Shown: in pieces, positions 1 to 32,000 of the stretch | Layout: every line of letters begins with the position of its first letter | Position numbering within the stretch: the first letter of the stretch is position 1 | Assembly: GCF_000186885.1 (NCBI RefSeq) | Contig: NC_014972.1 | Location: 3,750,001 to 3,782,000, forward strand | From: Desulfobulbus propionicus DSM 2032 | Lineage (GTDB): Bacteria; Desulfobacterota; Desulfobulbia; Desulfobulbales; Desulfobulbaceae | DNA length: 32,000 nt | Reading direction: 5' to 3' | Program-made: the position numbers and the translations under genes | Notes under the pieces: generated by a model | Database searches by the model: none | Seen by the model: only the letters and a program-made list of their open reading frames with translations | What the model was told of the DNA's origin: nothing

Positions 1-555
1 TTCCTGGGAATGGGGACGGTATTCCCCCGCGCCGAAATAGACCTCGCCGCCGGTGGTGAAGGCCCGGGCCGAAAGACCGGCCGCCAACCGCGCCGCCGCG
101 TCATCGGTATGGACGCGTACCCGGCTCAGGTCGGTACCGAGTCGAGGTTCGAAAAAGGCCCGTTCGCGGCCGGGCAGCGGATGACCGCCACCGCGACCAA
201 GCGCGAGGGGCTGGCCATCGGCAGAGGTGGCCGTTGTTCCCGGCACGGCCTTGCGGCGCACCTCTTCCTCCTGGTCGTTTTCCGCCCCGGGCCGCTGCCG
301 CTCTTCCTCGTCGATCGGCACCGTGTCCGCCGCCTTGCGTTGGATCGGTCCATCGTGCATGGCCAGCACCCGGTCGGCAACGCTATCGGCCTCGTGCTCC
401 AGGTGGTCATCGGTGGAACCGATGCGCAACTTGGTCTGCACCGGACTCTCGAGGGCCTCGCGCAGACTGGTGCGGTTGACCTCGATTCGGGTCGGCCGGA
501 TAACCGCCAGACGGCGGGCTCGGTGCTGCCTGCGGATATGCTGGAAGGATTTCAT
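1..555 (-). CDS. DUF4157-type domain protein, N-terminal 185 aa only (3' end beyond window); candidate eCIS-associated effector/toxin
   Basis: Not in the supplied ORF track because no stop codon lies inside the window. Hand translation of the minus strand from ATG 555-553 (GAGGAGG 5 nt upstream) stays open to base 1. Sequence: MKSFQHIRRQHRARRLAVIRPTRIEVNRTSLREALESPVQTKLRIGSTDDHLEHEADSVADRVLAM...GHPLPGRERAFFEPRLGTDLSRVRVHTDDAAARLAAGLSARAFTTGGEVYFGAGEYRP. The strings KL.IG..DD..E.EAD..A..V and PL....R..FE.R.G.D.S.VRVHTD..A......ARAFT.G..V.F..G.Y.P are the DUF4157 hallmark as I recall it. Confidence 0.8.
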   Translation of the reverse strand, partial: MKSFQHIRRQHRARRLAVIRPTRIEVNRTSLREALESPVQTKLRIGSTDDHLEHEADSVADRVLAMHDGPIQRKAADTVPIDEEERQRPGAENDQEEEVRRKAVPGTTATSADGQPLALGRGGGHPLPGRERAFFEPRLGTDLSRVRVHTDDAAARLAAGLSARAFTTGGEVYFGAGEYRPHSQE

Positions 556-591
556 GGCGACCTCCTCTTTATCCTAATGAATCGTGCACGG

Positions 592-3500
592 TCAAAACGG
601 TAGCGGCACCAGCTCGATCAGCACGTTGCCGGTCGAGGCCAACCGATTATGTCTCACCGTGCTGGCAAGCACATCATTGCTGGTGTAATTCTCAAGCAGA
701 TTGCCCGTGAAGGTGGCCCGGTCGCCGATGACCGATCCCATCCAGTCGGCATCCAAGGCGGCGCGAAACCAGGTATTGCCCTGACCGATAAAGACGGCCG
801 CCACCACCGTGGTGCCATACCCGCTAAAGCTGTTGCCGGTCAGCATCAGCCGGGCGTAACCGTTCACCCGCTGGTTGAGCACCCGGTTGGTGCCCACCGA
901 GCCTGGCGGCAGATTGGCCTTGATCGCCGTGATCCGGTTGTGGTCGATGTGCAGGTCCTCGCCGCCGCTGAGGACCGCGTTGCCCTCCAGGGAGAAGTTG
1001 ACCACCCCCGCGTCGGGGTTGCGGTAGCCGGACACGCCGTTGGCGAGCAGCAGCCAGCCGTCGATCTCGCTCCCGGCCAGCACGCCGCCAACCTTGGCGC
1101 TTTCCAGGCGCAGGGCATAGTCGGGCTCGTAGCTGATCCAGTTGGCGACCAGATCCTCAATGGCCGCCACCGCCTCGTTGACGGTGATGCTATCGGCGGC
1201 CAGGACCTCGGACATGGTGGCGGTCGTCGGCTTGGGCGCCCGCATGGCTACCGCCTTGGGTGAGGCCACCTGCTCGAGCTTGGTCCGCCAGGTGGTGCGG
1301 ATATCCTTGGGCAGGACGATGATCTGCTTCGCTACCTTGACCAGGGCCTCGTCAAAGGCGACCTTGTTGTCCAGCAGTTCCTCCTTGCTCAGACCAAGCA
1401 GGGCCTCGCTGATGACGTTGTTGCCCACCACCTCGACCCCGACCCACTCATTCCCACTTGACGAGACAACCTTCCGCTGAGCATAGAGCTGATTATTTTG
1501 CCAATCGAGACGGCAGACCGTGTTGCCCCGACCGCCGAGACTGATCATCGCCGGGCCGTTCGCCGTGGTGCTGGTGCGGGCGATACGGCAACCGGTGGTG
1601 CGGGAGAGGGCGGCCCGGATCGCCAACTGCCCGGCACGTTTGGCGAAGTCGAGCGTCAGGTTCTCCAGGATCACCTCATCGGCCTCGATACGCCAGGTGT
1701 CGCCGCCAAACAGAATGGTCACCGATTCAGGTCCCTGACCGCTGATCCGCAGGCTGCGCTTATCGGTGATCGCCGGCAGATCGCCCAACGCGTAGACGCC
1801 GCCCCGAAGGCAGAGCCACAGATCACTGGCGGTGGATTGGGCAAATTCCTCCAGCAGCACCGCCAGATGACCGGGGGAGGTCACCATGACCGCGCAGCCG
1901 CCGGCCGCCTTGTCGCACAACACCTTGAGCGCATCCTGGACCGTGACCACCGATTCGGGCAGCAGATCGCTGCACAGGCCGATGTCGCCCTTGTCGAGCG
2001 GCAGATCGCTGGCTTTGAAGTCGCACAGCAGCCGATCGAGCACCGGGGCCACATTGGCTTCACCGGCGGTCAGACCGAGCAACTGGCGTACCGAGGGCGA
2101 GCTGGCGCAGGCCGGTATGGTATAGGGCAACGAGGCGGCGTTGAGCTGGCAGAGCAGCCCATCGAGCGCGGCCTTGACCGTGAGCACGCCGTTGCTGTCC
2201 GGATCGAGCACTGCGGCCAGGCGGTTCTTGATCGACCGGGCCTCGCTGGCGCCGCAGGCGGGCAGCAGGTAGGCAATATCCTCGGCGCCGATGGCGCAAA
2301 GGGTGTCCAGGGCCTGCTGCACGTTGTCCGCGGTGCCGAACAGGCCGGAGCAGGTGTTGGTCAGGCCGATGTCCGCGGCTCTCAGATCGGTGAGCGGCGG
2401 AAAGTGCATACGGCGATGGAAGGCGTCGTCCTGGGCCTCCAGCTTGCGATTGAGCTTGATCTCGCCGAGCAGCAGGTAGTGATGGCGCACCCCGCGCGGC
2501 GGCTCGCCCTGGCTGGGCACCGCCAGATCGTCCATGGCCGGCAGGACATACTGGCCGGAGACATGCACCGCCTCGCGCACCGGGGCCAGCCAGTAGTCAC
2601 CGGGCACGAACCGCTTGCCGGTGGTCTCCAGGCTCAGTTCCATCCGTTCCAGGTTGATCCGCACCAGGCCGGCGGTCAGGTTGACTCGCCCATGGCTGGT
2701 GCTGGCCACCGGACCCGCGGCCAGCGGCACGCCGCGATCCCGGCCCGCACCGAGGGCCTGGGTGGTGAGATTGATCCGCAGGTAGCCGTCCCACTGGCGC
2801 ACGTATTCCTTGGGTTCGTTGGCGCCCACCGGCGTGGTGCAGGTCTCCTTGATCAGGCCGCGCACCTTCTTGGCATTGGTGACAAAGTGGTTGCCGAGCA
2901 GCCGTTCGGTATCGCGGTCAAAAAACTCCCACACCCAGTCGCCCTGGCCAAATCCGGTCGGCATCTCGGTCGCGCGGCAGGCCTCGGCCCCGTTGTCGCG
3001 CGACCATTTGAGGGTCAGCCATCCGGTGGCCGGGTCAAAATCGTGCACCTCGACCCGGAAGAGGTAGTTGCCGATGCGCTCGTCGACCTTGACCTGCGCG
3101 GCACAGGGATCGCAGCTGTCGGCGCTGGAGGAGATCAGGGTCAGTTTCAGGGTCATCAGGCCGGTGCCCTGGGGCGGGTTGTCCTCCGGATCCAGGGGAT
3201 TGACCTCGTTTGCACCGCTGCTGGGACACCACTTGACCTGAAGCATGGTCTGGGTACGGGTGGCGGTATCGGCACCATGCAGGGCCGCATCCAACAGCGC
3301 GGGCTGCTCCAGCCCGGTGACCGTCCGCTCCCAGACATCGGCATAGAGGCGCAAACTCTGGCCGTTGTAATCGGCCTGGATCGGATAGTCCGGCTGCCCA
3401 TTGATCGGCAGGTTGGCCGGTCCATCAAGCCGCGCCGGCACACCCTCGACGTAGAGGGTGCCCGGCTGGATGAAGAGCTTGTCCGAATCCGCCGGATCGG

Positions 3501-3720
3501 CGATGATCCGCAGACCGCCAACGCGCGGCGCACCACCGGCAACGGTCCCGGTGGCGGTCGTCCCGGAAATGGCATCGCGTAGGGCCGCAACCACACGGGC
3601 CTTGTCGATATCGGTCAGGGCATTCCAGTCCGCATCGGTGATCATGCGGCCCTGCTGGAGATAGACGCCGGAATAACGCTGTTCAGGCTGGAATGCGTCG
3701 CGGGAAATCTGGGTCTTCAT
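592..3720 (-). CDS. 1042-aa fibre/receptor-binding candidate: DUF6519-like N-terminus, Cys-containing central repeats, C-terminal beta-helix-like region
   Basis: Uninterrupted 1042-codon ORF starting 12 nt after the preceding baseplate gene. The N-terminus MKTQISRDAFQPEQRYSGVYLQQGRMITDADWN matches what I remember as the DUF6519 signature (memory, not searched). The C-terminal ~430 aa has short rung-like motifs (LENLTLDF, GNAVLSGGEDLHIDHNRI, LTGNSFSG, FTGNLLEN) suggestive of a right-handed beta-helix. It occupies the gpH/Afp13 fibre position after the gpI-like gene. Confidence 0.6.
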   Translation of the reverse strand: MKTQISRDAFQPEQRYSGVYLQQGRMITDADWNALTDIDKARVVAALRDAISGTTATGTVAGGAPRVGGLRIIADPADSDKLFIQPGTLYVEGVPARLDGPANLPINGQPDYPIQADYNGQSLRLYADVWERTVTGLEQPALLDAALHGADTATRTQTMLQVKWCPSSGANEVNPLDPEDNPPQGTGLMTLKLTLISSSADSCDPCAAQVKVDERIGNYLFRVEVHDFDPATGWLTLKWSRDNGAEACRATEMPTGFGQGDWVWEFFDRDTERLLGNHFVTNAKKVRGLIKETCTTPVGANEPKEYVRQWDGYLRINLTTQALGAGRDRGVPLAAGPVASTSHGRVNLTAGLVRINLERMELSLETTGKRFVPGDYWLAPVREAVHVSGQYVLPAMDDLAVPSQGEPPRGVRHHYLLLGEIKLNRKLEAQDDAFHRRMHFPPLTDLRAADIGLTNTCSGLFGTADNVQQALDTLCAIGAEDIAYLLPACGASEARSIKNRLAAVLDPDSNGVLTVKAALDGLLCQLNAASLPYTIPACASSPSVRQLLGLTAGEANVAPVLDRLLCDFKASDLPLDKGDIGLCSDLLPESVVTVQDALKVLCDKAAGGCAVMVTSPGHLAVLLEEFAQSTASDLWLCLRGGVYALGDLPAITDKRSLRISGQGPESVTILFGGDTWRIEADEVILENLTLDFAKRAGQLAIRAALSRTTGCRIARTSTTANGPAMISLGGRGNTVCRLDWQNNQLYAQRKVVSSSGNEWVGVEVVGNNVISEALLGLSKEELLDNKVAFDEALVKVAKQIIVLPKDIRTTWRTKLEQVASPKAVAMRAPKPTTATMSEVLAADSITVNEAVAAIEDLVANWISYEPDYALRLESAKVGGVLAGSEIDGWLLLANGVSGYRNPDAGVVNFSLEGNAVLSGGEDLHIDHNRITAIKANLPPGSVGTNRVLNQRVNGYARLMLTGNSFSGYGTTVVAAVFIGQGNTWFRAALDADWMGSVIGDRATFTGNLLENYTSNDVLASTVRHNRLASTGNVLIELVPLPF
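1891..2400 (-). repeat. Protein-level tandem modules (3-4 copies) inside the fibre-like protein
   Basis: Residues ~441-610 contain four related modules: NVQQALDTLCAIGAEDIAYLLPACG, TVKAALDGLLCQLNAASLPYTIPACAS, VAPVLDRLLCDFKASDLPLDKGDIGLCSD and TVQDALKVLCDKAAGGCAV. The shared pattern is V..AL(D/K).L.C...A.D(I/L)P...C. Coordinates were derived from residue counting. Confidence 0.55.
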
Positions 3721-3732
3721 AAGGCTCCCCTT

Positions 3733-5448
3733 TCAGGTGGTGGTGGCTTTGGGTGGCGCGCAGGCCAGGCTGGGGTCGGTGATCAGCACCGCCTCCATGC
3801 CCACAGGCAGAAATTCGTGCAGTTTCTCCAGCACCGCCTGGCGGCGGAGCACATAGCGGAGTTCGTGGTAGGCGCCCATCTCGCCGCCATCCTCGGCGCC
3901 GGTCTGGATGGCCGGGCTGCAGTCCGGATGGAGCACGCCGCAACCCGGCGCGCCAAAGGTCGCCTCCCAGAACAAGGGCGCGTCAGCGGTGCAGGTGTCG
4001 TTGAAACAGCGCAGCAACGAGCGCTTGTGTTGCGCCCGCCACAGCGGATCGTTGTCGATCAGCGGCTCAAGGGGATCGAACGGGTCGCTGGGTATCGGTT
4101 TTTCCGGGAGATGGAACAGGCGGCTGAAGCGGATGCAGCCAGCCGCGGGCACGTCGGTATCGATCCGATCCTTGCGCAACTCCGGCACCAGGATGGAGTC
4201 GCTGGCCTGGAGACACTCGGCCAGCAGGGTGTCAAGCACGGTGACATACTCCAGCCGCACCAGTCCCCGGGCAGCCTCGATCTTCTTGAACAGACAGCTG
4301 TACGCATCGACCACCGGCACCTCGCGCTCGGCGGTGGACACCCGCAGTTGACGAACCGCGCAGCCCCGAAGCTGGACCGCTCCATGATTGATCTCCACCC
4401 GGTTGTCCAGCCACAGATTGTCGAACCGGTAGAGGGCCGGGGTGTCCAGGGTGGCCACGCCGCGCACCCGGAGGGGGCCGTCGGTCAGACCGCGCAGCCC
4501 GATCAGCGGCCAAGGGGTGCCGTTCCATTCGGTCTGGCCGATGGTGAAGGCGATGTTGAGTTCCGGATGGACGCACTCGATGGTCTCGCCCGTCCTCCAC
4601 GCAGTGGTGGCCGCGGTGTCCAGGGCCTCGGTGACCAACGGTTCGAGGGCGGTCCACTGCACCGTCTGGTGGAGGCGGCGGAAAAAGCCCTCGGGCGGCG
4701 GCACATGGAGCAGCATCCGCCGGGGATGGTGCAGGCCGCGCCGACTGGTGGGGGTGCGCATGTCCACGGTGCGGCGGGACACATCCTGGTAGCTGTCCGG
4801 GGCGCAGGGAAGGCCGTGACGGTGGAGCTGCCGCCAGGCGATCGGCGCTGTTTCGCCGGGAAAGGAGGTCTCGCTGGCTGCCGGGTTGTTGGCCGCGCAT
4901 TGGACGGCCCGCGAGCAGAAGCGCATATCGGGCGTGACCGCCGGCAGACCCGGGTGGCGGGCACGCAGGCCCGGCGTGGCCGCGCCGGCGAGCGGTTCCT
5001 CGCCATAGGCCGTGGCTGGCAACAGGCTGCGGTCGATGCGCGGGGTCATGGCCAGCCGTTTCCACCCCTCCTGGATCTCGACCTCGAACTGGCCGACCTC
5101 CTCGGCAATCTGTTCGATGCTCACCCGGGTCCCCTTGCGCTGCCGCCAAGCCACCGCCTGGCCTACCTCGGCACGGCGGCCCTCGGCATCGGGCGACACC
5201 AGTTGCACGTCAAGCAACTGGGCAAAGTAGGGCACCAGCCAATCCTGACAGCGGCGGCCGTGGTCCGCGTCGGGAAAGCTGTCGTCCATCCGCTGGACCA
5301 CGGTGGCATGGAGGGCGTCGAGCAGTTCGCCATAGACCGACAGCAGGGCGTCGAGATCGCCGCTGGTATCGCGGACCCGCCAATGGGTCGGCAGCCAGTG
5401 CTGGAGCCGGGTGCCGTAGTGAGGCGTCGTTTCCGTCGAATCGCTCAT
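3733..5448 (-). CDS. Baseplate wedge protein, P2 gpI-like phage tail protein (Afp11/12-region equivalent)
   Basis: 571 aa. The N-terminal region ...CQDWLVPYFAQLLDVQLVSPDAEGRRAEVGQAVAWRQRKGTRVSIEQI fits the gpI/TIGR02242-type pattern (wL.wlA.l.g...... R.l...a....r.rGT). Its start overlaps the upstream gene stop by 4 nt (5445-5448). Confidence 0.65.
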   Translation of the reverse strand: MSDSTETTPHYGTRLQHWLPTHWRVRDTSGDLDALLSVYGELLDALHATVVQRMDDSFPDADHGRRCQDWLVPYFAQLLDVQLVSPDAEGRRAEVGQAVAWRQRKGTRVSIEQIAEEVGQFEVEIQEGWKRLAMTPRIDRSLLPATAYGEEPLAGAATPGLRARHPGLPAVTPDMRFCSRAVQCAANNPAASETSFPGETAPIAWRQLHRHGLPCAPDSYQDVSRRTVDMRTPTSRRGLHHPRRMLLHVPPPEGFFRRLHQTVQWTALEPLVTEALDTAATTAWRTGETIECVHPELNIAFTIGQTEWNGTPWPLIGLRGLTDGPLRVRGVATLDTPALYRFDNLWLDNRVEINHGAVQLRGCAVRQLRVSTAEREVPVVDAYSCLFKKIEAARGLVRLEYVTVLDTLLAECLQASDSILVPELRKDRIDTDVPAAGCIRFSRLFHLPEKPIPSDPFDPLEPLIDNDPLWRAQHKRSLLRCFNDTCTADAPLFWEATFGAPGCGVLHPDCSPAIQTGAEDGGEMGAYHELRYVLRRQAVLEKLHEFLPVGMEAVLITDPSLACAPPKATTT

Positions 5449-8414
5449 GCCAGGCTCTCCTCATAGTTTTCGATCATGACTGTGAAGGCGGTGGCATCAA
5501 ACACCAGGCATTGACGGGGACTGGGCCGCAAAGCGATCACCGCCGCACCGATCAGGGCTGCCTGGGGACGATCCGCCGGTGCCACGCCGCTTTGCGGCCA
5601 GGGCAAGCTGATGGCGCAGGAGCTGTTTTCCACCCCGGCCACCCCATCGACCACCTTATAGATCTCGCCACGGTAGAGCGGCTGACCGAGTCCCCGATGC
5701 TGTTCGTCAAAGGTTGTGGTCAGCGCGGCCGTGACCGCTTCCTTGACCGTCTGGCTGTCCACCGTGCTCCGCACCCGCACGGTGACGGTCAGGCGGAAGC
5801 GGACCCGCACATAGTCCTGGACCGTGACCATCACCCCCGGCTGGGTGCGCGCCGCCAGCCAGGCCTGCAGGGTGGTTTTGAGCGGAGCGGCCAGTGTGCC
5901 GCCGCCCGCCGCCATTACCACCACCTCCAACCGCTCCCGCCGTCCCAAGCCGGGGGCAAGGCGAAAGGCCTGGGCCTGCCACACGCTGGGGTGGCTGCGC
6001 GCCAGCTGGGCGCAATCCTCGAGGGAGACGGCCCGATCCAGGGCCAGCAGGCTGGCCGGGGCATTCTTGCGCAGGTCGGCCCGGCTCTCGCGATCATTGC
6101 CACCACCGCTGGCGAGGGGTTGGAGCACCGTTTCCAGCAGGGGATGGGGCTTGACCGGCTTGACCAGGCTGCCGGGATCGAGGTTGCCGGCCGCACCCAC
6201 GCCCTGGCGGAAGCGGACCCGGATGTTGTTGCCGCCGGAGGGCAGCCGCCGGCCATGACGGCCATCGCCAAAAACAATGACCGCATGGTTGTCCTCGTCG
6301 ATGCGCACCTGGTAGTGGGCATCGCTGGGTCCGGAATCCTTGAGGCTGCTCACCTGGGTCCAGGTCTCCCCAGCCACGGCGAGCTCCAGCGCGGCGCGCA
6401 CGCCGCTGCTCATGGTCACGTCGGCGACAAAGGCGAGATCCTCCACCTCCAGGGTGAAGCTCTGATGGCTGCGGGTGCCATCGCCACTGCCGAGCACACG
6501 CCACGGCCGCGCCTCACCGTGGCCGGAGGCGACCACATTGCCGAGGATTTCCAGGTTGCCGGCCGTGGTGCCCGTCGGCAGATCGTCAGCCAGATGCAGC
6601 CACGTCCCCTGGCTGTCGAGGTCGGCCAAGGTGGTCTCCATGGCCATCGTGCCGTTGGTGACGATCAGGGGGCGTCCGATCTTCATGCCGAACAGCGGGC
6701 TGTCGAGCGCGATGCGCCGGCCGCTCAGGGGAGTGCGGTTGTCGGTCCAGCCGAGCACGCGCGCCTGGGCAACGAAATGGCTGTGCACCCGGGTGCGGCC
6801 GAGGAAAAAGGGGCCGCCGCCGCGATCCTGCCAGGGGGGAGCGGCCACCAGGGTGGTTTCCTCGTGCTCCTCGTCCTGGGTGACCGCGCCCAGCCGCGCC
6901 CAGGCCATCTGCCCGGCCCTGACCACCACCGCCAGATCGCCGGCCGTGGTCTTGGTGCTCGCCTCGGTGACCAGGGAGGCGATCAGCCGCCCCTCCTCGC
7001 TCTTGTTGAGGAAGGTGTCCACCAGCCAGGGACCGGGGGCGATCGGCGGGGCCAGCAGGGTCTGGGGATTGTTGAGGCGGAGGTCGGTGTTGCCTGGCAC
7101 GCCGTCGGTGTCCGCATGCCAGGTCAGGCTGAGACAGGTGTAGCCGGGCCGGTCGTCCGCCTCGAGCGTGTCCGGATCGGTGCCGACCGGCACGTACTTG
7201 GCATGGAGGCAGTGGTAGCAGGGCAGATACTCGCGCTTGGCCCCCTCTTTGCCGATCACCCGGATGTCGGCCAGCCACTGGCCGGCCAGCCGCGACCAGT
7301 CGCCGGCGGCAAAGACCATGTCGATCACCGTGTCCTCGGCCAGGCCGTCCGGGTTGTCCGGGCCGACAATGACCCGCCGCCGGGGCGGCTTGGCCAGTTC
7401 GGTCAGGGCTAGGGTGACCGGGCGGGCCACGGTGGCCCCCACCAGGGTCAGCTGGTCGATCGGCCGGTAGAAGACCAGCCGATCGTCATGGACCCGCTTG
7501 ATCCTGCGGTAGAAGGGTTTGTCGTCCCCGGAGCGGATGAGGACGATGTCGCCGGCGGCAAGCCCGCTGGCCGGCACCGCCAGTTGCAGGCTGTGGCCGA
7601 CCGGCTCCGCGCCTTTGGTGGCCGGACCCAGCGGCTTGAGCCGCTCCTTGGGACAGCAGTGGACCAGGGTGGTGCCCTTGGTGAATCCGACAGGGATGGC
7701 CGGGGTCAGGGTCAGGGTGGTGCGGTCCTCACCGAGGACGATGCCGTGCACCAGATGGGCCGAGAGAGAACCACCGCCCTCCCGCTCGAGCACCAGCGGC
7801 TCGCCGATCTTGATCTTGTCCCATTTGTTTTCGAGTACCAGGGTGGTGCCGGAGATCGCTTCCGGACTCCGGCGATAATCCTTGGCATGGAGGCTGTTGA
7901 AGGCCGCATCGACCTCGATCTCGGTCAGGGTCTCGAAGATCACCGGCTTGCCCGCGGCCGGGCTGTGCTTGACCTGGAAGCCGGCGGCCACCACCCCGCG
8001 CTGCGCCTGCTTGACCAGGAGCGCCAGGGGTGTCTGGGCCGAGGCCGGCGGCAGGGGGGCGTAATCCAAGAGTGCCACCAGCCGCCGCAGGTTTTCCCAC
8101 TGGCTGGCCGTGCCCAGGTAGGATTCGTTGGCATAGGCGTCGATGTGCGCTGCCAGCACATGGCAGGAGCGGGCGAACTGACGGGTCAGCTGCCAGAGCA
8201 TGTCATGGGGATCGGCGTTGTAGAGGGTTTCCAGGCGGGCCTTGCGCGCCTCTTCGCTCTCCGCCTCCGGCGGATTGACGCCCGCCACCGGCTGCCACTG
8301 GGGAAACTTCTGCGCCAGGCCGGCGCGCAGCCGTTCCAGAAAGACGGCCGCATTGCCATCGATGTAGTCAAAGCGCGACAGGCCGGCGCGATTCCAACGG
8401 GTGAGGTCGCTCAT
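5445..8414 (-). CDS. Large baseplate assembly protein with C-terminal Baseplate_J (gpJ/gp6-like) region
   Basis: 989 aa. The N-terminus MSDLTRWNRAGLSRFDYIDGNAAVFLERL is typical of the 'putative baseplate assembly protein' found in tail-like clusters. The C-terminal LLALDRAVSLEDCAQLARSHPSVWQAQAF...VTVQDYVRVRFRLTVTVRV resembles the gpJ core (RAVt..Dy..lA...p.V). Confidence 0.65.
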   Translation of the reverse strand: MSDLTRWNRAGLSRFDYIDGNAAVFLERLRAGLAQKFPQWQPVAGVNPPEAESEEARKARLETLYNADPHDMLWQLTRQFARSCHVLAAHIDAYANESYLGTASQWENLRRLVALLDYAPLPPASAQTPLALLVKQAQRGVVAAGFQVKHSPAAGKPVIFETLTEIEVDAAFNSLHAKDYRRSPEAISGTTLVLENKWDKIKIGEPLVLEREGGGSLSAHLVHGIVLGEDRTTLTLTPAIPVGFTKGTTLVHCCPKERLKPLGPATKGAEPVGHSLQLAVPASGLAAGDIVLIRSGDDKPFYRRIKRVHDDRLVFYRPIDQLTLVGATVARPVTLALTELAKPPRRRVIVGPDNPDGLAEDTVIDMVFAAGDWSRLAGQWLADIRVIGKEGAKREYLPCYHCLHAKYVPVGTDPDTLEADDRPGYTCLSLTWHADTDGVPGNTDLRLNNPQTLLAPPIAPGPWLVDTFLNKSEEGRLIASLVTEASTKTTAGDLAVVVRAGQMAWARLGAVTQDEEHEETTLVAAPPWQDRGGGPFFLGRTRVHSHFVAQARVLGWTDNRTPLSGRRIALDSPLFGMKIGRPLIVTNGTMAMETTLADLDSQGTWLHLADDLPTGTTAGNLEILGNVVASGHGEARPWRVLGSGDGTRSHQSFTLEVEDLAFVADVTMSSGVRAALELAVAGETWTQVSSLKDSGPSDAHYQVRIDEDNHAVIVFGDGRHGRRLPSGGNNIRVRFRQGVGAAGNLDPGSLVKPVKPHPLLETVLQPLASGGGNDRESRADLRKNAPASLLALDRAVSLEDCAQLARSHPSVWQAQAFRLAPGLGRRERLEVVVMAAGGGTLAAPLKTTLQAWLAARTQPGVMVTVQDYVRVRFRLTVTVRVRSTVDSQTVKEAVTAALTTTFDEQHRGLGQPLYRGEIYKVVDGVAGVENSSCAISLPWPQSGVAPADRPQAALIGAAVIALRPSPRQCLVFDATAFTVMIENYEESLA

Positions 8415-9610
8415 CCTTTTCGCCCTCCGTGCAGCATCAGCCGATAGTAGCCCCGTTCGGGCCGGGCCGGATCGTTATCGCAGATCGCCACTTCCAGTCC
8501 CTCCAGGACGATGCGGCCGCTGGCGGTCTCGTCCTGAAAGCGGTCACCCAGCCGCTTGAAGCGGTTGAGGCAGATGTTGTCGATGCCGCTCAACCCCATC
8601 AACAGTTGATAGAGGTCGCTGGCCCACAGGTCCTCGCCAAAGCGGAGCCGGCCCGGCGCGAAAAAGCCGCCCGGCCCGGTACCCAGAGCCCTGTCCACCG
8701 CATGGCGGACCTCGGACTGGAAATACTGGTCATTGACCTGGATCGACAGGGTCAGGGTGATGCCGACCTCCACCGCCTCCTCCAGCACCACCTCCTGGCC
8801 CACCATGCGGTAGGTCTCGATATAGGGGTAGAGCACGGAGCGGACATTGGGGTGGTCGCTGCGCGCCGGCAGGGCCAGGTCGCGCTCGGCGTGGAAGGCC
8901 TGGGTCTGGGCCCAGACCTCGTCGCTGTAGACAGTGTGGTCAACATCGAGGCCAAGGCGCTGCCAGGCGATCACCGCCACATGGACCGTGGTCCAGGACC
9001 CGTCCCAGCGCTCCCAGGCATGGGCGCGCAGTACCAGGGGATGCAGTTCCAGCTGGCGCTCGAAATCCTCCAGGGTGACCATGCGGTGCTGATCGTGGAT
9101 GGCGCGCGGCCCATCGAGCCGGGCCTGCTCCATCTGCTCGGGATGATCGAGCCACCAGCGGTCAAACCGCTCCGTCTCGGTGGCGCTCAGCGGCGCCAGG
9201 GCCTCCAGTTCGCTCAAGTCGGCAAAGGGCGGGGTGCGCAGCCGCTTGGCCATCCCGGCCACGTCGTAGCCGATCAGCAGCAGCAGGCGGCGCAGCGATT
9301 CCGGCCGGCGGGCGGTTTCAAGAAAACTCTCGGACGCGGCCCGGTCAAGGGCATCGGACAACTGGTCGAGCCCGTAGGCCAGCACCTCGATCAGGGCCAC
9401 CTCGACATCGGCCGGGGTCCAACGCCTACGTTCCGGGAAACGGGCGGCCAGTTCCTGGAGCATGAACAGGCGGAAACCGTCGTAGTCGCGCTGATCCCAG
9501 TCGAAGTCGTCGCCCACCGTGGGCAGGATGTCCGGCAGATCGATCAGACGGCGGCCGCAGTCCGGGCAGGCCCCGTCAAACAACAGCTCGGCAACAGGAT
9601 CAACGGCCAT
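8411..9610 (-). CDS. Baseplate J-like protein (smaller gpJ/gp6-type paralogue)
   Basis: 399 aa. The segment ADVEVALIEVLAYGLDQLSDALDRAASESFLETARRPESLRRLLLLIGYD resembles the N-terminal gpJ-family pattern. It sits directly after gp25, as gpJ does in P2. It overlaps the upstream gene by 1 nt and the downstream gene by 4 nt. Confidence 0.55.
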   Translation of the reverse strand: MAVDPVAELLFDGACPDCGRRLIDLPDILPTVGDDFDWDQRDYDGFRLFMLQELAARFPERRRWTPADVEVALIEVLAYGLDQLSDALDRAASESFLETARRPESLRRLLLLIGYDVAGMAKRLRTPPFADLSELEALAPLSATETERFDRWWLDHPEQMEQARLDGPRAIHDQHRMVTLEDFERQLELHPLVLRAHAWERWDGSWTTVHVAVIAWQRLGLDVDHTVYSDEVWAQTQAFHAERDLALPARSDHPNVRSVLYPYIETYRMVGQEVVLEEAVEVGITLTLSIQVNDQYFQSEVRHAVDRALGTGPGGFFAPGRLRFGEDLWASDLYQLLMGLSGIDNICLNRFKRLGDRFQDETASGRIVLEGLEVAICDNDPARPERGYYRLMLHGGRKG

Positions 9611-9996
9611 CAGGGTGCTCCCACGGTAAAGACTTGGCTGTCACGATGGCCGATGGCGGCCAGGGTGTAGCTGATGGTGATGGTCAGTTTGTCCTCGTCG
9701 CCGCTGACACTGACCTCGATGCTCTTGGGATCGACCTCGCCCTGAAGGGCTTCGGCGAGGGAGGCCAGCAACCGGCGTTTGGTGATCTGCCACAGCGGCG
9801 TGGCATTGGGTTCGAACACCAGGGCCTTGACCCCTGCACCGAACTCGGGGCGGAAGACCCGCTCGCCGGGCAGGGTGAACAGCACCTGCTCGATCTGACC
9901 GCGGATGTGCTCGGCCCGGCCGGCCAGGCGCGGTCCGGTTGGGTCCATGGTGAAGGGAAAGGCCAGGTAGGGCGGATCAATCAGTCGGCGTGCCAT
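9610..9996 (-). CDS. GPW/gp25-family baseplate wedge protein
   Basis: 128 aa. IRGQIEQVLFTLPGERVFRPEFGAGVKALVFEP matches the gp25 core (I...i..iL.T..GER...P.fG..l..l.Fep). Size and position after the spike gene are as expected. Confidence 0.85.
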   Translation of the reverse strand: MARRLIDPPYLAFPFTMDPTGPRLAGRAEHIRGQIEQVLFTLPGERVFRPEFGAGVKALVFEPNATPLWQITKRRLLASLAEALQGEVDPKSIEVSVSGDEDKLTITISYTLAAIGHRDSQVFTVGAP

Positions 9997-10017
9997 GACA
10001 TGCTCCTTTCGTGTTCC

Positions 10018-10836
10018 TTACGCGCTCATCACCTTGGTGGACAGGCTGCTGGACTCGCCCATGGGGATAGGTGGTCCCGAGGGCCCCATGGAGGTGGGGT
10101 GGACATGGCCGGCGTACATGCCGAGAAAGGTGGTGCCCTTGATCACCGGTTCGCCGCCGCTGCCGCCCAGCAGCACCTGACTGCCCTCCAGGGTGAGCAT
10201 GCCGCTGGTGCTGACCTTGACCCCGGAACCGGTCATCTCCACCGTGTTGCCATTGGCATCCTCCAGCTTGGCGCCCTGGCTGTTGAGGGTCAGGGTGTTG
10301 CCGTTGGCGTCCTCCAAGATGATCGCCCCATTCTGCGCGTCCAAGGTGAGTTTGTCCTCGTTGTTGTCGGTCAACAGAACCTTGCCGTCCTTGTCCATCT
10401 CCAGCTTGGCCCCGGCCGAGTGGAGCAGCTGGATGGTCTCGCCGTCGTCCTTGTCTTCCAGCAGCAAGACATGGCCCTTGGCGGTGCGCAGCACCTGGGT
10501 GGTCGGCGGGTCCTGGGCTTCGGTGGGGGCATCGCCCGACTGCTGCCAGAAGGTGCCGGTCCAGATGGGAAAATCGAGGTTGCCGCCCTCGAACTCCACC
10601 CACACCTGGGCACCGACACCGGGCACGGCGAAGAACCCCTGATTGCTCAAACCGCCGCAGGGCAGGCAGGGCAGGGCCCAGCCGCTCTCGGCCTCCCCCA
10701 GCAGACTCGGCACCCGCAGCTTGACCCGGGCCAGCCGCTCCGGATCGGCGTTGTCGGTGACAAAGCCCCGGTATTTGCCGTAGGCCCGGCGTTGCCCAAG
10801 ATTCTGGGCCAGTTGCTGCTGCAGATCATCAGGCAT
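10018..10836 (-). CDS. Central spike protein, phage baseplate assembly protein V / gp5-VgrG OB-fold type, with beta-helix and HxH apex
   Basis: 272 aa. YGKYRGFVTDNADPERLARVKLRVPSLLGEAESGWALPCLPCGG...VPGVGAQVWVEFEGGNLDFPIWTG is the gpV/gp5 OB-fold signature. The C-terminal half has a repeated LEDANGNT(L/V) motif 17 aa apart, followed by YAGHVHPT near the tip. Confidence 0.85.
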   Translation of the reverse strand: MPDDLQQQLAQNLGQRRAYGKYRGFVTDNADPERLARVKLRVPSLLGEAESGWALPCLPCGGLSNQGFFAVPGVGAQVWVEFEGGNLDFPIWTGTFWQQSGDAPTEAQDPPTTQVLRTAKGHVLLLEDKDDGETIQLLHSAGAKLEMDKDGKVLLTDNNEDKLTLDAQNGAIILEDANGNTLTLNSQGAKLEDANGNTVEMTGSGVKVSTSGMLTLEGSQVLLGGSGGEPVIKGTTFLGMYAGHVHPTSMGPSGPPIPMGESSSLSTKVMSA

Positions 10837-11987
10837 CAGAGCACTCCCGCAAGCGCTCCGGCCAAGCCGGAGACGCTGTCCAGATTATCGCCATAGGCGT
10901 TGCGCAGCAGCCGAAACCGCTGCCGGTAGCCCTGGGGGGTAAAGCTATGACTGACACTGTCCACGTAATAGATGCCGGACATCCGCTCCCCCAGACCATC
11001 CACCGGCACCGGCAGGCCGGCCTGAAGCACGTGGCCGTAGAGGGTGCCGTCGAGTTCGCCCTCGCCCTGGATGCGGTGGATATCGAGATCATTGATCTTC
11101 ATCTGCGCCAGGGCCTGCAAGCGCTGGGCGTCGGCCCCGGCCTCGGCTGACATCCGCCAGACAAAGTCCTCCAGGCCGGCGGCGCTGCTGTCGGCCGGCG
11201 TGGTACCCAGCAGATGCAGGTCGGAGCGCACCGGTTCCGGCGAGTCGACGGTGTCGCCGCTGTCCGCAGGCGCATCATAGGCCACCGCATCGGGCTGGTG
11301 GCCGTCGGCCCGCACCGACAACGACAAACAGTTGGTCTCGGCGCCGGCGTAGACCATGATCGTGCCCTGGGGGTCCTCGTCCAGCCGCATGGGACCGAAA
11401 TAGACCCGCCCCTCGCGGAAGATCAGCTCGTAGCCGTTGAACTCGGCCCGGGCCTTGAGGAACTTGATGTCGGTGTCGTCCTGGGCCACGCCCACCAATC
11501 GATCCTGGCCCGGGCCGTTGTCCGGATGGGGCGACAGGCCGTAGGCCGAGAGGATGTCCATCAGCGCCAGGGTATCGCTGCTGGGCAGGTCGGCGGTGCC
11601 CCAGGTTCTGCGCTGGTGGGTCCGGTCAAGACGGATGGAGTCGTCCTGACATTCGACCCGCACCTGCGCCGCGCCCGCATCCTGCGGCGTCTCCACTCGC
11701 ACCTCGCGGATGTAGCCGCGCATGATCTCCTCTTGCCGGCTGCCGAAAGCGGCGGCAATGACGATTCGCGCCCAGGGCTCGAGGATACCGGCATCCTGCA
11801 CGGTCCAGGTGCCCTGCTCGTTGCGCCGGGTTTCCAGGGTGAGCGTTGCCGCCGCTGCCTCGGTACGGCCGCACTCCACCGTCACCTCCAGCAGAAAGGG
11901 ATAGAGTTCGCTGATCTCCACCCCATCGACGGTGATCACGCATTCGGCCGGGGCGCGCTCCTTTTGCGACAGGAGGTCGAGCAGCAT
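10836..11987 (-). CDS. Baseplate hub protein, phage late control gene D (gpD / gp27-like)
   Basis: 383 aa, immediately upstream of the spike with a 1-nt overlap. The C-terminal MSGIYYVDSVSHSFTPQGYRQRFRL fits the gpD/VgrG-hub pattern (G.Y.v..v.H......gY...f.l). It follows a LysM/gpX-like gene, as in P2 X-D logic. Confidence 0.7.
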   Translation of the reverse strand: MLLDLLSQKERAPAECVITVDGVEISELYPFLLEVTVECGRTEAAAATLTLETRRNEQGTWTVQDAGILEPWARIVIAAAFGSRQEEIMRGYIREVRVETPQDAGAAQVRVECQDDSIRLDRTHQRRTWGTADLPSSDTLALMDILSAYGLSPHPDNGPGQDRLVGVAQDDTDIKFLKARAEFNGYELIFREGRVYFGPMRLDEDPQGTIMVYAGAETNCLSLSVRADGHQPDAVAYDAPADSGDTVDSPEPVRSDLHLLGTTPADSSAAGLEDFVWRMSAEAGADAQRLQALAQMKINDLDIHRIQGEGELDGTLYGHVLQAGLPVPVDGLGERMSGIYYVDSVSHSFTPQGYRQRFRLLRNAYGDNLDSVSGLAGALAGVL

Positions 11988-11996
11988 GGTCTCCTC

Positions 11997-12287
11997 CTAC
12001 TCCTTGGCCTTGGGGATGAGGATCACCTCGCCGGCGCGCTCGGCCAGCGAGATCTCCACCCCCGAGAGCAGATCCGGGTTGGCGTCGAGGATCCGCCACC
12101 ACAGGCGGGCATCGCTGTAGTAGTGGTGGGCCAGGAGGTCGAGCCGGTCGCCCTCCTGGATCACATGCTCCACCACGCCGATGGCCGGGCCGATCTCGCG
12201 CGGCCGGGTGCCCTTGCAGCGCACCTGGCCGCTGTCATCGGCCTCGAAACGGCGGGCCTCCTTGTAGCGGGAATTCTTGAGCAGCAT
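11997..12287 (-). CDS. LysM-domain tail protein (P2 gpX-like)
   Basis: 96 aa. HVIQEGDRLDLLAHHYYSDARLWWRILDANPDL is a LysM/tail-X type motif (y.V..GD.Ld.lA...Y.d...ww.I..aN). Its ATG shares one base with the stop of the upstream tube-like gene (TGATG at 12285-12289). Confidence 0.7.
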   Translation of the reverse strand: MLLKNSRYKEARRFEADDSGQVRCKGTRPREIGPAIGVVEHVIQEGDRLDLLAHHYYSDARLWWRILDANPDLLSGVEISLAERAGEVILIPKAKE

Positions 12288-12934
12288 CAGAACAGTCCTC
12301 CGATACCGGTGACGGCGGTGCGGGCGGTGTTCATCGCCGCGCCGACCACCTGGCGGATCTTTTCCACCTCGTAGAAGGGGTTGTTGCCCTCGATCACCTG
12401 CAAGCCCAGTTTGACCGTGGCCCGGTAGGGCGCAAGGTTGGGCAGGTGGGCCGATTCCCCCACCTCGATGCTCTTGAGGAACACCGGCAACACATGGGTG
12501 CCCCAGACGAGCAGCAGCACCGAGGCGGTCTGGCTGCGCTGGAAGGCACGGCTGCCGCCGAATCCCAGGCTGGCCAGGGTCTGCAGGCCACCCGGCCCCT
12601 GGGTCTTGGGCTCGACCATGCTGCGCAGGGTGTCCAGTTCCGGCTGGATGCCGATCTCCTGGGCCACTGGGTCGCCATCGTTCATCCGGTCGGTGGCGTC
12701 GATCAGGATCTCGAGGTCAAAGCTCTCGGGCTCCACCGCCACCCCCTGGGCCACCCTCGCGGTCTCGGTGGGCAGGGCAAAATCGTAGCCGCCTCGCGTG
12801 GCCGGGGTCGAGCCCAGGGTCAGGGTGACGCTGCGGTTGCGGGTCAGACTCTGGGGGTTGAAGTCAAAGGCGAGCATCAGCGGCGGCAGGGCCAGCGCGT
12901 ATTCAACCAGAAATCCTTTGATCGGCGACAACAT
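12287..12934 (-). CDS. CIS tube-fold protein, tube-initiator candidate (N-terminal part of Afp7-type proteins)
   Basis: 215 aa. The N-terminus MLSPIKGFLVEYALALPPLMLAFDFNPQSLTRNRSVTLT resembles the tube-like N-terminal domain that is usually fused to LysM in CIS loci (recalled, not searched). It lies immediately upstream of the LysM ORF. Confidence 0.6.
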   Translation of the reverse strand: MLSPIKGFLVEYALALPPLMLAFDFNPQSLTRNRSVTLTLGSTPATRGGYDFALPTETARVAQGVAVEPESFDLEILIDATDRMNDGDPVAQEIGIQPELDTLRSMVEPKTQGPGGLQTLASLGFGGSRAFQRSQTASVLLLVWGTHVLPVFLKSIEVGESAHLPNLAPYRATVKLGLQVIEGNNPFYEVEKIRQVVGAAMNTARTAVTGIGGLF

Positions 12935-12945
12935 GGCGCTTCCTC

Positions 12946-13182
12946 CTAGGGCCTGTTCGCGGCAAGACCGCGCTGAATCGCATCGGCGATTTGATGGGCG
13001 ATGCGACGATCACTGTGGTCCGCCTCCACCTGCACCGGCCCGACGCGCAGTTGGTCGACCCGACCGAAGCCGAGATCGTCGCGCCCGGCCAGGGCCTCGC
13101 CCACCAGACGGCCAATGCGTTGGGCCCGGTGCTCGAACCCGGCAGGCAGTTGCAGGCGCAGATGGTCGATCTCAGTGGTCAT
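12946..13182 (-). CDS. Small hypothetical protein (78 aa) coupled to the ATPase gene
   Basis: The ORF start overlaps the ATPase stop by 11 nt and the ORF ends 11 nt before the next gene, filling an otherwise unexplained gap in a tightly packed operon. No recognisable motif. Confidence 0.4.
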   Translation of the reverse strand: MTTEIDHLRLQLPAGFEHRAQRIGRLVGEALAGRDDLGFGRVDQLRVGPVQVEADHSDRRIAHQIADAIQRGLAANRP

Positions 13183-14527
13183 GGAGCAGCTCCCGAGGCA
13201 GATGCGCGGCCAGGGGACCCAGATCCTGGGGATTCATCTCCCGGCCCTCCTTGCCCAGTTCCCGCCACACCGCGTGGGCAAGGTGGCCAAGGCCAATGGC
13301 CACACCCTCGCCTGCGGCCAGATAGGCGGCGTGCAGGGCAGCGTTGCGGATCGAGCCGCCGGTCAGGGCCATGGCCGCGCCGAGAAAGATGGGATCCACC
13401 TCCGGGGCAAGCGGGGCCTTGGGCGGCAGCAGACGGCGCCACAGCTCGGACCGGGCAGCGGCATCGGGCCGGGGAAACTCCACCACCAGCTGGAAGCGGC
13501 GGGTGAAGGCGGAATCCAGCTGCTTGCGCAGGTTGGTGGTGAGGATGCAGGGGCCGTCATGGGCCTCGATACGGGTCAGCAGGTGGCTGACCTCCATGTT
13601 GGCGTAGCGGTCCCGGGCCTCCTTGACCTCGCCGCGCTTAGCAAAGAGGGCGTCGGCCTCGTCGAACTGGAGCACCATCGGCTGGCCGTGGGCCGCATCG
13701 AACAGCCGGTTGAGGTTCTCCTCGGTCTCGCCCACATATTTGCTCACCAGCCGTCCGAGATCGACCCGGTACAACGGCCAGCCGAGCGCACCGGCCAGCA
13801 CAGCCGCGGCAAAGGTCTTGCCCGTGCCCGACGGCCCGGTGAACAGGGCCACCGGCCCGCCCACGCTCTGACCGTGCCACAGACCGACCACGGTGTCGCG
13901 CTGCTCGATCCACAGCAGAAATTCGCGCAACATGGCCAACCGGCTCTTGGGCAGGACCAGATCGTCCCACCCGGCCTGCTGACGGACCAGGGTGGCCCCG
14001 GGCGGCGGCGGCAGATCGAGCGGCCGGCCGGTCAGCCGACCCACCAGCCAGGGTTCGGGCAGGATCGGCCGGTAGGGATCGTCCTGCTCCAGGCGCACCA
14101 GGCGGCGACGGCGCAGGGTGGATTCGGGAGCGAGAAGGCGGCGCAACTGTTCCCCTTGACCGGCATCCAGGGCCAACAGTTCCTGGATCAAGCTGCGCGT
14201 GGCCCAGGGCTGAACCGAGCCTGCCTGCAAATTCTGGAAGGACCAGCCGAGACGAGGTTCCAGTTCCGGCCCCAGGGTGCAGGCCAGGATATCGTACTCC
14301 AGCGGTTGCAGCCCGAAACCGAGCGCGGTCTCCCACACCCCCGCAGGTTCGCGCAATGTTTGCACCTCGGCTTGGAGGCGGCGCAAACTCTCCAGCTCCT
14401 CATCGCCCAGGGTCTCGCCGCGGCGGCTCTTGGCCAGGCACCAGGCGAGCAGGTCGAGACGCCGCCATTCGGCGTCCAGGGCGGGCAGGACGGAGAGTTC
14501 GGCCAGGGAGGCGTTCATGGCGCTCAC
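13172..14527 (-). CDS. AAA+ ATPase (Afp15-type CIS assembly ATPase)
   Basis: 451 aa. Walker A is GPSGTGKTFAAAVLAGALGWPLYRVDLGRLVSKYVGETEENLNRLFDAA, Walker B is MVLQFDEADALF, and TTNLRKQLDSAFTRRF is a sensor/second-region-of-homology style segment. The ~190-aa N-terminal region has no motif I recognise. Confidence 0.9.
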   Translation of the reverse strand: MSAMNASLAELSVLPALDAEWRRLDLLAWCLAKSRRGETLGDEELESLRRLQAEVQTLREPAGVWETALGFGLQPLEYDILACTLGPELEPRLGWSFQNLQAGSVQPWATRSLIQELLALDAGQGEQLRRLLAPESTLRRRRLVRLEQDDPYRPILPEPWLVGRLTGRPLDLPPPPGATLVRQQAGWDDLVLPKSRLAMLREFLLWIEQRDTVVGLWHGQSVGGPVALFTGPSGTGKTFAAAVLAGALGWPLYRVDLGRLVSKYVGETEENLNRLFDAAHGQPMVLQFDEADALFAKRGEVKEARDRYANMEVSHLLTRIEAHDGPCILTTNLRKQLDSAFTRRFQLVVEFPRPDAAARSELWRRLLPPKAPLAPEVDPIFLGAAMALTGGSIRNAALHAAYLAAGEGVAIGLGHLAHAVWRELGKEGREMNPQDLGPLAAHLPRELLHDH

Positions 14528-15543
14528 CCGTTAGCGAGGGTAACCAGGAGAGGATTGGAGCGGACGCGGAGCACGGTGCCGTCACTGCTGCGGGTGAAGG
14601 TCCGCTCGGCAGCGAGCAGCAACTGGCCCGGGCGGTCGTTGAACGGCAGGGGGAGGGCGGCGGCGGTCGCTGCGGCTGCAGCCTCGGGATCGATGCCGCT
14701 GTCGGTGATGACCACGGACGTCGGCGGTGCCACCTGCTGCCAGCCGCTGGCGGCCTCCCAGCTCTGCCAACACAGATCGACCGTGGCCCCTGGTTCGCCC
14801 GCCACCCAGACCTGGGGGACAAAGGCGGCCAGTTCCGGACTGCCCACGGTAAACAGCAGGCTCAGCGCGCAAGCACCATCCTGGACAAAGGCAAGGGCTG
14901 GTGTCCAGTCCTCGGTGCGGGTGTCCGGCTGCATGGCGGCCACCCGTGGCCCCTGCGCGCTGGCAGTGACCGCCTGACGGTCCAGGGTGGCTTGCACCTG
15001 CAGGCCAAGGCTGGCGGCCAGCGGCGGTTGCAGGGCCGGTTGCACCGGCACCACCGGCATGAGCGAAATTTCGTAGAGCAACGAGGGCCGGTAGATGGTA
15101 TCTCCCTGGGTGGACCACAGCTGATTGAGCTGATCGAGCCCCAGCGGCAGGAAGACCACCTGCAGATGATACTCTACATCGTCGACGTTGAGGATGAACA
15201 CCGGCCGCTCGTGGAAGATGCGACTGACCTCGCCGATCAAGCGCAGATCGTTTTCGCCGGGACCGATGGCGTCTTCCTCGGCGGCAAAGGGGGTAATCAG
15301 GCAGAAGGCGCGCAGCCAGCCGGTTGCACCCGGCAGGGTGTCGGGGAAGAGTCCAGCAGGTTCAAAGCGGTGGAAGAAGAGGTTGAGTCGGTGGTCGCTG
15401 TCGCCGGCACCAGCCGAGGCGGTTTCCGCCGGCGTGGCCAGCACCACCGTGACCTTGCTGCGGTCAGGAGCGTTGATCTCGCTGTCAAGATAGGCGCGAA
15501 GACCCTTGCAGACCTGGGAGATCGGAGACGGTGCCAGTGCCAT
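14524..15543 (-). CDS. DUF4255 (Pvc16/Afp16-type) tail terminator/cap protein
   Basis: 339 aa. The N-terminal ISQVCKGLRAYLDSEI...VTVVLATP...HRLNLFFHRFEP fits the DUF4255 pattern (...V.v....P......l.l.LY.v.en). It overlaps the ATPase gene by 4 nt. Confidence 0.75.
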   Translation of the reverse strand: MALAPSPISQVCKGLRAYLDSEINAPDRSKVTVVLATPAETASAGAGDSDHRLNLFFHRFEPAGLFPDTLPGATGWLRAFCLITPFAAEEDAIGPGENDLRLIGEVSRIFHERPVFILNVDDVEYHLQVVFLPLGLDQLNQLWSTQGDTIYRPSLLYEISLMPVVPVQPALQPPLAASLGLQVQATLDRQAVTASAQGPRVAAMQPDTRTEDWTPALAFVQDGACALSLLFTVGSPELAAFVPQVWVAGEPGATVDLCWQSWEAASGWQQVAPPTSVVITDSGIDPEAAAAATAAALPLPFNDRPGQLLLAAERTFTRSSDGTVLRVRSNPLLVTLANG

Positions 15544-15544
15544 A

Positions 15545-16570
15545 TCAGAGCCGTTTCAAATAATTGCGGCTGACAAAGCCGGTATCGGTCCGGGCCGTGG
15601 TCCCGGACCGGGTTGCAGGTGACCCGTTGCTGACCACCACCACATCGATCCGCCCGATCACCAGGTGCGGTGGCTGTTCCTCTGAAGCGCGGGGTGGCGC
15701 ATAATCCATCGGCACCCCCATCCCGTCTTCTCCGGACAAGGGGGGCACAGGGGGAGCGCTGCGCATGGGTCGCGACGTCGCGCCGACCTCTCCCCATGGG
15801 CCATCGCTCCGCTCCGGTGCCATCGTCGGAACCTGCATGCCGCCACCAGCTTGCGGCGGATGGATATTCTCCCCGCCGCCCGCGAAACCGGGGAACGGCA
15901 CACCTGTGGACCGATGGGCATCCGTGCCCTCCGGTCGTTCGGCTGCCGTTGTCCCCGGTTGTCCCGATCTCAGGGGGGTGACCGGTGCGGAAAAAGAATC
16001 AGAAGGGGCGCCCTGACCCGAAGCCCGACTCTGGTACGTTTCTTCTCGTTCGCTAACAAATCGCCCACTGCCTTCTGGGAGTCGGGACTTATGCGTCTGA
16101 TGAACGGGATCCGATTCGACTGGCCCAGGCACAACAACTGACTGGTGCGTCCTCGATTCGGCGATCATCTCGGCTGCCGTTCTCTTGCCTGGACTTCCAT
16201 GATTGACCTGTCCTGTTGCCAGTTCGTTCCCTCGATTATCGCCCAAAACGGAAATGATGTCGCGGTTGCCGTTGACATCCTTGGCAGAAAAGTCTGGTTT
16301 CTCAACCTCGCTCCCCACTGACAAAGGGTCACCGGCCGGAAGATCGGATTCTCCCACCCCCAACCGGAATGACGCCTCTCGGGACCCACCCTCCATCACT
16401 GGAGAAGGCCCCCCCTTCTGAAATCTGAAAATCGTGGTCATGCCGGATGGCGCGGCCGGTTCAAGCGGCTCCTCTTCCGGCGTCTCCACCTCCGGCAGCA
16501 TCTCGCGGCGCACCCATGTGCCTGGAAGGGGCCTGCGGGCATCGCGGATGGTGTCGTCGAACAAACCCAT
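15545..16570 (-). CDS. Hypothetical Pro/Gly/Ser/Glu-rich protein in the tape-measure position
   Basis: 341-codon ORF separated by 1 nt from both neighbours. Composition is low-complexity and likely disordered. The only ordered-looking part is the C-terminus HLVIGRIDVVVVSNGSPATRSGTTARTDTGFVSRNYLKRL. No long competing ORF lies on the other strand across its centre. Confidence 0.5.
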   Translation of the reverse strand: MGLFDDTIRDARRPLPGTWVRREMLPEVETPEEEPLEPAAPSGMTTIFRFQKGGPSPVMEGGSREASFRLGVGESDLPAGDPLSVGSEVEKPDFSAKDVNGNRDIISVLGDNRGNELATGQVNHGSPGKRTAAEMIAESRTHQSVVVPGPVESDPVHQTHKSRLPEGSGRFVSEREETYQSRASGQGAPSDSFSAPVTPLRSGQPGTTAAERPEGTDAHRSTGVPFPGFAGGGENIHPPQAGGGMQVPTMAPERSDGPWGEVGATSRPMRSAPPVPPLSGEDGMGVPMDYAPPRASEEQPPHLVIGRIDVVVVSNGSPATRSGTTARTDTGFVSRNYLKRL

Positions 16571-16571
16571 A

Positions 16572-17363
16572 TCAGCTCACCATGCCCCGACTGTGGTCGA
16601 TCATCTCCAGGTAGCGCTGGCGCCGGCTGTGCGGCAGGCCCAGGATCTCGGCCTCGCTCCAGTGGTAGTGGAGCGCGATCCGGTGCACCTGCGCGAGGAG
16701 GTTATCGCTCTGCCGGCGCACCACCCGGTAGGGATCAAGATCAACGGCCGTATTGGCGCCGCATTCCGGACAACAGGCCTGTACCTGAACCACCACCGCC
16801 GGGGCCACCCGTTCCAGAGCAGCCTCCACCGAATCGACGAGGGAACCGTCCACTTCATCCAGTGGCGCGGGATCGCACGCCAACCGCTGCAGCAGCCAGC
16901 CGCGTGCCCGATCATCGGGGATGCGAGTCAGTCCCTCCTGGTCACGGCCGGTGGGCAGGCGGAAGCGCAGGGTGCGTCCCTGGTGTTCAACCGTGGCCCA
17001 GGGGTAGCCCGCGCCCGCCTCCTGCACCGGCAACTCAGCGTAGTCGAGATGAAAATCAAACCGGGCTGCACAGGCGGTGCAGTCGGCGTGGAACCAGCCG
17101 CCGGAAAAGCCGAGATACCGTTCCAGCTCGCGCATGAGGAACTGGCGGTCGGCAACGCACAGGGATGCGGCCCGCTCCTCGCTCATTGGCTGTCCGCCCA
17201 ACTCCCTCAGGGCCAGGGCCAGGATCCGGGTGACCGCCTCGGGGGTGCTGGCCGCCAGGGCCGCGGTCTCGGTCAAGGCAAGCTCAAGGCTGCCCGACAC
17301 CGGCTGGAACCGGTACTGCCGCTGCCGCTTTCCCCCTTCGATCAAGCCGCCCGGAAGCTGCAT
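16572..17363 (-). CDS. Hypothetical Cys4 (zinc-ribbon-like) protein in the tail-assembly-chaperone position
   Basis: 263 aa. The two CxxC pairs are HADCTACAARF (C95, C98) and QACCPECGAN (C198, C201). Two similar segments occur: QYRFQPVSGSLELALTE and TLRFRLPTGRDQEGLTRI. It sits between the tube gene and the tape-measure-position gene. Confidence 0.6.
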   Translation of the reverse strand: MQLPGGLIEGGKRQRQYRFQPVSGSLELALTETAALAASTPEAVTRILALALRELGGQPMSEERAASLCVADRQFLMRELERYLGFSGGWFHADCTACAARFDFHLDYAELPVQEAGAGYPWATVEHQGRTLRFRLPTGRDQEGLTRIPDDRARGWLLQRLACDPAPLDEVDGSLVDSVEAALERVAPAVVVQVQACCPECGANTAVDLDPYRVVRRQSDNLLAQVHRIALHYHWSEAEILGLPHSRRQRYLEMIDHSRGMVS

Positions 17364-17375
17364 GGAAACCTCCTC

Positions 17376-17885
17376 TTAGGTCTCGGTCGGCTCGACCACC
17401 GCCGTATCGCGCTGCCAGCCCTCGTGCTGCAGGGTGATGGTCTGGATGCCGACCGCGTTCATGGCCCCCGCATCCATCTCCGGCAGGGCCTGATACTCGG
17501 ACACCCAGGCCCGGAACAGTTTGTAGGAGATGGCCACTGTGCCTTGGAGGTTGAGGACGTTGATGACGATGTCCTTGCGGAAATTCTTGAGCGACATGGC
17601 CGCGTCACCCTCGATGTTGTTGACCAGGTTGGCCCAGTTCTCGAACACCGGGTCGTGCGACAAGCCCTGCTCCAGGGTAATGGGCTCGTAGCTGGTGCCG
17701 CCGGGGAGAATGCGTTCCTTGCTCGGGTCGCCGGCGGCGCGCCATTTGACCGCCTCGGTCTTGCGCTTGAGGGCGCCCATTTTCTTCAAGCCGGCCACCG
17801 GCTTGCCGTCGATCAGGATCTGGAACTTGAAGGTCCGGTAGGGATCGTAACGATGGGCGTTGACAGGAAAGGTGGGAGCAGCCAT
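17376..17885 (-). CDS. Contractile tail tube protein (T4 gp19-like / TIGR02241-type)
   Basis: 169 aa. YRTFKFQILIDGKPVAGLKKMGALKRKTEAVKWRAAGDP matches the tube signature (f.F.v.idG......f.evsGL....e....reGg). It starts 15 nt downstream of the sheath gene. Confidence 0.9.
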   Translation of the reverse strand: MAAPTFPVNAHRYDPYRTFKFQILIDGKPVAGLKKMGALKRKTEAVKWRAAGDPSKERILPGGTSYEPITLEQGLSHDPVFENWANLVNNIEGDAAMSLKNFRKDIVINVLNLQGTVAISYKLFRAWVSEYQALPEMDAGAMNAVGIQTITLQHEGWQRDTAVVEPTET

Positions 17886-17900
17886 TTCTATGCCTCCTTA

Positions 17901-19790
17901 TTAGGACTGACCGACTTTTTGCTGGATGCGCACAATGACGAACTCGGCCGGTTTGAGCGGCGCGAAGCCCACCACGGCGATGACCTGGCCGCGATCGATG
18001 TCGTCCTGGGTCATGGTGTCGCCGAGGCCGCAGCGGACAAAGTAGGCGTCCGAGGCCTTCTGGCCCTGAAAGGCGCCGGCGCGGAACATACCGTCCATGA
18101 AGGCGCCGATGTTGGCCCGGAGCGAGGACCACAGCCGGTGGTCGTTGGGCTCGAACACCGCCCACTGGATGCCATTATAAATGCTGCTCTCGATATACAG
18201 GGCGGTGCGGCGCACCGGCACGTAGCGCCACTCGGGATTGGCCCGGGTGGACAGGGTGCGGGTGCCCCAGACCACATGGCCGTAGCCGGGCATTTTGCGG
18301 AGGCAGTTGACTCCCTCGGGATTGAGCTGATCCTGATCGCCGTCCTCGACCACGTACTCCAGGGCGGCCACGCCGCGCACCGAGGCCTCGACCCCGGCCG
18401 GGGCCTTCCATACGCCCCGGATGCCGTCAGTCCGCGCCCAGATGCCGGCAGCAAAGGACGAGGGTGCCACGCTGAGGGTGGTCGGGGCTGTGGGGTTGGT
18501 GTCACGGTTGTAGAAGGGATTGGACACCTTGATCCACGGATAGTAGAGCACGCTGTAGGTGGAGGTCGGCAGGCTGAGCGCGTTGACCGTGGCCCCCTGA
18601 TCGAGTTCGTGACCCGGAGGCGGATCGATGAGCAGCATGCGGCTGCCCATGCTTTCGCAATGGCTGAGCGCGGCGTTGACCACCGGATTGCCGGTGCCGT
18701 CCTTGGGCATGTACTGGCCGGGCAGAAGCACGATGTTGACGTCGCGGACCTTTTTCAGTTTGGCGAAGAAATCGGTGTAGTCATCGAGGCCGGGCTTGGC
18801 GCCATCGTCGCCGCCGGTCAGGGCCTGGAAGGTGGGGGTAGCCACCGTGCCCATGCTCGCCGGCACCACATCCTCGGTGCCGTGCTTCTCGGTGCCGCCC
18901 GCCGCCTTGCCGAGCTTGAGCGCGGTGGCCAGGGCGCCCGGCCGCACCATCACCGCCGAGGAGGCGGACTTTTTGCCCGAGGTCAGGGTCAGCACATTGG
19001 TGGCAAAGGCGCAGGTAAAGCCGACATAGTTGGGTCCCAGGGCCAGGACCTGTTGCTGGATCTCGGCCGCCACCTCGGTGCCGTCGTAGGTGCCGCCGGG
19101 AGCCGGGCCCAGGGTGATGGTCTTGGCGCCCAGATTGTCGATGTTGAGGGTCAGGGTCATACCCTCGACGATGCCGGCCCAGGCCAGGCCGGTCAGGTCG
19201 CCGGAAACGCTGGTCGCCTTCTTGTACAGGCTACTCAGACCGGCGGGCAGGGCGACGGTGATGTATTTCGAGTTGCCGCCCACCATGGCCAGCACGTAGG
19301 CCGGATCGGAATCGTCCATGGACAGGCCGGTGAATGCCTCCACCACCTCGCCGTCCTGGCGCACCAGCAGGTTGAAGTGGTAGCCGTCGGCATCGGCCAG
19401 GGCATTGACGCTGAGGCGGTCGCCCGCCTTGCCGCTGCTCTTGGCGCTGATCACCAAGACGTTGTCCGAGGCGGCTGCCCCCCGGCCGACCATGGTGTCC
19501 GCGGGCAGGGTGGAGGCTTTGGCGTCCTTGGCCAGCCGTCCGATGTAGGCATCCCGGCCACCGTTGAGGAAGAAGTAGAAGGCGGCAAGGCCCAGGTGAT
19601 CGGTGTCCGACTGGATTTCGCCGAAGCCGGCCTTGTACTCGTCCCAGCTGTGCACCAGGGTCGGTTCGCCGATGGGGCCCGCCGTGGCATAGCCGATCAG
19701 GGCGGCCACGCTGGTGGACACGCCTTCAATGGGTTTGGCGCCGCTGGGGATCTCTTCGATATAGACGCCGGGATGAAGATAGGTGGCCAT
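17901..19790 (-). CDS. Contractile tail sheath protein
   Basis: 629 aa. The N-terminus MATYLHPGVYIEEIPSGAKPIEGVSTSVAALIG is the classic sheath start (Y..PGVY.EE.......i.gv.Ts.a..vG). The C-terminal PLKPAEFVIVRIQQ is also typical. The RBS GAGAGGA lies 7 nt upstream of the ATG. Confidence 0.92.
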   Translation of the reverse strand: MATYLHPGVYIEEIPSGAKPIEGVSTSVAALIGYATAGPIGEPTLVHSWDEYKAGFGEIQSDTDHLGLAAFYFFLNGGRDAYIGRLAKDAKASTLPADTMVGRGAAASDNVLVISAKSSGKAGDRLSVNALADADGYHFNLLVRQDGEVVEAFTGLSMDDSDPAYVLAMVGGNSKYITVALPAGLSSLYKKATSVSGDLTGLAWAGIVEGMTLTLNIDNLGAKTITLGPAPGGTYDGTEVAAEIQQQVLALGPNYVGFTCAFATNVLTLTSGKKSASSAVMVRPGALATALKLGKAAGGTEKHGTEDVVPASMGTVATPTFQALTGGDDGAKPGLDDYTDFFAKLKKVRDVNIVLLPGQYMPKDGTGNPVVNAALSHCESMGSRMLLIDPPPGHELDQGATVNALSLPTSTYSVLYYPWIKVSNPFYNRDTNPTAPTTLSVAPSSFAAGIWARTDGIRGVWKAPAGVEASVRGVAALEYVVEDGDQDQLNPEGVNCLRKMPGYGHVVWGTRTLSTRANPEWRYVPVRRTALYIESSIYNGIQWAVFEPNDHRLWSSLRANIGAFMDGMFRAGAFQGQKASDAYFVRCGLGDTMTQDDIDRGQVIAVVGFAPLKPAEFVIVRIQQKVGQS

Positions 19791-19959
19791 AGGTCTGTCC
19801 TCTCGGTGAAAAAAATGTTTTTAGGCCCGCGGGCTGCCAGGAGACCGCCCTTTGCTTTCCGCCCGCCACGGCCCGCACATCAACCCCTGATGGAACACTG
19901 ACGATCACATTCCGTGCACCCACCCACGGAGCAACTCGGCGGTTCCCCGAGGGAGTGGC

Positions 19960-20060
19960 ATCAATAATTACTTGAATCCATTCAAAGAACCAGATTTTTA
20001 AATAGTTAAAAAACGAATAGGAAATAGATAGAAAATCTATTCACAAAAACGAACAGCATG
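19960..20060 (-). promoter_or_regulatory. AT-rich putative promoter/operator region of the CIS operon
   Basis: This is the only AT-rich stretch between the upstream gene stop (20168) and the sheath ATG (19790). It contains perfect palindromes TTGAAT-CC-ATTCAA (19972-19985) and AATAGAT-AGAAA-ATCTATT (20023-20041) and three AATAG copies (20001-20027). I could not place a convincing -35/-10 pair. Confidence 0.4.
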
Positions 20061-20167
20061 GAGAGAGGGCTAGTAAGCCGCTGAATTACTGTCGGTCCAG
20101 CGGAGCGGTCGGAACAGGGAAAGCGAAGAGTACCAACATCCCACAAGGGGGAGGGGCGGCGGCCGTT

Positions 20168-20836
20168 TTACCGCAGCGAGAGGAGGCGGGCGAGCAGTTC
20201 GCTGTCGCCCAGATCATTGTTTTCGATGAGCGTTGCCTGGAGATAGGTGGTCCCGAGCCAAAGTAAAAACCGCTCGATCCGTTCCGAACGGAGCGGATCG
20301 ATCCCCATGTAGCGATCGAAATAATCCAGGGTGCCGCGACGACGGCGGCCTGCCAAGCGCGCGGCCCTGGTGGCATGGTCAATGTCGAGGACCACGGTGC
20401 GGGCGCCGGTGGCTGGAACAATCCTGCGGAGCGACCGGTCAACCAGGAGCGGCAGTCGGATATCCTCGACCCGCTCGAAGCGATGGCCAAGGGCAAAGGC
20501 CAGCAGGCGAAGGGCAGTGTGGCTGACGACCATGACCGTTCCGCTCGCGGGTGGCTGGAAACGGCGAATATCCCACCAGATAAGCAGGGCGCAAACATAC
20601 GGCAGTACCGGGAGATGCAGAGGCAGGATGGCCAGGAAGAGCCGTTCCATCCCAAGCCGCAGGCGGCTTTTGTGCTCCGAGCTGCGCCGGCGGTCGGGCC
20701 GGGCGCTGAAGGCCCCCCGGCGCCGCTCCAGCCGGATGCCATCCTTATGGGCGGCATCGGCCAGCACATTGGCGCAGTGATCCTTGCCGGCCAGGTCGGT
20801 TCCCACAATCAGCAGGGTGGGCGGTAACGAATTCAA
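20168..20836 (-). CDS. Hypothetical protein with degenerate N-terminal P-loop (kinase-like) and a hydrophobic segment
   Basis: The track ORF (to 20995) overlaps ychJ, so it is trimmed to an in-frame TTG at 20836 preceded by AAGGA 7 nt upstream; GTG at 20806 is the alternative start. LLIVGTDLAGKDH resembles G.DG.GK(S/T) but has Asp after the Lys. LFLAILPLHLPVLPYVCALLIWW is hydrophobic. VVLDIDHATRAARLAGR is kinase-lid-like. Confidence 0.5.
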   Translation of the reverse strand: MNSLPPTLLIVGTDLAGKDHCANVLADAAHKDGIRLERRRGAFSARPDRRRSSEHKSRLRLGMERLFLAILPLHLPVLPYVCALLIWWDIRRFQPPASGTVMVVSHTALRLLAFALGHRFERVEDIRLPLLVDRSLRRIVPATGARTVVLDIDHATRAARLAGRRRRGTLDYFDRYMGIDPLRSERIERFLLWLGTTYLQATLIENNDLGDSELLARLLSLR

Positions 20837-20871
20837 GGTGTTATCCTTCGAAACATAAAAAAACCGACGGT

Positions 20872-21351
20872 TCAGGGGCCGCAGCAGCGCTTGAACTTCT
20901 TGCCGCTGCCACAGGGACAGGGGCTGTTGCGGCCCACCTTGTCGGCGCGGCGGTCGGGCCCATCCTCGACCAGTTGGCCCGCCACATAGAACCACTGTCC
21001 CTCTTCACATACAAATCGGCTGATTTCATGAAGATGGATCAAGCCATCACCGGTACGGGCGGTGGCGCGGAATTCAACCACCCCTTCGCCATCTTTCTCT
21101 CCCCCCCTGTCGGTGCGCAGGATCACCAGGTCGCACCAGGCGGGAATGGTGGTTGAATCAATGGTCGACGGGCGGGTGGAAGGGTGCCAGGTGGCCAGCA
21201 GGTAGCCGACCGCGGCTCGAACATAGGCGGTGTAGCGCGAGCGCATCAAGGCCAGGGCGGTATTCGCCCTGCTTCGCCCGGAAAGAAGAGGCTCGCAGCA
21301 GTCGGCATAGACGACACCGGAACCGCAAGGACAAGAGGTGAAAGGATGCAT
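20872..21351 (-). CDS. ychJ: YchJ-family protein (UPF0225, SEC-C motif at both ends)
   Basis: Start trimmed to [12 protein letters not shown]. The sequence [19 protein letters not shown]...[13 protein letters not shown]...[17 protein letters not shown]...[20 protein letters not shown] is collinear with E. coli YchJ as I recall it. Confidence 0.85.
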
Positions 21352-21565
21352 GGTTTTCGAATCAGGCAAGGTAGGGGGCAAAGGTTCTCTCTATTTCTAC
21401 CGGATCCTCGGGGAGTGCGCACCTTCCCAGGGCTCAAAAAATGCATTTTCTTGAAATCTAACCCATGAGGAGAGTTTGCGCACAAAATCTCTCCGGAAGA
21501 CAAGCGCGTCTTGAATAGTGTCTCCGATCAGTTGCGGTGGCTCTCAACTGGTGCCCCGATGTTTA

Positions 21566-21600
21566 TACAAAAAATCCCCTTGGCGTTGGCAGCCAAGGGG
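21566..21600 (-). terminator. Rho-independent terminator after ilvC
   Basis: Minus-strand transcript: CCCCTTGGC-tgccaac-GCCAAGGGG (9-bp GC-rich stem) followed by ATTTTTTG. It starts 42 nt after the ilvC stop codon. Confidence 0.75.
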
Positions 21601-21641
21601 ATAAGGATCGGCCTGCAAACCGATATGTTGGGAGGTATCGA

Positions 21642-23117
21642 TCAGATGATCGGTTTCATGGCGCTCATGTGGGAACGCAGTTCCTCGCCCACCTGCTCGA
21701 CCACGGTGTAGCGGATGGCGGCGTTGATGCCGATCAGCTCGATGTTGTCCACCGAGTTGTCCTTGACTGCGAGTCCCTTGCCGATTACGTCGGTATCGAC
21801 GTTCTTCATGAAATCGGCCAGCAACGGCACCGCCTGGTGGGCGAACAGGTAGCAGCCGTATTCGGCGGTATCGGAGATGACCACATTCATCTCGTAGAGC
21901 TTCTTGCGGGCGATGGTATTGGCGATCAACGGCACCTCGTGCAGACTTTCGTAGTAGGCGGACTCCTCCTTGATGCCGGCGGAAACCATGGTGTCGAAGG
22001 CCAGTTCCACGCCCGCCTTGACCATGGCGATCATCAGGATGCCGTGGTCGAAATACTCCTGCTCGCTGATCTCGGCATCGGTGGACACCGCTTTCTCAAA
22101 GGCGGTCTCGGCGGTCTGGGCGCGCCAGGTGAGCAGCTTCTTGTCGTCGTTTGCCCAGTCCTCCATCATGGTACGGGAGAACTCGCCGCTCATGATGTCG
22201 TCCATGTGCTTCTCGAACAGCGGCGTGAGGATCTCCTTGATTTCCTCGGAGAGATAGTACGCGCGAATCTTGGCCGGATTGGACAGCCGATCCATCATGT
22301 TGGTGATGCCGCCGTGTTTGAGCGCCTCGGTGACGGTTTCCCATCCGTACTGGATCAGCTTAGAGGCGTAGCCGGCATCAATGCCGCCTGCGACCATCTT
22401 GTCGAAGCAGAGCAGGCTTCCGGCCTGAAGCATGCCGCAGAGGATGGTCTGCTCGCCCATGAGGTCGGATTTGACCTCGGCGACAAAGGACGACTGCAGC
22501 ACTCCGGCCCGGTGGGCGCCGGTGCCGCAGGCATAGGCCTTGGCAATGTCCCAGCCCTCGCCCTTGGGATCGTTCTCGCGATGGACGGCGATCAGGGTGG
22601 GCACGCCAAACCCGCGCTTGTACTCTTCGCGCACCTCGGTTCCGGGCGATTTGGGGGCGACCATGATCACGGTCAGGTCCTTGCGGATCTGCATGCCCTC
22701 CTCAACGATGTTGAAGCCGTGGGAGTATGAGAGACAGGCACCCTCCTTCATCAGCGGCATGACCGCGGCCACCACCTTGGAGTGCTGCTTGTCCGGGGTG
22801 AGGTTGATCACCAGATCGGCGGTGGGAATGAGCTGCTGGTAATTGCCGACGGTAAAACCATTGCTGGTGGCGTTCTTCCAGCTCTGCCGTTTCTCGCTGA
22901 TGGCCGAGTCACGCAGGGCATAGCTGACGTCCAGGCCGGAGTCGCGCAGGTTGAGGCCCTGGTGCAAGCCCTGGGCGCCACAGCCGACGATGACGATCTT
23001 TTTTCCTTTGAGCTTGTCAACACCATCGGCGAATTCCGAGGCGTCCATGAAGCGGCATTTGCCCAGTTCTTCCAACTGCAGGCGCAGCGGCAGGGTATTG
23101 AAATAGTTCTGTCCCAT
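21642..23117 (-). CDS. ilvC: Ketol-acid reductoisomerase, long (class II) form
   Basis: Trimmed to [69 protein letters not shown], giving 491 aa. This is nearly collinear with E. coli IlvC ([23 protein letters not shown]...). The RBS AAGAGGA precedes the ATG at 23117. Confidence 0.95.
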
Positions 23118-23294
23118 GTTGTGTTCCTCTTTTGTGTGTGAAATGAAGAGTCGGTCGATGTTCCGCCCATCGCGCTCAGGGAGGCACGCTTCCTTCCTGC
23201 TCGTCGTTGCGGATGGAGGGGTTTCGGCCGTTTTTCCGGCAGACGATGGACTTTGTCCTGTTTTTATCCAGCCACAGCATACCCGATATTTTTG

Positions 23295-23341
23295 TTGCGA
23301 AAAGTGATTTATTTGCAACCGGAACTTGCATAAAATGCAAT
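23295..23341. promoter_or_regulatory. Putative IlvY operator sites / ilvY promoter in the ilvY-ilvC divergent region
   Basis: Perfect dyad TTGCA-TAAAA-TGCAA (23326-23340) contains the LysR box T-N11-A (TGCATAAAATGCA). A second, looser dyad is TTGC-N16-GCAA (23295-23318). TTGCAA-N17-TGCAAT (23313-23341) could be a sigma70-like promoter reading toward ilvY. Confidence 0.5.
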
Positions 23342-23404
23342 ATCGGCCCAGCCTGGACGCTGCACCGCCTCATACCATAGATCTCCGCTCTTTTCCGCTA
23401 GTTT

Positions 23405-24343
23405 ATGGATATCCACGCCATCAAAATCTTTAACCATCTCGCCCGGACACTCCACTTTGGCCGTACCAGCCGGGCCTGCAACCTCACCCCCTCGGCGCTG
23501 ACCCGCACCATCCAGCGCATCGAACAGGAATTGGGCACTCAGCTGTTTCTGCGGGACAACCGGCGGGTCGCCCTGACCCCGGCGGGCGAAATCGTCAGGC
23601 GCTATGCCGAGGAGGCGGAGCAACGGTGGCAGCGGTTGCTGCAGGAATTGGCCGGCGACCAGACGCTGCGCGGCGAGATCTCCCTCTACTGCTCGGTCAC
23701 CGCCGCCACGTCGATCCTGCCCCGTATTCTCCGGGCCTTTCGTGCCGCGCATCCCGGGGTGCAGATCAAGCTGCAGACCGGTGATGCCGCTGAATCCCTG
23801 GACAGGCTGCGCAGCCGCGAGGCCCAGGTGACCATCGCCGCCTTGCCCGGACAGTTGCCGCCCTCGGTGGTGTTCATCGAGCTGGCGCGGACCCCCCTGG
23901 TGTTTATCGAACCAGTGGACGGCGCGACCCGCCGGACCGACAGCGGCGGCACCGACTGGTCCCAGACGCCGGTCATCCTGGCCGAGCAGGGTTTAAGCAG
24001 GGTGCGCATCGATCGCTGGTTCAAGGAAAAGGGCATTCAGCCCAACATTTATGCCGAGGTGGCGGGCAACGAGGCCTTGCTGGCCATGGTCAGTCTGGGA
24101 TGCGGGGTGGGAGTGGTTCCCGGATTGGTACTGGAAAAGAGCCCCTTACAGGAACAGGTGCGTATTTTCGAGGTCGTGCCGGTCCTGGCCCCGTTTATCA
24201 TCGGCGCCTGCACCCTGGAACAGCAGCTGGCCAACCCGGTCATTCGGGCCTTCTGGACCACGGTCCACCAGGAGAACAAGGAAGGAGGCGGAGTGGAAAA
24301 TCGCCCGATACCGGCCCATGGGCCGGTATCGGGCGATAGCTAG
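23405..24343 (+). CDS. ilvY: LysR-family transcriptional activator of ilvC
   Basis: 312 aa, divergent from ilvC. HLARTLHFGRTSRACNLTPSALTRTIQRIEQELGTQLFLRDNRRVALTPAGE and GEISLYCSVTAATSILPRILRAFRAAHPGVQIKLQTGDAAESL parallel E. coli IlvY (HFGRSARAMHVSPSTLSRQIQRLEEDLG..., GELHIFCSVTAAYSHLPPILDRFRAEHPSVEIKLTTGDAADAM). Confidence 0.85.
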   Translation: MDIHAIKIFNHLARTLHFGRTSRACNLTPSALTRTIQRIEQELGTQLFLRDNRRVALTPAGEIVRRYAEEAEQRWQRLLQELAGDQTLRGEISLYCSVTAATSILPRILRAFRAAHPGVQIKLQTGDAAESLDRLRSREAQVTIAALPGQLPPSVVFIELARTPLVFIEPVDGATRRTDSGGTDWSQTPVILAEQGLSRVRIDRWFKEKGIQPNIYAEVAGNEALLAMVSLGCGVGVVPGLVLEKSPLQEQVRIFEVVPVLAPFIIGACTLEQQLANPVIRAFWTTVHQENKEGGGVENRPIPAHGPVSGDS

Positions 24344-24346
24344 CGG

Positions 24347-24844
24347 CTACTTCTGGGTATTGGGCACCAGCAGTACCGGGATATGACTGAAGCGGGAAAC
24401 ACGGCGGGCGGTGGTCCCCATGAGGGCACTGCCGAGAAAGGAGCGGGTCGAGGTCCCCATGACGATCATGTCGGCCTGATGCTTCTTGGCCACTTCCAGA
24501 ATCTCCTCGCTGGGATTGCCGCTGGCCACCAGGATCTCGGTCACCGGCGTCCGGTCGAGACCAAAGGAGGCCAGCTCTTCCTGGCAGTAGGTGTCGAGCC
24601 GCTGCTTCATGACGGCAAGCACTTCCCTGGCCCCGTCCCGATTGATCTTTTCCGCTGTCTCTCCGGACAGATAGTTGGCGATGATCGCGGTGCCGGTGGT
24701 GCCGAGCGGTTCGACCACATGCAGCATCAGCAAGCGGGCATCGTAACGGCGGGCCTGACTGACCGCCAGGCGAAAGACGGGACGGGTATTTTCCCCCAGA
24801 TCCGTGGCGTAGAGAATGGTTTTGATATTCGGGGCTGGAACCAT
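24347..24844 (-). CDS. Universal stress protein (UspA family)
   Basis: 165 aa. Motifs: ILYATDLGENT, LLMLHVVEP, ADMIVMGTSTRSFLGSALMGTTARRVSRFSHIPVLLV (the G-2x-G-9x-G(S/T) ATP-binding style motif). Confidence 0.85.
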   Translation of the reverse strand: MVPAPNIKTILYATDLGENTRPVFRLAVSQARRYDARLLMLHVVEPLGTTGTAIIANYLSGETAEKINRDGAREVLAVMKQRLDTYCQEELASFGLDRTPVTEILVASGNPSEEILEVAKKHQADMIVMGTSTRSFLGSALMGTTARRVSRFSHIPVLLVPNTQK

Positions 24845-25115
24845 CTGTTCCTCCTGTGCGGTGGCCGGCTCTCCCCGTCGGTCTCCCTCGGCCGACGGTT
24901 GATCCGGTTGTTTGATCGGTGTGAGGCGATTTGGGTACGCACCTGCGGTGCCTGCGGCGCAACCAAGCGAGGTTGTCAGACAACTTGCAGATATTACAAA
25001 ACAATCATTACAAGAACCACATCCAGTCTGTCAAACGGTTTTTTGCTGTCAACGCGATCCATGCTGCCCCGTTGTGGCACCATGGATGGGCCTTTTCGCG
25101 CAAAAGCGGCCACGC

Positions 25116-27056
25116 TCAGCCGACGAGTTTTTTGCTGCCGCCGCTCACCCCATCGAGTACTTCCAAGAGCCGCCGTTTGGCCTTGTGGGTTCGCCGCAAT
25201 TCAGCCAGCAGGGCCCGCCATTCGTCCATCCGGTTGCCGGCTTCGTAGACTTTGCGCATGAGCCGGAGAAAACCACCGGCCTCGACATAGGCCCGGGGTT
25301 TGACCTCGGCGATCAACCGGTCGACATTTTCCCGCCAAATGGCAAGCGCCACCTCGGGATGGGTCCTGAACACGGCCTTGGCCACTTTTTCGCCCACGAA
25401 CCAATGGGTGCGACTGCCTTTCTTCATGGCCTGATACAACCGCATCACGTCATCGTACCGTTTTTCAGCGATGGCGATATCGATCAGCGTTTGCCTGTCC
25501 GGGAACGGTCTGCCCCCCTCCTTGCCCGCTGGATAGGCAACTTCTGGATCGGGCAGCGGCCAGGGAGGCAGGTTGTCCAGTTTTTCCCCCCGATCAGGAC
25601 GCTGGCCGGTCTGGAGATAGGCAAGGGCCAGCTCGCGCAGCTTCGGCCAAACACCAATTTTTTCCGCGGCCTTGCGCAACTCGCGGTAGGTTTCCAGCGA
25701 GGCATGCCCAAAGAAATCCTGCGCCCGGTACGCGGCCACTAGGCTGTCCTGCCGATCAGCTGCAGCCATTTCCCTGAGTCGTTTTTGCAGGCATGCGGCA
25801 ATGCCAGGGGCTTCGGTGACCGTCCGGTCAAACCCCCGGACGCACCATTGCCGTGCCTGTTCCCGTTTTCCCGCCAGTACGAGCCGATCCACCAGCTGCT
25901 CGTAATTGCGGCTGACATCGGCCTCCTGTTCCAACAGCTGCAGAACCTTTTCCGCTTGACCGCCTCGCTCGTAGGCCTTGATCAGCCAGCCGATCAGCCG
26001 GTTGCGTCGGTAGGTGTCGGCAAAATGGACGGTCTTGGGCCTGTCGAGCCCTTGCAGCCGCTCCTCGAGGACTGCCGCCGCCGCCTGCCAATCGGTTACC
26101 GTATACGCGGGATCGGCTAAGATCTCTTCCCCGGAGTCGAGCAAGGAAAACTCGTCAGCCAGCATCCGCTCGATCACCCACAGCAGCTGATCGGCTCGCT
26201 TCAATGACGACTTCGGTACCGCCTGCAGCACAATCTCCAGACAGGCGCTCAAGGCGCCCATGGTTTCGCCCTCGTCATCGGACTGCGCGATCTGCTCCGT
26301 ACCCAGCCGCCACAGGGTATTGCCCAGGTCGAGCAGTTCGTCGGCATGGCCCGCATCGAAAAGCGCTCGGAACTGCTGCCGAACATGGCTGTAATCGGGG
26401 AGGCTGGCTTCGTCGCTCCACTGGTTGCGCCAGGCGGGTTCATCGGTCAGGCGGCGGATCTCCTTGTGCAGAGATCGGACCAGCGGCCCGATCTGGCCTC
26501 GACTCAACTGATCCGCCTCCAGTAATCGCCTCTCGACCGCCGGAAACTCCCTGGCTAAGGTGACAAGCAGGTCGTGCAGTTCCTCCCAGCTCTTGCCCAC
26601 CAGGATCTTGCGCACCTTCGACGGACCGGCGCGTTTGACCGTGCCCCCTGGATCCGCACGATCAGCTGCATCCTCGTTTGGCTCTTTTTTCAATTTTCGA
26701 TCCTGATCGCCCATGAGGATGTGGCCGAGCTCGCTGTCCTCGTCAAGCATCGGAAGTTCTCCCGTGTCATGCACGGAACGCGCCGCCGCCAGGATCACCG
26801 CCGCCGCGTGCTTGCACGGTCCCTGATCATAGGGACAGGTGCACAACCATCCGTGCATGCCGGATGGGTCGAGGTGGACCAGGGTGGCGTACTTCTCGGT
26901 CCCCTGGACCCACGCCACCAGCTCGTTGTTTGCGGTTCGATGCAGTTCCTCCACCCGTTGGACATAACCTTTTCCCCGGGTACGGATTGCTTCTCCTGCC
27001 CATTGGTCAAGGTCGTCATAGGTAAGCTGACCGAGGATGGCGTTGAGGGTGTCCAT
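25116..27056 (-). CDS. SWIM zinc-finger protein with long helical-repeat C-terminal region
   Basis: 646 aa. HGWLCTCPYDQGPCKHAAAVILAA is a CxCxnCxH SWIM finger near the N-terminus. The remainder is helix-rich with no catalytic motif I can see. Confidence 0.8.
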   Translation of the reverse strand: MDTLNAILGQLTYDDLDQWAGEAIRTRGKGYVQRVEELHRTANNELVAWVQGTEKYATLVHLDPSGMHGWLCTCPYDQGPCKHAAAVILAAARSVHDTGELPMLDEDSELGHILMGDQDRKLKKEPNEDAADRADPGGTVKRAGPSKVRKILVGKSWEELHDLLVTLAREFPAVERRLLEADQLSRGQIGPLVRSLHKEIRRLTDEPAWRNQWSDEASLPDYSHVRQQFRALFDAGHADELLDLGNTLWRLGTEQIAQSDDEGETMGALSACLEIVLQAVPKSSLKRADQLLWVIERMLADEFSLLDSGEEILADPAYTVTDWQAAAAVLEERLQGLDRPKTVHFADTYRRNRLIGWLIKAYERGGQAEKVLQLLEQEADVSRNYEQLVDRLVLAGKREQARQWCVRGFDRTVTEAPGIAACLQKRLREMAAADRQDSLVAAYRAQDFFGHASLETYRELRKAAEKIGVWPKLRELALAYLQTGQRPDRGEKLDNLPPWPLPDPEVAYPAGKEGGRPFPDRQTLIDIAIAEKRYDDVMRLYQAMKKGSRTHWFVGEKVAKAVFRTHPEVALAIWRENVDRLIAEVKPRAYVEAGGFLRLMRKVYEAGNRMDEWRALLAELRRTHKAKRRLLEVLDGVSGGSKKLVG

Positions 27057-27306
27057 GGTCGTCTCCTTGTGAGAGGTGCAGCGATGACCGGCGGCTTTGT
27101 GCGCGTGCCAGGCCCATCTGCCGCCGGATCTCCTTCCCAGTCATGGGAAGGGAGATGGTTGTATCCAACCGGACTTGTATCGGAAAAACAACCGGAAATT
27201 TTCAACCGCCCCAAAAGGGACCACCCACCCCTTGTTGCTCACGACGCGTCTTGTCAGCCGGTTCAACCGGACGCCGTTGTTCTCGGGTCGCCTGGGCGTG
27301 GTGTGC

Positions 27307-27915
27307 TCAGCGCGCATTTCGCGGCCACTGGAGCAGTTCTTTTTCAGTGATGACGATATCCATGGGGATATCATAGGGAAAGACCGGAAGTCGCTCGACC
27401 ACTTGCAGGGAGAAGGCCAGGCCGATTCTGCGGGCCTGAGCGGCGGCTCCGGAAAGAAAGCGGTCATAATAGCCGCCTCCGTATCCAAGGCGATATCCCT
27501 GTCGATCAAAAACCGCGCCGGGCACCACCACTATTTCAATGGTTTCCAGGGGCAACAGTCTGCTGGGGATCAGGGCAGGAAGCGGCTCGGGAATGCCCTT
27601 GTAGCCGGGGGCCAGATCCGCGTCTGGATCGGTGATCGCAACGGCTGCCATCCTCGATTGGTCGGGTCGGGTCAAGGGCACGCTGACCGTCTTTCCCGCC
27701 CGCAGACAACGGCGGATCAGTTCCGTTGTTTCGACCTCGCTGTGATAGTTGCAGTAGATGAACAGGTGGTTTGTGTCGCGGAAAACGGGCAAGGCGAGCA
27801 GAGCCTCGATGATTTGCAGGCTCAGCCGCGTTCTTGCCACGGGCGAAAGAAGACTCCGCTGAGCAAGAAAACGGCTCCGCAGTGCCTGTCGATCAAGTGC
27901 CTGGGGGGTGCTCAT
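27307..27915 (-). CDS. 5-formyltetrahydrofolate cyclo-ligase
   Basis: Trimmed to MSTPQALDRQALRSRFLAQR (ATG at 27915), removing the overlap with the upstream transporter. Motifs: VSVPLTRP, YKGIPEP, VVVPGAVFDRQGYRLGYGGGYYDRFL (the family's G.G.GyYDr signature). Confidence 0.85.
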   Translation of the reverse strand: MSTPQALDRQALRSRFLAQRSLLSPVARTRLSLQIIEALLALPVFRDTNHLFIYCNYHSEVETTELIRRCLRAGKTVSVPLTRPDQSRMAAVAITDPDADLAPGYKGIPEPLPALIPSRLLPLETIEIVVVPGAVFDRQGYRLGYGGGYYDRFLSGAAAQARRIGLAFSLQVVERLPVFPYDIPMDIVITEKELLQWPRNAR

Positions 27916-27992
27916 CGGTGATGCGGAAGGATGAAAAAAGGGCGGCACCCATAAGGATACCGCCCATTGAGTCGTTGTTGCTGCCCACCGAT

Positions 27993-29261
27993 TTACATCG
28001 GCAGAAGCAACTTGTTGGTGTCCTCGTTCCAGGTCACCACCAGATACCACAATGTCGAGAAACCAACGATCAAGGCCATGGTATACCCATATCCCATGAC
28101 ATCAGGCAGATATACATAGCTGCCGAGATAGCCGTTTTCCTCGAAATTGAAGGCTGAAAACCATGCCACCATCAGGGAGTTGGAAATCGAGAAAAAGGGC
28201 ACACATACCCACAGTTTGATCTGTCCCTCGCCAACACGCCAGAGCGCACCGGAACCGCAACCGCCCGCCAGCATCGCCCCCAGGCCGAAGATGAAGCCGC
28301 CAACCACGCCACCCCAACCAAAGGTGCCGCGCACATAGTTCATCGGATCGAGCACCGGATCGCCGCCAAGACGGGTGCCCACGCCGTATTTGAGGACTGC
28401 GGCGCCCACGGCGACAATGACGATCGACAGGGCCACGGACTTGGCCATCTTGCAGTCACCGGTCATATGCGGTTCGCGGAATCCCTGGATCATGCACCAA
28501 CGGCCGCGCTGCATGGTATAACCAAGGCCGACGGCAATCAGCAGAATGCCGGACAACGAAGTAATATATTCGACAAAGTCATCCCCATCGAAGGTGGCGT
28601 AGTAGTTGGCACACCATATCACGCCGACCACGCCGGCAACACCGAGCACCCATTGAATGGGATACGGAATATTGAGGGTAAAGGATCCCCCTCCGCCCCA
28701 GGTGATGAGTTCCATCTCTTTATACAGGAGCCAAAGGCCGAGCAATACACCGGGAACCAAACCGATCCACATGGCAAAACCGTTGGCGGCGAGGTTGCCG
28801 ATGGCGTTGTACATACCGCCGACATTACACCCACCGGCCAGGGCCGAACCGATGCCCATGAGCACACCGGCGATCATCGCTTTGACATACTCACGAACCG
28901 GCGGAAAACGGAAGGCGAACTGACCGCCAAGGCAAGCGGAAATAAAGGCGCCGCCGATGAATCCCAGACCGATGACCGAGCCAGTGTTGAACAGGAAGGA
29001 TTTGGTCAGAATCTTTTCGCCGTCCTCGTTGACAAACCCGACCAACTCGGCCAGATCACCGTTGAATATGCCGGCATGCCACAGCATCCAATCGCCCCAG
29101 TTACGGATGGCGCCGACCGCTCCCCAGGGACGCCACCAGGCCATGATGAGGATGCTCAACAGGGCGACAATGATGCCAGTGAGTGTGGGATTCCACTCCT
29201 CCTGACAGAGCACCTTGTACAAATGTCTAATCTTTTGCCACAAAACCTTCACGTCTTCCAT
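27993..29261 (-). CDS. YeeE/YedE-family sulfur-compound (thiosulfate-type) transporter-like membrane protein
   Basis: Highly hydrophobic, with two conserved-Cys motifs: LAGGCNVGGMYNAIG and LAGGCGSGALWRVGEG. The start is set at ATG 29261 (MEDVKVLWQK), with AGGAGG 10 nt upstream, rather than the track's GTG at 29300. Confidence 0.8.
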   Translation of the reverse strand: MEDVKVLWQKIRHLYKVLCQEEWNPTLTGIIVALLSILIMAWWRPWGAVGAIRNWGDWMLWHAGIFNGDLAELVGFVNEDGEKILTKSFLFNTGSVIGLGFIGGAFISACLGGQFAFRFPPVREYVKAMIAGVLMGIGSALAGGCNVGGMYNAIGNLAANGFAMWIGLVPGVLLGLWLLYKEMELITWGGGGSFTLNIPYPIQWVLGVAGVVGVIWCANYYATFDGDDFVEYITSLSGILLIAVGLGYTMQRGRWCMIQGFREPHMTGDCKMAKSVALSIVIVAVGAAVLKYGVGTRLGGDPVLDPMNYVRGTFGWGGVVGGFIFGLGAMLAGGCGSGALWRVGEGQIKLWVCVPFFSISNSLMVAWFSAFNFEENGYLGSYVYLPDVMGYGYTMALIVGFSTLWYLVVTWNEDTNKLLLPM

Positions 29262-29482
29262 TCTTGCACAGCCTCCTTGTCCCTTTAATGATAATGGCAC
29301 CTAACGCAAACTTCTTAAAAATAGGCATCTTTTACTATAAATGTGCAAAAATACCGTTGCCCATGTATTTTGTCAATAACGGCAATCTATTTGCTGGATA
29401 ATATATAACAATTTGTTTTTATTGTATAAAAAAAATGATTTTCGCTTCAATTCTGAAGCCTCATTCAATTTTTGTTTCTAAC

Positions 29483-29511
29483 TTGACAACCCAGGCTTTA
29501 ATCTATAAACT
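29483..29511 (+). promoter_or_regulatory. Candidate sigma70-type promoter of the tusA operon
   Basis: TTGACA (29483-29488), a 17-nt spacer, then TAAACT (29506-29511), about 65 nt upstream of the tusA ATG and inside a ~22% GC stretch. Based on pattern match only. Confidence 0.4.
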
Positions 29512-29577
29512 AAATTGTCTTTTTTTCATGTATAAAATGGTCTTTTTAACAAAGCATTTCCTTAAGGAGAACCCACA

Positions 29578-29835
29578 ATGAGTGACGTAAAAGTAGCCCC
29601 TGAAGGTCTGGATGTCGCCGCTGTTCTGGATGCACGTGGTCTAAGCTGCCCCATGCCGCTCCTCCGCACCAAAAAAGAGATTGGCAAGATCAGCTCCGGC
29701 CAGATCCTGCACATCCAGGGAACTGATCCCGGTTCCCGTAACGATATCCCCGGTTGGTGCGAGCGTGCTGGTCATGAGTATCTCGGCGAGAAGGAAGAGG
29801 CTGGCTACATTAGCTTTTTCATTAAAAAAGGATGA
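29578..29835 (+). CDS. tusA: TusA-family sulfurtransferase (SirA/YedF/YeeD-like)
   Basis: 85 aa. LDARGLSCPMPLLRTKKEI carries the CPxP active-site motif. The RBS AAGGAG lies 8 nt upstream. Confidence 0.85.
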   Translation: MSDVKVAPEGLDVAAVLDARGLSCPMPLLRTKKEIGKISSGQILHIQGTDPGSRNDIPGWCERAGHEYLGEKEEAGYISFFIKKG

Positions 29836-29876
29836 TCATTCCATCGTCACTGTCCTTTTGAAGGAGGAAAAAGCCC

Positions 29877-30209
29877 ATGGCTGCCGATCCAAATAAACTC
29901 GGGATTTTCGTTACCTCTCCTCAGCATATGCGTCACATCCTTGGCATCACCAAGGCTGCGGTACGCGCCGGAAAAAAGGTAATGGTTTTCTTTACCTATA
30001 AATCCATCCACCTGACCAAGAATCCGCTGTTCTATGAACTGACCCAGCTGTGCGCGGTCGAGGACATCGCCATCTGCGCGGACAGTTATATCTGTGAAGG
30101 ATTTGATAACGTCAACGACATTCCTCGTGGTCTGATCGACAAGCAGATGCGGACCCAGGCTTTCCATGGCGCCATTCTTGACGAGTGCGCCAAGTATATC
30201 GTCATGTAA
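29877..30209 (+). CDS. DsrE/DsrF-like family protein
   Basis: 110 aa. KLGIFVTSPQHMRHILGITKAAVRAGKKVMVFFTYKSIHL and IAICADS resemble the DsrE-fold layout (beta1-helix-beta2, conserved Cys). Strong RBS GAAGGAGG. Confidence 0.6.
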   Translation: MAADPNKLGIFVTSPQHMRHILGITKAAVRAGKKVMVFFTYKSIHLTKNPLFYELTQLCAVEDIAICADSYICEGFDNVNDIPRGLIDKQMRTQAFHGAILDECAKYIVM

Positions 30210-30221
30210 GGAGAGACGGAA

Positions 30222-30569
30222 ATGGAATCATTGAAAGTGTACATCCTGATCGCCAACCGTGTATACAATGACGGTATCCGCTCCGGTCTGGGTCTTGCCG
30301 TTGAGAATCATTATGCCTTCCCCGTAATTATGAACGGTGAATTTCCACGGTTTTCCAACTATATGTCGGAGAACATCGCCTGGATCTCCGACATGGAAGG
30401 CCAGGTCTACAGTTGCGGTGCCGAGGCTCCCACCGACCTGCCGGAAGGAACCGAGATCGCTAACATTTCTCTGGAAGAACTCGGCGAGGCAATGCGAGAA
30501 GCCGATTTTATCATTCCCTATGGTCTTCCCAAACAATCCCACGAGCCGCCCGCTGCTTGTAGCGAATAA
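30222..30569 (+). CDS. Conserved hypothetical protein, possibly DsrE-fold
   Basis: 115 aa. KVYILIANRVYNDGIRSGLGLAVENHYAFPVIMNGE looks DsrE/F-like. RBS AAGGAG. It starts 12 nt after the previous gene. Confidence 0.5.
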   Translation: MESLKVYILIANRVYNDGIRSGLGLAVENHYAFPVIMNGEFPRFSNYMSENIAWISDMEGQVYSCGAEAPTDLPEGTEIANISLEELGEAMREADFIIPYGLPKQSHEPPAACSE

Positions 30570-30581
30570 AAGGAGCACACT

Positions 30582-30770
30582 ATGAGTGGTGATACCATGA
30601 AAATACTGCAGGTTTATCGATCCGAACCCACCGAGGATGTCAAAAAATTGGTTGAGATTCTCAACCGTGACCGGGTAGCCGACGAGTTCAAGCTGTACAT
30701 CGGCGAACCGAACTACGATATTCTCGTTCAGAAAATTTTCGCCAACGACAAGACTGTTTGCTGGTGGTAA
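30582..30770 (+). CDS. Small conserved hypothetical protein (62 aa)
   Basis: RBS AAGGAG upstream. It starts 12 nt after the previous gene and is followed by a strong terminator. An alternative start is at MKILQ (30597). No motif recognised. Confidence 0.5.
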   Translation: MSGDTMKILQVYRSEPTEDVKKLVEILNRDRVADEFKLYIGEPNYDILVQKIFANDKTVCWW

Positions 30771-30800
30771 TTCTTCCCCTTTAGACTGAAACATGCTGTG

Positions 30801-30838
30801 AACCCTGCCATTGCGAGAATGGCAGGGTTTTTTATTTT
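30801..30838 (+). terminator. Rho-independent terminator of the tusA-dsrE-like operon
   Basis: AACCCTGCCATT-gcgag-AATGGCAGGGTT is a perfect 12-bp stem, followed by TTTTATTTT. It starts 31 nt after the last stop codon. Confidence 0.85.
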
Positions 30839-30845
30839 CAGGCCT

Positions 30846-31964
30846 TCAAGACGCCGCGAGAATGGTTTCCATGAGACGATCATGGAATATCGGTCGAAAG
30901 GGACGTATTTTTATATTTTCCCGAGAAGGATGAACACGGTTGGTCAACAAGACGATAATAACCTCCTGTTCGGGATCGATCCAGAACGAGGTGCCGCTGA
31001 ACCCCAAATGGCCGACGCTGTGTGCCGAAAACAAGTGCCCGCTGCTCGAACGACCCGGGGTGGGTGTGTCGAAGCCCAGGCACCAGCTGCTCGACTGGTG
31101 CCGACGGGTCAACGCCTCCCGTAACAAAGCATTGGCAAAGGCCGGATGACTGTTCCGCCCTTTCCATATATCTAGCAGTCGTTCACACAGGCGCATAACG
31201 GCCTCAATCGTGCCAAACAGACCGGCATGCCCCGCCACCCCTCCCATCAACCAACAATGTTCGTCATGCACCTCTCCCTGTAACAGTCTCTGCCGCCAGA
31301 GGCATTTTTCGGTGGCCGCGATGGTGCCGGTGTGTTCATCGGTCCACGTTTCGTTCAGCGGCCGAAAACGCAGCGTTGAAGATATCTGCAACGGTTCTGT
31401 GATCACCGTGCTAAACAGGTGATCAAGACGGGTTGCTGTCGTGTGCTCGATGAGCCATCCCAGAAGCATGAAGCCGAGATCACTGTACACGCAGGTCGAT
31501 CCCAGCGGATAGTCGATTGGTTCCCGAATGATTTTTTCCAACAACAGTCCTTTGTTTCGTGGCGATTGACGGGGATTAAACTGGGCAAAATAGGGCTGAT
31601 AGGCCGGTAATCCCGACGAATGCTGCAACAGATGCCGTATTGTGATGGCTTCTTTTTCCGGCTCAAGGTCAGGTGCAAGGGGGGGCAGCCCTGACTGACA
31701 CAACCGCATCTGTCCCGTTTCGAGTAAATGCAAGACACAGAGGGTGGTGCATAACGGTTTGGTCAACGAGGCCAGGTCAAAGAACGTTTCCGCCTTCACT
31801 GGCTGGCCGTGCGCATCGCTTCTGGTCCTTCCGCCACTGAACCAGGATCTGGAGCGGACCCCATGTCGTGTAACACTGACCGCTGCGGAGACCCCGCAGA
31901 ATACCCCTTCTTCGAGACCCTGGCGACAGAGCTCGGACAGCTTTCTATTTATTTGATTTTTCAT
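30846..31964 (-). CDS. Serine hydrolase, beta-lactamase/PBP4*-related family
   Basis: The SxxK motif is in FDLASLTKPLCT, followed by VYSDLGF (YxN-like) and GHLGFSGTSFWIDP (the HxG box typical of this family). The start is uncertain: ATG at 31964 (MKNQINRK) or the track's TTG at 31991. Confidence 0.8.
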   Translation of the reverse strand: MKNQINRKLSELCRQGLEEGVFCGVSAAVSVTRHGVRSRSWFSGGRTRSDAHGQPVKAETFFDLASLTKPLCTTLCVLHLLETGQMRLCQSGLPPLAPDLEPEKEAITIRHLLQHSSGLPAYQPYFAQFNPRQSPRNKGLLLEKIIREPIDYPLGSTCVYSDLGFMLLGWLIEHTTATRLDHLFSTVITEPLQISSTLRFRPLNETWTDEHTGTIAATEKCLWRQRLLQGEVHDEHCWLMGGVAGHAGLFGTIEAVMRLCERLLDIWKGRNSHPAFANALLREALTRRHQSSSWCLGFDTPTPGRSSSGHLFSAHSVGHLGFSGTSFWIDPEQEVIIVLLTNRVHPSRENIKIRPFRPIFHDRLMETILAAS

Positions 31965-32000
31965 TTTTTTAAAGCTTCTTTTATCAAACAATTTGTTTGA

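Follow-up and report, generated by a model that had tools for sequence, protein, structure and literature searches.

The chromosome of Desulfobulbus propionicus DSM 2032 carries an operon that encodes the parts of a contractile tail and no virion head. It raises the question whether such a locus is a contractile injection system (CIS) in its own right, a phage-tail bacteriocin or what is seen of a prophage, and where its particle would act. Here we describe the locus from a stretch of 32,000 nucleotides (contig NC_014972.1, positions 3,750,001 to 3,782,000; the window). Judged by its predicted proteins, it is almost certainly a complete, stand-alone, head-less lineage-II CIS of the Afp/PVC-related superfamily, inserted in the chromosome. 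A preliminary description had proposed a stand-alone CIS of the non-Afp lineage, and this was borne out by the eight core parts, the lineage-II traits and a sheath nearest to lineage II. It had also supposed a sulfur-cycling host, and exact protein matches identify D. propionicus, a sulfate reducer. The kind of system is already catalogued by published surveys and is widespread, and knowledge of this kind is unchanged by the finding. Newly described are a gp26-like 263-aa ORF, a disordered 341-aa ORF in the tape-measure slot and an invariant HxH spike tip without PAAR.

Operon organisation and chromosomal setting

The operon comprises 17 minus-strand ORFs (window 1-19790; locus tags Despr_3261-3276), which begin with the sheath gene, its ATG at 19790, and reach the left edge of the window. 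Adjacent ORFs are spaced by -11 to +36 bp, and a domain assignment was reached for 15 of the 17; all operon genes located below lie on the minus strand. The 17 genes counted earlier are indeed in the window, but the operon extends past its edge. The left flank was read from contig L042, which is 99.8% identical to the window DNA, and there an 18th gene encodes a second DUF4157 protein, nuclease-like and 1372 aa long. It is followed by radA and genes for a thioesterase (4HBT), pyruvate kinase (pyk) and PEPCK (pckG), and the same arrangement, including both DUF4157 genes, is present in two other Desulfobulbus genomes. On the upstream flank ychJ (20872-21381) and ilvC were found as reported before, with an orphan 222-aa ORF (20168-20836) between the operon and ychJ.

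That genes for head, replication, integration and lysis are missing, as first noted, was confirmed by profile searches, in which no window ORF matched head, terminase, replication, integrase or lysis families. The left flank in L042, where head, terminase or lysis genes were to be sought, holds the four housekeeping genes instead, with none for head, terminase, integrase or lysis functions. At the locus itself neither an integrase nor att repeats nor a tRNA was found, the operon proteins are all without transmembrane helices, and in L042 no immunity gene comes after the gene of the nuclease-like 1372-aa effector. The GC content of the operon (66.6%) lies above that of both flanks (57.5% and 61.4%), which suggests horizontal acquisition.

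The sole sizeable non-coding gap of the operon region is a 377-bp intergenic stretch upstream of the sheath gene (19791..20167, minus strand), which is AT-rich and presumed to hold the promoter and leader. It contains no sigma-70 or sigma-54 consensus match above chance and no Rfam match, its conservation in L048 is limited to 39 nt beside the start codon, and nothing that points to a regulator or to expression of the operon was found. The gene order of the operon recurs unchanged in more than 60 loci, of which 41 are in genomes of at least 8 phyla and about 25 on long metagenome contigs, and the neighbours of this head-less unit are unrelated among them. The relatives share no conserved gene upstream of the sheath gene, a membrane-anchor gene included.

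Tail shaft, baseplate and cargo

The contractile sheath (Despr_3276, WP_015725927; 629 aa; 17901..19790) is one phage-type protein, not a two-part one, and matches Phage_sheath_1 and Phage_sheath_1C (1e-13 each). Its nearest solved relatives are the sheaths of the S. coelicolor CIS (8bky, 1e-89) and of H. borinquense (9ezm, 3e-79), with Pvc2/Afp behind at about 1e-47 and the pyocin sheath at only 6e-8. Bit scores are 304 against lineage IId and 270 against IIa, compared with about 164 for lineage I. The top phage sheath match reaches just 36% identity, and the sheaths of phages BCD7 and LuckySocke 34-36%. The inner tube (169 aa; 17376..17885; Phage_T4_gp19, 3e-37) is the product of the only gp19-type tube gene of the operon and is 80-100% identical across its best 80 metagenome relatives. 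The tail terminator or cap (339 aa; 14524..15543) matches Pvc16_N at 2e-17, so all three of the sheath, tube and cap profiles on which the first identification had been staked were matched. The AAA+ ATPase (451 aa; 13172..14527) has a single AAA domain (2e-24) and an N-terminal winged helix (WHD, 1e-9), and its nearest solved relatives are AAA domains of the Cdc48/p97 type (7e-29). A 78-aa protein (Despr_3270; 12946..13182), whose gene overlaps the ATPase stop by 11 bp, matched no family in profile searches, and most related loci have it in this place, with 36-68% identity.

Between the tube gene and the cap gene lie the two genes that earlier surveys would class as subtype-specific unknowns. 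Despr_3274 (263 aa; 16572..17363) has four cysteines, C95, C98, C198 and C201, that are invariant across 30 homologues and form a Cys4 zinc site. Among these homologues PF12322 (T4_baseplate) was matched by 18 (best 1e-9) and DUF6760 by 19. Its AlphaFold2 model (pLDDT 92.8) matched no solved fold; it resembles predicted structures annotated as T4-like baseplate hub assembly protein (E 3e-13, TM 0.65-0.74). The protein is thus described as a T4 gp26-like baseplate-hub assembly protein and a candidate assembly chaperone, and it is placed between the tube and the tape-measure slot, like BCD7_0090 and P2 E/E'.

The slot itself, which is that of the BCD7 tape measure (1736 aa) and of P2 gpT, is filled by Despr_3273 (341 aa; 15545..16570), a disordered protein rich in Pro, Gly and Ser without a match in Pfam, NCBIfam, PHROG or the PDB. 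Across 27 loci its relatives are 304-470 aa long, with a conserved N-terminus (MGLFxDxIRDxRRP), a conserved C-terminus (IGRIxVVV...SRNYLRRL) and a variable middle. The earlier statement that no helical tape measure is evident stands for the operon ORFs, with the qualification that a conserved protein occupies the slot. From its position and conservation Despr_3273 is a candidate length determinant or tube-lumen protein. The roles given here to the 341-aa, 263-aa and 78-aa proteins are candidate roles, assigned from position, fold or conservation only. It is an improbable, though not idle, suggestion that in this lineage-II clade a short disordered protein of 304-470 aa replaced the helical phage tape measure, working with the gp26-like Cys4 chaperone. 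On that suggestion the Cys4 chaperone would be the counterpart of the frameshifted tail-assembly chaperones of phages. If true, tube length would be set, or the tube plugged, by another means than in phages, which would account for the lack of Afp14 that surveys note throughout lineage II. With these two genes annotated, testable assembly hypotheses are at hand for the whole clade.

The centre of the baseplate is encoded by four separate ORFs. A tube-initiator-type protein (215 aa; 12287..12934) corresponds to the N-terminal part of Afp7; its CIS_tube match of 4e-5 falls short of the Pfam cut-off, while its homologues match in 15 of 15 cases (best 6e-9), and comparing its profile with that of the gp19-type tube gave no significant match. 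The C-terminal part of Afp7 has its counterpart in a LysM or gpX-like protein (96 aa; 11997..12287; Phage_tail_X/LysM, 7e-5), homologous to the small ORFs that BCD7 and LuckySocke carry in this position. The gp27/gpD-like hub (383 aa; 10836..11987) and the gpV/gp5-like central spike (272 aa; 10018..10836; Phage_base_V, 3e-22) are the N-terminal and C-terminal halves of a split Afp8/VgrG: hub residues 44-350 align with residues 43-338 of the VgrG 9rce_F (3e-6), and spike residues 24-231 with its residues 379-588. The hub further matches VgrG_rel (1e-5) and the phrog_52 tail protein, and the spike also aligns with the spikes of AlgoCIS and S. coelicolor, in their C-terminal halves. The spike consists of an OB fold, a beta-helix and a tip with a T-H-x-H motif, of which the HxH is invariant in about 60 homologues. 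In P2 gpV and phi92 gp138 an HxH tip binds iron, a role that the tip may also have here. No PAAR gene was found in the operon, nor any unassigned coding space to fit one. The spike and gp25 genes of the operon are 21 bp apart, and in most of about 60 relatives this gap does not exceed about 25 bp.

The wedges comprise a gp25/gpW protein (128 aa; 9610..9996; GPW_gp25, 2e-13) and two J/gp6-like proteins, where the preliminary description, correct as to the presence of gpJ, had one. The short copy (Despr_3264; 399 aa; 8411..9610; TIGR02243, 7e-20) matches the phrog_6 baseplate wedge subunit and, in BCD7 and LuckySocke, the genes for baseplate J, and has no match to Pfam Baseplate_J; the long copy (989 aa; 5445..8414) matches Baseplate_J (2e-8), TIGR02243 (2e-43) and S. 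coelicolor Cis11 (9gtp_1K, 3e-5). A fibre-attachment wedge protein (571 aa; 3733..5448; Tail_P2_I, 4e-8) is encoded directly upstream of the tail fibre (Despr_3261; 1042 aa; 592..3720), whose N-terminal baseplate anchor is DUF6519, or eBAP5 (9e-18 on residues 1-165). In most loci only residues 1-475 of the fibre are conserved, and the C-terminal part diverges. Tail_P2_I is known as the adaptor for eBAP3/eBAP5 fibres, eBAP5 being by definition a fibre anchor of eCIS, and the attachment has been likened to that of R-pyocins (PMC12923769).

The last ORF of the window (1..555) encodes a putative cargo effector of the DUF4157 (eCIS_core) family, of which the N-terminal 185 of 388 residues lie inside the window edge. 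The full-length copy in L042 matches eCIS_core at 4e-32 and has a second zincin motif, HEVGHMMGLDD, at residue 328. The 1372-aa protein of the 18th gene starts with a DUF4157 domain, continues with a long stretch that is helical and hydrophobic, and ends in a nuclease of EndA/NucA type. DUF4157 proteins of H. borinquense are toxins secreted in a CIS-dependent manner, and in S. davawensis such proteins co-purify with the CIS (PMC11126660). Compared by description, the domain architecture of the 1372-aa protein is like that of Tme of the S. davawensis CIS, the gene of which is upstream of the baseplate genes, whereas the D. propionicus gene is the last of its operon.

Assembly, site of action and alternative readings

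In the assembly that we propose from these parts, a baseplate would be nucleated by the LysM protein, the tube initiator, a gpD-like hub trimer and a gpV-like spike trimer that lacks PAAR and bears an HxH tip of its own, with the gp26-like Cys4 protein aiding hub assembly. The wedges would consist of gp25, the two J paralogues and Tail_P2_I, the last bearing the fibres. The tube would polymerise around the disordered 341-aa protein and the sheath around the tube, and the Pvc16-like cap would end both, while the AAA+ ATPase would aid assembly, cargo loading or both. The cargo would be the two DUF4157 proteins, one metallopeptidase-like and the other helical with the EndA-like nuclease end. Binding of the fibres would then lead to sheath contraction, driving spike, tube and cargo into the target.

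On sequence grounds, the machine acts somewhat more probably as a released extracellular particle than in any other way, since the eBAP5-anchored fibre and the lack of a transmembrane helix in the operon proteins favour a free, target-binding particle. Counting against release, there are no lysis or release genes in or beside the operon. Two lineage-II systems have been studied in cells, of which that of Streptomyces is cytoplasmic and that of Halogeometricum membrane-attached, and neither is released. The same machine might instead fire inside its producer, in stress or developmental cell death and the release of DNA known from Streptomyces, or, like a T6SS, from an attachment to the membrane of the producer, as happens in Halogeometricum, the Anabaena tCIS and Amoebophilus. 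We regard this as the less likely course, although one of real weight: the nearest solved sheaths belong to such systems, lysis genes are absent, the 1372-aa cargo resembles Tme, which acts in the DNA release of its own producer, and the nuclease-like effector has no immunity gene after it. What speaks for the extracellular particle instead is the 1042-aa fibre, as Streptomyces clusters are without fibres, together with the absence of both transmembrane helices and a conserved upstream membrane-anchor gene. The locus adds a clean, compact and complete lineage-II CIS from a strict anaerobe that can be cultivated and whose genome is finished, and it could be of use in deciding whether lineage-II systems with fibres are truly extracellular.

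Readings other than an eCIS-type machine fare much worse. A head-less contractile tail with gpV, gpW, gpJ, gpI and gpX/gpD-type proteins, whose Tail_P2_I fibre attachment has been compared with that of R-pyocin (PMC12923769), could be an R-type tailocin, a cargo-less bacteriocin that kills related bacteria by depolarisation. This is very improbable, because the operon carries the eCIS markers that tailocins are without (Pvc16_N cap, AAA+ ATPase and DUF4157), it has neither a holin, endolysin and spanin cassette nor a helical tape measure, and its sheath is far nearer to CIS sheaths than to the pyocin sheath. Every structural gene has phage homologues in an order collinear with myoviruses, as would be expected if the operon were the tail part of a prophage, intact or decaying, with its head, replication and lysis genes outside the window. 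Yet housekeeping genes stand on both flanks, the left one as read from L042, no integration signs accompany the operon and more than 60 loci carry the head-less unit among unrelated neighbours, which makes a prophage scarcely credible. T6SS (i-iii) was rejected: TssB/TssC, TssJ/L/M, TssK/F/G and ClpV families were unmatched by every window ORF, and the sheath is of the single phage type.

Classification and comparison with known systems

All eight core eCIS components of Chen 2019 are present, among them counterparts of Afp7, Afp8, Afp9 (gp25) and Afp11 (gp6/J-like), as are both an Afp16-type cap and an Afp15-type AAA+ ATPase, by which eCIS are told apart from prophage tails and tailocins. The locus further has no Afp14-type tape measure, a split Afp8 and sheath scores nearest to lineage-II representatives. 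[quoted passage not shown] With that lineage (IIb or IIa) the D. propionicus locus has in common the eight core parts, the split Afp8, and divergent Afp12/13-like and extra genes, but its combination of traits fits no one subtype description exactly. The missing PAAR points to IIb, yet the two J-like genes point to IIa or IIc, so the subtype assignment is ambiguous; as Despr_3264 has no Pfam Baseplate_J match, the Afp11 profile of Chen 2019 might not have counted it.

The baseplate is of the Tail_P2_I/eBAP5 type, described in 2026, with a DUF6519 fibre after the Tail_P2_I and Baseplate_J genes (PMC12923769). There eBAP5 is found mainly in Actinobacteriota, whereas the present clade is mostly Pseudomonadota, Desulfobacterota and Acidobacteriota. 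The PAAR-less Tail_P2_I/eBAP5 clade appears to have no experimentally studied member in the literature.

Afp of Serratia entomophila and PVC of Photorhabdus (lineage Ia) share with D. propionicus the superfamily, the core parts (sheath, gp19 tube, Pvc16-type cap, AAA+ ATPase, gp25 and gp6-like wedge), a fibre and effectors at the 3' end. Unlike them, D. propionicus has single genes for sheath and tube, that of the sheath first, cap and ATPase mid-operon, hub and spike as well as tube initiator and LysM as separate ORFs, neither a PAAR gene nor a helical Afp14, and Tail_P2_I in place of Afp12. The preliminary description had listed five such differences, all of which are already published traits of lineage II (Chen 2019, PMC6899500). 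The S. coelicolor CIS (IId; 8bky, 9gtp) offers the nearest solved sheath, and its Cis11 resembles the long J-like protein; the Streptomyces cluster differs in its fused Cis8, absent fibre, membrane adaptor CisA/Sco4242 and cytoplasmic action. The Halogeometricum borinquense CIS, or archaeal T6SS (IIa; 9ezm), likewise has two cis11 genes and DUF4157 proteins, its cis8 is split and cis14 is missing. The archaeal machine is anchored in the membrane by a six-helix transmembrane protein, the gene of which lies nearby, and immunity partners exist for its toxins; neither feature was seen in D. propionicus.

The P2-like gene order first proposed holds within blocks and fails for the whole. In the P2 record (X ... 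V-W-J-I-H-G ... FI-FII-E/E'-T-U-D) the baseplate block precedes the sheath block and X stands among the lysis genes, whereas the D. propionicus sheath block comes first. Closer in layout are Bacillus phage BCD7 and Streptomyces phage LuckySocke, which give the best phage sheath matches and share the gp26-like fold. They have portal, capsid, terminase and a tape measure of 1054-1736 aa, which the operon is without, and are themselves without the cap, ATPase and 78-aa module, Tail_P2_I, DUF6519 and DUF4157. Their tail modules are collinear with the operon in sheath, tube, gp26-like protein, tape-measure slot, LysM, spike, gp25, J and fibre, and into this order the cap, ATPase and 78-aa genes of D. 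propionicus are inserted.

Components of the operon

The operon comprises 17 consecutive ORFs on the minus strand, running from the left edge of the GC-rich window to position 19790 with a spacing of -11 to +36 bp. Profile searches identified a single-chain phage-type sheath (17901-19790; ADW19403), one gp19-type tube gene (17376-17885), a Pvc16_N cap (14524-15543), a single-domain AAA+ ATPase with a winged-helix domain (13172-14527), a CIS_tube-type tube initiator (12287-12934), a LysM/gpX-like protein (11997-12287), a Phage_base_V spike (10018-10836), gp25 (9610-9996), a short (8411-9610) and a long (5445-8414) J/gp6-like protein, a Tail_P2_I protein (3733-5448) and a fibre of 1042 aa with an N-terminal DUF6519 domain (592-3720; Despr_3261), all on the minus strand. 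These matches confirm the contractile-tail operon of the preliminary description, and its statement that genes for a head, replication, integration or lysis are lacking agrees with the profile searches, in which no operon ORF matched head, terminase, replication, integrase or lysis families.

The 383-aa hub (10836-11987, minus strand) was recognised because it aligns with residues 43-338 of 9rce_F, a VgrG of solved structure. Residues 379-588 of that chain align with the spike, so the two genes correspond to a split Afp8/VgrG. At the left edge (1-555, minus strand), translation and a full-length copy in a contig of another D. propionicus assembly (L042) identified the N-terminus of a DUF4157/eCIS_core protein whose ORF runs off the window. 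The CIS_tube match of the tube initiator itself lies under the Pfam threshold, 15 of 15 homologues match the family (best 6e-9), and a profile-profile comparison with the tube was not significant; the assignment rests on Pfam CIS_tube. PDB sequence searches returned no match for four of the proteins (cap, tube initiator, short J-like protein and 341-aa protein), and relatives of the cap protein were not found in an IMG/VR scan. A single-sequence AF2 model of fibre residues 560-1042 had a pLDDT of 37.7, too low for use.

Downstream of the tube gene lie genes for proteins of 263 and 341 aa. In the homologue alignment, four cysteines of the 263-aa protein (C95, C98, C198 and C201) are invariant, and a helical motif at its C-terminus is conserved. 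Its homologues match Pfam T4_baseplate (PF12322; 18/30), which we take to be the T4 gp26 family, and DUF6760 (19/30). An AlphaFold model built from the homologue alignment reached a pLDDT of 92.8; a PDB fold search with it matched no solved structure, and a BFVD search related it to several predicted structures named viral "baseplate hub assembly protein, T4-like" (E 3e-13, TM 0.65-0.74), the matches including a protein of Bacillus phage BCD7 encoded between tube and tape measure. The equivalent slot in P2 is occupied by the E/E' chaperones. We infer that the 263-aa protein is an assembly factor and not a structural part. In the region 16677-17617 of the BCD7 sequence, the homologue BCD7_0090 ends at 17450 and its conserved C-terminal motif resumes in the -1 frame (ORF 17387-17617); the frame change comes after a G5 run at position 17441, shortly before the gene for the 1736-aa tape measure. 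It reflects either a -1 frameshift that is programmed, as in the tail chaperones E/E' of P2, or a sequencing error in the homopolymer.

Relatives of the 341-aa protein were detected in no family library searched, nor in the PDB. Across 27 loci, the proteins in its slot have conserved termini, MGLFxDxIRDxRRP at the N-terminal end and IGRIxVVV...SRNYLRRL at the C-terminal end, around a Pro/Gly/Ser-rich middle, with a total length of 304-470 aa, and its position is that of the tape measure in the collinear phages BCD7 and LuckySocke. The annotation of a gp26-like protein and a protein in the tape-measure slot is new and gives some added value.

The spike ends in a T-H-x-H motif that is invariant in about 60 homologues, and in nearly all of the roughly 60 loci the space between the spike and gp25 genes could not accommodate a PAAR gene. 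In P2 gpV and phi92 gp138 an iron-binding HxH apex produces a self-sharpened spike; by analogy, a putative HxH apex on the D. propionicus spike would account for the missing PAAR.

Borders, composition and recurrence of the unit

To the right, the operon is followed by a 222-aa orphan ORF and then by ychJ, ilvC, a LysR regulator and further housekeeping genes. The left flank was read from L042, which is 99.8% identical to window positions 1-13720. It contains the remainder of the DUF4157 protein, 388 aa in full, a second DUF4157 protein of 1372 aa, a convergent radA, a 4HBT thioesterase, pyruvate kinase and PEPCK, an arrangement repeated in two further Desulfobulbus genomes. With the second DUF4157 gene, the unit thus comprises 18 genes with housekeeping genes at both borders. 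A prophage tail module, for which head, terminase or lysis genes had been sought on the left flank, is ruled out by these housekeeping genes on both sides, the left side being that of L042.

GC content is 66.6% in the operon, higher than to its right (57.5%) or to its left (61.4%, L042); GC3 of the operon genes is 0.79-0.88, with the disordered 341-aa gene as an outlier at 0.64. This composition fits horizontal acquisition, though att repeats and tRNA genes are absent from the borders: repeats around the island, att-like or other, were limited to short matches at chance level, and the search for tRNA/tmRNA genes and Rfam families found none. No sigma-54 promoter was matched at up to 2 mismatches in 19791-20167, upstream of the sheath gene, the window-wide count being that expected by chance, and sigma-70 promoters and terminators were no more numerous than in shuffles. 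Conservation of the 5' leader is limited to the 39 nt adjoining the start codon and is shared with one close relative.

When genomes were scanned for the fibre protein, 41 loci emerged, belonging to Desulfobulbus, Thiohalomonas, Ideonella, Marinobacter, Geobacter, Halomonas, Cellvibrio, Vibrio, Acidobacteriota, Planctomycetota, Myxococcota, Fibrobacteria and others, and for the tube protein 175 relatives came from metagenomes, the top 80 of the 175 at 80-100% identity. Gene order is the same in every contig long enough to judge: sheath, tube, the 263-aa gene, a variable slot of 1-1.4 kb, cap, ATPase, a 78-aa gene, tube initiator and LysM, followed by hub, spike, gp25, short J, long J, Tail_P2_I, the DUF6519 fibre and one to three DUF4157 genes. 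Nothing, accessory and regulator genes included, is conserved upstream of the sheath gene in the relatives, where the 222-aa ORF and ychJ are unlinked to CIS; the unit therefore begins with the sheath gene and travels as one block.

Several further observations concern the right part of the window. The 222-aa ORF (20168-20836, minus strand), between ychJ and the operon upstream region, contains a GTDLAGKD motif resembling a P-loop as well as a single hydrophobic stretch, and is without a Pfam or PHROG match. A universal stress protein gene (24347-24844, minus strand) overlaps in antisense a 292-aa ORF (24383-25261, plus strand) that has no family match and is probably not a gene. The sole match of the 646-aa protein encoded at 25116-27056 (minus strand) is to a SWIM zinc finger, located close to its N-terminus; the protein seems to have no connection with the operon. 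Within 27993-31000 lie two sulfur-trafficking genes, a YeeE/YedE-type Sulf_transp gene (27993-29300, minus strand) and TusA (29578-29835, plus strand), adjoining a low-GC patch (46-50%) with several small ORFs lacking family matches. The Sulf_transp ORF overlaps that of 5-formyl-THF cyclo-ligase by about 58 bp, so one of the two start codons was probably called too early. The earlier guess at a sulfur-cycling host was sound, the host being Desulfobulbus propionicus DSM 2032: of ten window proteins compared, eight are identical to proteins of this strain, and six of those eight belong to the operon, ranging from the fibre (Despr_3261) to the sheath (ADW19403).

Putative cargo and mode of action

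DUF4157 is an established eCIS marker and a toxin-associated domain, and in Halogeometricum borinquense secretion of DUF4157 proteins is CIS-dependent. The 388-aa DUF4157 protein has a second zincin motif, HEVGHMMGLDD. In the 1372-aa protein, DUF4157 is followed by about 800 helical, hydrophobic-rich residues, a weak Endonuclease_NS_2 match, which rises above threshold in an orthologue (L038), and a helix-hairpin-helix end; this architecture is like that of Tme of S. davawensis, a tape-measure-related nuclease effector loaded on a CIS (PMC11126660). No immunity gene follows the nuclease-like gene in the L042 flank. The effector (L042 14350-18468) is split in the near-identical contig L043 into ORFs of 1185 aa (14350-17907) and 175 aa (17939-18466), a strain-level variation at the nuclease/helix-hairpin-helix end.

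Judged by homology, the parts list supports a standard contractile mechanism. The baseplate would nucleate on hub and spike, tube and sheath would polymerise until the cap ended growth, and the ATPase may help assembly or loading; the fibre would then trigger contraction, expelling spike, tube and DUF4157 cargo. As to where the particle acts, the absence of lysis genes would suit an intracellular or anchored mode, and the lineage-II systems so far examined in cells either lie in the cytoplasm or are attached to a membrane. The operon, however, encodes a large fibre; a transmembrane helix occurs in no operon protein, and no conserved membrane-anchor gene lies nearby. Together these features favour a free, target-binding particle, and we regard extracellular action as moderately probable and an intracellular or anchored mode as rather unlikely.

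Relation to phage tails and to known eCIS

The gene order had been described as P2-like, which holds within blocks only: the P2 record places X among the lysis genes, then V-W-J-I-H-G, then FI-FII-E/E'-T-U-D. Over its whole length the operon is instead collinear with the tail modules of BCD7 and the Streptomyces phage LuckySocke, which are also the best phage sheath matches (34-36% identity) and are ordered sheath, tube, a gene for 257-292 aa, tape measure (1054-1736 aa), small ORFs including LysM, spike, gp25, J and fibre. Relative to these phages, the CIS no longer has head genes, and a short disordered protein stands where they encode the tape measure. The CIS has also gained a module of cap, ATPase and 78-aa gene, placed after the tape-measure slot and before the tube initiator, together with Tail_P2_I, a second gene of J-like type, the DUF6519 fibre and the DUF4157 genes.

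All 8 components of the eCIS core of Chen et al. (2019) are present in the operon. The closest solved sheath is that of S. coelicolor (subtype IId, 1e-89) and the sheath of H. borinquense (IIa) matches at 3e-79, with solved lineage-I sheaths far behind at about 1e-47. A stand-alone CIS of the non-Afp lineage had been rightly recognised. The five departures from the Afp/PVC layout, for which novelty had been implied, are nevertheless traits listed for lineage II by Chen et al. (2019, PMC6899500). In that scheme afp8 is split into gp27 and gp5 ORFs in subtypes IIa/b/c, afp14 is generally absent from lineage II, afp10/PAAR is missing from IIb, two afp11 copies occur in IIa/IIc, afp12/13 are divergent in IIa/IIb, and lineage II carries 2-3 conserved subtype-specific genes without known domains (Chen et al. 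2019, PMC6899500). The lack of PAAR in the operon points to IIb, and its two J-like genes point to IIa/IIc. In the 2026 eCIS fibre catalogue, DUF6519 is the baseplate anchor eBAP5 (658 genes), and a baseplate type with Tail_P2_I in place of Afp12 is likened to R-pyocin fibre attachment (PMC12923769). Related Geobacter loci are present in the tables of Geller 2021. The locus thus belongs to a kind that is already catalogued.

We found no publication on this particular D. propionicus locus, and D. propionicus is not among the entries listed in the supplementary tables of the eCIS surveys. The sole Desulfobulbus among those entries is D. elongatus DSM 2908, with a tCIS-like system of eBAP4 type; set against the D. 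propionicus system, this indicates that the genus Desulfobulbus carries at least two unrelated CIS lineages.

Follow-up and report, generated by a model that had tools for sequence, protein, structure and literature searches.

We sought to identify the product of the reading frame that is cut off at the left edge of the window, beside the genes of an extracellular contractile injection system (eCIS), a phage-tail-like machine, and to decide whether it is a payload of that system. The window, that is the whole stretch of 32,000 nt that was analysed, had been given a preliminary description that reported an open minus-strand frame from an ATG at 555 to base 1, missing from the ORF track for want of a stop inside the window. 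Both statements were borne out. Starting from ATG 555-553, the minus strand is open over 185 codons without a stop (the translation begins MKSFQHIRRQ), and the ORF runs off the window edge. An exact-sequence look-up showed that residues 1-185 are identical to P0313, that is Despr_3260 (ADW19387.1, WP_015725911.1), and confirmed the cut-off frame as the 5' half of this 388-aa protein of Desulfobulbus propionicus DSM 2032. The gene had been called unlisted, which is true of the ORF track of the window only, since it is already annotated in GenBank, RefSeq and UniProt, and its class is already published. A literature search for Despr_3259 to Despr_3261 and their accession numbers found no mention of them.

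Near-identical metagenome contigs that extend the window were found via a 571-aa gene. On contig L002, which differs from the window by 3 mismatches in 5448 nt, the stop of Despr_3260 lies 612 nt past window base 1, so that leftward extension added 203 further codons, for 388 aa in total, with no early stop. Six population variants on dozens of contigs were all 388 aa long and differed by A13S, T108M and T237A only. A pseudogene or short peptide was ruled out by the continuous frame and by these six full-length alleles. The 185-aa fragment had no match in the genome-contig collection, where the source genome is suspected to be masked. Because a 197-aa shadow ORF lies opposite this frame (10..603, plus strand), ORF length by itself is no evidence for a gene, and GC content by codon position did not separate the two frames. 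The Despr_3260 frame is established as real by its HMM match, by its orthologues and by its identity to an annotated protein. The ribosome binding site GAGGAGG noted earlier is present (Table 1). The 36 nt that had been given as its distance from the fibre-like gene turned out to separate the stop of that 1042-aa gene (594-592) from the ATG, not from the ribosome binding site.

The fragment had also been credited with two conserved DUF4157 blocks. Both are there, with the difference that block 2 matches the Pfam model PF13699, while block 1 lies outside it. Both the fragment (E=1.6e-18, 67.1 bits) and the full protein (aa 126-203, E=3.7e-32, 110.8 bits) match PF13699 well over its 22-bit gathering cut-off. 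Pfam now names this family eCIS_core (eCIS core domain). As predicted from the fragment, the HExxH of DUF4157 and a separate C-terminal domain lie beyond the window: the former is HELAH at aa 192-196, with the first 6 residues past the window edge intervening, and the latter spans aa 204-388. H192, E193 and H196 do not vary among 13 relatives, and an RKID motif at the junction of DUF4157 and the C-terminal domain is conserved, with R209 invariant. Block 1 recurs in unrelated DUF4157 proteins as (Q)xKLxxGxxxDxxExEADxxAxxV. The motif was found in P0001, P0004, P0005 and P0025, in 9 of 13 family members and in the neighbour Despr_3259, and AlphaFold2 modelling gives it a strand and a helix, at a block-mean pLDDT of 67-90. 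Residues 1-125, ahead of DUF4157, look disordered, judging from composition and modelling. They contain one aromatic residue and 60% disorder-promoting residues, which is a composition proxy for disorder, and the first 40 are basic (10 K/R vs 3 D/E). In the AlphaFold2 model of P0094, a 52%-identical homologue, pLDDT fell below 50 at residues 1-30 and 81-113. Compared with its Desulfobulbus sp. orthologue, Despr_3260 is 66% identical overall, with 56% in the N-terminal region, 73% in DUF4157 and 71% in the C-terminal domain. No hydrophobic signal peptide was detected in Despr_3260, the maximum Kyte-Doolittle mean over 19 aa being 0.91 at a peak that is not N-terminal.

The C-terminal domain (about 175 aa) is a predicted compact metzincin-like zinc peptidase, from a small family without a curated name. 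No Pfam or NCBIfam family matched aa 204-388 above its curated cut-off. The best Pfam match was Peptidase_M10 (16.3 bits vs a cut-off of 24); Reprolysin_3, Reprolysin_4 and Reprolysin_5 scored about 14 bits, below cut-off, and TIGR03296, the NCBIfam M6 domain, scored 21.3 bits vs a cut-off of 110.8. The zinc motif HEVGHMMGLDD at aa 328-338 fits the consensus HExxHxxGxx(H/D) and is followed by Tyr340 and by a Met-turn, with Met359 within DIMAN. Among 13 family members there is no variation at H328, E329, G331, H332, D338, Y340, D357 and M359, and at G335 conservation is 90% or higher. The zinc motif is retained across 32 wider relatives, in which Met359 is at least 90% conserved. AlphaFold2 prediction from a 3-sequence alignment gave a pLDDT of 52 and was discarded, and a 32-sequence alignment gave 77.9. 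In the model of the 52%-identical homologue, as distinct from Despr_3260 itself, the C-terminal domain reached a pLDDT of about 90, with the element order strand, helix A, four strands, helix B with HExxH, Met-turn and helix C. Foldseek returned ADAMTS-5, fragilysin (fragilysin-3) and ADAM17 as the best PDB matches of this model (probability 0.99, E=8e-4), at TM-scores that were low (0.32-0.42, target-normalised). Sequence searches of the PDB with Despr_3260, with a profile of its C-terminal domain and with the nuclease end of Despr_3259 returned nothing significant. The domain resembles metzincins such as snapalysin (MEROPS M7) and adamalysin/fragilysin in its HExxHxxGxxD motif, Met-turn, C-terminal helix and predicted element order. 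Unlike them, it has no signal peptide or classical prodomain, is fused to DUF4157 and stays below every peptidase cut-off. In the MEROPS peptidase snapalysin, the third zinc ligand is Asp. Its motifs suggest that Despr_3260 may be proteolytically active.

Two word-index homologue searches missed Despr_3260 itself, though it was in the collection, and gave 3 matches to the C-terminal domain. We distrusted this count for that reason and used a profile search instead, exhaustive over 1.84 billion representatives, which recovered 162 relatives, 15 of them with E<=1e-10. All 11 of the closest cluster representatives are DUF4157 fusions. Eight more distant relatives (E 4e-10 to 7e-4) carry the domain at the extreme C-terminus of RHS-repeat proteins, with RHS_repeat or RHS matches upstream of it (P0110, P0120, P0129, P0144, P0147, P0149, P0170 and P0239), and two distant relatives gave weak Peptidase_M7 matches. 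Every family member with a readable neighbourhood lay within an eCIS locus or beside one. The fusion of DUF4157 and C-terminal domain lies inside the eCIS locus in the window and in L012, L014 and L094, and in L010 the domain forms a stand-alone gene that neighbours an eCIS operon as well as a separate DUF4157 gene. Another DUF4157 gene comes immediately after the metzincin-domain gene in each of the five loci examined. These downstream partners measure 244, 279, 769, 1316 and 1374 aa; DUF4157 is the sole Pfam match on record for the 244-, 279- and 769-aa proteins, and no nuclease domain was detected in the partners at L010, L012 and L094. It had been asked whether the full-length protein might be only a housekeeping metallopeptidase. 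The kinship of the C-terminal domain with DUF4157 fusions (the top 11), eCIS loci and the toxin position of RHS proteins makes such a role unlikely and supports the conclusion that this is not a housekeeping peptidase. A Sec-secreted housekeeping protease was ruled out by the lack of a hydrophobic N-terminus together with the tie of the family to eCIS loci.

The genes around Despr_3260 are collected in Table 1. It shares its strand with the sheath, tube, cap, AAA+ ATPase, spike and baseplate genes, and, as far as can be read from the gaps of 36 nt before it (with the ribosome binding site) and 17 nt after it, is co-transcribed with the eCIS structural genes. From the literature, the AAA+ ATPase is presumed to be the cargo loader, and the tube-initiator-like protein might serve as a docking partner for DUF4157, in the way of SlpT2 (PMC13277306). 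Since DUF4157, a published cargo marker, is joined here to a small unnamed zinc-protease-like domain and encoded after the genes of an injection machine, Despr_3260 fits a known class as one of its ordinary members.

Table 1. Features at and around the 5' half of Despr_3260, in window coordinates.
Feature	Position	Strand	Basis or remark
Despr_3260, first 185 of 388 codons (DUF4157 / eCIS_core domain protein)	1..555	-	remaining 203 codons beyond base 1
DUF4157 / eCIS_core, aa 126-185 (block 2)	1..180	-	PF13699 profile positions 1-60 of 79; cut by window edge
Despr_3260 N-terminal region, aa 1-125	181..555	-	composition; presumed loading signal
Pre-domain motif VQTKLRIGSTDDHLEHEADSVADRVLAM, aa 39-66 (block 1)	358..441	-	outside Pfam DUF4157 model
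Shine-Dalgarno GAGGAGG	561..567	-	5 nt upstream of ATG 555-553, within the 36-nt gap after the fibre-like gene; read from sequence
Despr_3261, 1042-aa DUF6519 fibre-like protein, upstream neighbour in operon	592..3720	-	Pfam PF20129, E=8.7e-18
Baseplate and spike genes	3733..11987	-	Pfam, PHROGs
Tail_P2_I	3733-5448	-	Pfam/PHROGs
Baseplate_J	5445-8414	-	Pfam/PHROGs
Wedge protein	8411-9610	-	Pfam/PHROGs
gp25	9610-9996	-	Pfam/PHROGs
VgrG-like OB-fold protein	10018-10836	-	Pfam/PHROGs
383-aa gene	10836-11987	-	no Pfam match; weak phage tail-protein match
Tube-initiator-like protein (CIS_tube)	12287..12934	-	PF19266, E=4e-5, 23.8 bits, under the 27-bit cut-off
AAA+ ATPase with winged-helix domain (Pvc15/Alg15-like)	13172..14527	-	Pfam AAA E=2.1e-24, WHD E=1.4e-9
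eCIS structural genes, upstream (5') operon end, including two unassigned genes	14524..19790	-	Pfam
Pvc16_N cap	14524-15543	-	Pfam, E=2.2e-17
Tube	17376-17885	-	Phage_T4_gp19, E=3.2e-37
Sheath	17901-19790	-	Phage_sheath_1 and Phage_sheath_1C

Despr_3260 had been placed at the operon tail, and in this respect the preliminary description did not hold. It is not the last gene: Despr_3259, a 1374-aa protein with a DUF4157 of its own at residues 111-188, follows directly. The central region of Despr_3259 matches the PHROG tape-measure families 58, 305, 1272 and 1535 (E=2e-9 to 5e-6). A nuclease-like match scores 19.6 bits, under the Pfam cut-off of 27, and 27.6 bits, just over it, in an orthologue; the protein ends in a helix-hairpin-helix motif. 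The tape-measure-like core and nuclease-like end make Despr_3259 a payload candidate at least equal to Despr_3260. It is similar to Tme (BN159_7576) of Streptomyces davawensis in that both combine DUF4157 at the N-terminus with a long core, helical and hydrophobic, that remotely resembles phage tape-measure proteins, and with a nuclease-like domain of the non-specific endonuclease type at the C-terminus (PMC11126660). Tme is longer (>2200 aa, with Tme-C at residues 2030-2247; PMC11126660), the helix-hairpin-helix end sets Despr_3259 apart from it, and, unlike Tme, Despr_3259 is encoded after the fibre gene and not among the spike genes. The gene after Despr_3259 is convergent and radA-like. 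An adjacent immunity-like small gene, which had been suggested as a thing to look for, was not found downstream of Despr_3260 and Despr_3259, there being no small ORF before the radA-like gene. The lack of an immunity gene disfavours a toxin aimed at kin, or else implies another form of self-protection.

What, then, is the role of Despr_3260? We consider it probable, by analogy, that the protein is an eCIS cargo with a metzincin-like effector domain, and the second cargo of its system in the manner of Cgo1. Its three-part build of basic, apparently disordered N-terminus, DUF4157 and C-terminal domain is a known build of eCIS cargo, which argues for the cargo reading. The surveys cited in the preliminary description were quoted correctly: DUF4157 is enriched in eCIS loci and stands N-terminal to toxin domains according to Geller 2021 (PMC8213781) and to Danov 2024 (PMC11297309). 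The closest parallel is Cgo1 (ALPR1_12695) of AlgoCIS in Algoriphagus machipongonensis, a 498-aa protein in which a disordered N-terminus is followed by DUF4157 and then by a C-terminal domain, with one HExxH in each of the latter two. It is paired with the 1228-aa Cgo2, and both fill the tube lumen (PMC8894135). For loading, the N-terminal region is required, whereas the other two parts can be dispensed with (bioRxiv 10.64898/2026.05.27.728243). Despr_3260 has the identical domain order, the two HExxH placed alike and a size of the same class (388 vs 498 aa), and its gene likewise sits beside that of a much longer DUF4157 protein (1374 vs 1228 aa) within an eCIS cluster; an AAA+ ATPase is common to the D. 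propionicus and AlgoCIS operons. The hosts differ (Desulfobacterota for Despr_3260, Bacteroidota for Cgo1), lumen location and loading through the N-terminal region were shown for Cgo1 only, and the C-terminal domains of the two proteins are likened by motif and order. From this comparison we infer that Despr_3260 is a payload, and its loading, injection and toxicity would follow the same pattern. By analogy with AlgoCIS Cgo1/Cgo2 and with PVC payloads, the AAA+ ATPase of the operon would recognise the N-terminal region of Despr_3260, and the protein would be threaded into the inner-tube lumen, perhaps anchored via DUF4157 to the complex of tube initiator and spike. There it would travel with its larger, Tme-like neighbour Despr_3259. 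Sheath contraction would then expel both proteins into a target, where the peptidase domain would act. Since Cgo1 toxicity in E. coli is independent of either HExxH (Xu 2022, PMC8894135), toxicity would not have to stem from a catalytic motif.

The position of the gene bears on another explanation. Despr_3260 directly precedes a tape-measure-like protein, and in S. lividans too a small DUF4157 protein adjoins one, where it serves as partner and stabiliser and not as a toxin of its own; this observation counts against the reading as a cargo toxin. That stabiliser, Sle2 (SLIV_17110) of the S. lividans SLP, co-elutes with the tube initiator SlpT2 and the N-terminal part of Sle1, and deletion of sle2 lowers the abundance of Sle1, a tape-measure-like cargo (PMC13277306). 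Like Sle2, Despr_3260 is a small DUF4157 protein whose gene directly adjoins that of a tape-measure-related CIS cargo. It could accordingly be an accessory whose DUF4157 docks to the tube initiator, to Despr_3259 or to both, and whose metzincin domain matures Despr_3259, for instance through cleaving off the loading region or DUF4157, or through releasing the nuclease from the tape-measure core, in the producer or after co-injection. We regard such an accessory role as a somewhat unlikely alternative. It draws on the binding and stabilising activity of Sle2, on the proposal of a DUF4157 chaperone in cis or in trans by Danov 2024 (PMC11297309), on the four tape-measure families matched by Despr_3259, on the DUF4157 gene that follows in five of five loci and on the conserved RKID motif with its invariant R209 at the domain junction. 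Unlike in the Sle1/Sle2 case, however, the neighbour of Despr_3260 has its own DUF4157, and its N-terminal motif too, so that an adaptor should be unneeded, and gene order and host lineage differ. The wide range of partner lengths (244-1374 aa), with three partners showing DUF4157 alone, argues against one conserved substrate; kin of the domain fill the toxin slot of RHS proteins, where a maturase would be unexpected; and no interaction was seen between Cgo1 and Cgo2, which are loaded independently (Xu 2022, PMC8894135). The peptidase-like domain is conserved in Despr_3260, whereas the main text of the Sle2 paper mentions neither metallopeptidase nor metalloprotease (PMC13277306). Less likely still is the idea that Despr_3260 is a co-packaged processing protease that cuts Despr_3259, or further proteins of the DUF4157 cargo, where there are conserved basic junctions, the RKID Arg for instance, and so frees the toxin only after injection. 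If true, this would explain why a DUF4157 gene follows in all five loci and why an immunity gene is unneeded, and it would give a purpose to the long-unexplained peptidase motifs of DUF4157 cargo.

We hold it highly improbable that Despr_3260 protects its producer by keeping the DNase-type Despr_3259 inactive until particle loading or release, in place of the missing immunity gene. Such a role would suit a nuclease-bearing protein followed only by a convergent radA-like gene, and Geller 2021 speculates that DUF4157 confers immunity through temporal or spatial inactivation of toxins (PMC8213781). The same C-terminal domain, however, occurs beside the partners without a detected nuclease at L010, L012 and L094, the invariance of its catalytic motif speaks for an enzyme and not an inhibitor, and it resembles none of the known nuclease immunity proteins. 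There is equally little reason to expect that Despr_3260 belongs to the particle structure, or is a conventional secreted metallopeptidase that just happens to adjoin the eCIS. The name that Pfam gives to PF13699 invites the structural interpretation, as does Geller 2021 in classing DUF4157 as core and present in eCIS loci of 13 phyla (PMC8213781), but core there denotes breadth of distribution and not structural position. The atomic models of AlgoCIS list Alg-named structural proteins, whereas the Cgo proteins appear as lumen density only (Xu 2022, PMC8894135), and SLP particles from the sle1 and sle2 double mutant have no apparent structural defect (PMC13277306). Against a secreted peptidase stand the lack of a hydrophobic signal peptide and the tie of the C-terminal domain family to eCIS loci and RHS C-termini.

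DUF4157 proteins are the largest of the predicted eCIS cargo classes, and for one of them the locus offers a concrete domain assignment, namely a compact metzincin module that is snapalysin-like and also found in RHS toxins. With Despr_3260 taken as a Cgo1-like cargo, the locus would also represent an arrangement of two cargoes like that of Cgo1/Cgo2, in a sulfate reducer that can be cultivated, the second cargo being a tape-measure protein of the Tme type that has a nuclease-like end. The assignment and the arrangement together, in a host that can be grown, make D. propionicus DSM 2032 usable for probing DUF4157 and the second peptidase motif, and the current picture of eCIS biology is unchanged by Despr_3260. 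In the genome table of Geller 2021, among the rows listed, D. elongatus is the sole Desulfobulbus genome and D. propionicus was not found. Like the eCIS-associated toxins (EATs) described in the surveys (PMC8213781, PMC11297309), Despr_3260 carries DUF4157 before an enzymatic domain and has its gene close to the 3' end of its eCIS operon; it also resembles them in adjoining another DUF4157 gene and in an N-terminus that is poor in aromatics and rich in disorder-promoting residues. Its C-terminal domain, for which there is no Pfam family, corresponds to the EAT group of DUF4157 proteins without a further annotated domain, and in Danov 2024 983 of 1130 DUF4157 proteins are annotated without any other domain (PMC11297309).

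Translation of window positions 555 to 1 on the minus strand gave 185 stop-free codons with the N-terminus MKSFQHIRRQ, preceded by a GAGGAGG motif. The open frame and ribosome-binding site noted in a preliminary description of this DNA are thereby fully confirmed. The stop codon of the preceding 1042-aa gene leaves a gap of 36 nt before the new start. The frame was missing from the ORF track used in that description because frames running off the window are dropped. ORF length is weak evidence at 63-68% G+C. Antisense to the gene lies a 197-aa, ATG-started ORF (window 10-603, plus strand), which was indistinguishable from the sense frame in GC content by codon position; most probably it is a shadow ORF of the kind that G+C-rich DNA produces. 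The decisive evidence for the sense frame is a match of the window fragment to PF13699 (DUF4157, now 'eCIS core domain', eCIS being extracellular contractile injection system) at E=1.6e-18 over residues 126-185. Since only profile positions 1-60 of 79 were covered, the domain is truncated at the window edge.

Metagenome contigs near-identical to the window were found through look-up of a neighbouring 571-aa protein. One of these, L002, differs from the window by 3 mismatches in 5448 nt, and its position 7471 corresponds to window base 1. There the stop codon lies 612 nt past base 1, so that the leftward extension proposed as a check ran into no early stop and gave 388 aa in total. Exact-sequence look-up identified the gene as Despr_3260 (ADW19387.1, WP_015725911.1) of Desulfobulbus propionicus DSM 2032, annotated as 'DUF4157 domain-containing' or 'eCIS core domain-containing protein', with residues 1-185 identical to the window translation. 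Six population variants on dozens of contigs, each of 388 aa and differing only by A13S, T108M and T237A, indicated that the gene is intact and maintained.

Coordinates of Despr_3260, its surroundings and loci with related domains
Feature	Location	Strand	Basis or context
Despr_3260 start codon (ATG)	window 555-553	-	sequence reading
GAGGAGG, 5 bases upstream of the ATG	window 567-561	-	sequence reading
Stop codon of preceding 1042-aa gene	window 594-592	-	sequence reading
eCIS operon	window 592-19790	-	Pfam/PHROGs
DUF4157 of Despr_3260	residues 126-203	-	Pfam, E=3.7e-32, full protein
Despr_3259	L002 8101-11967; L013 6412-10528		outside the window, directly beyond base 1
DUF4157 of Despr_3259	residues 111-188		
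DUF4157 fusion, 387 aa, 66% identical	L014 (Desulfobulbus sp. MAG)		after DUF6519 fibre-like gene; next genes 1316-aa DUF4157 protein, then radA
DUF4157 fusion, frameshifted in draft	L012		after eCIS operon; next 769-aa DUF4157 protein
DUF4157 fusion	L094		inside eCIS operon; next 279-aa DUF4157 protein
Stand-alone domain	L010		beside eCIS operon; next 244-aa DUF4157 gene
Relative without DUF4157	L095		no eCIS nearby

The full-length protein bore out the expectation that the HExxH part of DUF4157 and a further domain lay beyond the window: HELAH occupies residues 192-196, and a separate domain spans residues 204-388. The N-terminal region is basic at its start (10 K/R vs 3 D/E in the first 40 residues), and residues 1-125 contain one aromatic residue and 60% disorder-promoting residues. 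In the AlphaFold2 model of P0094, a 52%-identical homologue that clusters at 90% identity with an Azoarcus sp. DD4 protein, pLDDT falls below 50 at residues 1-30 and 81-113, and the conserved N-terminal motif is modelled as a strand and a helix. The first conserved block of the preliminary description (aa 39-66) is not covered by the Pfam model and is common to many DUF4157 proteins as xKLxxGxxxDxxExEADxxAxxV. In the family alignment (A4), DUF4157 and the C-terminal domain are joined by a conserved (Q/H)RKID sequence whose Arg (R209 of Despr_3260) is invariant, and QRK-like motifs are seen again in the N-terminal parts of DUF4157 proteins; both could be processing sites.

No Pfam or NCBIfam family matched residues 204-388 above cut-off, the best matches below it being Peptidase_M10 (16 bits), Reprolysin families (~14 bits) and TIGR03296 (21 bits). 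The domain carries HEVGHMMGLDD (328-338), Tyr340 and DIMAN (Met359), and H328, E329, G331, H332, D338, Y340, D357 and M359 are invariant in 13 family members. The motif matches the metzincin consensus HExxHxxGxxD and is followed by a Met-turn. Snapalysin (MEROPS M7) has Asp as the third ligand. In the P0094 model the domain has a pLDDT of ~90 and runs in the order strand, helix A, four strands, helix B with HExxH, Met-turn and helix C.

A word-index search with the C-terminal domain found three relatives. When 1.84 billion cluster representatives were searched exhaustively by profile, 162 relatives came up at E<=1e-3, of which 15 reached E<=1e-10 and 3 reached E<=1e-30. All of the best 11 (309-457 aa) have DUF4157 N-terminal to the match, and eight weaker relatives are RHS-repeat proteins that end in the domain, at the position of polymorphic-toxin domains. 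The L014 locus is wholly syntenic with the window, and its orthologue is 56% identical to Despr_3260 in the N-terminal region, 73% in DUF4157 and 71% in the C-terminal domain. At L012 the homologous gene (9740-10720) has a frameshift in the draft metagenome, which puts its N-terminal region in another frame. At L010 the metzincin-like domain is a separate 168-aa gene (10001-10507) ahead of the DUF4157 gene, so that the two domains also occur split over two genes.

The preliminary description had placed the gene at the operon tail and called it the payload. Both statements need correcting, because Despr_3259 (WP_015725910.1, P0350; 1374 aa), a larger and better-precedented effector gene, begins 17 nt after Despr_3260, because the adjacent small immunity-like gene that the description proposed to look for is absent, and because an adaptor role has experimental precedent. 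No immunity-like gene follows Despr_3259, since a convergent radA-like gene comes next. The central ~800 aa of Despr_3259, with four strongly hydrophobic segments, match tape-measure families in PHROGs (four families, E=2e-9 to 5e-6). Further on is a His-Me-type motif, GHLLNDNLGG...N...N, matching Endonuclea_NS_2 with 19.6 bits, and with 27.6 bits in the orthologue (cut-off 27); PF13930 is present in its homologues, of which some are DUF4157 fusions, and the C-terminal end is a helix-hairpin-helix motif. Tme of Streptomyces davawensis, a tape-measure-related endonuclease effector (PMC11126660), has the same build, here found in a Desulfobacterota genome. The L014 counterpart (11186-15133) is 67% identical overall, and between the two Desulfobulbus species the tape-measure-like core is visibly far better conserved than the nuclease end, as in polymorphic toxins whose C-termini can be exchanged. 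In metagenome contig L013 (Logan SRR13718021) a 2-bp deletion at 9857 (L002 11552-11553), just before the nuclease motif, splits the gene in two (ORFs of 1185 aa and 175 aa); other cluster members have 1372 or 1374 aa and the type-strain protein 1374 aa, and the deletion reflects either a fault of assembly or a naturally occurring nuclease-less allele.

The preliminary description was right about the literature. DUF4157 is enriched in eCIS loci across 13 phyla, where toxin domains follow it in the same protein, frequently after a long linker, or are encoded by neighbouring genes (Geller 2021), and 36% of known eCIS toxins contain it (Danov 2024). In AlgoCIS, Cgo1 (498 aa) and Cgo2 (1228 aa) share one layout, in which DUF4157 lies between a disordered N-terminal region and a C-terminal domain; both proteins fill the lumen of the tube and disappear from it on contraction (Xu 2022). 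Cgo1 has two HExxH motifs, and its toxicity in E. coli is independent of both (Xu 2022). Loading of AlgoCIS cargo needs the N-terminal region, DUF4157 and the C-terminal domain being dispensable (2026 preprint), and Tme, which bears DUF4157, co-purifies with spike proteins (PMC11126660).

The payload claim stands in part, in that the best-supported reading, which we consider moderately probable, is that Despr_3260 is a second cargo resembling Cgo1. The operon ATPase would recognise its N-terminal region, DUF4157 may dock onto either the tube initiator or the spike, and the enzyme so delivered would be the metzincin-like domain; loading, injection, catalysis and toxicity are predictions throughout. 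The main alternative, in which the protein is an accessory that acts on the Tme-like Despr_3259 as an adaptor or a maturase, is rather unlikely. A precedent for such a role is the small DUF4157 protein Sle2, which attaches both to the tube initiator and to Sle1, a tape-measure-like cargo that it stabilises, and in 5/5 loci another DUF4157 gene follows the metzincin-domain gene; however, these downstream partners vary widely, and the C-terminal domain fills the toxin slot in RHS proteins. An immunity-like role for Despr_3260 appears very improbable, and a structural one equally so. If it is a second cargo, the locus holds a Cgo1/Cgo2-like pair with a Tme-like long member, which is new, if modestly so, as are the assignment of a domain to the un-named C-terminal part and the link of this part to RHS toxins. 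The annotation of Despr_3260 and its class were already known. In the part of the Geller genome table that was available, no D. propionicus eCIS locus was found, and to that extent the locus is a further modest novelty.

The operon encodes sheath, tube, Pvc16-like cap, AAA+ ATPase with a winged-helix domain, tube-initiator-like protein, VgrG-like OB-fold protein, gp25, Baseplate_J, Tail_P2_I and DUF6519 fibre-like protein. A separate Afp14-like tape-measure gene could not be recognised in it, which is notable in view of Despr_3259, whose core is tape-measure-like. Three ORFs of 263, 341 and 275 aa in or beside the operon (15545-17363 and 20168-20995, minus strand) matched nothing above curated cut-off in Pfam or PHROGs, the sole match of the 263-aa ORF being a weak DUF6760. 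On one side the island borders a housekeeping block (a YchJ-like SEC-C-motif gene followed by ilvC), and on the other it borders radA. A 646-aa protein encoded several kb upstream of the operon (25116-27056, minus strand) has a SWIM zinc finger as its sole Pfam match. The ketol-acid reductoisomerase ORF (21642-23318, minus strand) is listed at 558 aa; KARI_N begins at residue 103, so the true start is probably internal.
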